DNA of 41,824 nucleotides, taken from Cyanophora paradoxa CCMP329 (Eukaryota; Plantae; Glaucophyta). Positions within the stretch are counted from its first letter, which is position 1. Every line of letters begins with the position of its first letter. The notes beneath the pieces were generated by a model. That model was not told where the DNA came from. It did not search any database and saw only the letters and a program-made list of their open reading frames with translations. The translations under genes were made by a program, and so were the position numbers. Of this stretch, positions 1 to 41,824 are shown in pieces. The stretch covers positions 1-41,824 of the forward strand of contig QPMI01000630.1 of assembly GCA_004431415.1 (NCBI GenBank). Direction: 5' to 3'.

Positions 1-247
1 TCTCGATCCCGATCGGGCGCCTCGCGCGACGCGTCGGCGGCAGGCCTCGTCGACGCGTCGCGACCCTTGGCCGCGCGCGTACGCGACGGAGCGGCGCCCC
101 GGCGGCCCCGCAGAGCGCGCATACCGCCTGCAAGAAGTGTCCCCCGCGGCCGCACGGACTCTCTTGCATCGCGCGTACTTTCCCACCTCGCCTCTCGTAC
201 GAACCCTGACCGTCTTTGCAGCGGCGTGGCGCGACAGACGACCCGCC

Positions 248-1700
248 TCCCGTACCCCTGGCTACGGCGGCGGCAGCGAGGGGGGTAGAGGTGAGCGCGG
301 GAGACTCCCCCCCCCCCAAGGGACCTGAGCCGCCCCCCTTCTTCCCGCCCGCAGATCCCGCTCCTTCTGGGGCGGCGGGGCGAGTCTCCACCGGCCCCCG
401 TACCCCTGGCTACGGCGGCGGCGGCGGTGAGGGGGTAGAGGTGCGCGCGGGAGACTCGCCGGCCCCCCCCCAAGGGACCTGAGCCGCCCCCCTTCTTCCC
501 GCCCGCAGATCCCGCTCCTTCTGGGGCGGCGGGGCGAGTCTCCACCGGCCCCCGTACCCCTGGCTACGGCGGCGGCGGCGGCGAGGGGTAGAGGTGCGCG
601 CGGGAGACTCGCCGGCCTCCCCCCAGGGACCTGAGCCGCGCCCCTTCTTCCCCGCCCGCAGATCCCGAGCCTTCTGGGGCGGCGGGGCGAGTCTCCACCT
701 CCCCCGTACCCCTGGTTACGGCGGCGGCGGCGAGGGGGGTAGAGGTGAGCGCGGGAGACTCGCCGGCCTCCCCCGAGGGACCCTGACCCGCGCCCCGTCT
801 TCCCGCCCGCAGATCCCGCCCCCTCTAGGGGCGGCGGGGCGAGTCTCCACCGCCCCCCGTACCCCTGGCCACGGCGGCGGCGGCGAGGGGGGTAGAGGTG
901 CGCGCGGGAGACTCGCCGGCCTCCCCCGAGGGACCCTGACCCGCCCCCGTCTTCCCGCCCGCAGATCCCGCCCCCTCTAGGGGCGGCGGGGCGAGTCTCC
1001 ACCGGCCCCCGTACCCCTGGCTACGGAGGCGGCGGCGGGGGGGGGGGGTAGAGGTGAGCGCGGGCGACTCGCCGCCCCCTCCCCAGGGGACCCTGACTCG
1101 CGTCCTTCTTCCCGCCCGCAGATCCCGCTCCTTCTGGGGCGACGGGGCGAGTTTCCACCGGGCCCCGTACCCCTGGCTACGGCGGCGGCGGCGAAGGGGG
1201 GTAGAGGTGCGCGCGGGAGACTCGCCGGCCTCCCCCCAGGGACCTGAGCCGCGCCCCTTCTTCCCCGCCCGCAGATCCCGCTCCTTCTGGGGCGGCGGGG
1301 CGAGTCTCCACCGGCCCCGTACCCCCTGGCTACGGGCGGCGGCGGCGAGGGGGGTAGAGGTGAGCGTGGGAGACTCGCCGGCCTCCCCCGAGGGACCTGA
1401 GCCGCTGCCCCGTCTTCCCGCCCGCAGATCCCGAGCCTTCTGGGGCGGCGGGGCGAGTCTCCACTGGCCACCGTACCCCTGGCTACGGGCGGCGGCGGCA
1501 AGGGGGGTAGAGGTGAGCGCGGGAGACTCGCCGGCCTCCCCCGAGGGACCTGACCCGCGCCCCTTCTTCCCGCCCGCAGATCCCGAGCCTTCTGGGGCGG
1601 CGGGGCGAGTCTCCACCGACCCCTGTACCCCCTGCCTACGGCGGCGGCGGCGAGGGGGGTAGAGGTGAGCGCGGGAGACTCGCCCCGCCGCCCCCTGGGG
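248..1700. repeat. Tandem repeat, ~150-155 bp unit, 9 full copies plus 1 partial, with internal inverted motif pair
   Basis: GTACCCC unit starts at about 251, 399, 553, 705, 858, 1010, 1166, 1318, 1472 and 1624. Units carry GGAGACTCGCC (or a near variant) and its reverse complement GGCGAGTCTCC. Confidence 0.95.
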
Positions 1701-1792
1701 CCCCGCCCCGCCCCGCCCCCCCCGCCCCTCCCCTCTCGGACTCATCGGCCCCTCAATTCGACAGGGCTGCGGGCGGAGCGCGGGGGGCGCGG

Positions 1793-2275
1793 CTACGCGC
1801 GCTGCGGGACGGGCGGCCAGCTGTGAGAGCCGAGGGCGAGGGAGAGGGCGTCGTAGGCGAGCCAGAAGCCCTCCTGCGGCTCCGGGGGCGCCGCGAAGAG
1901 GGCCCGCGGCGCCATGCGCTCCTGCGCGCGCCGGGACGCGTTGCGGGTCGACCGGTGGAGACCGAAGAGGCGGGCGGCGTGGGGGCAGCGGCTGGGCTTC
2001 AGCGTCGCGGCCGCGAGCTCCCGTGCGTGCTCGCCGCCCAGAAACTGCCTCAGCTCCTTGGCGCTCAGACGCGACAGCGCCCTGACCATCCCCTCCGTCT
2101 CCAGGTCGACGTGCAGCACCTGCCAGGGCGCGATCCGCTCCGCGGCGCGACGGGACGCGGCGCGGGTCGACTTGCGGATGGCGACGATGGCGGCGACGGG
2201 GCAGCGGGTCACGGTCGCGGACGCGTCGTCCCCGGCCGCGGCGCGGGTCGCGACGCGAGCGGTGGTGCGGGGCAT
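1793..2275 (-). CDS. Hypothetical basic protein (~160 aa) with an internal repeat
   Basis: ATG at 2275 (MPRTTARV...) with TATAAAT ~52 bp upstream. Internal repeat IRKSTRAASRRAAERIAP / LHRSTRNASRRAQERMAP. Protein-like composition. Confidence 0.6.
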   Translation of the reverse strand: MPRTTARVATRAAAGDDASATVTRCPVAAIVAIRKSTRAASRRAAERIAPWQVLHVDLETEGMVRALSRLSAKELRQFLGGEHARELAAATLKPSRCPHAARLFGLHRSTRNASRRAQERMAPRALFAAPPEPQEGFWLAYDALSLALGSHSWPPVPQRA

Positions 2276-2326
2276 CTTGTTTCGATTCGAGAGAGAGAGA
2301 GTGGCACGAGGCCGGGCGCGCCCCCC

Positions 2327-2333
2327 ATTTATA
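2327..2333 (-). promoter_or_regulatory. TATA box (TATAAAT) for the 1793-2275 gene
   Basis: Isolated AT island in very GC-rich context, just upstream of the ATG. Confidence 0.55.
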
Positions 2334-2724
2334 CCCCCCGAGGGGCAGGGCTCGGCCCGAATCCGGGCACCCCCCCCCTTTCCCCTCCCCCTCCTCTCCT
2401 CCCCCCCGTACCCCCCCATCCTGACCTGTTTCCCTCGCCCCCGCAGGTCCCTTTCGTCTCCGCGCCTGGGGCCCCGCCCCGCCCGCCGCCCACCCCCTCC
2501 ACTCCCCCCCTCCCCACCCTTCTCGCCCAGGTACCCCCTCCTCGCCCCCTCCCCCCCGCCTGGAGACTCGCCGCGCCCCCCGCAAACGTCCCCGCCCTCA
2601 CCCCCCCCCCGCCACGCAGGCCGAGGCCGCGGTGGGTACACGGATACGTTGCCGCTGCAGGAGCGGGGGGTACCCGCGCGGCTACCCCGGGCGCCCCCGG
2701 TCCGCGCGCCCCGCCCCTCTGCCC

Positions 2725-3366
2725 CTATCGACCGACGAGCTGAGCGTCCGGGCGCAGCGCCGATCGGGAGGGCGTCTCGGCGGACCGCGTGCACGGAAAG
2801 GAGAGGGAGGCGGGCGGCGGGGCCCCGAAGGACATCCAGTCGACGCTGGCGAATCGCCGCCGGAACGGTTCCGGCATGAAGCCCAGCGTCCCCTCGGCCT
2901 CGGCGGCGAGCCGCGCGGCGTACCCCGGGTCCTCCCGGGCGAGGCGGGCGTGCTCGGCGGCGGCAAAGTAGGCGCCTCCGACGGGGCACGGCGCGCGGCA
3001 CACGGGGCAGCTCGCCGCCCTCCAGCGGACCATGCAGCCGTAGCACATCACGTGACCGCACGCCTCGGAGACGGGCCGCGTCACCGGCTCGAGGCAGACG
3101 GGGCACTCGTCGGTCCAGCGGAGCGGCGACGGCGGCCCGGCGGCGCGGTTCTGGAAGCAGCGCCAGGCGATGCAGCAGGCGAGGCCAAAGTCGATGTGCC
3201 GCTCCCGCGCCGCCTCGTCCTCCTCGGGGTCGGCCCCGAGCGGCATCTCGATCGTCTCGAAGCGGATCCGGCCCTCGGGCGTCGTGCCCACCGCCAGCGC
3301 GCAGCGCGAGACCCCCCTCTCCCGATCGTACTCGATGAGCCGGTGCGCGGGTACCCCCGCCTGCAT
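2725..3366 (-). CDS. C3HC4 RING finger protein (putative E3 ubiquitin ligase), intronless
   Basis: CPVCLEPVTRPVSEACGHVMCYGCMVRWRAASCPVCR is a canonical C3HC4 RING; 213 aa ATG-started ORF. Confidence 0.85.
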   Translation of the reverse strand: MQAGVPAHRLIEYDRERGVSRCALAVGTTPEGRIRFETIEMPLGADPEEDEAARERHIDFGLACCIAWRCFQNRAAGPPSPLRWTDECPVCLEPVTRPVSEACGHVMCYGCMVRWRAASCPVCRAPCPVGGAYFAAAEHARLAREDPGYAARLAAEAEGTLGFMPEPFRRRFASVDWMSFGAPPPASLSFPCTRSAETPSRSALRPDAQLVGR

Positions 3367-3557
3367 TTCTCCCCCGGGCTCAACGCTGACGGGGTACCCC
3401 CTCAGGTCGCCCTCTTTTAGGCTCGCCCCGCGGGGGTACGCCGAGCGGCGCGGCGATTCCGGGCCCCCGTTTCGCGCAGCCGTCGGAGACGCGATAAAAA
3501 AGGGACGGGGCGGGCCTGAATCCGCACACTCTTCGCCGAGCTCTGCACCCCGCGATC
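3367..3557. promoter_or_regulatory. Short divergent promoter between the RING gene and the primase-helicase gene
   Basis: Head-to-head ATGs 191 bp apart. TAAAAG on the minus strand (~3414-3419), GATAAAAAA on the plus strand (~3493-3501), and GGGGTAC motifs. Confidence 0.45.
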
Positions 3558-6500
3558 ATGCCTCCCGTCGCGTCTCCCTCGTCGTCGCCGCCGTCGAGTC
3601 TCCCGCGCGCGTCGCCCCGAAACGGGAGCGCGCCGGCGGCGTCGCGCCCGGGCCCGGCCCCGCGTCGCGTCTCCACCTCCTCGGCCCGCCCCGTCGCAAT
3701 CGGCGAGGATGGGGCGGGGGCGTGGACGCGGCGGCTCGCGGGGCGGAGCCCATGGAGGTCGACGTCGCGCCGGCCGCCCCGCCGCGCCGCCGCCCGGTCC
3801 GGCTGGAGCCCACGCCCTCGTCAAGCCGGCCGTCCCGGCCTCCCGACCCCTTCAACAGCGCTGCGCCGCCGCCCCCTCCGCGACCTCGTCGACGCGGCGG
3901 CGCGGCGCGCCTTCTGCCAGGCCGCCTCCACCCTCGCCGTCCGCCGCCCCGACGGCTCCCAGACCGCCTGCGTCTACGCCGGATTCCTCGACTTTGACGC
4001 CGCCGCATCGCGCCCTCGAGAAGAAGGGCCTCGCCGCCAGGCCGCCCCGCTGCGCACCCTCGCCGAGCTCTTCGCCGCCGAGCCGCGCCTCCTGGAGCCG
4101 GCCGGACCGCGTACAGGCTCGCCAAGGCGTGCGGGGCGTACCCCCCGCGCCCGGCGAGCGCCGCTCGAGTGCCTCGTCACCTTCAGCGGCCTCAAGGCTT
4201 CCACGTCCTCCTCCGCACCCCGCCCTGCTCGTCCGGGCCCCCGGGGCGCGCGTCAAGGCGACGGCCAGGTGGAGCCGCGGCGGCCGCGGCGGCCGGCCTA
4301 CTCCGTGGACGACCTCCTGGAGACGGCGCTCGTACCCCTGCTCCGCAGGCTGCCGGCCTCTCCGAGAGGACGTGCTCGGCATCGTGGCGGCGATCGACAG
4401 GTCCCGCTCAACCCCAACTGCGGCCTCCGCCTCGACGAGTACCCCCACCCGCTCACGGGCGGTACCCCGTCGCCGTCTCGGCCCCGACTCGACGCCCTGA
4501 TCGAGCCCGACGCGAGGCGGCGGAGCGGTCCTCATCGCCGGCGACGGCCCCGCCCGGAGATCTCGGCCTTTCTCTCCGGCCTCTTCGCCGACCTGGAGCG
4601 GCGCGTGGGACGGAGAGGCCGTGCCGCCCTCCCGCCCTCCCGAGGCCCGAGCGCCCCGCGCGAGGGCGCGGCGCGAGCAGGAAGCGTCGGCGGGACGGGA
4701 GCCCGGCCCGGGGCGGCGCCGGCAGCGCGCCCGAGCCCTGCGCCGGCCCTGGAGCTCGCCCCGCACCATCGCGATCGGCGGGCGCGCCCGCAAGGTCCGA
4801 CTCGTGGGCGCTCGGAGGACGGGCGCTACGTCACGTTTCGCGTCAGCCCGCGGCGGCAGCGCGCCCGTGCCACCTCGGCGTCGAGCACGACTGGCGCGGA
4901 CCCTCTGCTCGGTCTCGCAGCTCCTCCCGGGGCGAGCATGGTGCGTTCCGGTGCGGGGCCAGAACACTCGGACTGCGCCCGGCGCCCCGTCTTTGGCGCC
5001 CGTCTGGACGGGCGCGGGCGACCCGGCCGAGGAGCGGCGACGACGCGGCCCTCGTGGCCTCGCGAGTGCCTCTCGAGCATCGCGGACGGGGCGCGCGGCG
5101 GCGCGCCGCCCGCCGCCGCACCCTCCCGTACCCCTTCTCCGTCGTCCCCCGCACCAACGACCGCGTCTACTCTGTCGACGCGCCCTGCGCCGAGTGCGGC
5201 GGGGCGCGCGGGGCGTGCTCGTCGACGTTCTGGCGCGCGAGGTCAAGGCGTTCCCGTGCGCCGGCTGCAAGCGGCGAGCCCCGAGGGCGCACCCGTCGCC
5301 TCGACCTCCTCCCGAGCTGGGCTCGGAGCTGCGCGCCGCGGAGGACGCCGTGCAGCGCGCCTCGTCGCGCGGGCGCTGGAGGCGAACGGGGCCCCGCATC
5401 GCGCTCTTCGGCCGCGGCCGAAGGGCTGGCTGGAGGCCCTCCGCCCCTCGGCGGGCAGCCGGGGAGCAGCTCGTCGCGATCATCGAGGTGCTGCGCCAGC
5501 GGGTCGTGGCCAAGGACTGTCGGCGAGCCGATCCGCCGCGGGCTCGTGCCGGAGCGGCGCGGAAGGCGCTGGACGCGCTCCGCTCCCGACCTGCGCGAGC
5601 CCCTCGGCGGCCCGCGGCGGGGGCTTCGACTGGCGTGACATCGTCCACGACGCCAACGACCTCGGCGACCCGCGGCGCCGGTGGTGGACAAGGCGGTCGA
5701 GGGGCGCTCCGCGGCCGGCCACGCGGCGAGGCATGCTCTTCCTCCGGGCGCAGACGGGTACGGGCAAGTCGCAGGCGATCGTCCACCTCCTCGCCGAGAT
5801 GCGCAAGTCCCCGCCGCGTACGGCCTGCCCCAGCACTTCAGGATCCTCTACGTCGTCGCGGGCGGATCCACGACGAGCTCCTCCTGGCGGACACGCGCTA
5901 CACGGCGATCTGCGCGGTGCGTGGACCTCGTACAAGGAGATGACGCCGGGGCAGCTGGCGCAGGCGAGCGCGCAGCTCATGTCGACCGTCGAGTCGATCC
6001 AGCGCCTCGAGGGCGCCTTCCAGGTCGTCGTCGTGGACGAGGGGGCCAAGGCGCTGGCCACGCTGGCCCTCTCGACGACGCTGGCCAAGGAGGGGCGCCA
6101 CAGCGCGGCGGTCGCGCGATTCAGAAGCCTGTTCGCCAGGCGCACCGCCTCGTCATCGCCGACGCGACCTCTCCCAGCCCGACGTCGACTTCTACGTCGG
6201 CCTCTTCCTCGGGGCCGCGCGGCGCGGCGGGGCGCGGGGCCCGGAGCCCTTCGTGGTGCAGTACCTGCACCGCTCCGCGAGCACGCGCGGCGCGCTCCTC
6301 CTCCCTGGATGTACGCCCCGCTCCTCGTCGCGGCGCACCTCCTGGCCGGCAAGCGCGTCGTCCTCTCCGCCGACGACCGCCGCGCCCTCTTCGCCACCCT
6401 CGCCTCCTCCACGCCCACCCGCCTCCGCGCGCGGTCGAGGCCGGCCGCCTGAGCTCGCTCTTCATCTACGCCGACGCGCCCAACGCGGAGAAGGAGAAGC

Positions 6501-8942
6501 TCAAGGAGAAGGCGCTCGTCGGGCGCTCGACCTCTTCGCCTACAACTCGGCCGTACCCCAGGCAGCGACTTTAACGAGGGCGCTTCGACGTCTGCATCGT
6601 GGCGATGGCGGGCGACGTACGACGTGAACGGGCGGGCAGGCATGGCGCGCGTGCGCTCTGTCGCGGAGCCGGACGTCTTCGTGTGCGCGGGCGCGAGCCG
6701 CGGAGAGGCGCCCTGGGGCCCTGGGGCGACGGTCGGCGCGTCGAGGCCGTCTACGAGCGGCGCCTCGAGGAGGAGCGCGAGATGCGGGGCGGGTCGAGGG
6801 CGACCGCGCCGCTCCCCGGGCCGACCTCGCCTTCCTCCGCATGCAGGCGGCCCGCCTCGTCGTCCTGAACTGGAGCCGCAGCGCACCGTCCAGGCCCTCG
6901 ACGCCAAGTTCGGGAAGATGGGGTACGCGCGCGGCCTGGAGCTCGTCGAGAAGGCCGAGCCGCTCCCAAGTCCGTCGCCTCGCTCCTGAACGCCTCGCCG
7001 CGCGCGTGCGCTCGGCGGCGATCTACGCCCCGTGGCCGCCGCCGCCACCCTCGGGAGAGGACCCCGACGGCGCCATCGTGGAGAGCATGCTGGCCGGAGG
7101 CGCCGGCGGCGCTGGGTCGGTGGCCCGTGACCGAGGCGGAGAGGCTCGCGTGCCGGAAGCGCTTCGTGGCCGGCGCCCTCCGCATCGACCCCGCCGACGT
7201 CAGCCTCGCGGAGTCGAGGCGCACGCCAAGGAGACGCCGCCTCCTCCGCCCCCTGATCCGCCTTTGGCGCCGCCGCCGGCCCTTCCTCGCCGACCGCGAC
7301 GGCGGGGGCGGTCTACGGAGCACGGGGGGTACGGCTCCTGCGGGGCGCGTGGACAAGCAGCACACGCGGCGGAGCGCCCTCGCCTCCTCGCCCTGGCGGC
7401 GGCCCGGCCCCGCGGGCCCGCGGCCCGGCCGCCCGGCGCCCTCGTCGTCGAGAAGCTCTCGCCCCTCGGGCTCCTCGACTCGTTCGCGCCGGACGCCTGC
7501 CCGCGGCGGACCTCGCTCGCCTCGCGGCGCGGTGGAGCGGGACCGGCTCTTCGAGCACGCGACCCGGCGGACTTTGTGGTCGGGGCGGGCCTGCTCCAGC
7601 AGGCCGACCGGGCCGACGCGCCGCGTGCAGGGCGTACCGCGCGCGCGCCCAGGAGCTCTTCGATCTGGCCAAGGAACCGACGCTGGAGGTGCCGTGGGAA
7701 GCACTTTCTCCGACTCCTGAAGCGGGCGGCCATCTGGGCGGGCGTACCCTCAAGCCGCCGTCTTCGCGGGCCCCCGAAGCGCCGACAGGTCGGCGGGCGG
7801 CGGGTGACCCAGAGGGCGGCGTCGAGGGCGGATTCGTGTGGACTACCTCGCCCTCGCCTTTGTTACCTGCGCCACGCCAAGACCGAGTACGCGTCCCGGC
7901 GGCTCTTCGAGGCGTCGAACCCGGAGCCGAGGCGGCGCGGCGCGCGGAGGAGGAGAGGAGGGGAGGAGAGGGCGCGCTCCGGCGGGACGGCGAGGAGGGG
8001 AGGGGCGGGCGAGGGCGGCCGGCGGGGGGAGGAGACGGACGTGGCGGACGGCCTCGATCGGGCGAGCGAGGGCGGGACGAGACGCGGAGCCGACCGGGAG
8101 GCCATCGAGCGCTCCTCGCGGGGCCGCCCGGGGGAGCGCGCCCCCTCCCGCCCGTCACGTACCCGAGCCGGAGGAGGCGCGGGCGCGCGCCGGTGGACCG
8201 CCACGGGCCCGCCTCTTCTTCTCCGCGATGAACCTGACGGCCGTCGCCATGAGCGCGATCGTCGAGCTGGGCGGCCGCTGCCGCAGCGCAGCCCCTGCGC
8301 GAGCGCGCCGAGCTCCACCCCTCTGTCTGGTACGGCCGGCGCGCGCGCTGGCGCGGAGCCCAACGAGCTGCTCGGCGGCTCCTGGGATGGGGGGGCGAGG
8401 AGCGATCCGCGCGGCGGCGGCGCGCGTGCACGCGGCCCTGCTGGACTCGTGCGACGCGGAGGAGAGGGCGGGCGCCGAGTCCGAGGCGGAGCGCGGGTGA
8501 CGCCGGCGGCGCTCGAGGAGCTCCTCCGCGCCCTCTGCGAGCGGGCCGCCGAGGCGGAGGCGCGCTCCGCGGCGGATCCCGGCGTCGACGAGGAGGACGC
8601 GCGCTGGTTCGTGGGGCGCCTGGCCGAGGCCTGGCGCGCCGGCGCGGGGACGCGCTCCGACCCCGCCAGTTCACCAAGAAGGAGCTCAACGGATCTTCAA
8701 GCCCAAGACCCGACGAGCGGGAGGAGCTCCCCGTGACGCTCCGGGGGCTCCCGAACAAGGTCGCCGTCATCAAGCCCGGCAACAGCAGCGGTCCGGCCTC
8801 GGCCTCGTCGCCGACTGGCTCGAGAGGCGCGGGGCGCCGTCCCTCCGCATCCAGCTCGAGTGGCGCGCCCGCCCCAAGGGAAGGAGCTCACGGGGATCGC
8901 CGTCCCCGCGCCCTCTTTGCTCACTTCGGATTCGACAGCTAG
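3558..8942 (+). pseudogene. AEP primase fused to UL9/replication-origin-binding-protein-type SF2 helicase (multiply frameshifted in this assembly)
   Basis: AEP motif I GFLDFD (3981-3998), motif II FSGLK/GFHV across a frameshift (~4182-4207), motif III region LRLDEYPHPLTG (~4425-4460). CxxC pairs at ~5185-5270. Walker A AQTGTGKS (5748-5771), STVESIQRL, Walker B VVVVDE (6024-6041), VIADAT (~6152-6169), LDLFAYNSAVPQGxDFNE and MARVR (~6642), as in OBP/UL9-like helicases. Coding-like fragments continue to a stop at 8942; the 3' end is uncertain. Confidence 0.8.
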
Positions 8943-9455
8943 GCACCCCCCTCCTGTACGCGAGCACCTCTGAACGCGTGCGGCTCCCTCTTCCCTCGGT
9001 GTTCGGGGGTGGGGTACGGGGGCGGGAGGGAGGGGAGGGAGGGGAGGGGCCCGGGCGCCCCGCCCCGTTCGCCCTCGCAGGCTCGCAGCCGGCCGTTCGC
9101 GCTCCAAAGGTGCGGCGTACCCGCCCTCCCCTCCCCTCCCCCCGCCTCCGCTTACCCCCTCGTGACAGGGCCCGTTCGAACGAGGCCTTCGCATGCGCCC
9201 TCTCATCTGAGCGATTCCTTTTCGGGTATTTTTCTCGCGCCCCGCCGCACTATAAAAAGATCGCGCCGCCCCGAAACCTCACTCTCAAGTTTCGCAGCTT
9301 CGCAACATGAGCTCGGCCCTTTCCGTCGCGTCCTCTCTCGACATGATCGACCCGGCGCTTTTCGGTCGCGACGGCGCGCTCTTCTCCTGCGGCGCACCGG
9401 CCCCGGCGGCCTGGACTCGGCCCGGCTCCTCCGTCGCGTCGATCCTCGCCGCCGC
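8899..9455 (+). repeat. ~555 bp segmental duplication, copy 1 (primase-helicase 3' end, intergenic region, TATA, start of next gene)
   Basis: Near-identical to 9954-10517. Confidence 0.95.
9251..9258 (+). promoter_or_regulatory. TATA box (TATAAAAA), duplicated at 10306-10314
   Basis: About 55 bp upstream of ATG 9307; the second copy is a similar distance upstream of ATG 10364. Confidence 0.6.
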
Positions 9456-9958
9456 GCCCGACGCGGAGAAGGAGAAGCTCATGGAGAAGGAGCTCGTCGG
9501 GCGCTCGACCTCTTCGCCTACAACTCGGCCGTACCCAGGGCGCGACTTTAATGAGGGCGGCTTCGACGTCTGCGTCGTGGCGATGGGCGGGCGGACGTAC
9601 GACGTGAACGCGGAAAAGGAGAAGCCCAAGGAAAAGGAGCTCGTCGGGGCGCTCGACCTCTTCGCCTACAACTCGGCCGTACCCCAGGGCGGCGACTTTA
9701 ACGAGGGCGGCTTCGACGTCTGCGTCGTGGCGATGGGCGGGCGGACGTACGACGTGAACGCGGAAAAGGAGAAGCCCAAGGAGAAGGAGCTCGTCGGGGC
9801 GCTCGACCTCTTCGCCTACAACTCGGACGTACCCCAGGGCGGCGACTTTAACGAGGGCTGCTTCGACTTCTGCATCGTGGCGATGGGCGGGCGGACGTAC
9901 GACGTGAACGCGGCGGGCAGAGCATGGCGCGCGTGCGCCGTTTCGCGGAGCCGGCCGT
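9456..9958 (+). repeat. Three tandem ~150 bp copies of an internal fragment of the helicase gene (source ~6480-6675)
   Basis: Unit encodes AEKEKPKEKELVGALDLFAYNSAVPQGGDFNEGGFDVCVVAMGGRTYDVN (50 aa), matching the helicase segment at 6483-6630. Confidence 0.95.
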
Positions 9959-10517
9959 CCCGCGCGCCCTCTTTGCTCGCTTCGGATTCGACAGCTAGGC
10001 ACCCCCTCCTGTACGCGAGCACCTCTGAACGCGTGCGGCTCCTTCTTCCGTCGGTGTTCGGGGTGGGGGTACGGGGGCGGGAGGGGGGAGGGGGAGGGGA
10101 GGGCCCGGGCGCCCCGCCCCGTTCCGCCCTCGCAGGCTCGCAGCCGGCCGTTCGCGCTCCAAAGGTGCGGCGTACCCCGCCTCCCCTCCCCCTCCCCCCG
10201 CCTCCGCTTACCCCTCGGGACAGGGCCCGTTCGAACGAGGCCTTCGCATGCGCCCTCTCATCTGAGCGATTCCCTTTTCGGGTATTTTTCTCGCGCCCGC
10301 CGCACTATAAAAAAGATCGCGCCGCCCCCGAAACCTCACTCTCAAGTTTCGCAGCTTCGCAACATGAGCTCGGCCCTTTCCGTCGCGTCCTCTCTCGACA
10401 TGATCGACCCGGCGCTTTTCGGTCGCGACGGCGCGCTCTTCTCCTGCGGCGCGCCGGCCCCGGGCGGCCTGGACTCGGCCCGGCTCCCTCCCGTCGCGTC
10501 GATCCTCGCGCCGCCGC
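9954..10517 (+). repeat. ~560 bp segmental duplication, copy 2
   Basis: Near-identical to 8899-9455. Confidence 0.95.
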
Positions 10518-10972
10518 TCGTCGCGACCCCCTGGCTCCTCCCGCCGCCTTTGAAGCCTGCAAGGCGCCCCTCCCGTGGCCCCGCGTGGACGCGGACGCGA
10601 CGGCGCCGGCGCCCGCGGGCCCTCTTCAGGATCCCCTCGCGCCCCTGCCGCCGAGCCCCGCGGCCGGCACCCCGAGCCCCGCCGCGCCCGCAGGGCCCCC
10701 TCTGCGCTTCCCGTCGCCGTGCCGGCCCCGGCGCGGCACGTCGACCTGGGCCCGTGCGCCCCGCTCAGGCGCCGTCGCGTCGTCCGCTGTTCCGTGTGCA
10801 GGCTCACGGTACGCGCTCGCGAGGCCCGGGCGGGCGGCGCGGCGCGGCGGGCGTCGCGCGGCGATCTGACCTTTTTCCTGCGCGCGCAGGGCCACAACAA
10901 GAAGACCCACGACCGGTTTGTCCTGGCATCGTGCCCGTGTGGAAGAAGCGGCGTCAGTGGCAGCGCAAGCGG

Positions 10973-11008
<36 letters not shown>

Positions 11009-11249
11009 CCCGCGAGCTCCGCCGCCCCGCCTCGACGTCGACGGGCGCAGGGTGATGCACTGCTGCGAGTGCGGCATGGAGGTGAGTCCACCGGAGGGCG
11101 CGTCGTGGGGCGACAGGGGAGGTGGGGGGGGAGGGAAAGGGGTACGGGCCCGATCTGACCCTCGTTCTGCGCAGGGCCGCAACTCCAGGACGCACCACGG
11201 CCCGCGGATGCACTGGCGCAAGAAGCGGGAGAGCGACTACGAATACTGA
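10364..11249 (+). CDS. Proline-rich protein with two CxxC-x3-G(H/R)NxxTH zinc-knuckle-like motifs; 2 introns; frameshifted 5' part
   Basis: TATA at 10306, ATG at 10364. GT-AG introns 10809-10889 and 11082-11174, both with a CTGAC branch site, give CSVCRLT|GHNKKTH and CCECGME|GRNSRTH. Stop at 11249. Confidence 0.6.
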
Positions 11250-11322
11250 GCGCGCCGGCGTTTGCATAAAGGGGACCCGCGCCGCCTCTCCCGCAGCGGC
11301 GGCGCCCAGGGCCTGAGCGGGG

Positions 11323-11672
11323 ATGACGCTCCGCGTGGAGGAAGGCTGCGGATCGGGCCCAGCGCGGAGGGCCCGGCGCGCGTCGAGGTGGACCTCGACG
11401 CGGACGAGACCCTGGTGGCGACGGCGGGCGAGGAGACGCTCTGGGTCGTCGCCCGCGACCGCGTGCGCGCCCTCGACGCCCGCTGCTGCGCCTGGTCCGT
11501 CGAGTACAAGTTCTCCTCGCCCCTGAGCCGCGTGGAGGGCGCGCCCGACGGCTCCCTCGTCGTCTTCTTCGAGGGGGCGGCCTGCGGTACCTCCCAAGCC
11601 GACCGTGGACAGGTGGGGCCTCTGAATCCCGCTGCCCGTGCGCCGCGCGCTCGGACGAACAAAGTCCTCTAG
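11323..11672 (+). CDS. Hypothetical protein (one apparent frameshift after MTLRVEEG)
   Basis: CATAAA island at ~11265 and ATG at 11323. Protein-like stretch RVEVDLDADETLVATAGEETLWVVARDRVRALDARCCAWSVEYKFSSPLSRVEGAPDGSLVVFFEG. Confidence 0.4.
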
Positions 11673-13540
11673 ATCGAGCCTGGCCCCTCCCCCTCCCCGT
11701 CCCCGCCGGCACATGTTGGTCGAGTTTTGCTCGTTCAAGTTGTATTGGATCGCGAGGTCGCTCATATGCATTTTCAATGCAGATGCGCGGGAGGGCGCCT
11801 GGGGGGATAGGGAGGAGGGGGGGGGGGTCGGCGGCGGGTACACGCGGATGCTGCGAGGCGAGAGGCCTCGGCCTAGGGCGGGCCCCTCGGGGTGAGCGGG
11901 CGAGTCTCCCGTGTGGAAATTCCGGAGGGTCTCTCGATCGGGGCGCGACCGGGTCCTGGAGAGGGGCGGGCGACCGCCGTCTCCCGCCGCGCCGCCGCCC
12001 CGTGCGGCGAGCCGCGCCGCCGCCAGCCCCGCCCGCCGAACCGCGCCGCCGCCGGCCGAGCCCCAGCCCCGCCCGTCGAGCCGCGCCGACGCCCGCCACG
12101 TCCCCGCCCCGCCCGTCGAGCCGAGCTGCAGTCAGCCAAGCCCCCGCCCCGTGCAGCGATGCCCCATAGATGGGCCGCTCACCAGGCGTTCGGTGTACAT
12201 GCATGGCTCAACCACCTGCGCACGCACGGGTCAACCGATGAGGCAGCCGGGGCACAGGGCACCCAAAAGCGCACGAAATAAGGCCCTTGAACCCTGTGTC
12301 CCTCGGCAGCGTAAAGTCTATGCCGGCTGCGGCGCACGCGACGGCTGCGGCGCCGGCGCACGCGACGGCTGCGGTCGATCGTCGCCGGCGCGGAGCTGGA
12401 CAGGCGGGAGATCTCGCGCAGCGTGCAGCTGCTCACGAGCTTCCAGGGAGCAGTATGCCCACGCTCCGAGCTTCAACGTGCCTCGATTCGAGCGCCCCGA
12501 GAGCACACGCGTACGCCGCCCAGGAGATCCAGAGGCCCGCGTAGCTGGCCGGAGTACTGCGCATGCATCGCTCAGCACCCCGGCCCCATGTCGCTGAGCA
12601 CGTACAGCCACTCCTGCTCACGCACATTTCCTTCGGCATCTGAAGGGACTTGCCACCCAGACGCAGCGGCCGCCGGGAGCGGGCTGCAGGCAGAGCTGGA
12701 GCTAGCTATCGACAACGCTTGACGAAAGCTCAGCGCTAGCCCCGTGCTCACGGCCGCCGCGAGAACTGCAATGTGTATCCCCCATCCTCTCACCCTCCCC
12801 CCCCCAGAAAAAAACAAAAACTCCTGCACTATTGATATCTAGATCTACCGGTATTTGAAATTGGCACCCTGGCCCGCAGGCCGCCCCCACCCCCCCACCC
12901 CACCCTAACATCCAAAGGCTATAGCAGCCGGACTCGAGCTCGTGCAAACGACGTTGGGCTGATCGCGAGGCCGGCCGGCCGCGATTATGAAATTGCGCCC
13001 CAAATTAAATTGCGCGCGCGACTGCGGCCCTCAAGAGGGACGAGGCGATATATATGTGTGCATTACAGCTTCATTTGGATAGCCACTGCGCCTGGCCTGT
13101 CGGTCGCGATCTCTCTCATGAGAATCACGTGCACTGTCATGCAGCGAGACGGCGCAATGATTCATTATTCAAGCATGCGCATGCGTGTATGCATGCTCGT
13201 AAAAATGCGCAATATGAATCGATCTTTTTTTAAACATGAAGCTCGCGACTCGAATTCCGGATCCGTCGACACGTGCACGGATGTGCGCGTTGAGTGCGCG
13301 CGACGTGAACATTTCCACGGCCCGGCCTGGTTCGGCGAATTTTGAAACTCTCAGGCTCTACGTCGTTCAAGACAATTTAGAACGGAGAACTGACGGATAT
13401 TAATTCGAGATGCGGATATATATGTATATATATCGATCGAAATTAAATTCGACAACGTGCGAATTAAACGATATCGGTATACGTATCGATTTCGATGGAT
13501 GGCCGTCGACTGCGCGCTAAATAGCTGGATATAGAGTGCA

Positions 13541-14389
13541 TTACGACTCTGAGCCGGCGGCGGCCTCTGTCTCGACCTGAATCGAGCACGCGCATGCGCA
13601 CGTGCCTTCGATCTTGCGGACATCGGGCCCGTTCCCGCAGGAGGGGGCCGAAAATTCCGCGCCTAGCGCTGTCATCACCTTTAATTTCTTTGCGAGGCCC
13701 CCGTTTCGTGCACGATCCTCGAGGAGCAGTTTAAACGCCTTGGCGACGGTTTCGTTCGGAAACCCGTGTGCCACCGCCCGAATCTTGATCGGTCCGCGGG
13801 CCATCTCGAAGAGGCCGGAGCCGCGCAGCTCGGCAAACTTGCGCTTGAGGTTGGACGAGCAGCCGACAAAGGCGGGGAGCTGCCTGGCGCCGCCCATGAC
13901 GAACACGACGGGCTGCTTGGGTCCGAATTTGTCCGAGAGCTCCACCGGGGCGGGCTTTGCGTTTGGGTCCCGAACGTGAACGGCCCTGTTCGGCGCCGGC
14001 GCCGAGGACGCTGCGTCGCGACCCGCGGCCGCGTCGACGTCGCCGGCCGCCTCGCCCTCGCGATCCTGCCCCTCTGCCCGCGGGCGCGCGCCTGCGCCCG
14101 GAATCGCGACGCAGGTCGACGTCGGGGCCGGGGATCCGGAGGCGGCTGCGTTCGAATCCGGCGCCTCCGAGCGCGAATCGCGCTCGCGATCGCTGTCGGC
14201 CGCAGCGCCCTGCACCGAAATCGATAGCGATGGGTTCGGCGCGGGAGATTTCGGAGGTGACGACGGCGCTTCCCGACATCGATCGGGATCCTGATCGATA
14301 TCGTGATCGTGGTCGGCGGCGGGGCCCGATCGCTTCGAATTCGGGCTCGACGTCGACATCCCCTCTAGCGCCTCGAGCTTCGGGGGCAT
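13541..14389 (-). CDS. GIY-YIG (SLX1-like) domain protein, divergent and probably catalytically inactive; long low-complexity N-terminus
   Basis: VVFVMGG..PAFVGCSSNLKRKFAELRG...RGPIKIRAVAHGFPNETVAKAFK parallels the SLX1-type pattern VYLL..YVG.T.D..RRL.QHNG...RPW.....GFP....AL.FE. Intronless, ATG at 14389. Confidence 0.6.
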   Translation of the reverse strand: MPPKLEALEGMSTSSPNSKRSGPAADHDHDIDQDPDRCREAPSSPPKSPAPNPSLSISVQGAAADSDRERDSRSEAPDSNAAASGSPAPTSTCVAIPGAGARPRAEGQDREGEAAGDVDAAAGRDAASSAPAPNRAVHVRDPNAKPAPVELSDKFGPKQPVVFVMGGARQLPAFVGCSSNLKRKFAELRGSGLFEMARGPIKIRAVAHGFPNETVAKAFKLLLEDRARNGGLAKKLKVMTALGAEFSAPSCGNGPDVRKIEGTCACACSIQVETEAAAGSES

Positions 14390-14769
14390 GGTGCTTCTAT
14401 TTATCCGCGCCCAGGCCCTCACACTCTTGAGGGCGGCTTTGTTTTCGGCCGACGTGCGCTGCGGGCGGCCCCGAGGTTTACGAGTATGTATATGTGCGTA
14501 TGCGGGGAGAATTCGAATCGAACTGCAGCGCTAGCTGGGATCCGGATCGGGCCTGCGTCGACGTTCCGTCGACCTAGGCCTCCCGCCCGCCGTTGCCCGC
14601 GTCTCCCGCGCGGACTGCTTTATAAGCGAGCGCATGCACGGCCCGGGCCCGGGGGGACCGGGCGGGGGCGGGGGTGCACGTGCCGAGGCGGCGGGCGGGG
14701 TGCGTGACCCGCGAGTCGCCCTCCCCTCTGGACGTTGGCCGTACCCCTCCTCCTCCCCTCCCCGGGCCC

Positions 14770-16400
14770 CCCTCCGGAGACTCGCCGCCACCCCCCTCTG
14801 GAGGGAGCGGCGCTCGCGCGTCGTCCGCAAGGCGAACGAGTGAAAGGGAGGGAGGGTGCCGCGCCGCAAGAGGCAGGGGGTAGAAGAGTTTCCGGGGCGC
14901 CATGCGCCCCCGCGCCGATGGACCAGGCCTAGGGGCGCCGAAGCTCGTTCTGGGCGTCGGGCGAGTCTCCAGGGGGAGGGGGGGGGCCGCCGGGGGTACG
15001 GCTCGGAGCTTTCGCGCCGCTCTCTCTCGGGGGCGGCGGCGAGTTTCGAAGGGGGGGGGGGGAGCTTGAGGGGGGTAGCTGGGGTACGAGCGAGATTCTA
15101 GCGCCGCCCTCTGTCGGGGCGGCGGCGAGTCTCCCGGGGGGTGAAACGAGGGGGTACGTGGGGTACGGTCGAGATTCGAGAGTCGTTTGCTTCGAGGGGT
15201 GGCGGCGAGTCTCCAGGGGGGGAGGGGGAGGTAGGTGGGGTACGGTCAGAGATTCAGCGCCACCCTCTTTCGGGGCGGCGGCGAGTCTCCAGGGGGGAGG
15301 GGAGATAGCTCGGGGTACGGTCAGAGATTCAGCGCCACCCTCTTTCGGGGCGGCGGCGAGTCTCCAGGGGGGTGGGACGAGGGGCACGTGGGGGTACGGG
15401 AGAAATTATAGAGCTGTTCGCTTCGAGGGGTGGAGGCGAGTCTCCAGGGGGGAGGGGGAGGTAGGTGGGGGTACGGTCAGAGATTTAGGCGGCGCGGCTC
15501 TGGATCTCTCTCGGGGGCGGCGGCGAGTCTCCGGGGGGTGGACGAAGGTACGTGGGGGTATGGCCGAGATTATGGAGCAGTTCGCTTTGAGGGGTGGCGG
15601 TGAGTCTCCAGAAGGTAGGAGGAGGCCACCGAAAACTCGCCGCGCCCCCCTCAGGGACCCGTTGCACGGGCGTGAGAAGCCAAGGGTGAGCGAGCTCGAG
15701 GAGAAGGCCGGTCCCGTACCCCGTCTCCCAACCTGGACCCCGCTGGAAACTCGCCACGCCCCCCTCAGGGGCCGGCTGCACGAGCGTGAGAAGCCGAGGG
15801 GGAGCGAGGGAAAGGCCGGTCCCGTACCGGGACCCCATCTCCCAAACCTGCCCCCCGCCGCTGGAAACGCGCCGCGCGCCCCTCAGGGGCCGGCTGCACG
15901 AGCGTGAGAAACCGAGGGGGAGCGAGGGAAAGGTCGGTCCCGTACCCCGTCTCCCAAACCTGCCTCTGCCGCTGGAAACTCGCCACGCGCCCCTCGGGGG
16001 CCGGCTGCACGGGCATGAGAAACTTTAAGCCGAGGGCGAGCGAGGGAAGGGCGGACCCGTACCCCGTCTACAAACCCGCCCCTGCCGCTGGAAACTCGCC
16101 GCGCGCCCCTCAGGGGCCCGCTGCACGGGCGCGAGAATTCGGAGCCGAGGGCGAGCGAGGAGAAGACCACCACCCCCTCCCCCCTGGAGACTCGCCGGCT
16201 CCCCCCTCTGAGAGAGCGGTGCTCGAGATTTGATCGTACCCTCACCAACCCCCGCCCCCCGCCCCCTGGGAGACTCGCCGGCTCCCCCTCGGAGAGAGCG
16301 GCACTCGCGCGTCGTCCGTACCCCCGCCGAATGGAAGATGAAACCCCGCCTCCCGCCCCCCTGGAGACTCGCCGCCGACCCCCTCTGAGAGAGCGGCGCT
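14770..16400. repeat. Polarity-switching array of GGA(A/G)ACTCGCC-containing degenerate repeats
   Basis: One forward copy at ~14776. Then ~9 reverse copies at ~76-87 bp spacing (14960-15610), each followed by GGGGTA(C/T)G except the last. Then ~8 forward copies (15631-16373), the first five at ~115 bp spacing. Confidence 0.85.
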
Positions 16401-16410
16401 CGGGATACGC

Positions 16411-16422
16411 AATATATATAAG
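16411..16422 (+). promoter_or_regulatory. TATA-like element upstream of the TFIIB-like gene
   Basis: AATATATATAAG directly after the motif array; further TATAAA at ~16513 and CATAAAT at ~16651. Confidence 0.35.
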
Positions 16423-16710
16423 GAATGCGAGAGGTCTAGATCGCAGAGGGACCGGAGCGTGCGGCCAGAGCACCTTCAGGTGATCGCGGTCAGGGCTCAG
16501 ATTTCGAAACGATATAAAGGAACGCGCGCGCGCGCGCCTCTATCTCTGCGCACACGGATCCGGGCCGGGCGGGCACTCACGACCACGATCCATAGATTGC
16601 GATCGATCGAAACTGGGTTCGCCCCCAAGATTCGTGATCGCGATCGGCGGCATAAATTTCAGACCGCTTTCACAGAGCCCTCAGTCCCCACACCGCGACC
16701 GAAAACGATC

Positions 16711-17630
16711 ATGAGCAGTTGCGTCCACCCTTACGTCGCGTCCGGGGCCGAGGGCGACGTGTGCACGTCCTGCGGCATGTGCCTCGACGCGTACGGGTCG
16801 TACGCGACGCCCCTGGGCCTCGTCTGCGACGAGCAGGGCGGCGCCGGCGTCGCGTCCTCGCACGATCGATATCTGCAACTGGGGCTGGATCTGCTACGCG
16901 ATATTCCAGAGCCGGCGCCGCGCACGTGCACGTGGCAGCCTTCCAAGTCTAGTTCTGCGCGCGCAATCCCGAGCTCGAGCGCGCACGGTACCCACGCGAA
17001 TATGAATCGCACGGAGCTGGATCAGACTGTGAGGGAGACGGCAGAGCGCATGCTCCTCCGGAGATTGTCTGGCGCGAGGCCCTGGAAACGCTCCGCGAGA
17101 AGCGCGCCGTGATCTCGGGAGGCGGTACACATCCCTCGCCCTCGCGGCCCTCTATCTGGCCGTCCAACAGCTCGATATCCCTCGTGGGATACACGATTTC
17201 GAGCACGCGGCCCCTCCCGAGGCGCGCCACGAGGTCCGAAAGTACGTTCGCGTCCTCTTGGAGGCGACGCCGGCGCCGGCGCCGGCCGCGGGGCCCCCCG
17301 CGGGCGATCGGCGCGAGGGCCGTCGCCTTCACACGTACGACTTGGGCGTGTCCCTCGTGGAAAGCGTCGGAAAGAATATTGGAATCGACGGTTCGATCAT
17401 CTCGGCCGCCCAGAAGCGCTACAGAGAGTACCTGGAGGCGGGACGAGCTCGTTCCAGGACCCGAAGATCCTAGCGATAGGGGCGCTCGCGCTCGCGGCCA
17501 AGCTCTCCGGACGCGCTTCCTGGTCCACGCGAAAAATCGCGATTCGAGCCGGGCCTCTCCGACCGCCGCGCGCGCTGCGGTCAGGGAGATGAGGGCACGG
17601 CTCGGGATAGACCTAGATCTAGACCCGTAA
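16711..17630 (+). pseudogene. Transcription initiation factor TFIIB-like protein (Zn ribbon plus two cyclin repeats), intronless, about 4 frameshifts
   Basis: N-terminal CVH...GDVCTSCGMCLD zinc ribbon. Repeat 1 across frames: TVRETAERM.PEIVWREALETLRE..GRRYTSLALAALYLAVQQLDIPRGIHDF (cf. GR...AIAAACLYIACRQE.VPRT..EI). Repeat 2: LVESVGKNIGIDGSIISAAQKRY...SR.PKILAIGALALAAKLSG...STRKIAIRAG.SPTAARAAVREM. Confidence 0.85.
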
Positions 17631-18234
17631 TCAAGTGCTAGAACTCGATCGATATCCAGATCTAGCTCGAAATTGACTTTGTCATGTGAATATTTGTATA
17701 CGTAGCCTGGATGATTTTCCGCAGAAACTTGAAATATCGCTAGCCATGATATCGATCATGATCATGAATTTGAATATAGATTAATATATTCATCTGGAGC
17801 AGATCCTAGCTATAGTTATGACGAGTCAGTTGAATAAACAAATCTAAAGCTCACGATGAAGACTCTGAGATGAAAACTACGATATGCATATGGCAGCGCA
17901 TCTGCAGCGATCGCGATACATGTATACCGTACAGGCATGATTATGGACAGAGGGACGCGCCTAAAAGGACGCGCCGGCCCGCGCCTCATGGCATGTACAC
18001 GGTCAGCCCTCTCCGCAGAAATTCGAATCCGTGACCATCGAGGTGGACGACGCCTAGCTATAGCTCCTTGAGAGTATAGTTGAACATCGCAGGCCTATAG
18101 CTAGGTGCGCGCGCACCGGCTGCGAAATTTTCAGACGTCTCACGGGGGATTCGAAAATTCGTATTCACAGCCCAGGCCATGTCCACGCACACTCATATTG
18201 CCTAGACCATCGCAGCGCGTCCGACGGTCGAGGC

Positions 18235-20688
18235 ATGGCATCTGCAAACTCGCCCCCCAGCCGCGATCGCGATCGCGATCGCGATGAAGAGAAAGATCTA
18301 GATCCGGGTTCCGGATCCGGAGCGAGCGCGAGGGGGCGGTTGCTGCCCTCGCCGAGCTCGGGGGGCGGGTCCAGGCCCCCTTTCGACTCCCGCCCCGCCA
18401 AAGTCCAACTTCCAGCGTACCTGAGCGTGGGGAGGGACCCGGCCCTCGCCTTTCGCCCCTCGTGCGCGCGATGCCAGGTCGAGCGGGTCCCACCCCCATC
18501 GTACATGCTTCCCTGCGCCGTCTCGCGCATCTTGGACCGCACCGGGGCCTCGAGCTTGAACGGATCGCTCGAGGCGCACCCCCGCCCCACGTTCGAGGAC
18601 CTCCGAAGCTGCTCAGGAAAAGCCTGCATCTGCGTCACCTGCGCGATCAATCTGGTGGCCGCGGCCGCGGCCGCCCCCGCCCCCGCCCCCGTGTTCAAGT
18701 GCCCCGCCTGCGGGGAGGACCACCGCGCGCCGGACGAGCTCCTGAGCTCGTCCCGTATCGACGCCTACCTCGCCTACGCGTCCTTTATCGAGGACGGAAA
18801 CAACCCGCAGGCCTGGATCGCCTCCGAAATTATCGGGAGGCAGGCGCTGGCCTCGGTGTTTGAGCACGTGGCCCACCTGGCGCTGGAGGCGGCGCGGGCA
18901 AAGGAGACCCCGCGATCCCGATCGCGAGCGCTGCCCCGCCCCCCCGGGCCCGGCCGGCCCCCCGGCCTCGACGTTGACGTTGGCGCCGGCGCCGGCGTCG
19001 ACGTCCGCGGCAGCGCGAGCCGGACCCGGCACGTCGCGCCCGGACACCGACCCCGCAGCCGGAGAGGGTCCGAGCGGCCCGTCGGAAGGGAACCCGGCGC
19101 CGGCGCCGCCCGGGCCCGGTACCGCGGCCGGTGCGGGCTCGAGTTCGAAAAAGGGCAAGGAGCCGGCCCTGCACGCGCAGGCGCCCGCGGCCGCCCCGGC
19201 CTCCCCGCCGGCAGAGGGCGATCGCGAGAGCGAGGCCAAGGGCGAGGCCGGCGCCGGCGCCGGGGCGAGCGCCAGGGCGGGCCCGGGGCTCCGAAAGCGC
19301 CCCGATCGCGAGGGGCAGGTCCCCTCGGGCGCGACGCAGGCGGGCACCCCCCAGGAGGGGGGCCCCTCCAGGGCGAAGCGCCAGCGGAGCAAGTGGGGCT
19401 CGGGGAGGACGGAGCGCAAGCCCTACGAGAGCGACAAGCTGGTCAAGGTCCTCTACACGGCCTACACGTACCCCGCCGAGCTCGATCGCGACGCGGATGG
19501 GCCAGAGGACGGGGCAGGGGCGCCGGCAGAGGGTTCGAGCTCGCGCTCGGGCTCGGGCTCGGAGCTCGGCGATCCCGCCCCCGGTCCGTCCGCGGCCGGC
19601 CGTGGCCCGGCGGGCGCCGGGCCCTCTGCGGGCCCCTCTGATTCCGGCAAACGCAAGCCTCCGAATTCTCCGGCTGCCGCGGCCGCCGCCGCCGGCTCCG
19701 ATTCCGGATCCGGGAAATCTCAGAGTCCGACGCGGGCTCCCGCGCCGGGAGTCCGGATCCGCGCGATGCGGAGCTGGCCGAGGCGTGGAGCAAGGCCTAC
19801 GCGGCGGCCGTCCGGTTGGACTCGGAGGCGTCGTCCGAGCGCGACGGGGGGGAGGCCGCGGGGGGGGACGAGCTCGAGAGCGCGGGGAGCGCCTCGCAGG
19901 AGGGGCAGGAGGAGGATCCGGAGAGCCTCCCGCCTACGAAAAGGGGCTGGCCGTGGGCGTGGACGTCGCCCTCGTCGGCCGCCGCCTCGACGCGAATCCG
20001 CAGGCCCGGGCGGCTCTGCTCGAACGCGTTCAGAACCTGGGGCGGGAGAGAATTCGGGCGCTCGTCCTCGTCGCCGCCGCGGTCCTCGGGGCGTACGAAA
20101 AGTACAGGTGGGCGCGCGGGATTTCTGTCCATTCTTTCTGCCCGCGCAGGCGGCCGATGGGGCGGGTGCGGGGCGCAGGACTCGCACGGGAACAATCGAA
20201 AATTGTGGGGTACTGGAGAAAGGAGCACATCGAGACAAAGTACAACTCGATTCTCGGTTCGTTTAAATTTCGCGAGCTCGGGGCGCCGGCGGCGCTCCTG
20301 TTGCGCGTGGCCGTGGGGCCGGACTCCCCCCCGCTGACCCTGCAAGCGTGCACCCGTTTGCGCAGAGGCGGTGGGATTCCGGCTCGAGCTCCCGGCACAG
20401 AGAACCGAGATTTACACCGATCTCAAGAATCTGGCAGAGACGATGCGCAGATTCCCCGGCCTCTGCCGGGTCTCTGGGTCCGGCATCAGTCCGATCGACT
20501 TTCTGTCGACCGTACCCCTGCTCAAAACCGCCGACGCCGAGGGCGCGAAGCGCGTCGCTGCGCGGGTGAGCGACGAGGTCCGCCGCGCCAAGGGGTACGC
20601 GTTCGACGAGTCGGTGCTCGAGCTGGGGGCCCTGCAGCCGGCGGCGAGGAGGGGAGGGCGACGCGTCATCCTCGGAGGCGGGGGGTAG
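18235..20688 (+). pseudogene. Large frameshifted ORF with N-terminal RING-like Zn finger, low-complexity linker and unknown helical C-terminal domain
   Basis: CARC...LPC...ICVTC...FKCPAC pattern at ~18460-18715. Coding continues through frames 18860.., 19816.., 19131.. and 20371..20688 (e.g. TEIYTDLKNLAETMRRFPGLCRV). Confidence 0.5.
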
Positions 20689-21246
20689 GGGGATTCTGGG
20701 AGCTCCCCGGCCTGCGCACGCGGGCGCCGTAATTTCGAATTCGGAGCTCCCCTCTCGGACGTCGACCCGCCCGAGCTCCTGCGCCCAAGCCTCGGACCGC
20801 TGCACGTGGTGACTTTATTTGTAAAATCTAGACCGCTGCACGTGACAGCGGGCGCTGCACCCCAGCTCTTCATCTTGATCGCGATTCGATAACTGCTCTG
20901 ATACCATCTTGATACTCGCCGAGAGTCGAGCTCGGGTAAAAGTCGAGCCAGAGAAGAGTAATATTTAATATTAAATTTCGCATATACACTGAATGCTCCG
21001 CGGACAAATTTCATGGCCGCGCTTAAAGGGATGCCTAGGTCAGAGACTCGGAGATCGTCCAATCGTCCGGTACCCGGTGACAAGCACGATGGAAACTTCG
21101 ACGGGCCCGCGGCCGCCAATTCATTTGCATTTGCCGATTCATAGCGCGAATTTCGCCGCGAAATGCTTGACCGCGAGCCCGCGCGATCCCGAGGTCGACG
21201 GCGATCCTCGAACTCGTGCGCGTGATCACGACGGGTTCGGGGGCGG

Positions 21247-21798
21247 TTGCCGGGAGGGTTCAGAGGGGTCCGAGTCGGGGACGGGGACCGGGTGGCGGCG
21301 CCGGCGGCTCCGGCGCCTGGCCATGCATATGGGCCCTGCTTCGCGGCGCGCTGCGCCCCGGACGGCGAGCGGGTCGATCTCTGCGACGCCCTCGTGCGGC
21401 AATCCATCCTGCTGGCGTCCCTGTCCGAGTGCAGCGACGTCGGCCTGGGCGGCGCGCTCGAGGCCACGCCCGTCGATCTGCCGGCGACGGCGGACACCGT
21501 GAGGCTCGCCAACGCGGCGGCGTCGGGCGCCTGGCCGCCCGATCCAGTCCCGCTGCCCCTCTATTTCTCGCTCATCGACCTGCTCCAATTTTTGGACGCT
21601 TATGCGGGCCCGCTCGGCCTCCAGGTCGTAGGGCGGGCCGCGGCCGAGGCGTCCCGGATCGACATCAAGACGCTCCTGCGCGCCCTGGACGCGCGCTGGG
21701 CTCCGCCCGAGCCCGCCCCGGCGCCCGCGACCGCGGGGCCCCCGGCCCGCGCTCGCGCAAGCGACCCAGGTCTCCGATCGCGAACCCAGCAGATCTAG
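21247..21798 (+). CDS. SKP1/POZ-like protein (divergent); start codon uncertain
   Basis: DGERVDLCDALVRQSILLASL...TPVDLPATADTVRL...LYFSLIDLLQFLDA...LQVVGRAAAE parallels SKP1 SDGE.FEV...VA.QS.TIK.M...PIPLPNV....L...LFELILAANYLDI..LLD..CK.VA. Confidence 0.65.
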   Translation: MPGGFRGVRVGDGDRVAAPAAPAPGHAYGPCFAARCAPDGERVDLCDALVRQSILLASLSECSDVGLGGALEATPVDLPATADTVRLANAAASGAWPPDPVPLPLYFSLIDLLQFLDAYAGPLGLQVVGRAAAEASRIDIKTLLRALDARWAPPEPAPAPATAGPPARARASDPGLRSRTQQI

Positions 21799-21939
21799 AT
21801 CTAGAGGCCTAGGGGCGAGGGGCCGGGCGCGGCCTCGAGACCTAGGCCTACACAGACATCCGTTTTATATATAGCTAGCTTTTTTATTATACATTGGGAG
21901 CGCGCGATTCTACGAACTTCCGAACCGCATGCGCTCGAG

Positions 21940-22692
21940 CACGAGTCTCCCAGAGGGAGAAGAAGGGGGTACAGGCCAAGAGGGAGGGGGAAGTATCAGG
22001 GGGGGGAATTCGTGGCGGTGGGGAGGGGGCGAACGGTTGCAAGGGGGTACAGGCGGTCTCGCATGGGGTTCTGGATCTTCTAACGGGGGCGAGGCGAGTT
22101 TCCAAAAGGCGGGCAGGGCGTGTGTGAAGGGGTACAGCGCGCGACTCGAAGCGTCTCCCCCTAGAGGGGGCGTGGCGAGTTTCCAGAGGGGGGGGGGGGT
22201 AGGGGGTACAAGGGGGAATTCGAGCGCGACCACAATGCAGACTAGGATCGCTCCCTCCATCCCTTGGAACAGGAACCCTTCCGGGGGCGAACGGTTGCAA
22301 GGGGGGTACAGGCGGTCTCGCATGGGGTTCTGGATCTTCTAACGGGGGCGAGGCGAGTTTCCAAAAGGCGGGGCAGGGGCGTGTGAAGGGGTACAGCGCG
22401 CGACTCGAAGCGTCTCCCCCTAGAGGGGGGCGTGGCGAGTTTCCAGAGGGGGGGTAGGGGGTACAAGGGGAATTCGAAGGCCTCGCCGCACCCCTAGCTA
22501 TAGGAGGGCCGGGGCGAGTTTCCAGAAGGCTCGGAGTGGGTGTGCGGGCGCCCTCGAAATTAAAGGTACATCCTCTGGGGTGGACGTGGTGAGTTTCCAG
22601 GGGGCGAGGCGTGAGGAAGTAAGGGGTGGAGATTTCGAAGGTTAGCACCCTCTTTATCCAGCTATAGCTGGGGGAGCACGGCGAGTTTCCAG
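21940..22692 (-). repeat. Reverse-oriented GGAAACTCGCC motif block including a ~200 bp direct duplication
   Basis: About 8 GGCGAGTTTCC-like copies; 22026-22222 is repeated at 22283-22476. Confidence 0.85.
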
Positions 22693-22780
22693 AGAACGCG
22701 CGCAGGCGCGGGAGATCTTTGCGGGCCGTGACACCTAGAACTCACCGTCTCGCTCATACTATGATATCCCGCGTCTCGGC

Positions 22781-23385
22781 CCCCAGCTGGAAACTCGCCC
22801 CGCTCCCCCTCAGAGCCCTCCGCCCCTTGCTGGAAACTCGCCCCGCTCCCCTCAGAGCCCCCGCCCCCCAGCTGGAAACTCGCCCCGCTCCCCCTCAGAG
22901 CCCTCCCGCCCCCCAGCTGGAAACTCGCCCCGCTCCCCCTCAGAGCCCTCCCGCCCCCCAGCTGGAAACTCGCCCCGCTCCCCCTCAGAGCCCTCCCGCC
23001 CCCCAACTGGAAACTCGCCCCGCCCCCCCTTAGAGCCCTCCCGCCGCAGCTGGAAACTCGCCCCGCTCCCCCTCAGAGCCCTCCCGCCCCCCAGCTGGAA
23101 ACTCGCCCCGCCCCCCCTCAGAGCCCCCCCGCCGCAGCTGGAAACTCGCCCCGCCCCCCTCAGAGCCCCCCGCCGCAGCTGGAAACTCGCCCCGCCCCCC
23201 CTCAGAGCCCTCCGCCCCCCAGCTGGAAACTCGCCCCGCCCCCCCTCAGAGCCCTCCCGCCCCCCAGCTGGAAACTCGCCCCGCTCCCCCTCAGAGCCCC
23301 CCCGCCGCAGCTGGAAACTCGCCCCGCTCCCCTCAGAGCCCTCCCGCCCCCAGCTGGAAACTCGCCCCGCTCCCCTCAGAGCCCG
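22781..23385 (+). repeat. Tandem minisatellite, ~42-46 bp unit x14 (CAGCTGGAAACTCGCCCCGCTCCCCCTCAGAGCCCTCCCGCCCC)
   Basis: 14 forward GGAAACTCGCC copies counted; units differ mainly in C-run length. Confidence 0.95.
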
Positions 23386-23917
23386 AGGTGCCGGCGGGGC
23401 CGTGACGAGAAACTAGAAGAGAGGGGCGGGGAGGGGGGGGGCGACCTCGCCGGATTGCTCATACCCCGCCCCGCGTCCTGGCCCGCCTCTACCCCCCCCC
23501 TCCCCCTTCCCCCCCTCCCTCCCCCCCTACCCCCCGCTCCCCTGAAACTCCCCCTGCCCCCCCCCGGCGCTCGCGCTAGCCCGCGCGCAGCAAGCGTTCT
23601 TCGAGGCTCTTCAGCGCTTGTGCATTTGGTCAGCGCGCGAGCGGCGCGCGGGGGGGTACGTTGCCTCTGGCTTCGATCCTTGCGTACCCCCCGAGTCCAT
23701 CGCCGCCGGCGCGCTTGGCGGAGCTCGCGATCGCGGGGCGAGGCGCGGCCCGCGTTCGATATTCAGATGGCCACCGCGCCGCCCACTCCCCACGCTGCGG
23801 CGCCGGGCCCAGCGCGACTCGAAAGGATCTGCAGAGGGGTATGAGCACGCCGAGGGGCCCAGGGGGGCCGAGAGAGACCGCGTACCCCCGCCGCGCAGGA
23901 GACTGCAACTGTCCTTC

Positions 23918-24986
23918 TTACATGTCGCCCCGGAGCCGGCGGGTAAACTGAATGTCCTGCCCGGGGATTTGAGCGGCCCGTGGATTTGAGCGGCCCGTGG
24001 GGGTGGCGGCCCGGGGCGCGGGGCGATGGGCGCGGGGCGCGGGGCCGGGCCCACCTTGGGCTGGATCGTGATCCGCTTGGCGTGGATGGCGGCGAGGTTC
24101 GCGTCATCGAGACGGTTCACGAGAAACTGCGCCCGCAGTCAGGTCAGGCGGGCGCCCGGGGAGCGAAGGGGCGGGGAAGGAGCGGGCGCGCACGGCCTCG
24201 GCGGCCTCGCGGAGGCACTCGATGGCCTCGCGGCGCCAGCGCAGCTCGATATTACCCTCGCCTTCGGCCGCCTTCTTCTCCTTCATGACGTCCTGCCCGA
24301 TCTCCCTGACCTGCGGCCCGTGACGCGGGGGGCCGGGCGACCGGAGCGGGCCGGCGCACGAGGCGGGCAAAGCCGGCGTAGCTGATGAGCGCGTTCGTGG
24401 TCTGCACGGTGGCGGTGAGCCGTCTCGGCCGCTCGTACGGCGGGGGCGCGCGCGGAGCCGACGTGCCTTCTGGTACTTGCGGATCTACGGGAGGAGGGAA
24501 CTGTCCGTCGGGCACGAGCGAGGGGATCGAGAGAGGCGAGGCGCACCTCGCGAAGTGCCACGGTGCCTTTCAAGACGCCCCGCCAGGTCGCCGGACCGGC
24601 GCACGCGTCAGGAATCAGCGGCGGGGGCGGGGCGGCGGGCCCGGGGGGCGCGTGGGGCGGCAGGGAAACGACCGGGGCGGTAGCGGTGAGGCTTCTTGAC
24701 CTGGTGACGATGACCAAGGTGAGCAGAGGCCGGCGCGTGTGCGCGGCCCACGGCTAGCAGTGGCCCCGGGATCCCACGCACCCCGCCGGCCGCGGGCGCG
24801 CTCTTGCGGGCGGCCTTGCTCGAGAGATTCTTCTTGGCGGGCGCGTCCGCGAAGCGCTTGCGAGGAGCCTTCTCTCCCGTGCCCTTCTGACCCTGCGAGC
24901 ACGACGACGTCGTACGCATCGGCGGCGCCGGCGCGCGGCGGGACGGCGGCCGGGAGAGAGCTCACGGTGTGCTTCACCCTGGCCAT
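23918..24986 (-). CDS. Divergent histone H3 variant (CenH3 candidate), 9 exons, ~155 aa
   Basis: Exons 24966-24986, 24782-24892, 24673-24700, 24547-24566, 24467-24484, 24360-24401, 24194-24310, 24055-24126 and 23918-23956 splice to [155 protein letters not shown]. Confidence 0.92.
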
Positions 24987-25218
24987 CGAGACGCGCTAGA
25001 GTGTGGCTGGAGAGCGTGCGACGCGCGCCCCATCCTCGACGCCGGTGGACCCTTTTCTGCGCGACCACCGCGCGCTCGAGTGACAGCGATCGAAGCTGCG
25101 GGTCGCTGGATGCGCGGGAGATGGCGCGGCCGCGGAGCTGGGCATGTGCATACGAGCAGGAAGAGATATCGATACCCGCGGAGTCGAACCCGCGTGCCTG
25201 AAATGCTTGGCTCGTGCG

Positions 25219-25264
25219 CCGAATTGGCGTACCCCAGTGAAACCGAATTGGCGTACCCCAGTGA
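25219..25264 (+). repeat. Two-copy 24 bp-period direct repeat (CCGAATTGGCGTACCCCAGTGA) upstream of the histone gene
   Basis: Visible exact duplication in the divergent intergenic region. Confidence 0.8.
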
Positions 25265-25507
25265 CTAGGACCCCCAGGGCCGTTGATAGCCGCGGGCACG
25301 CGGCCCGAATCCGATTTCGCGGTCGCCGCCCCGGCAGGCATCGATTCCCATACAAGGGCACCGGGGTACGGGCGGGACCGAAACTTCGATCCGCTGGGCA
25401 CCCACCTCCAAATCGGCACCCTCGCCACCGATTTACTGCTAAATATCACGCTTAGTGCGGATCCACGGATCCTCGTTTATCAAGCAAAACGGATTTCAAA
25501 AAGCGTA

Positions 25508-28500
25508 ATGGCACCCGCTTGCCGTCGCCCTACGGTGCTGTACGGGCCTGTCCGGATCCCTCTCTGCTTGGGGCGCCTCTGGGCCTAGCCAACTGCTTAG
25601 CGCATCCCGCTCAGCGCACCCGCACACGCGTAACGCAGCGTACACTGGAGGCGGGCCTGCGCCAATACTTCTCCAGCGCATGGCTGTTCTCGATTCAGCG
25701 CGTCTACTGCGATCCAAGCGACTCGCCTGCACCGAATGCCGCTCTCAGTCGCCCAAACTTTGCTGCCGGCAGCTGCAGCGTTCTCTCGGCTCTCAGCGAC
25801 ATGGAGCGTGCAGCTGTCTCCATGCGGGCAACGGTGCAGAAGGACGTCGAAGACAGCAGGCGCCAGCTGGGCTCCGTTAAGCAGAGAGTTTCCGCCCTTT
25901 ACTCGGAGGAGGTTCGGAAAGCGGAGAAGGCGCTTCTCTCCGCAGGCGCCATCGCCCTTCTCCCCCGCCAGGCGCTCGCAGAGTTCGACTGGTCCGCGCT
26001 CGAGGATCCGGAGGCTCCAAAGAATGCGGAAACCGCTTCGAACTCCATCAAGCGGGCGCACTCTGTTTTGCTGAAGATCCGCGAGAGAAAATCGCTGCAG
26101 GAGGGCGTGGTGAGCTTTTTTGTCCACGTGCTCCCTTCATTTCCGCCTTTTGATTGTGTGAGCGCGCGCAGCTTATGATGGCGACAAATCTTGGCGTGCG
26201 GCTGGGTGATAAGACAGTTCGTCTTGTGAAGGACGCCTTCTGGAAGCTGGTGCGCCTTTTCTGTGCGTAGGATCTGTGTGAGCCGGCTGGCCATGGAGCA
26301 CGCTTTGCCTCACACGGCACCTGCACAGGACCTGGCGGTGAGGGCGCTGGAGCGGGCGCTGGAGGCGAGGAGCGCGGCGAAGGCAGAGGCGGCGGTGGAG
26401 GCCGTCCGGGCCGCCCTGACCGGCTCCAGCGCTGCGAAGGAGCCCGCGGCCGCGGCCGGGCCCAGTGCGTGCAAGGCAGCCGAAGTGGAATACGACGTGT
26501 ACGACTCTCTTGCCCGCGTCGTTGCCGAGCACAGGCGGCTCACGCTCGGATGGCCAGCTGATCATGAAGTGGTGCGCTTGACGTGCACGGAGCCAGTGTG
26601 CCCGCCATCTGACCCTCGCGATCGCGGCAGAAAGACGAGCAGGCTGGAATGCTGGTCACCCTCCGCAGGCGCCTACGAGATGCAGTGGCAGAAAAAGTTG
26701 CTTCCCTGCAAGCGAAATTTTCCAGTTTTGTGCGCTGCAAAGCTGCCCGCAATCGCTCGATTGATCATGAAGTACGCGCCAGCTGCGTTGTGTTCACGTC
26801 TGACAGCGCCGGGACCGCAGGCCGACTTCAAGGCCACGGCGGCCTTCTCGGACCTCGGCGAAAAGAAGCGTCGCGCGCTGGAGAAGGCGTGCGAGGCGGG
26901 GCGCCGCGAGGCGTCTGGCGCCGCCGCCCGCCTGGCGGCCCTGGAGGCCGGGGGGGCCGATCCCGCTGGCAATCAGTACCTGCAAGCCATCGAGGAGGCG
27001 GCGGACTGGGTCGCACGGAACGGGAAGCCGACCCTGACGCCGGTGTTCGAGCGCTTTGCGAGCAGCCGGGTCGCGCAGCGGGCGACTCCCCGGCCCTTCC
27101 TGCATCGCCTGGAGATGGCCCTCCGCGCTGCCGCCAGCGGCTCCCCGGCCTCGACTCAGCTTCCTCCCGCTTTCGCCGCCCTCGCGGAGGCGATCGCCGC
27201 GGGCGTCCTGCCGAAAACCCTCGCAGCGGCCCGCCAGATGTCGAAGGTGCAGGCTGCGCTTCCCTGCCATCTCTCCGTCTGTGCCTGATGCATATGTCGA
27301 TCGACCTCCTCTGGGGCAGAACACGTACTGCCTGGCGATGATGCTCGAGCACGTCGTGGGGGAGAAGGCGATGGCGCAGGTGCGGGAGAGCATCGCGGAC
27401 CTGGCCGTGCCCGTGCGCACCGCTCCCTGTCGCCGCCGCAGCGCCTGGCGCCGCCCACTCCGCTGCAGGAGCGCAAGGAGGCCGCCCTCGGAGCGCTGCG
27501 CGCCCTGCTCGACGCAAGCGCAGGCACGGCCGTGGACGCTGTCTCCGGCGGGGGAAAGGCCTCCGCGGACGGGGATCGGGCGCTCGCCCGCGCTGCAGGA
27601 CCGGCGCTGCCCGCCGATGGCAGCGCGTCGACGTCCTCTGCAACCGCTGCGGCTGCGCCCGAACTGCCGACCGCGGCCGCAGCTGCAGCCCCCGCCTCGA
27701 CGTCCGACGCGGCTGCAGCAGCCTCTTCGAGCTTGGCTTCGAGCTCGACAGCGTCGGCGGGCGAGGACCTGCAGATGGGCAGCCGTGCGAAGGACAAGAA
27801 GAACGCGAAGCACGCAGCGGCGGCGAACCTTCCGCCCCAGTCGAGTGCGGTGGCGGAAGCTAGCCCGGCCGCGAGCCGCTGGCCGTGGCGGGAGCTCCCT
27901 GCGTGGGACCCGCGCGGCCCCGACGAGGGCGCTCTGGACGACGACCTGGGCGACCACTTCGACGAGGTGCTCGCGATCAGTATTGCAGTCGCAGTCCACT
28001 CGAGAGTCCCTGATGCAAAGTCCGGGTTCAGCACAGCTTCGAGGGCGCCGGCGGGCGGCACGGGCCCCCGCGCTTTCACGACGACTGCCCCATCTGCGCC
28101 ATCGACCGCCTGGACGGCCCGCGGCGGGACTCCGGGCCGATGCGGCGCATCATCGCATCCATCGCGAAAAAGCCCGTGCGCCTGGGATCTGGATCGAGAT
28201 CTGCGCCCCGTCGCCGGCCCGCGACCCCAACACGGACACTCACCCGCGCGCGATCGCGGCCGGCAGCACGGGCCCTTCGAGGAGCATCTCTGCTTCGTGA
28301 TCTCCGTGCTGCAGCGCGCGACCAGGCAGCAGTCCGAGTCGACTGCGCGCCTCCTGCTGGACCTCGGCATGGCGGACGCTCTGCGGCACATCGCCCTCTC
28401 CCGCCACAGCTTCGTCGCCTTCTACGTGCGCCCCCCGGCTCCGGCCACCGCGCCCGCGACTCTAGCAGAGAAATAGGCTGCCGCCCCGCTCCCGCCTTGC

Positions 28501-30708
28501 AATAGCCTCACCTCTGCATCACTCCGCATCTTCATCCGTGCCATCTCTGGTGCAGGCTGCCCACATGGCAGAGTGCGCTTCCCGCCCCTCTAGATCTAGA
28601 GATCTCGAACGTGCACGTCGCCCTATATGGCCTACAGCTCGCTGTAGGCCGGGCCGACCATGGAATGCATGTGCATTTGGCTCATGAACGCTGGCACCGG
28701 CCGCAGGGCGCTCGCCCCAGTGGACGACGGCCTCCGGCTCCTGCGGCCCGCCGCGCCGGCGCTGGCCCGCTTTGCGTGCCAGGGCCACGCCATCGAGCGC
28801 ATGCAAGCGCTGCGCGCCCTCGCCGCCTTCGCCCGCGCCGCCCCCGACCTCGCCGACGAGATCCTGTGCCGCGCGGGGCCCGCCGCCGCGGCGGCGCTGG
28901 TGGGCGTCACGGCCGACCGGCTGCGGCGGGAGGCCGAGGACGCGATGCAGGCCGGCCGCTACAGCCGCTACTCGATGGAGATCGTCACGCGCGGCGGCGT
29001 GGAGCGCAAGGTGCAACAGCCCCTGTGCGTCCCGCCGGCGGCTGCGGCTGACGCAAGGCAGGACTACATGATCCAGATTCCTGTCCTGGTCACCGCGATG
29101 CGGCGGGAGGCCGTGGCGGCGGCGGCGCGCATCGCGCGGCAGGCCGCTGCGTCCGCCGCGGAGCACCCGGCCTCGCAGCAGGCGATGAAGGCCGTCGTCC
29201 CGCTGCCGCCGCCCACGCCGAACCCGGCAGACCTCACGAAGAGCCAGGTGCCGATGCTAGTGTCTCAAATGAGCAGTGCGACCGGGAGTGACTGACCTGC
29301 GCCCGCAGCTGGAGGCGCTCGCTGCTCGGGCCGTCCCGACGCAGGACCCGCTCGCGGTCGCCGCGGCGGGCCCCTTCGACGCCGCCGCCCTCGCCGCCGC
29401 CGCCGCCCGCCTCGCCGTCGACCCCGACTTCGAGACGCGGTGCGCACTCCACGCCGCCGCGGCCGGTGGCGGGACCATAATCGGGCGCGCAGGTGGCACG
29501 CGCTGTCGCTGCTGCGGGGCCTCGTGGAGCACCCGCGGCACGGCCCCGCCGTCGCCGTGCACCTCGCGGAGAGCGGCGCGCTCGCCGCCGTCGCCGGCCC
29601 GGCCCTCGCCGAGGGGCGCGGCCTCGTCGGGGAGCTCGCCTGCGCGCTGGCGGCGCTCCTGCGGGCCGCCCTCGCCGCGCAGCCGCCCCTCGCGGCGCCC
29701 CTCGCCGCCTGGCTGCGCGCCGACCCGGCGCGGCTCGAGGCCCTCCGCGCGTGGGCCGCCGGCGCCTGGTCGCCCCCCGCGACGCCCGCCGAGCCCGTCT
29801 CCCGTCTCCCCGTCTTCTGGTGAGGCGCGAGCGCTCGTCGACCCTCCTTGCCTGATCGCTGAGCGGATCGCAGGGTCGACAGGCGCAGCTGGCTGATCGG
29901 AGGCCCCCCGCCGCCGGCCTCCGCGCGCGATGCCGACTGGGCCGCCGGCCTCCCCGCCGGCGCTGCGGCGCTGCTCGAGCAGCTGCGGGCGGCGGCGGCG
30001 GCCGAGCCCGACGCGGCGCCGCTGCGCGGCCCGAGGCCAGCGGGCCAGGAGGCGCGCGAGCCCCGCATCAAGTACGAGGTGCGACCGCCCGCCCGGAGCG
30101 TCCGGCTGCCGTGCAGACGCCGCGCGGCAGCCGTGGTTCAAGACGCTGGAGAAGCTGAAGCTGCGGCGGATGACGGCGTACGACGCGAAGAACGGGGGCC
30201 TCTTCGACTTCAGCACGTACTGGCCGTCCCCCGACGGGCTCGGCGAGATGCTCCAGGGCATGCACTCCATGCTCGAGCGCGCCGGCGTCGACGAGGCCGC
30301 GCGCAGCGAGTGCGGTGCGCCGCCCGACCTCTGCCCGCCCTGCGCATCGGGGCCGATCGCGAGCTCCGGATCCCCCCAGAGGCGGGCTTGGCCGGCCTGC
30401 GGGAGTACCGCTCGAACGTGGACAGGATCGACCGCGAGGCGCGGCGTTGCGGGGCCTGCGGCGCGGCGACCGAGCCCGAGCGCCTGCTTAGGTGCAGCCG
30501 CTGCCTCGCCGTCCTCTACTGCGACCGCGAGTGCCAGGTGCGCCCCGGCCCCGGCCCACGCCGGCTGCATGCGCAGCTCCAGCTGCAGCTGTCCCGCGCG
30601 CTCTGCCGGCGCCGCCGTGTCGCCGCCCTCGGGGCCTCTCACGCTCGTGCGCAGAGGGCGCACTGGAAGGTCCACAAGAAGGAGTGCAAGGAGAGCTTCG
30701 CGAAGTAG
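25508..30708 (+). CDS. Multi-exon gene (possibly two genes) encoding an Ala-rich helical protein ending in a MYND zinc finger; start and exon structure approximate
   Basis: Series of protein-like plus-strand segments separated by short GT..AG introns with CTGA/CTCAC branch sites; terminal MYND exons. Confidence 0.5.
30448..30708 (+). CDS. MYND-type zinc finger (last two exons)
   Basis: CGACGAATEPERLLRCSRCLAVLYCDRECQ, then intron 30538-30654, then RAHWKVHKKECKESFAK-stop. Confidence 0.9.
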   Translation, partial: CGACGAATEPERLLRCSRCLAVLYCDRECQVRPGPGPRRLHAQLQLQLSRALCRRRRVAALGASHARAQRAHWKVHKKECKESFAK

Positions 30709-30924
30709 CTATTGGTTGCAGCTATACAGATCGCAGCTTCGAGAAATTCAGTGTGCACGTGCAACGTGCTGTACAGATTTAGATCTAGACCGAGACAAGG
30801 ACCGGACCATTTCATGTCAGTGCACATATGCATGCATATGTACAGCGCAGTGTACAGAAAAAATGAAATACACAACCGGTACCATTGGAAGCCGTTGAGA
30901 GCCGCTGAGCATTAGCTGGGTCGA

Positions 30925-31400
30925 CATTCATGATCAGCACCCGGGGTGATCATGGTCAGATCATGAAACTGCGTTCCGAAATTAAAGTTCTCCCTCGAGG
31001 CTTCAATTGCTCAAGCTCTATATCTCCCCCTGTACAATTGCTCGAGCTCTATATCTCCCCCTAGGCCCTGATCATGAGGTCATGATCATGATCAGCAATC
31101 CTTCGGGGTGTTCCCCTTCAGGCTTATCCGGATCCCGGAGTCCTGCTCACGGTTCAATTGCTCGACTCGGCGAGCTCTATTGCTAGATCTCCCGGCCCCC
31201 TAGGTCTTGACCTTCGAATGATTCAGTGAAGGATGGCCCAAGAAGACTCGCCGAAACTTGAAAGCCGAAAATTCCGCCAACTGCATGCGGCATGGATCGG
31301 TGGGCCGGCTGATCATGAGTTGGCATTATTCAATGATCGAAGTGCCCCAACTCATGAATGAAGTGCCCCTGAACTGCGGCAATTCGTTGAAGTGCCCCCT
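30925..31400. repeat. Intergenic segment with short degenerate repeats (possible non-autonomous element relic)
   Basis: CAATTGCTC(A/G)AGCTCTATATCTCCCCC twice (31005-31061) plus a third degenerate copy at ~31155; GAAGTGCCCC x3 (31339-31398); multiple (T)CATGATCA. Confidence 0.4.
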
Positions 31401-31551
31401 CGTGGGCCTCGTCGAGTCCGCGTCTCGGCGAAATCCGCCCCAGGCCCACGCTTGCCCCCGGCTTCGCTTCCGCCTCGGACCACCGGACTCGTGACCAAAA
31501 TCATGTAGCGATTTTCTCTAACCATACACTCATTTACAGGCGGGGCTATAG

Positions 31552-34500
31552 CTAGCAGTAGACCCAGCAGGACATGGAGCGGAGGACGAGGGCGAGCTTC
31601 TGGTCGAGGACGACGGCGACGGCCATCTCCCCGCAGGGGACGACGTACTCGGCCCCCTCGGGCTCCCGGAAGATGAGCCGCACGCCGCCCGGCACGGGGG
31701 GCACGGCGAGCGGCTGCGGCGCGACGACCTCCCAGGTGAAGAGGTTCTCGAGGGGCACCTGCCAGCCGTCCTCCAGGGCGGGTGCCCCCGCGCCGGGCTC
31801 GCGGACGTAGAGGAGGCGGCGGTTGGTGAGGAGGACGACGTGGCCCTCCACCCGCACGTACTCCAGCAGGCAGTCGCCCCGGTACTTCCCGCTCTTCACC
31901 CGCAGCAGCGCGTCCTGCCCCACCGCCCGCTCCCCGCTGTACAGCCCGACGCGCTTGTCGCCGCCGAACCAGCGCGGCAGGCGGACGCGGCCGGCGCCGC
32001 CCTCGAAGGCGTAGAGGGAGGAGGCGCCGGCGCCGCCGAGGTGGCGCGAGGAGCGGGGCCCGGGGGGCGCCCGCCCCGCCATCTCCGCCTCCAGGTAGTC
32101 GGGCGTGTTCCGGATCCCCTCGGTCGTCTGCGCGCGGCGCCCCGGCGTCAGGCGCGGGCGCGGAGGGCGAGGGCAGGCGAGGGCGAGGGGGACCTTGGTG
32201 ACGAGGTCGAGGGCGCCGGAGAGGGGCTTGACGGCGAGGCCGACGAAGCCCTTGGCGAGGCCCTTGGCGAGCCCCTGCAGCCCCCCCCGCTGCATCCCCT
32301 CGATCGGCTTCTCCACGATGCCGGTGACGCCGTGGAAGAGGCCGAGGGAGAAGTTCTTGGCGCCGAGGGCGATTCCCTCGGCGGCGTGCTTGGGGCGCTC
32401 GCGCTGCAGGGTGGCCCGCTCCTGCATGTACTCGTCGTCGAAGCTGAGCGCGTCGACGCCCTTCGAGAGGCTCCCCGTCACCTTCGCCGCGCTGTTGAAC
32501 GTCCCGCTCATCACGTGCTTCACGAGGCCCGCCGTCCCGCGGGCGAGGCCCTTCCCGAACTCCTTCGGGCTCTTGACGAGGCCCTGCGCCGGCTCCGAGA
32601 AGAACTCGTACACGCCGGTGCCGAGCGTGTTGACGAGCCCCACGGGGTTCCCCAGGATGTCCGCCGACCCCAGCACGCTCGTCGTCAGCTCCTGCAGCGC
32701 CTGCTGTTTGTAGTGCTGCATCACCCGCCCCAGCAGCGTCCCCGGCGCCTCGAAGACGTTCTCGAGCATGAGCGCGTTGAGGCGGACGGGCGCCCGCTCG
32801 ACGTTGGTGAGGGCGATGCCCATCGCCCGCACCATCGCCCGCATCGGGCCGGCCTCCGCCCCGCGCCGACCCTTGGCCCCCGCCCCCGCCCCCGCGCCCC
32901 CAGCCGGGCGCGAGTACTTGATCGTCGACGAGACGAAGGTGACGTCCATGCGGATTGCGTTGAGCGCCAGCAGCTGCGCCCCAGGCGCGTCAGAGGGGCG
33001 CGGGAGGGGCGCGGGGGGCCGGGGGCGGGCCTGGATGTAGACGCGGCGGGTCTCCGGGGGCACGGTGACCGGCAGGCCGCCCCGCGGCGAGGCCCCCTCC
33101 CCGGCCCGCGCCGTCAGCGCCTGCAGCCACTCCTGCGCGCCCGCGTGAGCCCGGCCGGACGAGCGAGAAAGGAGAGGGATGGGGTGCGAGCGCACGGCCT
33201 CGTCGGTGGGCGGGGCGTAGAGGCGGCGGAGGCGGCGGAGCCACTTGGCGGCGAAGGCGTAGAGGGCGTACGCGCTCTCCTCGTCGACCTTGAGCTCCAT
33301 GGCCTGCGGGCCGGTGGGCGGGGGGCGGGGGGGGTGGCGGGGGGCGGGGGCGGGCCTGGAGGAGGGTGGAGAGGTACTTGACGTACTGCACGCTCCCGAG
33401 CGTCGTCCGCACCATCGACACGTACAGCACCGGCGGCACCGCCGCGGCCGCCGAGGAGGAGGCGGCAGGGGCGGAGGAGGAGGAGGAGGAGGAGGAGGGG
33501 GCGGGGGCGGAGGCGGCGGCGAGCTCGCGGAGGCGCTTGGCGGAGAGGGGCAGCGGGGCGAGGAGGACGGGGAAGGGCGGCAGCGTCGTGTCGTAGATCT
33601 GGTTGTCGATCTGCGCGCGCACGGCCGTGAGCGGGGCGGGGCGGGGGCGGGGAGGCGAGGGCGCGGGCCTGGAGGTGTGCGAGGCGGAGCTCGAGGCGGT
33701 GCTCGTCAGCGGTGTCGAGGGAGAGGTCGGCGTGGAAGCCGCGGAGGGTGACGTAGAGGAGCTCCCGCGGCGCCGCGTCGATCAGCGAGAGGCCCACGCC
33801 CTCCACCGACACCGAGATCTGGCCCCCCGCGCTTCAGGCGGGCACTCCCTCGGAGCGGCGCGGGGCCGGCGCGGGTCCTCGGGGGCGGCACCTGCTCGCG
33901 GACGATGACGGGGAAGTCGTCGGCGCCCTCCGCCCCCGCCGACCGCACCACCTCCGTCGGCGACACTGCGCGGCTGTCAAGCGGCGCGCCGCTGCGCGGG
34001 CGGCGGCGGGGCGCGCACGGGGCGAGCCGGAGCCGGCGACGTGGCGAGCGGAGGCGGACGTGAAGGAGGGCGAGCGGGACACGGCCGGCGGCGTGGGAGG
34101 CACCGCCCGCTCCGCCCCCGCCTGCGCCCCGAGCGCGCGTCAGGGCGGGCCGGGGGCGCGGTGCAGGAGGCAATGCGGGGGCGGCGGGCCTTGCCGAGGA
34201 TGTCGAGGTGGGAGAGGTCCGGGCGCGCGTGCGTCAGCCGCACCACCTGCCCGCCCCGTCACTTTGCAGGCGGAGATGCGGGGGCGGGGGGCGCGCCTTG
34301 GAGAGGCCCTCGGGGGTCACGGAGACGTACACGGGCAGCGTCGCCCCCGACCCCTCCGCAGCCTCCCCCTCGGGGCCCGCCCCGAGGCCGGCCCCGGCCC
34401 CGGCGCCGTCGGCGCTGGCGCGGGCGGGGAGGACGATGGGCTTCCACCCGAAGACGTCCATCTTGATCTTGCCGGCGGTGGTGACGGGCCCTGCGGGGGA

Positions 34501-37500
34501 CGGGTGCCGCACGTGCAGCAGCAGCCGCCGCTTCTCCGCGCACGGCTCGTCCCACGCGTACGGCAGGCGCGCCCCCGGCGGCAGCAGGTCCACCGCCGCG
34601 CAGTCGCGCTGCTGGAGGTAAACGTCGTAGCCGGTGTGGTTCTCGATGCGGTAGGGCGCCGCGTCGCCGCCGCCCTCGCCGGCGCCGCCGCCGCGCACGG
34701 CGACGTAGACCGTCGAGCCGTCGAGCTGCACGTGCACGCGCACGATGCGGGGCGGGGCGGGCCGCCCCGCCTCCCCCTGCCCCTGCCCCCCGGCCGCCCC
34801 CCGCAGCTTCACGTACGTCACGCCGAGCTCGTCGATCGCGAAGCTGCGCGCCGGGGCGCTCGGCGAGGGGCGGGGACACGGGGGCGAGGGGGGCGGGGGG
34901 GCGCGCACCGGCCCGACCAGTCGCGGGAGCCGGCGAAGCGGAGGCGCACGAGGCGTGGCGCCTCCGCGCTGGGCCAGTGGAACGGAGCGTTCTCCCCGGG
35001 CGCCAGCGCCCTGCGGGACGAGAGAGGGGGTCAGCGGGGGGCGGCGGGGGCGGGGGGGCGGGGGCGGACCGGGGCGGGGAGGGGCAGTCGGCCTGGGCGA
35101 GCTCGATGCCGGGGGCGCAGTCGACGTTGACGAGGACGTACTTGGGCGTGAAGGTCACGACGCGCGTCCGGCAGTAGCGCCCCGCCCCGAAGGCGATGGA
35201 GACGCCGAACTCGCAGAGGGCCGGGGGCCCGGGGGCCTGCGCGGGGCCGGCGGGGCGGCGGGCCTCCTGCACGGCGACGGCGCCGGCGGCGACGGCGTCG
35301 ATGGAGAAGGGGTCCGAGAAGGGCGAGCCCTGCACGCTGATCTGGATCTTGTCGTCGGTGCGGAACCAGCCCGTGGGGCCGCCCCCGGCCCCCTGCCCCG
35401 CCCGCATGGAGAACATCGTGGGTCCGCCGCCGGGCGCGAGGGTGACCTCATCGCCGCGGTTGGGCTTGACGCGGATGGCGGTCCCCGCGTGGTTGACGAG
35501 CCAGAAGGGGCAGTAGAGGGCGATGTGGCGGAGGCCCTCCGTGCCGGGCGCCGCCGAGGGGCCGGCGCCGGCGGCGGGGCCCTCCTCGGCGGGGGTGCGC
35601 CCCTCGGGGTCGAGCTGCACCCGCAGCGTCCGCCCGCCCCCCGCGGGGACCAGCAGCGCCTCCGCGGGGGCGCGCCCCTGGGGCCCCCCGATCCAGTCGG
35701 GGCGGGACCAGCTCTCGGGGCGCTCGGGGGCGGCGAGGCAGATGGAGAGCATGAGGGGGGAGGCGGCGGGGTCGGCGCCGTGGAAGGCGTAGGAGGCGCC
35801 GCGGGGGAGGGCGGACTGCTTGAGGACGTGGAGGCGGGAGGGGGCGGGGGCGGCGACGAGGCGGAAGGCGAAGGGGGCGGGGAGGAGGTTCTGGAGGACG
35901 AGGGGCGGGAGGAGGGCGACCTCGAGGGGCGCCCGCGACGGCGCCCGCGCCGGCAGGTGCACGTACGACTCCGACGTCGTGAACTGGCCGCGCCGGCTGA
36001 GCCGGGCGGGGCGGGGCGGGGGCGGCGCCTCGCACCTGGGTCGAGACGACGAAGACGGCCGGGGGCGCGTGGGCGGCCGAGGGGGCCGAGGGGTAGGCGG
36101 GGCCGGCGGGGCCGGCGGGGGCGGGGGCGGCGCGGTCGGTGTGGGCGGGGGCGGCGGGGCAGGTGAGGCAGCCGGGCTCGAGGCCCGAGGAGGCGAGGTC
36201 GACGTAGGCCTGGGACCAGGAGTAGCGCGCCGCGTCGTCGTCGAGGGGCCGCACCCACAGCCTCGAGCGCGACGCCGCGATGGGCACCGGCATCGACACC
36301 GCCGGCACCAGCACCCCCAGCGCCCGCCCCTGCGCGACGGCCGCTCGCGGGAGGCCGAGAGGAAGGGGAGGAGCGGGGCGGGGGGGGCGGGCCTCGTTGG
36401 GGGCGGGCCCGACGACGAGCTCGAGGGGGTAGGCGGTGGCGTTGCGGAGGGTGACGGAGGAGCGGAGGAGGATGAGGCGCGAGGCGTCGTGCTCCTGCGC
36501 GCCCCCTCAGAGGCCCGAAGCGGAGCGAAGCAAAGCGGAGGCACGGGCCTGGAGGGAGACCTCGACGACGAGGTCGAGGGCGGCGAGGCGCGTGCCCCGG
36601 TCCCCCAGCGGCATCACGTAGAGGCCCACCCGGTCCACCGGCACCTGCCCCAGAGGGTTAGGAAGCGGGGGAGGAGGGGGAAGGCGGGCGGGCCTGGTAG
36701 ACGGGGATGGGGAGGGCGGCGGCGGCGGCGCCGGTGACGATGGGGCGGACGGCGACGAGGGTCGAGGCGGCGGCGGCGAGGGCGTTGCGGTCCGCCCCGC
36801 GCAGGTCCAGCGGCTCGCACCGCCCGTCCTGCGCGAGCCCGTCGCGCGCGCCCGCAGGATTCGGGGGGCGCGGGGCACCTCGAGGATGCGGGAGCCCTCG
36901 AGGAGCTGCCCGGGGCCGACGCTGTTCTGCGCGGGGGCCCCCACGCTCGCAGCGTACTCCACCGGGATCCCCGTGCTGCCCGCCCTTCAGCCGCGGCGCC
37001 CGGCCCTGAGCGGGGGGCGGGGCGGGGACCTGTTCTGGATCCAGTAGGCGGTGTAGCTCTTCGTGGGGGCGGCGCGGGTGAAGGAGGGCGAGGCGAGGGG
37101 CGCCGGCCCCGCCCGCCCCTTCGAGTCCTCCTCCGCCGCCCGCTGCCCCGCCCCTCAGCGGCGGCAGCGCCCCTCGGGGGGTCGCGGAGGGGCGGACCGT
37201 CCAGGCGGCGCGGGCGCGGAAGAGGGCGTCGACCATCGAGTCGGTCACGTTCACGTTCACCACCGACGTCGTCTGCGCCCCCGGGGGGTCGGCCTCGCCG
37301 CCGGACGGGAGCGCCCACAAGCAGCGCGGGGACCTTGAGGGCGAAGTGGGCGGTGGGGACGCCGGCGACGGGGAAGCGCTTCGTCTCCAGCAGCGCCGTG
37401 CTCGGCTCGAGGATCGTCTCCCAGGCGAAGGCGCGGGGGTTGAAGCACTCGGCGGCGAGGACGCCCATGACGAGCGCCTGCATCTCGTCGCCCCGGGCGG

Positions 37501-40500
37501 TGCGGTTCCACACAAAGTCCCCCACGCGCGCCTCCACGAAGGGCTCCAGCCCAGCGTCCGGGCCCCGGGGCTCGTCCAGCACCGTCAGCCGCACCGCCTC
37601 GCACGCCACGCTCAGGATGTCCTTCGCCACCGGCCGCGCCGGCGGCGGCGTCCCGGGCTCCGCCGCCCCCGGCGAGGCGGCCCCCGCCGAGTCAACGAGG
37701 GAGGGACCGCGCACGACGAGGCCCCGCCGCGCGCCGCGCTCGACGGGCGACTCGGCGAGCGGGTGGGCCTTGCCCGGCGTGGCGAGCGGCGCGGGGCTCT
37801 CGCGGGGCAGGCCGCCCGCCCCGCGGACGGCGCGGCGGAGGCGGGCGAGGGCGACGGCGTCCTCGTTGCGGGCGAAGCCGCAGCCCGTCCAGGCGTCCCA
37901 GAAGGAGCAGACGACGCGCCAGAGGGTGCGCATGTGGCGGTAGGAGAGGCGGCACACGAACGGCTCCAGCGCGATCTCGTTGTGGCGGTGCAGCAGTTGC
38001 GGCGGGCCCCCGTCCGGGTCCGCCTGCCCGCGCCCGTCAGGCCCCGCGGGGCGCGGCGGGGCCGGGGCGGGGGCGGGGGCACCTGGGAGTGCATGCCGAT
38101 CTTGTAGGTGAGGCAGCAGGGGTCGACGAGGGAGGGGGAGTCGAGGGGCTCGGGGCGGGGCCCGGGCCCGCGCGGGGCCGTCCGCAGCAGCAGCTGCAGG
38201 TCCCGCGCCACGAAGGACCCGTCCTGCCCGCCCCGCGTCGGCCCCGGCCCCGGCGCTGCGGGCGGGGGCGGGCGGGGACCCGGACCTGGCGGAGGTCGTT
38301 GGACCAGGTGTAGCGGGCGTTGAGGGTGCCGCGCAGGACGGCCACCGCTGAGCGCGCCTCCCGCACGTCCTCCACCAGGCAGATCTCCGGCTCCACCACC
38401 TGCCCCCAGCCGCGCGTCGGCGCCCAGGGCGCGGGGGGCGGGGCGGGGCGGGCGGGGCGGACGGTGGCGTTGAGAGTGATGGCGCCGGCGCGCGGCAGCA
38501 TCGAGCCGCTCCGGGGCACCGGCCCCAGCGGCCGCTGCAGCTGCTCCGCCCCCCGCAGCGCCCCCGCGAGGGCGCGCGCGCCGCCCGGGGCTCCGTGGCG
38601 GGGCTCGGGGCGGCGAGGCCGGGGGCGGCGGGGCCGGCGTCGGAGGCGCTGGCGGCGTGGAGGAAGAGGGGGTGGTCGTCGGGCTCGAACTTGTGCTCCC
38701 AGCCTGCCGCCCCGGTCAGGCCGGGGCGCGGGGCGCGGGGGCGCGGGGGGCGGGGCAGGGGCACCGTGGTAGAAGAAGTCGATGATGGCGAAGATGGGCT
38801 CCGGCACGAACAGCAGCCGCGGCCGGTGCAGCGCCAGGTGCATCGTCACGTGGTCCTCCGCCTGCGCGTTCACCATCGAGAACTCGAACGGCGCCAGCGA
38901 CTCCCCCTCCCCCTCCGGCCCCTTCTCCGCCCCCTCCGCCCCGCCCTCGCCCTCGGCGGGCGGGTCGGCGGCGTCGTAGGCGCCGAGGACCTGCCGCCAC
39001 GGCTCGGCGGCCAACGGCGCATCCTCCTCCCCGTCGCCCCCGTCCCCCGTCCCCTCCGCCTCCTCGGGGGCCGCGGCGGGGGCGCGGGGCCGGCCCCGGC
39101 GGCGGCGGAGGCGGCGGCGGCGGCGGCCCAGGCGCGCTTGGCGAGGTCGACGGGCCGCTCGCGGCGGCGGATGGCGAGGGGGGCGATGGGGAAGGGCCGC
39201 CGCCGCGTGTCCGTGAAGGAGAGGCCGGAGAGGCGAGCGGAGAAGCGGAGGACGCTGTCGGTCGTCTCGACGAACTTGCAGGAGAAGCCGGAGAGGAGGG
39301 CCGAGGCGAGGGGGTGGCGCGGCGGGCGGCCGGCCTCGCGGACGCCGTCCCCGCCGAAGAGCTCGAGGCGGAGGTCGCGGCAGGAGGCGTCGAGGCGGAA
39401 GGAGCACTGCACCGACTCCGGAACGGGGTCCGACGCGAGCAGCGGCGCCGGGTGCGCGGCGGCCGCCTCGTCGTACTGCTGCGGGGGCGCCCAGGGGGCC
39501 GTCGCGTCGTTCTTGTAGTTCTTGTACCAGGCGCCGAGCATGGCCCAGTACTGCCGCTCCGAGCAGCGCACGAGGACGTCGCCGACGCGCGCCGTCACGT
39601 GCAGGCGGGCCTCCCCCGCGGGCAGCGGGCGCGACTCGAGGAAGCGCGAGACCGTCGCCTCCACGTCCGTGTCCGCAAGGATCGGCCTCCGCCGCGCTGC
39701 CCGGGGGCCCGGTCGGGGCGGGGCGGGGCGCGGGGCGGGGCGGGGCGGGGCGGGGCGGACCGTCGCCGGCGTCGAGGGATGCGGTGGCGAGGTTCATGCC
39801 GCGCACGCGGATGTCGATCACGTCGTGCGTGTAGCTCGCCTTCAGCACCGCCGACGGCAGCGGCGTCCCCGTCCCCGCCGCCCCGCCGGCCCCGCCGGGG
39901 CGGCGCCAGGAGGGGCCGCTGGGGCCGCCGCCGGGGCCCGGGCCCGGGGCGGGGGCGGCGAGGAAGCGGTTGGAGAGGGAGAGGGTGCCGAGGTCGCCGA
40001 GGAGGTACTCGCGGAGCGGGCGTGGCGCGGCACGACGAGGAGGACGGACGGCACGTGCGCCTCGAAGCGCACCGCCGAGGCGCCCGACTCGGAGGGGCGG
40101 GCGGCGGCGCGCGCCCCTCGGCGGCCGCCTTCGCCGCCGACTCGACGAGCGCCGCGATCGCCGCGCTCTCCTGCGCGTACACCTGCCGCCGCGGGTCGGC
40201 CGGGGGCGCGCGGAGGGGCGGGGGGCGGCGCCGGCCTTGAGCTCGCGGAAGAAGACGGTGGTGAGGACGAGGCGGACGGCCTGCGTGCGCATCTGCACCT
40301 CCACGTCGTGCCCCGGGTACGCCGGGTCCGCCGCCTCGTACGTCTTGATGTGGATGTCCATCACCGAGCGCGCCTTCCCCGCCGCCCCGGCCCCGGCGGG
40401 GGCGCCCGGGGCGGCGGGCTCCTCGTCGCGCTGGCGGAGGACCTGGCGGTAGAGCTCGCCGGCGGGGGTGAGGTCCGTGAGCGTCAGGTTCCCCAGCCGC

Positions 40501-41824
40501 CCCGACGCCTCCACGCCGCCCCGCCGCATCTTCACCCGCACCCGCGAGTCGCTCATCGCGAAGAGCGCCACCTGCTCGCCCTTGTCCTCCCGGTTGAGGT
40601 ACACCACGAGGCTCGCCATCGAGGCCAGCACCCGCAGCCGCACCACCGCCCCCGACGCCCCCTGGCCCGCCCCCGCCGCAGCCGCCGGCCTCGCCCGCGC
40701 GGGGATGGATGCCGAGGGGGGGACGAGGGGCGGAGCCGGGGCGGCGGCGGGGGCGCTGCCGGAGGGCGCCCCGGCGAGCGGGGCGCGGAAGAAGGAGAGG
40801 AGGGAGGCGACGGCGACGCGGTTGTAGTGGACGACGAGGCCGCGGAAGCGGATCGTCAGCGCGTTCTCCGTCTCGTCCCCCTCCTGCACCCGCCCCGGCG
40901 AGCCGGCCTGGTAGCTCCCGTACTCCGCCTGCACCAGCGCCGCCCCGGCCCCGTTCCCCGAGGCGCCGGAGCCGCCGAGCGAGGCCCCCGTCTCGGGGCT
41001 CGGGGCGGCGCCCCGCGCCGGCGGGCCCTCCTCCTCGGCGGCCCGCGGCACGGAGACGAGGTGGCGGAAGGGGCAGCCTGCGCGGGGGGCCCAGGTGAGG
41101 GGCGCGGGGCGGGGCCTGTGGGGGCGGGGCCACCGTCGGGGCGGCGGAGGTCCTCGAGGGAGAGGGTGCGGAGGCCGGCAGAGACGGTGGCGTCCAGCGT
41201 CCGCTGCACCACCCGCGCCTCCAGGCCCTCCGCCCGGAAGAGCACCAGCGGGTCCTCCGAGGGCGCCGCCCCCTCCGCCCCCGGCGGGCCCGACTCGGAG
41301 ACGAGGAGGGTGAGGGCGCCGAGCGAGAAGCCGCCCTCGAGCAGCGTCCGGCTCCCGCTCTCCGCCGCCGCCGCCGGGGCCGGCGCCAGCCCCGCCGGCT
41401 CCTCGTCCGTCAGGTCCACCCAGCCGCCCTTCAGCGGGCCCCCGCCCGCCCCGCCCCGGCCGCCGCCGCCGCGCCGGCCTCCGCGGCGCCCGCGCCCGAG
41501 GCGGCTGGGGCGCCCTCGGCGGCGCCGCTGCCGGGGCCGCGGCGCTGGAGGCTCGAGGCGACCTGCGCGGCCGCACGCGTCGATCAGCAGAAGGGCGGCC
41601 GGCGCCTCGCCGGGGCGCGGAGGGCGCGCCTGGAGGAGCTGGGAGTACTTGAGGGAGGAGAGGTTGACGCGCAGCGCCGGCAGCGAGCCGGCCACCCTGC
41701 CGCAAGGGTCAGCGATGGTGGCTGCGGGGGCGGCGGGGCGCGGGGGACCGGAGGCGGGTGAGGAGGGGGTCGTCGAGGACGCAGGCGGCGACGGTGGCGG
41801 AGACGGAGAAGCGCTCGACGACCC
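31552..41824 (-). CDS. VPS13: Vacuolar protein sorting-associated protein 13 (bridge-like lipid transfer protein), 3' portion, many short introns; 5' end outside window
   Basis: VPS13_C/ATG2_C-type segment LGSADILGNPVGLVNTLGTGVYEFFSEPAQGLVKSPKEFGKGLARG...GVTGIVEKPIEG...KGFVGLAVKPLSGALDLV. APT1-region GVGLSLID...ELLYVTL...LQIDNQ. VAB/SHR-BD features (PYRIENHT, PYAWDEP, TRVVTFTPKYVLVN, YCPFWLVNH). FNPRAFAWETILEP. C-terminal PH-like domain; stop at 31552. Confidence 0.95.

What the first reader, a model, noticed from the sequence alone, without database searches (positions are those of the whole stretch)
248..23420. Candidate undescribed virus-like replicon embedded next to host genes: primase-OBP helicase, own TFIIB, ubiquitin modulators and oriented motif arrays
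Seen: a ~23 kb block of compact, mostly intronless genes (AEP-UL9-type helicase fusion, TFIIB, SLX1-type GIY-YIG, 2 RING-type, SKP1-like, Zn-knuckle) interleaved with three repeat blocks sharing one 11-mer, abutting intron-dense host genes. Known: TFIIB, OBP-type helicases, AEP primases, GIY-YIG, RING and SKP1 homologues are recurrent in large eukaryotic DNA viruses such as Nucleocytoviricota. Inference: this is part of an endogenous virus or a large self-replicating element, possibly a family defined by the primase-OBP fusion. No capsid, polB, integrase or transposase is visible here, so its class is open.
Basis: partly seen in the sequence, partly recalled or inferred. Interest (0 to 1): 0.88.

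Follow-up and report, generated by a model that had tools for sequence, protein, structure and literature searches.

The report
Virus-like mobile element carrying centromere-type histone
The alga Cyanophora carries about four near-identical copies of a DNA block at least 25 kb long that encodes a giant-virus-type primase-helicase and a histone H3 variant with centromere-type features; it is likely an undescribed integrated virus or virus-derived mobile element that would copy itself from its own repeat arrays.

Summary
Real, and longer than reported. The window is a Cyanophora paradoxa contig. Bases 1-25503 are the right-hand part of a block present in about four copies: GC-adjusted short-read contig depth is 3.5-4.5x the host flank in two runs, and gene models lie on four contigs. 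A second family, 37% identical, has at least two copies. The big gene is an AEP primase fused to a UL9-type SF2 helicase; its frameshifts are assembly errors. That fusion is already known (mimivirus R8, ASFV pF1055L, some mriyaviruses, SmDNAV), so it defines no new family. The 11-mer GGCGAGTYTCC occurs 53 times (0.17 expected), none outside the block. One RING is confirmed, TFIIB only weakly; GIY-YIG, SKP1, second RING and Zn-knuckle have no library support. No capsid, polymerase or integrase is visible, but the left end is missing, so the class stays open. Best reading: a recently spread, integrated element descended from a nucleus-dependent large DNA virus. New variant of a known kind.

The parts
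1..25503 (.). Visible right-hand part of a multi-copy element (about 4 copies); left end lies outside the window
   Evidence: Depth 3.5-4.5x host at 1.75-8.95 kb and 23.5-25.5 kb; gene models on four contigs. Depth for 9.4-23.4 kb not measured
241..1684 (.). Array 1: 9.5 x 153-bp unit, each with an inverted pair of the 11-mer
1793..2275 (-). Orphan 160-aa ORF; copies on tig00021439 and tig00021741 differ by one residue
2725..3366 (-). C3HC4 RING-finger protein, likely E3 ligase; copy on tig00000526
   Evidence: Pfam E 1.5e-7
3558..8942 (+). AEP primase, Cys-rich linker, UL9/OBP-type SF2 helicase and long C-terminal part; frameshifts here are assembly errors
8899..10525 (+). Internal rearrangement: 0.57-kb direct duplication (8899-9465, 9954-10525) around three 150-bp tandem copies of a helicase-gene piece (9461-9913)
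   Evidence: real, since the joint is in short-read contigs at element depth and the tig00000526 model has it
10364..11249 (+).
   Evidence: sequence; no library hit
11323..11672 (+). Orphan ORF with one frame break
   Evidence: no library hit
13541..14389 (-). 282-aa ORF; C-terminal part resembles SLX1-type GIY-YIG by eye but lacks the GIY, YIG and Glu residues (family motif recalled); cluster of 3 gene models
   Evidence: no hit
14776..16373 (.). Array 2: one - copy, seven + copies, then six - copies; lies between divergent genes
16711..17630 (+). TFIIB-like gene (Cys/His ribbon-like start, cyclin-repeat-like pieces), two frame breaks
   Evidence: weak: Pfam E 0.1, NCBIfam E 0.039; negative local profile test
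18235..20688 (+). Long low-complexity gene or genes with Cys-rich (RING-like) start and one GT-AG intron near 20108-20150
   Evidence: no library hit
21226..21798 (+). SKP1/BTB-like by eye only
   Evidence: no supporting hit
22093..23384 (.). Array 3: six + copies, then 14 - copies in a 45-bp tandem; lies between convergent genes
23918..24986 (-). Intact histone H3 variant, 9 exons, 155 aa; long loop 1, W for F84, but H3-like tail
   Evidence: inside the 4x unit
25503..25504 (.). Right junction of the element (plus or minus a few bases)
   Evidence: The element contig stops at 25503 in 3 of 3 runs; single-copy depth from 25590
25504..25590 (.). Piece of a high-copy host repeat whose usual upstream neighbour differs: likely the insertion target
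   Evidence: depth 3753 vs about 55 in X1; loose ends at 25504 in X1 and X13
25590..41824 (.). Single-copy host flank: unknown genes, MYND-finger gene (about 28660-30708), VPS13 (31552-41824, minus)
   Evidence: Pfam; depth and 0 gaps for 25590-35390

Best explanation
Bases 1-25503 are the right-hand part of a DNA block that sits in about four near-identical copies in the Cyanophora paradoxa genome and encodes an AEP primase fused to a UL9-type helicase; it is likely an integrated provirus, or close derivative, of a nucleus-dependent large DNA virus that spread recently. Shown: copy number, sharp right end, domain make-up of the replicase, the three 11-mer arrays, the intact H3-variant gene. 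Inferred mechanism: the helicase's C-terminal part would bind the 11-mer (as HSV UL9 binds oriS boxes) and open the DNA at the inverted pairs; the AEP domain would prime; a host polymerase would extend, since no polymerase gene is in view. The TFIIB-like protein would steer host RNA polymerase II, the RING (and SKP1-like) proteins would redirect host ubiquitin ligation, and the captured H3 variant would package the element's DNA. Integration would need a recombinase or integrase, and particles would need capsid genes; both would have to lie in the unseen left part.
For: GC-adjusted contig depth 3.6-4.5x (X1, 7 pieces), 3.5-4.5x (X9, 9 pieces), 3.0-5.2x (X13, 8 pieces) in a haploid. Gene models on four contigs, with a one-residue difference at a base where short-read contigs also break, so separate copies. 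A second family at 37% identity on two more contigs. AEP fold: the top 10 VIA rows are all primase/Prim-Pol chains, Z 4.2-6.2. Helicase: top 4 of 8 PDB hits are herpes origin-binding protein, E 0.011-0.017; top Foldseek viral hits are OBPs and NCLDV SF2 helicases, best E 2e-5. The same fusion with TFIIB and no DNA polymerase is the kit of SmDNAV/Ariadnavirales. Giant-virus-derived, methylated regions are reported in this species.
Against: No capsid, packaging ATPase, VLTF3, HUH, polymerase or integrase hit in 285 frames scanned of 380. The strongest profile hit of the helicase is a cyanobacterial plasmid Rep, CyRepA1 (E 3.5e-7), not a viral family. No relative in IMG/VR, metagenomes or phages. 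The arrays lack an AT-rich core like oriS (recalled), and the array-1 unit folds no better than shuffles (z 0.73). The element holds intron-bearing genes and a histone, both absent from ariadnaviruses. Models are low-confidence (pLDDT 57 and 39); Z under 8 is common by chance, and the helicase model gave only generic alpha/beta matches in VIA. No listed short-read contig bridges 25503/25504.
Confidence: 0.5

Rival explanations
1. A capsid-less giant transposon or integrating plasmid-like replicon: same replicase and arrays, a recombinase at the unseen end, host genes such as the H3 variant picked up as cargo, never packaged.
For: Sharp end inside a host repeat and near-identical dispersed copies. 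No virion gene in 25.5 kb. Best profile hit CyRepA1; 32 plasmid records match the helicase, all cyanobacterial. CyRepA proteins drive autonomous replication.
Against: CyRepA1 matches only the helicase part (25% over 293 columns); AEP plus UL9 is the viral layout. No terminal inverted repeat partner is in view, though the left end is missing.
Confidence: 0.25
2. A dead fragment of an old giant-virus insertion that was copied passively by segmental duplication together with a neighbouring host H3 gene.
For: Methylated giant-virus regions exist in this genome. The internal duplication at 8.9-10.5 kb is shared by copies. The H3 gene has host-type introns. Depth ratio is about the same in 2012 and 2024 runs.
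Against: The replicase frame is open for 2000 aa in the second family and largely open on tig00000526. CpG is not depleted (o/e 1.14-1.41). The boundary is sharp and close to the last gene. Two divergent families are each multi-copy.
Confidence: 0.13
3. An integrated mirusvirus-type (Duplodnaviria) genome: intron-bearing, replication-poor, herpes-like origin binding.
For: Some mirusvirus orders lack replication genes and carry spliceosomal introns; integrated and circular forms occur in protist assemblies.
Confidence: 0.07
4. Contaminant or chimeric assembly.
For: No listed contig bridges the junction; the left 9 kb is error-rich.
Against: 20 of 24 listed runs, one species label, years 2012 and 2024, hold 84-86% of the words of 13-22 kb. 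Depth is a steady multiple of host. Sequence errors fall to zero towards the junction, as expected when long reads are anchored in the unique flank.
Confidence: 0.03

Closest known systems
AEP-UL9 primase-helicases of Nucleocytoviricota and relatives (mimivirus R8, ASFV pF1055L, mriyavirus SF2_hel, SmDNAV, Ostreid herpesvirus 1; PMC11253617, 10.64898/2026.08.29.747986)
   Same: N-terminal AEP with DxD and SGxKGxH motifs, then a UL9-type SF2 helicase.
   Different: About 1700-2000 aa with a long unassigned C-terminal part; no sequence-level relative outside C. paradoxa in the searches run; sits in a multi-copy integrated element with repeat arrays.
'Ariadnavirales' / SmDNAV (10.64898/2026.08.29.747986)
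   Same: TFIIB plus AEP-UL9 helicase, no DNA polymerase; associated with protist and red-algal assemblies.
   Different: About 200 kb, no introns and no histones per the preprint; this element has both. No MCP, ATPase or VLTF seen here.
Mriyaviricetes (PMC11253617)
   Same: No DNA polymerase; a subset has AEP-SF2 helicase; 35-45 kb would fit a 25.5-kb right part.
   Different: Defined by MCP, ATPase, VLTF2/3, RuvC and HUH endonuclease, none seen here; the paper's text has 0 occurrences of TFIIB, histone or integration.
HSV-1 UL9 with oriS (PMC12543377, abstract)
   Same: SF2 helicase motifs align; inverted short boxes in the element's own DNA.
   Different: 53 boxes in three GC-rich arrays; intact-looking primase; binding not tested.
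CyRepA1 plasmid replication proteins of cyanobacteria (NF042913)
   Same: Best profile hit for the helicase; replication initiators of autonomous DNA.
   Different: Only the helicase part matches; DUF3854-type N-terminus there, AEP here.
Polinton-like viruses, reported in C. paradoxa (PMC12220804, one passage)
   Same: 14-40 kb integrated elements that multiply in protist genomes.
   Different: Replicase here is AEP-UL9/SF2; no MCP, mCP, ATPase, integrase or terminal repeat seen.
CenH3/CENP-A histones (criteria in PMC4359364)
   Same: Longer loop 1, no Q68, W for F84; loop-1 exon hits only S. pombe Cnp1 in PDB.
   Different: Tail keeps canonical H3 motifs; the next exon hits canonical H3 first; location untested.

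Membership tests
AEP-UL9 primase-helicase family | N-terminal AEP domain with catalytic motifs | tested here: met
   DxD and SGxKGxH conserved between the two families; top 10 VIA rows all primase/Prim-Pol, Z 4.2-6.2, rmsd 4.3-5.5, 127-165 aligned; model pLDDT 57
AEP-UL9 primase-helicase family | UL9-type SF2 helicase behind the primase | tested here: met
   PDB profile search top 4 of 8 = origin-binding protein, motifs I-III, V, VI aligned; Foldseek viral best E 2e-5; CyRepA1 E 3.5e-7; Pfam gave no hit for P0002
AEP-UL9 primase-helicase family | Sequence-specific origin binding by the C-terminal part | not testable with these tools
   Needs a binding assay; both fold jobs went to the other two domains
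Nucleocytoviricota | Double-jelly-roll MCP, A32 ATPase, VLTF3 | tested here: inconclusive
   No Pfam hit in 285 of 380 frames scanned, but frames are broken by assembly errors and the left end is missing
Nucleocytoviricota | Family B DNA polymerase (absent in mriya- and ariadnaviruses) | tested here: inconclusive
   None in view; left end missing
Ariadnavirales | TFIIB plus AEP-UL9 helicase without DNA polymerase | tested here: inconclusive
   Helicase met; TFIIB weak
Ariadnavirales | No introns, no histones | tested here: not met
   H3 variant with 8 introns inside the unit against the preprint's statements
Mriyaviricetes | HUH endonuclease, VLTF2/3, RuvC, MCP | tested here: inconclusive
   None in view; left end missing
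Polinton-like viruses / Polintons | MCP, mCP, ATPase, RVE or tyrosine integrase, terminal repeats | tested here: inconclusive
   None in view; no partner for the last 513 bases within the window
Mirusviricota | HK97 capsid module | tested here: inconclusive
   None in view; left end missing
Mobile element (any class) | Several near-identical copies with a sharp end | tested here: met
Mobile element (any class) | Target-site duplication or matched ends | not testable with these tools
CenH3 | Extended loop 1 | tested here: met
   About 11 residues longer than canonical H3 (canonical length recalled)
CenH3 | No Gln at 68/69, no Phe at 84/85 | tested here: met
   Ala and Trp; LRW shared with Cnp1; canonical Q68 context recalled
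CenH3 | No Thr at the diagnostic position | tested here: inconclusive
   PMC4359364 writes position 118, where Thr is kept; at 107 (recalled criterion) Thr is replaced by Ala
CenH3 | Highly divergent N-terminal tail | tested here: not met
   Tail keeps H3 motifs such as KAPRK, ARKSAP and KKPHRYRPG
CenH3 | Centromere localisation | not testable with these tools
   Needs ChIP or imaging

The most novel reading that the evidence does not exclude
A new class of eukaryotic self-replicating element that brings its own origin system (UL9-type primase-helicase plus oriented 11-mer arrays) and its own centromere-type histone H3, so that excised copies persist as mini-chromosomes that recruit the host kinetochore, or integrated copies bias centromere inheritance.
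Probability: 0.13. Interest if true: 0.92.

Novelty: new variant of a known kind. Interest (0 to 1): 0.66.

Why it matters
The paper searches run here turned up only passing mentions of virus-like DNA in glaucophytes. This element has an apparently intact replicase, two divergent families, recent spread and a culturable haploid host, so its class, ends and inducibility can be settled from existing long reads. The 53 boxes beside a UL9-type helicase make a long-standing guess testable, that giant-virus 'origin-binding' primase-helicases recognise specific origins. A mobile element carrying an intact H3 variant with CenH3-type features would be unexpected; if it acts at centromeres it links selfish DNA to chromosome segregation.

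Tried and rejected
Homologue searches outside C. paradoxa were blank: 1.84 billion representatives gave 4 hits, 3 from C. paradoxa and one unrelated TPR-rich protein; three word-index searches gave only C. paradoxa proteins (only about 8000 candidates scored each); IMG/VR and metagenome scans found no relative; phage tblastn none; a 29-nt array pattern in IMG/VR none. The Atlas gave no result. No RNA holder was listed for 13-22 kb, and run X24 may be DNA, so nothing is claimed on expression. PDB searches with the TFIIB, GIY-YIG and SKP1 pieces and with the AEP alignment gave nothing relevant; GIY-YIG against phages gave only weak kinase hits; TFIIB piece against plasmids none. A six-sequence haloarchaeal TFB profile did not separate the read-through gene from 500 shuffles. 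Foldseek with the AEP model had no match at E 0.001 or better. The helicase model in VIA gave generic alpha/beta folds. Rfam gave one chance hit. The array-1 hairpin is no more stable than shuffles. 17 of 20 exact ORF look-ups were not in the collection. Rejected: frameshifts as decay; an extra truncated copy of the last 830 bases (the higher depth vanishes after GC adjustment in X1 and X9); the 150-bp tandem as an assembly artefact; the AT-rich end as a lox-like site (imperfect arms, end lies outside the spacer).
Full report
Source. A gene model identical to the window's helicase frame is EukProt Cyanophora paradoxa tig00021440_g21531, so the window is from that glaucophyte alga, which is most likely haploid (PMC6704402, passages). 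The right part of the window is ordinary host DNA: VPS13 and a MYND finger by Pfam.

The repeats. GGCGAGTYTCC occurs 53 times between 379 and 23366 and never beyond; shuffles give 0.17. Array 1 is a 153-bp unit with an inverted pair of boxes; arrays 2 and 3 have + copies followed by - copies. Most boxes are preceded by a G-run. Arrays 1 and 3 lie between gene 3' ends and array 2 between divergent genes, so they are not simply promoters. They are GC-rich, and one array-1 unit folds no better than shuffles (z 0.73).

The replicase. The gene at 3558-8942 is shredded in this contig, but short-read contigs laid on it show 17-56 gaps and 0-4 other letters per 1-2 kb piece in run X1 and are longer than the window span they cover, while 23 of 24 listed pieces at 23.4-35.4 kb have no gap. 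The breaks are assembly errors. A gene model on tig00000526 matches the window in ungapped, mostly identical pieces over 1815 of 2182 residues. A second family, 37% identical, has a 2000-aa model on tig00021072 and a broken one on tig00001007. The N-terminal domain, folded from a two-sequence alignment (pLDDT 57), had primases and Prim-Pol chains as its top 10 rows among 48,161 chains (Z 4.2-6.2); Foldseek alone was not significant. The helicase profile hit herpes origin-binding protein as top 4 of 8 PDB rows with the SF2 motifs aligned (E 0.011), the low-confidence model (pLDDT 39) hit OBPs and giant-virus SF2 helicases, and NCBIfam gave CyRepA1, a cyanobacterial plasmid Rep (E 3.5e-7). Pfam gave nothing for the intact copy. 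The fusion is known from mimivirus R8, ASFV pF1055L, some mriyaviruses, malacoherpesviruses and SmDNAV (10.64898/2026.08.29.747986, parts 1-3 of 4 read; PMC11253617, passages).

Other genes. The RING at 2725-3366 is solid. TFIIB is the best hit for one fragment in two libraries but weakly (E 0.1 and 0.039), and a local archaeal profile did not confirm it. GIY-YIG, SKP1, the second RING and the Zn knuckle had no supporting hit; I see the resemblances by eye to recalled motifs, and the GIY-YIG-like frame lacks the recalled catalytic residues. Pfam scans covered 285 of 380 stop-free frames of 60 aa or more; those left out lay in the arrays or on the non-coding strand of VPS13.

Copy number and boundary. 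Long contig pieces on single-copy host DNA average 55 (X1), 86 (X9) and 20 (X13) in depth; element pieces at 1.75-8.95 kb and 23.5-25.5 kb are 3.0-4.9x, 2.8-4.8x and 1.6-6.2x raw, and 3.6-4.5x, 3.5-4.5x and 3.0-5.2x after a linear GC fit. I used 40 of the 48 listed rows for these three runs, dropping 8 short or internally duplicated ones, and none from X24. The tool warns that depth is no copy number, but the figure agrees with gene models on four contigs: the window, tig00000526, tig00021439 and tig00021741. The 160-aa ORF differs by one residue between the window and two other contigs, at base 1825, and contigs in X1 and X13 start at 1826, so the copies are distinct. tig00021741 carries both that ORF and the 13.5-14.4 kb ORF ten gene numbers apart, which ties the two halves together. 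Depth for 9.4-23.4 kb was not measured. In 3 of 3 runs the element contig stops at 25503 with a last letter that does not fit the window; 25504 onwards is a piece of a repeat at roughly 60-fold depth whose usual upstream neighbour differs; single-copy DNA starts by 25590. I read this as insertion into a host repeat, possibly at a TACGTA palindrome (inferred). No listed short-read contig bridges the junction.

The histone. Inside that boundary lies an H3-variant gene at 24986-23918: 9 exons, 7 GT-AG introns and 1 GC-AG intron, an open 155-aa frame. Loop 1 is about 11 residues longer than canonical, Q68 is absent and F84 is W. The loop-1 exon hits only S. pombe Cnp1 in PDB (2 rows, E 0.04), the next exon hits canonical H3 first, and the tail keeps H3 motifs. 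Against published criteria (PMC4359364, passages) it meets the loop, Gln and Phe tests, is unclear on Thr and fails the divergent-tail test. I call it CenH3-like, not CenH3; I put centromeric function at about 35%. Its host-type introns point to capture as DNA (inferred).

How it likely works. Shown: a multi-copy unit with a sharp end, a primase-helicase, arrays confined to the unit, an intact histone gene. Inferred: the helicase binds the boxes and opens the DNA as HSV UL9 does at oriS through its C-terminal domain (PMC12543377, abstract), the AEP primes, host polymerases extend, and small genes tune host transcription, ubiquitin and chromatin. TFIIB plus AEP-UL9 without a polymerase is the kit of nucleus-dependent ariadnaviruses, though those lack introns and histones. 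Two earlier AI notes describe hairpin arrays beside such helicases in giant viruses; I did not check them and treat them as leads. The enzyme for integration and any virion genes are not in view, so provirus (0.5) cannot be told from capsid-less replicon (0.25); passive duplication (0.13), mirusvirus (0.07) and artefact (0.03) follow.

What is in print. PMC12344493 (abstract, sections 9 and 10 part 1, passages, one supplement) reports methylated giant-virus regions in C. paradoxa without naming these contigs in text. PMC12220804 and PMC8502044 (one passage each) mention PLV- and adintovirus-like sequences in this species. 10.1101/2024.01.18.576163 and 10.64898/2026.06.19.733378 (passages) do not name Cyanophora. 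10.1101/2023.10.09.561360 and PMC3380720 were seen as passages. Searches listed no paper describing this element or a mobile element with a CenH3-like gene. The library lacks most subscription journals; the genome paper's supplement could not be read and preprint supplements were closed, and these may list the contigs.

Verdict. The element is real, multi-copy and virus-like; the fusion is not new; the boundary and the histone cargo are the additions. New variant of a known kind, interest 0.66, with a 13% chance of something categorically new.

Noticed in passing
window 25504-25590: Piece of an uncharacterised repeat at roughly 60-fold depth; no Rfam match. The common form lacks 6 bases near 25551.
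   Followed up: partly
P0002 / P0005 (tig00021072, tig00001007): Second element family with a 2000-aa primase-helicase, 37% identical to the window's family; its arrays and cargo are unseen.
   Followed up: partly
window 2833-3165: A contig at about twice element depth matches parts of the RING gene with differences, so related RING genes lie elsewhere in the genome.
   Followed up: no
window 11700-13400: Stretch without a clear gene, with one 11-mer at 11899 and an AT-rich part near 13200-13540; could be a nested insertion or an old end.
   Followed up: no
window 25219-25264: Perfect 24-bp tandem pair 240 bases inside the right end, upstream of the H3 variant.
   Followed up: no
window 25465-25503: AT-rich last 40 bases with an imperfect inverted repeat; possible recombinase or transposase site.
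   Followed up: partly
window 1-328: 3' part of an unknown + strand frame cut by the window start; first gene of the unseen left part.
   Followed up: no
window 13541-21800: Several element genes are richer in GATC than VPS13 (8-13 vs 2 per kb).
   Followed up: no
window 25600-28500: Single-copy host ORFs with no Pfam hit next to the insertion.
   Followed up: no

What the first reader, a model, noticed from the sequence alone, without database searches (positions are those of the whole stretch)
3558..8942. Single ~1,800-codon gene fusing an AEP primase to a UL9/origin-binding SF2 helicase
AEP motifs (DFD; SGxKGFH; LRL..HPLTG), CxxC pairs and then OBP-type SF2 motifs (AQTGTGKS, TVES, DE, ADAT, AYNS.VPQG.DF, MARVR) lie collinearly after one ATG. 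AEPs of viruses and mobile elements are more usually coupled to D5-type SF3 helicases. This fusion would make a one-protein origin-recognition, unwinding and priming machine.
Basis: partly seen in the sequence, partly recalled or inferred. Interest (0 to 1): 0.78.

Follow-up and report, generated by a model that had tools for sequence, protein, structure and literature searches.

The report
Virus-type primase-helicase in algal genome
Behind many assembly errors lies one long gene joining a predicted DNA primase to a herpesvirus-UL9-like helicase, a pairing already known from giant viruses, here in a likely multi-copy, likely virus-derived stretch of a single-celled alga's DNA that the protein would help to copy.

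Summary
The fusion is real but not new. As assembled, the window has no 1,800-codon ORF: the frame from ATG 3558 stops at 6452. A sister gene model (P0003, labelled Cyanophora paradoxa) matches 1,542 of 1,548 codons across 174 breaks with no in-frame stop. Short-read contigs restore the missing bases and bridge primase to helicase, giving about 1,870 codons. Two divergent paralogues (36-37% identity) are single chains with the same layout. The helicase is UL9-like. The primase rests on conserved motifs; no fold was obtained. AEP plus UL9-like SF2 fusions are published for mimivirus R8, ASFV pF1055L, an oyster herpesvirus, mriyaviruses and SmDNAV. The setting is more interesting. The gene lies in a block of at least 25 kb read 2-5 times deeper than flanking host DNA, is covered by RNA contigs, and is surrounded by unrelated tandem arrays sharing one 11-bp box (53 copies, none beyond 23.4 kb). 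Best reading: replication initiator of an integrated virus-like element. No capsid, integrase or polymerase gene was found, and no relative outside this alga.

The parts
3558..8942 (+). Primase-helicase gene, about 1,870 codons once assembly deletions are allowed for
3873..4610 (+). Predicted AEP domain: motif I DxD near 3981-4000, motif II FSGxKGFH near 4182-4205, motif III D..NPNxGxR.D..H near 4393-4466
   Evidence: positions; conserved in 3 of 3 paralogues; ordered-motif score; weak LigD Prim-Pol hit on a paralogue
4868..5270 (+). Cys/His-rich region (C..RP, PCxxCG, second Cys pair), likely zinc-binding
   Evidence: zinc binding inferred
5730..6690 (+). UL9-like SF2 helicase: GKS, ES, DE, ADADL, AYN, QxxARVR
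6700..8942 (+). C-terminal region of about 750 aa with an acidic tract near 7950-8170; alignable with the paralogues, no outside match; candidate DNA-binding part
   Evidence: role inferred by analogy only
2725..3366 (-). RING-finger gene, divergent from the primase-helicase
   Evidence: Pfam zf-C3HC4
241..1684 (.). 153-bp tandem array (9.5 copies) with two GGARACTCGCC boxes per unit on opposite strands
9307..9996 (+). Mini-gene derived from the helicase: three 150-bp copies of the motif V stretch, then motif VI joined to the gene's last codons
   Evidence: joint 6677 to 8907 in DNA run X1 and RNA-type runs X15, X17
8899..10525 (+). 577-bp direct repeat (8899-9465 and 9954-10525, 95% alike) carrying the gene's end, the next intergenic stretch and the mini-gene's start
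14776..16406 (.). 75/231-bp and 118-bp arrays holding 14 copies of the 11-bp box
22025..23384 (.). Duplicated units and a 45-bp array (13.9 copies) holding 20 copies of the box
23600..25000 (-). Histone H3-like gene in pieces (likely introns), inside the deep-coverage block
   Evidence: Pfam Histone E=1.3e-4, below cut-off; exons by eye; depth
25503..25618 (.). Right edge of the deep-coverage block; a very high-depth repeat fragment separates it from low-depth host DNA

Best explanation
The gene encodes one protein of about 1,870 residues with a predicted primase at the front and a UL9-like helicase in the middle, likely the replication initiator of a virus-derived element present in a few near-identical copies in this alga's DNA. 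Shown: single chain, helicase family, conserved catalytic-type motifs, RNA cover, raised read depth, clustered 11-bp boxes. Inferred (about 0.8): the AEP is an active primase and the SF2 motor unwinds DNA with ATP. Inferred (about 0.35): the C-terminal region binds the GGARACTCGCC boxes as UL9 binds the inverted boxes of oriS, so the arrays are origins. Inferred: a host polymerase extends the primers, since no polymerase gene was found in the 25 kb seen.
For: Single chain; two paralogues of 2000 and 1775 aa with the same layout. AEP and SF2 regions are the best kept, 21% and 25% invariant against 7-17% elsewhere. Helicase: a profile of 17 CyRepA1/N15-RepA/T5-like proteins scores 27 bits on the X-bridged read, best of 200 shuffles -3.4. 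The top 4 of 7 PDB hits are replication origin-binding protein, E 9e-4 to 5e-3. Primase: ordered PriS motif blocks beat 300 of 300 shuffles for P0003 and P0007 and 298 of 300 for P0006. Known carriers of this architecture are viruses. Depth in run X1 is 175-307 on listed contigs from 3.4 to 25.5 kb against 62-64 beyond 25.6 kb; in X7 39-124 against 29-33. Three near-identical gene models lie on three contigs. The box occurs 53 times, all at 379-23366; 0.19 expected. Giant-virus insertions are reported in this species (PMC12344493).
Against: No capsid, packaging ATPase, integrase or polymerase gene was found in Pfam scans of 240 frames or PHROGs/NCBIfam scans of 16 and 11 sequences. No relative was found outside this organism, so viral ancestry cannot be placed on a tree. 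AEP evidence is motif-level: the whole PriS profile does not score, profile-profile probability is 4.8% on motif II only, the best motif I block in P0003 fell on another DxxD stretch and motif III was misplaced in P0007, the atlas score of 0.79 is only a lead, and both folds failed (pLDDT about 40). The block holds intron-type genes (H3-like), and the gene is covered by RNA contigs, whereas viral insertions in this species are described as mostly methylated and silent. The tool states that contig depth is no copy number. The left end of the block lies outside the window.
Confidence: 0.6

Rival explanations
1. A domesticated host gene: an old viral primase-helicase kept as a small algal gene family for DNA repair or replication restart, this copy lying in an ordinary segmental or subtelomere-type duplication, with the arrays unrelated to it.
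For: Three lineages only 36-37% alike in one genome; RNA cover; codon bias like the host VPS13 gene was enough to trace the frame; intron-type neighbours; no hallmark virion gene.
Against: No orthologue from any other organism, though EukProt sequences were within the searched set. The gene itself is unspliced over 2.8 kb in RNA contigs while the host neighbour is spliced in 5 pieces. The 11-bp box is confined to the deep block. No telomere-type repeat run in the window.
Confidence: 0.22
2. A free low-copy episome (persistent virus or plasmid) of the cultured alga, joined to host DNA in this window only by a mis-assembly through the high-depth repeat at 25.5 kb.
For: No listed short-read contig bridges 25503-25590; an X7 contig of 1,334 letters lays only 833 of them, ending at 25503. 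The depth ratio differs between X1 and X7. An episomal mirusvirus is known in another protist (PMC12606086, abstract).
Against: The repeat itself explains the contig break. Three assembly contigs carry the gene with shared flanks. GC bias can explain the run difference. Fourteen DNA-type runs hold the same share of words.
Confidence: 0.13
3. Two separate genes (primase and helicase), or a decayed pseudogene whose breaks are real.
For: The window as given is broken at 174 places; the full list of corrections was not displayed (12 of 235 rows), so a stop hidden in a break is not formally excluded.
Against: Contig lengths keep the frame across the junction; the independent contig model P0003 and both paralogues run through; short reads supply the missing bases in 4 of 4 runs.
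Confidence: 0.05

Closest known systems
AEP + UL9-like SF2 primase-helicases: mimivirus R8, ASFV pF1055L, Ostreid herpesvirus 1 protein, Yaraviridae SF2_hel (10.1101/2024.02.29.582850, passages and section 6 part 2 read)
   Same: N-terminal AEP with catalytic motifs, C-terminal UL9-related SF2 helicase in one chain
   Different: Longer (about 1,870 aa), with a Cys-rich middle and about 750 aa after the helicase; found in an algal assembly in three divergent lineages. No direct sequence hit to these viral proteins was obtained.
SmDNAV primase-helicase, 'Ariadnavirales' (10.64898/2026.08.29.747986, passages read)
   Same: AEP at 270-515 and SF2 at 788-1409, a spacing like this protein's (AEP about 110-365, SF2 from about 720); a virus lacking DNA polymerase, with relatives found integrated in or co-sequenced with protists
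   Different: No capsid, VLTF, PCNA or RuvC gene identified here; relationship not tested by alignment.
[quoted passage not shown]
   Same: Helicase motifs align in order (best PDB match, E 9e-4); oriS has two inverted boxes, like each 153-bp unit here
   Different: UL9 has no active AEP; no match to its C-terminal DNA-binding domain; the box sequences differ and there is no AT-rich spacer here.
CyRepA1 plasmid initiators, N15/PY54-type RepA and T5-like origin-binding proteins
   Same: Same SF2 subgroup (NF042913 E 3.5e-7 on P0006; profile); primase and helicase in one initiator
   Different: Scores far below the family cut-off (29.5 against 200 bits); N15 and PY54 use a DnaG primase (PMC4889955, passages).
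Giant endogenous viral elements of C. paradoxa (PMC12344493, passages read)
   Same: Virus-derived gene clusters in the same species
   Different: Those are described as methylated, mostly silent and detected by database hits to viruses; this gene has RNA cover and no such hit. Whether this block is among them is not known; the one supplementary file held as text did not name these contigs.

Membership tests
UL9-like SF2 helicase | Walker A, ES, DE, DA, motif V and QxxxRxR in UL9-type order and spacing | tested here: met
UL9-like SF2 helicase | Closer to UL9/CyRepA1 than to other SF2 families | tested here: met
   Top 4 of 7 PDB hits are origin-binding protein; only NCBIfam hit is CyRepA1; scores are low
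Herpesvirus UL9 proper | C-terminal origin-binding (SAP) and dimerisation domains | tested here: inconclusive
   No alignment beyond the helicase with a three-sequence profile; too shallow to exclude
AEP superfamily | Motif I DxD, motif II SGxxGxH, motif III D | tested here: met
   Conserved in 3 of 3 paralogues; ordered-block scores. Motif II strong, motifs I and III weaker by score
AEP superfamily | RRM-like palm fold | tested here: inconclusive
   Single-sequence models pLDDT 41 and 40; fold search of the first gave nothing
AEP superfamily | Primer synthesis activity | not testable with these tools
   needs an assay
R8/pF1055L-type primase-helicase | AEP N-terminal to UL9-like SF2 in one chain | tested here: met
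R8/pF1055L-type primase-helicase | Common descent with the viral proteins (tree) | not tested
   No such viral sequence was retrieved by the searches
Endogenous DNA virus (Nucleocytoviricota, mriyavirus, mirusvirus or polinton-like) | Capsid, packaging or other hallmark genes | tested here: inconclusive
   None in the 25 kb seen; frames are broken and the left part of the block is outside the window
Endogenous DNA virus or mobile element | Defined ends, integrase, target-site duplication | not testable with these tools
   No genome held; only a right-hand depth edge near 25.5 kb

The most novel reading that the evidence does not exclude
A family of self-replicating, virus-like elements in a glaucophyte, built around its own primase-UL9 initiator and multiple arrays of an 11-bp origin box, expressed and recently amplified, carrying a histone H3 variant and ubiquitin-ligase genes, and split into at least three deep lineages with no detected relatives elsewhere: a herpes-style origin and initiator pair in an alga.
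Probability: 0.22. Interest if true: 0.72.

Novelty: new member of a known kind. Interest (0 to 1): 0.4.

Why it matters
The fusion itself adds a very divergent member to a known but little-studied class of viral primase-helicases; the passages I read infer their primase activity from motifs and models. If the arrays are its binding sites, this locus offers a ready initiator and origin pair in a culturable, harmless alga. That would test whether AEP-bearing UL9 relatives recognise origins, and point to an undescribed virus or mobile element of glaucophytes.

Tried and rejected
Pfam on the gene's window frames and on P0003: no hit. Searches for outside relatives were all blank: word-based protein searches (candidates cut to about 8,000 in the last two), phmmer over 1.84 billion proteins with the partly misframed P0002 (P0004 is an unrelated S-layer-domain protein), viral and metagenome contigs, phages and plasmids. 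These are weak negatives: one search also missed the two paralogues. The whole PriS profile did not score. A scan for PF23162 seeds in 151 cyanobacterial genomes gave 1 weak hit, not used. The paired-box pattern gave 45 viral and 55 metagenome loci; none of the 100 had more than 7 boxes or a tblastn hit to the three proteins, so they are treated as chance. By-eye labels for neighbours (TFIIB-like 16.7-17.6 kb, Skp1/BTB-like 21.4-21.7 kb, GIY-YIG-like 13.7-14.0 kb) are recalled resemblances and were not supported by Pfam or PDB searches. A telomere position was considered: no repeat run found. The 2,182-aa length of P0003 is rejected as a gene-caller fusion with the downstream duplicates. Iyer et al. 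2005 could not be read; AEP motif numbering is partly recalled and partly from the PriS alignment.
Full report
What the window is. GC is about 77% over the gene. Pfam scans of 240 stop-free frames found VPS13, a MYND finger, a RING finger and a weak histone hit, so this is eukaryotic nuclear DNA. A database gene model that begins with the window's own ORF (P0001) and two sister models are labelled Cyanophora paradoxa. No whole genome was held.

Is there one gene? Not as assembled: the frame from ATG 3558 stops at 6452 and the motifs are spread over three frames. Short-read contigs from four runs show that the window lacks about 4 bases in 100 here: 105-110 gaps against 5-6 substitutions over 3.8-6.5 kb, 56 gaps over 6.6-7.9 kb and 36 over 8.0-8.95 kb; contigs on 25.6-31 kb show none. 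Only 12 of 235 indel rows were displayed, so I could not polish the gene. P0003, from another contig, matches the window at 1,542 of 1,548 codons across 174 breaks, with no stop in the matched frame. Its five skips of 54-115 bases are gene-caller workarounds: the RNA-type contigs run through them at full length. Contig lengths keep the frame in 3 of 5 testable pieces, two of which span the primase-helicase junction; the two failures share a start beside a break. Read through with X, the protein is 1,874 residues. Two paralogues in the same organism, P0006 (2000 aa) and P0007 (1775 aa), are 36-37% identical, single-chain and collinear to the C-terminal LFA motif.

The helicase. A profile of 17 CyRepA1, N15-RepA-like and T5-like proteins scores 27.2 bits on the X-bridged read, best of 200 shuffles -3.4, and aligns motifs II, III, V and VI in order on P0003. 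It scores 33.8 and 22.2 bits on the paralogues; 0 of 3 reversed sequences scored. A profile of the three paralogues finds replication origin-binding protein as the top 4 of 7 PDB hits, E 9e-4 to 5e-3. NCBIfam gives CyRepA1 only, far below its cut-off.

The primase. GxxDxD, FSGxKGFH and D..NPNxGxRxD..H are kept in 3 of 3 paralogues, and this region is 21% invariant against 7-17% outside the two enzyme domains. Ordered motif blocks from 28 archaeal PriS proteins beat 300 of 300 shuffles for P0003 and P0007 and 298 of 300 for P0006. P0007 has a weak LigD Prim-Pol hit, E 0.0097. Against: the whole PriS profile does not score, profile-profile alignment covers motif II only at 4.8%, the atlas gave viral AEP clusters at only 0.79, and both folds failed. 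I put AEP identity at about 0.9 and activity at about 0.8.

Is it new? No. The mriyavirus preprint (10.1101/2024.02.29.582850; passages and section 6 part 2) states that an intact AEP precedes the UL9-related SF2 helicase in some Yaraviridae, mimivirus R8, ASFV pF1055L and Ostreid herpesvirus 1. The SmDNAV preprint (10.64898/2026.08.29.747986; passages) describes the same layout. Kazlauskas 2018 (PMC5862659; passages) notes prokaryotic AEPs fused to UL9-like helicases. I found no description of the Cyanophora proteins: none of the 12 listed of 279 papers mentions Cyanophora, the listings showed none, and passages of the genome paper PMC6704402 hold no 'virus' or 'viral'. Supplements I could not see may list this block.

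The setting. In run X1, listed contigs have depth 175-236 on the gene and 231-307 from 12.1 to 25.5 kb, but 62-64 beyond 25.6 kb; in X7 the figures are 39-59, 77-124 and 29-33. The tool warns that depth is no copy number, but three near-identical gene models on three contigs agree with a few copies, and the species is reported as likely haploid. The edge lies at 25503-25618, where a very high-depth repeat fragment sits and no listed contig bridges. The 11-mer GGARACTCGCC occurs 53 times at 379-23366 and never beyond, against 0.19 expected. The copies are not independent, since most lie in tandem arrays; the telling point is that arrays of 153, 75, 118 and 45 bp with otherwise different units keep this box. 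Each 153-bp unit has two boxes on opposite strands, as oriS has two directional boxes (PMC13483431; passages), though sequence and spacer differ. Run X15 behaves as RNA: it is spliced in 5 pieces on the host gene and has depth 0 at 13.0-13.7 kb. It covers 3808-6542 in one unspliced contig; a contig does not prove one transcript. Neighbours: a RING gene, an H3-like gene, and several ORFs without database support. No capsid, integrase or polymerase gene was found. Giant-virus insertions are reported in this species (PMC12344493; passages). RING proteins and histones are among mirusvirus core functions (PMC12768974; passages), which is only a lead.

How it most likely works. One protein would bind the element's repeated boxes (inferred by analogy, about 0.35), open the DNA with its SF2 motor and lay primers with its AEP for a host polymerase (inferred). 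Overall reading, initiator of an integrated virus-like element: 0.6. Domesticated gene in a duplication: 0.22. Episome with a false junction: 0.13. Split or dead gene: 0.05.

Verdict. This is a new, very divergent member of a known kind; interest 0.4, carried mostly by the surrounding element.

Noticed in passing
window 9307-9996 and 8899-10525: A mini-gene made of three tandem copies of the helicase motif V stretch plus motif VI and the C-terminal tail, behind a duplicated intergenic stretch; its deletion joint appears in DNA and RNA-type contigs. It could be a defective by-product or a regulator of the full protein.
   Followed up: partly
window 241-23384: Unrelated tandem arrays share the box GGARACTCGCC, usually followed by a C-run and AG; 53 copies, none in the low-depth host DNA.
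   Followed up: partly
window 23600-25000 (minus): A divergent histone H3-like gene with apparent introns lies inside the deep-coverage block; whether it is a centromeric or element-borne variant was not tested.
   Followed up: partly
window 25504-25618: Fragment of a very high-depth repeat (about 4,100 in X1) that also lies in a 1,509-letter contig of RNA-type run X19; it marks the edge between the block and host DNA.
   Followed up: no
window 16712-17630 (+), 21361-21690 (+), 13718-13990 (-): ORFs that by eye recall TFIIB, Skp1/BTB and GIY-YIG proteins (recalled labels); Pfam and PDB searches gave no support.
   Followed up: partly
window 10364-11250 (+): Small intron-type gene starting with the duplicated mini-gene leader and ending in two Cys/His knuckle-like motifs.
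   Followed up: no
window 18235-20690 (+): Long ORF pieces with Cys pairs at the start (RING-like by eye) and no database hit.
   Followed up: partly
window 26000-30709 (+) and 31552-41824 (-): Host-type genes: a spliced MYND-finger gene and the 3' part of VPS13.
   Followed up: no
L136:337-3114: The T5-like Proteus phage origin-binding protein shows a DxD and a downstream His motif before its helicase, fitting an AEP-UL9 fusion in phages too.
   Followed up: partly

Follow-up and report, generated by a model that had tools for sequence, protein, structure and literature searches.

Arrays of a conserved 11-bp site in a repeated, possibly virus-derived element of Cyanophora paradoxa

Iteron-type plasmid origins consist of helically phased direct repeats, next to the rep gene and an AT-rich unwinding element. 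Baculovirus hrs lie at several loci per genome as runs of repeats that share one core, and are candidate origins as well as enhancers according to the available text of PMC4535591. The boxes of HSV-1 oriS, the system of UL9, are inverted, non-palindromic and two or three in number, and in the substrate sequences given in the accessible parts of PMC13483431 and PMC13458718 they face inward across an AT spacer. An architecture that joins an AEP primase to an SF2 helicase has been described for SmDNAV, mimivirus R8, ASFV pF1055L and some mriyaviruses, and the available text of the same sources names no binding site or origin for primase–helicases of the AEP–UL9 type, which belong to large DNA viruses that depend on the nucleus (10.64898/2026.08.29.747986, PMC11253617). 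The yeast 2-micron plasmid, a selfish replicon, combines tandem STB repeats and Rep1/Rep2 with Cse4, a centromeric-type histone that it borrows from its host (accessible parts of PMC2064333 and PMC6344848). Giant-virus inserts have been reported in Cyanophora paradoxa, at loci that are unnamed in the available text (PMC12344493), and the strings virus, viral, centromer and histone are absent from the main text of PMC6704402.

Here we analyse a window of 41,824 nucleotides from Cyanophora paradoxa CCMP329 (contig QPMI01000630.1), in which a repeated element carries arrays of the 11-mer GGA(A/G)ACTCGCC (Table 1). Like the baculovirus hrs, these arrays are dispersed loci with a shared repeated core (three arrays, A1, A2 and A3, in 25.5 kb). 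Unlike the hrs, the element has a non-palindromic core, its symmetry comes from the orientation of the arms, its units differ between loci, and its host and genes are unrelated. The mean folding z of six array groups (−0.45 to +0.91) gives no sign of an imperfect palindromic core, and a hairpin or ssDNA signal in the array units was ruled out by the same values. With oriS the element shares inverted, non-palindromic boxes and a predicted UL9-type SF2 helicase, but it has 17–21 sites per array rather than two or three, no central AT spacer and the opposite polarity. In contrast to UL9, the helicase is fused to an AEP primase and has no detectable SAP-like tail.

The predicted domain order of this enzyme is that of the proteins of SmDNAV (Ariadnavirales), mimivirus R8, ASFV pF1055L and the mriyaviruses, and its weakly assigned TFIIB-like gene has a parallel in ariadnaviruses; a further likeness is that no DNA or RNA polymerase gene was seen in the 25.5 kb. 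Unlike the AEP–SF2 viruses, however, the element has no detected sequence similarity to them, contains introns and an H3 variant, and gave no match to a capsid, packaging ATPase, VLTF2/3 or HUH endonuclease in the frames scanned from the part seen; an integrase or polymerase gene was likewise not recognized there. Like the 2-micron plasmid, the element would be a selfish replicon on which tandem repeats accompany a histone of centromeric type, but here the histone gene sits on the element itself. Initiator-site arrays as such are known already. The literature that we searched contained neither this case nor one from its host lineage, nor such arrays combined with a CenH3-like gene. We found no description of this element there, and the figure and supplements of PMC12344493 may cover the region.

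Table 1 Arrays, single sites and genes of the element, with positions in the window
Feature	Position	Strand	Remarks
Array A1	300..1684		153-bp tandem unit; 10 forward and 9 reverse sites, alternating
160-aa gene	1793..2275	-	Copies on two other contigs
Lone composite site	2531..2572	+	GTACCC at 2531, 11-mer at 2562
RING-finger protein	2725..3366	-	PF13920, E 9.4e-8
Predicted AEP primase–Zn finger–SF2 (UL9-type) helicase (replicase)	3558..8900	+	End approximate; frameshifted in window
Lone site	11899..11909	-	Inside 1174-bp segment skipped by some short-read contigs
GIY-YIG-like protein, weak assignment	13541..14389	-	pLDDT 40; GIY-YIG domains rank 1, 6, 7 and 9, best E 0.71
Lone forward site	14776..14786	+	Unit family of A2 left arm; additional to the count in the earlier note
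A2 left arm, 9 reverse sites	14960..15609	-	75–87 bp spacing
A2 centre	15610..15630		21-bp purine-rich spacer, not AT-rich
A2 inner right arm, 5 forward sites	15631..16100	+	111–118 bp units, separate unit family
A2 outer right arm, 3 forward sites	16186..16373	+	83–96 bp spacing; inverted homologues of left arm
AT tract, A2 outer edge	16413..16422		Likely TATA-like promoter element
TFIIB-like gene, weak assignment, frameshifted in window	16711..17630	+	PF00382, E 0.17; Cys/His motif at start (sequence); indels in contig mapping
Long gene or genes	18235..20688	+	RING-like Cys cluster
Coding-like frame, start approximate	21300..21798	+	Reading frame
Array A3	22093..23366		7 reverse sites (about 80 bp), 98-bp centre, 14 forward sites (41–45 bp); between convergent genes
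Intron-rich, spliced histone H3 variant, CenH3-like fold, H3-like tail	23918..24986	-	Contig mapping, alignment, PDB matches
Right junction	25503..25618		Element contigs end at 25503, then high-copy repeat, then low-depth host DNA

With up to one mismatch allowed, the 11-mer occurs 64 times in the window against 4.77 expected, a count that none of 100 shuffles reached, and 57 of the 64 matches fall in the three arrays. The block at 14,770–16,400, which an earlier note on this DNA had presented as a divergently oriented array, is real and is one of three. All three lie in the 1–25.5 kb block and the host flank (25.6–41.8 kb, 16.2 kb) has no exact copy, which ties the motif to the element within this window; the two matches with one mismatch in the flank, at 31242 and 33045, are isolated. 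The repeat units of A1, A2 and A3 are different sequences, and the reverse-then-forward layout is common to A2 and A3 despite their different units.

The proposal that the 11-mer is conserved independently of its context is borne out by the flanks, for which similarity z is −0.4 to 2.9 between unit families of different arrays versus 3.5–18.9 within families. Among 13 related units, conservation is 0.98 in the core columns and 0.70 in the flank columns, and the lone sites retain the full 11-mer. Because a core that stays almost fixed while its flanks diverge is the pattern to be expected of a selected binding site, these comparisons support the view that the 11-mer behaves as a protein-binding site under selection would, and it is very probably a functional binding site of some kind. 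An Rfam search of the arrays gave no matches. In searches for relatives of the array, two viral-contig scans returned 19 and 52 loci with one match each and a metagenome scan returned at least 119 stretches; of 190 loci, four carried the 11-mer three or four times, and comparison with four element proteins and with the window DNA gave no match.

A2 has the flip in orientation that had been described, with nine reverse copies (seven exact, two with one mismatch) at 14960–15609 followed by eight forward copies (six exact, two with one mismatch) at 15631–16373. The reported difference between units of about 80 and about 115 bp holds for the five inner right units, which form the 111–118 bp family, but not for the three outer ones. 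Together with the copy at 14776, these outer units have inverted homology to the left arm (68–70% identity over about 230 bp; flank similarity z 3.4–3.9), so that, judged from alignment, A2 is an inverted repeat that has decayed, its inner right arm being occupied by a second unit family. The core of the 11-mer is kept, as claimed, although conservation extends beyond the 11 bp: a run of C lies 5–8 bp downstream of the A2 copies, and the word GTACCC stands 20–45 bp upstream in seven of nine left and five of eight right copies. The genes on either side (13541–14389, minus strand, and 16711 onward, plus strand) are divergent, as stated before. An AT tract was said to end the block; it is present at 16413–16422, but this TATATATA sequence falls beyond the array and has several counterparts, some of them positioned like TATA boxes. 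Short-read contigs cover both outer ends of A2, and none among the contigs listed spans its centre.

Several properties of A2 disagree with a single origin of the iteron type, as suggested earlier, or of the oriS type. The centres of A2 and A3 rank at the 81st and 87th percentiles of 100-bp duplex instability, neither being a melting hotspot, and the AT tract at the edge of A2 is only the seventh least stable 30-bp window in 1–25500; its TATATATA sequence resembles the other TATA-like sites. Spacings in A2 scatter over 0.5–10 modulo 10.5 and are therefore unphased; only the A3 forward arm comes near four turns. The replicase gene is about 6 kb away from A2 rather than adjoining it. If YTCGC is aligned, A2 has the opposite polarity to HSV oriS, and the likeness of this core to the UL9 box, which had been noted as possibly due to chance, amounts to four or five letters shared with Box I and falls short of a UL9 box sequence. 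A switch in GC skew had been anticipated at the centre. It is local only, running from plus to minus at the A2 and A3 centres, and comes from the richness of the units in C on the motif strand. When the arrays are left out, cumulative skew drops to −388 by 13 kb and thereafter wavers within the range −410 to −283, a course of no diagnostic value. With no melting centre, no phasing, the opposite polarity and no clear skew switch, a classical oriS or iteron origin is unsupported.

Outside the arrays, no hexamer of the element is enriched more strongly than GTACCC (38 seen, 4.7 expected). It is found 11 times in the replicase gene against 0.6 expected, and once in the host flank against 2.4 expected. 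Across 1740–25500, GTACCC(C) is eightfold enriched on both strands, coding sequence included, and is near-absent from the host flank. The word has no strand polarity; it stands 20–52 bp upstream of many array sites and accompanies none of the 14 A3 forward units. At a guess, it could serve as a priming or protein-coating signal. A 24-bp direct repeat with GTACCCC (25229–25264) lies upstream of the H3 variant gene.

All three arrays belong to a block that measures at least 25.5 kb and has a read depth about two to four times that of the flank. Median long-contig depth over 1–25503 is 238, 386 and 58 in runs X1, X9 and X13 (from 12, 7 and 15 contig rows, leaving out the duplicated contig at 9.1–10.5 kb and the optional segment near 11 kb), and low-depth contigs have 74, 92–104 and 27, which gives ratios of 3.2, 3.7–4.2 and 2.1; contig depth is not copy number, and the baseline is two low-depth contigs. 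Near-identical models of the element genes occur on four Cyanophora paradoxa contigs. On tig00000526 they follow the gene order of the window, reversed. On tig00021741 the order is the GIY model g23281, the H3 variant g23284, six further models, g23291 (the gene at 1793–2275) and g23292 (the 5′ half of the replicase gene), which, from the gene numbers, keeps the orientation of the window and permutes its order. This permutation makes a head-to-tail joint of the element, tandem or circular, likely as far as gene numbers alone can indicate. At the right end, none of the contigs listed bridges the junction at 25503; positions 25504–25618 are a fragment of a high-copy repeat with a depth in the thousands, and the junction could be where the element inserted or a place where the assembly was joined.

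The element encodes a predicted primase–UL9-type helicase, as the earlier note had it, on the strength of the motifs in one protein model and weak leads from the atlas. This model, P0011, comes from another copy and reads through motifs that we take to be AEP-like, a presumed Zn-finger-like Cys/His cluster and what we regard as SF2 motifs. Short-read contigs differ from the replicase gene of the window by over 100 small indels. For the helicase piece, Herpes_ori_bp is found on 25% and 16% of the members of two atlas clusters, at 0.92 and 0.90; for the primase piece, DNA_primase_S is found on 60% of one cluster at 0.90 (recognition 2227, weak). The top three atlas matches are mostly ResIII/DEAD clusters for the helicase piece and unnamed clusters for the primase piece. 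Pfam, PHROGs and PDB gave no significant match to P0011 and no sign of a DNA-binding tail, and a single-sequence fold model of the replicase was unusable (pLDDT 41). The only homologues found were copies from the same species, with none in viral contigs or phage records, in searches of which two scored about 8,000 candidates and another used the partly frameshifted N-terminal half. The fourth match of that N-terminal search, P0012, was an S-layer protein and was set aside as a chance match. Contigs of runs X21 and X24, guessed to be RNA, cover the replicase gene. Among the RNA contigs listed, none lies over 13500–20700, which says nothing about expression there. At 2757–3708, RNA-guessed contigs skip a plus-strand GT–AG intron (3343–3405) upstream of the replicase, which implies a spliced leader antisense to the RING gene.

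We tentatively favour the possibility that the arrays are dispersed, baculovirus-hr-like clusters of binding sites in a virus-like element, bound by a protein of the element, most likely the predicted primase–helicase, as regions where replication starts. On this view the element would be a replicon of viral origin, in the form of a tandem insert or of a circle. From each centre, the many sites on both strands would load the helicase in the outward direction, with synthesis begun by the fused primase and extended by a host polymerase. A2 lies between divergent genes and A3 between convergent ones, and the arrays are therefore not tied to promoters. Against the replicase-origin reading stand the lack of an AT-rich unwinding element at the centre of A2 or A3, the unphased spacings, the polarity and the distance of A2 from the replicase gene, the missing database confirmation of the enzyme, and the failure to find outside relatives in which site and protein could be compared. 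A candidate site with 57 array copies and an apparently intact, transcribed predicted enzyme in a culturable alga make direct testing possible.

The arrays could alternatively be segregation sites, similar to a centromere, on a nuclear circle or mini-chromosome that loads its own CenH3-like histone, as 2-micron STB does with Cse4. We consider this unlikely, although the H3 variant gives it substance. The gene is part of the high-depth block, some 0.55 kb away from A3, and three near-identical models occur on three contigs. It is spliced: 143 nt left unplaced between two mapped pieces of an X24 contig correspond to two exons among three GT–AG introns. Measured against the features of CenH3 given in the available text of PMC4359364, loop 1 is extended (24 residues versus 13 in H3, 11 longer), Q is changed to A and F to W, and the T in helix 2 is replaced and that near the C terminus kept, the numbering in that source being ambiguous. 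The loop exon has Cnp1 as its sole PDB matches (E 0.04, weak). The N-terminal tail, however, aligns with canonical H3 except for a 9-residue insert and is thus not the highly divergent tail of a CenH3, and the best match of the whole protein is canonical H3. A literature search found no giant virus encoding CENP-A, which is weak evidence of absence.

Segregation would also agree with the 153-bp unit of A1 and with the permuted gene order on one contig. A low-depth contig (74, 104 and 27 in the three runs) matches the element at 18606, 20238–20258, 20530–20589, 24194–24249 and 24670 onward, in the same order and including the H3 variant, which suggests, from sequence matches, a diverged relative in the same genome with the same histone gene. 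These matches are just 21–56 nt each, and the window joins the block to host genes, which both speak against a segregating replicon. Should the H3 variant prove centromeric and load on the arrays, the element would itself supply the mark for its segregation.

It is similarly doubtful that the arrays are transcriptional enhancers at which a factor of the host or the element activates the divergent genes (GIY-like and TFIIB-like) and the leader of the replicase. A2 is flanked by TATA-like sites (14624 on the minus strand; 16413 and 16513 on the plus strand), the lone sites at 2562 and 14776 are 150–230 bp from such sites, and both roles, origin and enhancer, have been attributed to baculovirus hrs (available text of PMC4535591). 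A3, by contrast, lies between the 3′ ends of genes, and the lack of an exact site in the host flank argues against a common host factor, as far as 16 kb can tell. Rather improbable, in our estimate, is a compound reading in which a virus-derived nuclear replicon persists as a low-copy circle or tandem mini-chromosome with its own intron-bearing CenH3-like gene, the 11-bp arrays being a combined origin and self-made centromere and GTACCC a genome-wide word that includes coding regions.

That the arrays are subterminal repeats of nested modules with terminal inverted repeats, such as 15615–22740, or recombination junctions, seems very unlikely. This 7.1-kb module does have forward sites at its left and reverse sites at its right, and the inner A2 sites and all A3 sites carry the A variant at position 4 of the 11-mer, but the inner A2 and A3 units have no inverted homology (z 1.7), no transposase was matched and depth is even across the modules of the element. 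The terminal inverted repeats, target duplication and transposase of a TIR transposon were not found, only the right end of the element being visible. Neutral satellite expansions of one ancestral seed, without present function, would suit the homogenized A1 and A3 forward arm (about 90% matches) and the decayed A2 inverted repeat, but are highly improbable given a near-invariant core beside flanks that fall to 0.70 within a family and near background between families, and a full 11-mer at the lone sites.

Apart from the preferred reading of the arrays as replication start regions, the window has structural features of its own. A tandem duplication occupies 8899–10525 (8899–9465 is like 9954–10525), and there three 150-bp copies of a replicase segment (6469–6677) are inserted into a small gene, an arrangement also present in P0011. 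The 1174-bp segment at 10955–12128 is skipped by X1 and X13 contigs and has a 4-bp overlap at its ends and lower depth; it holds a piece of an intron-bearing host-like gene as well as the lone site at 11899. The host flank is a GC-rich eukaryotic gene region with a MYND-finger gene (29300–30708) and a truncated multi-exon VPS13 gene (31552–41824).
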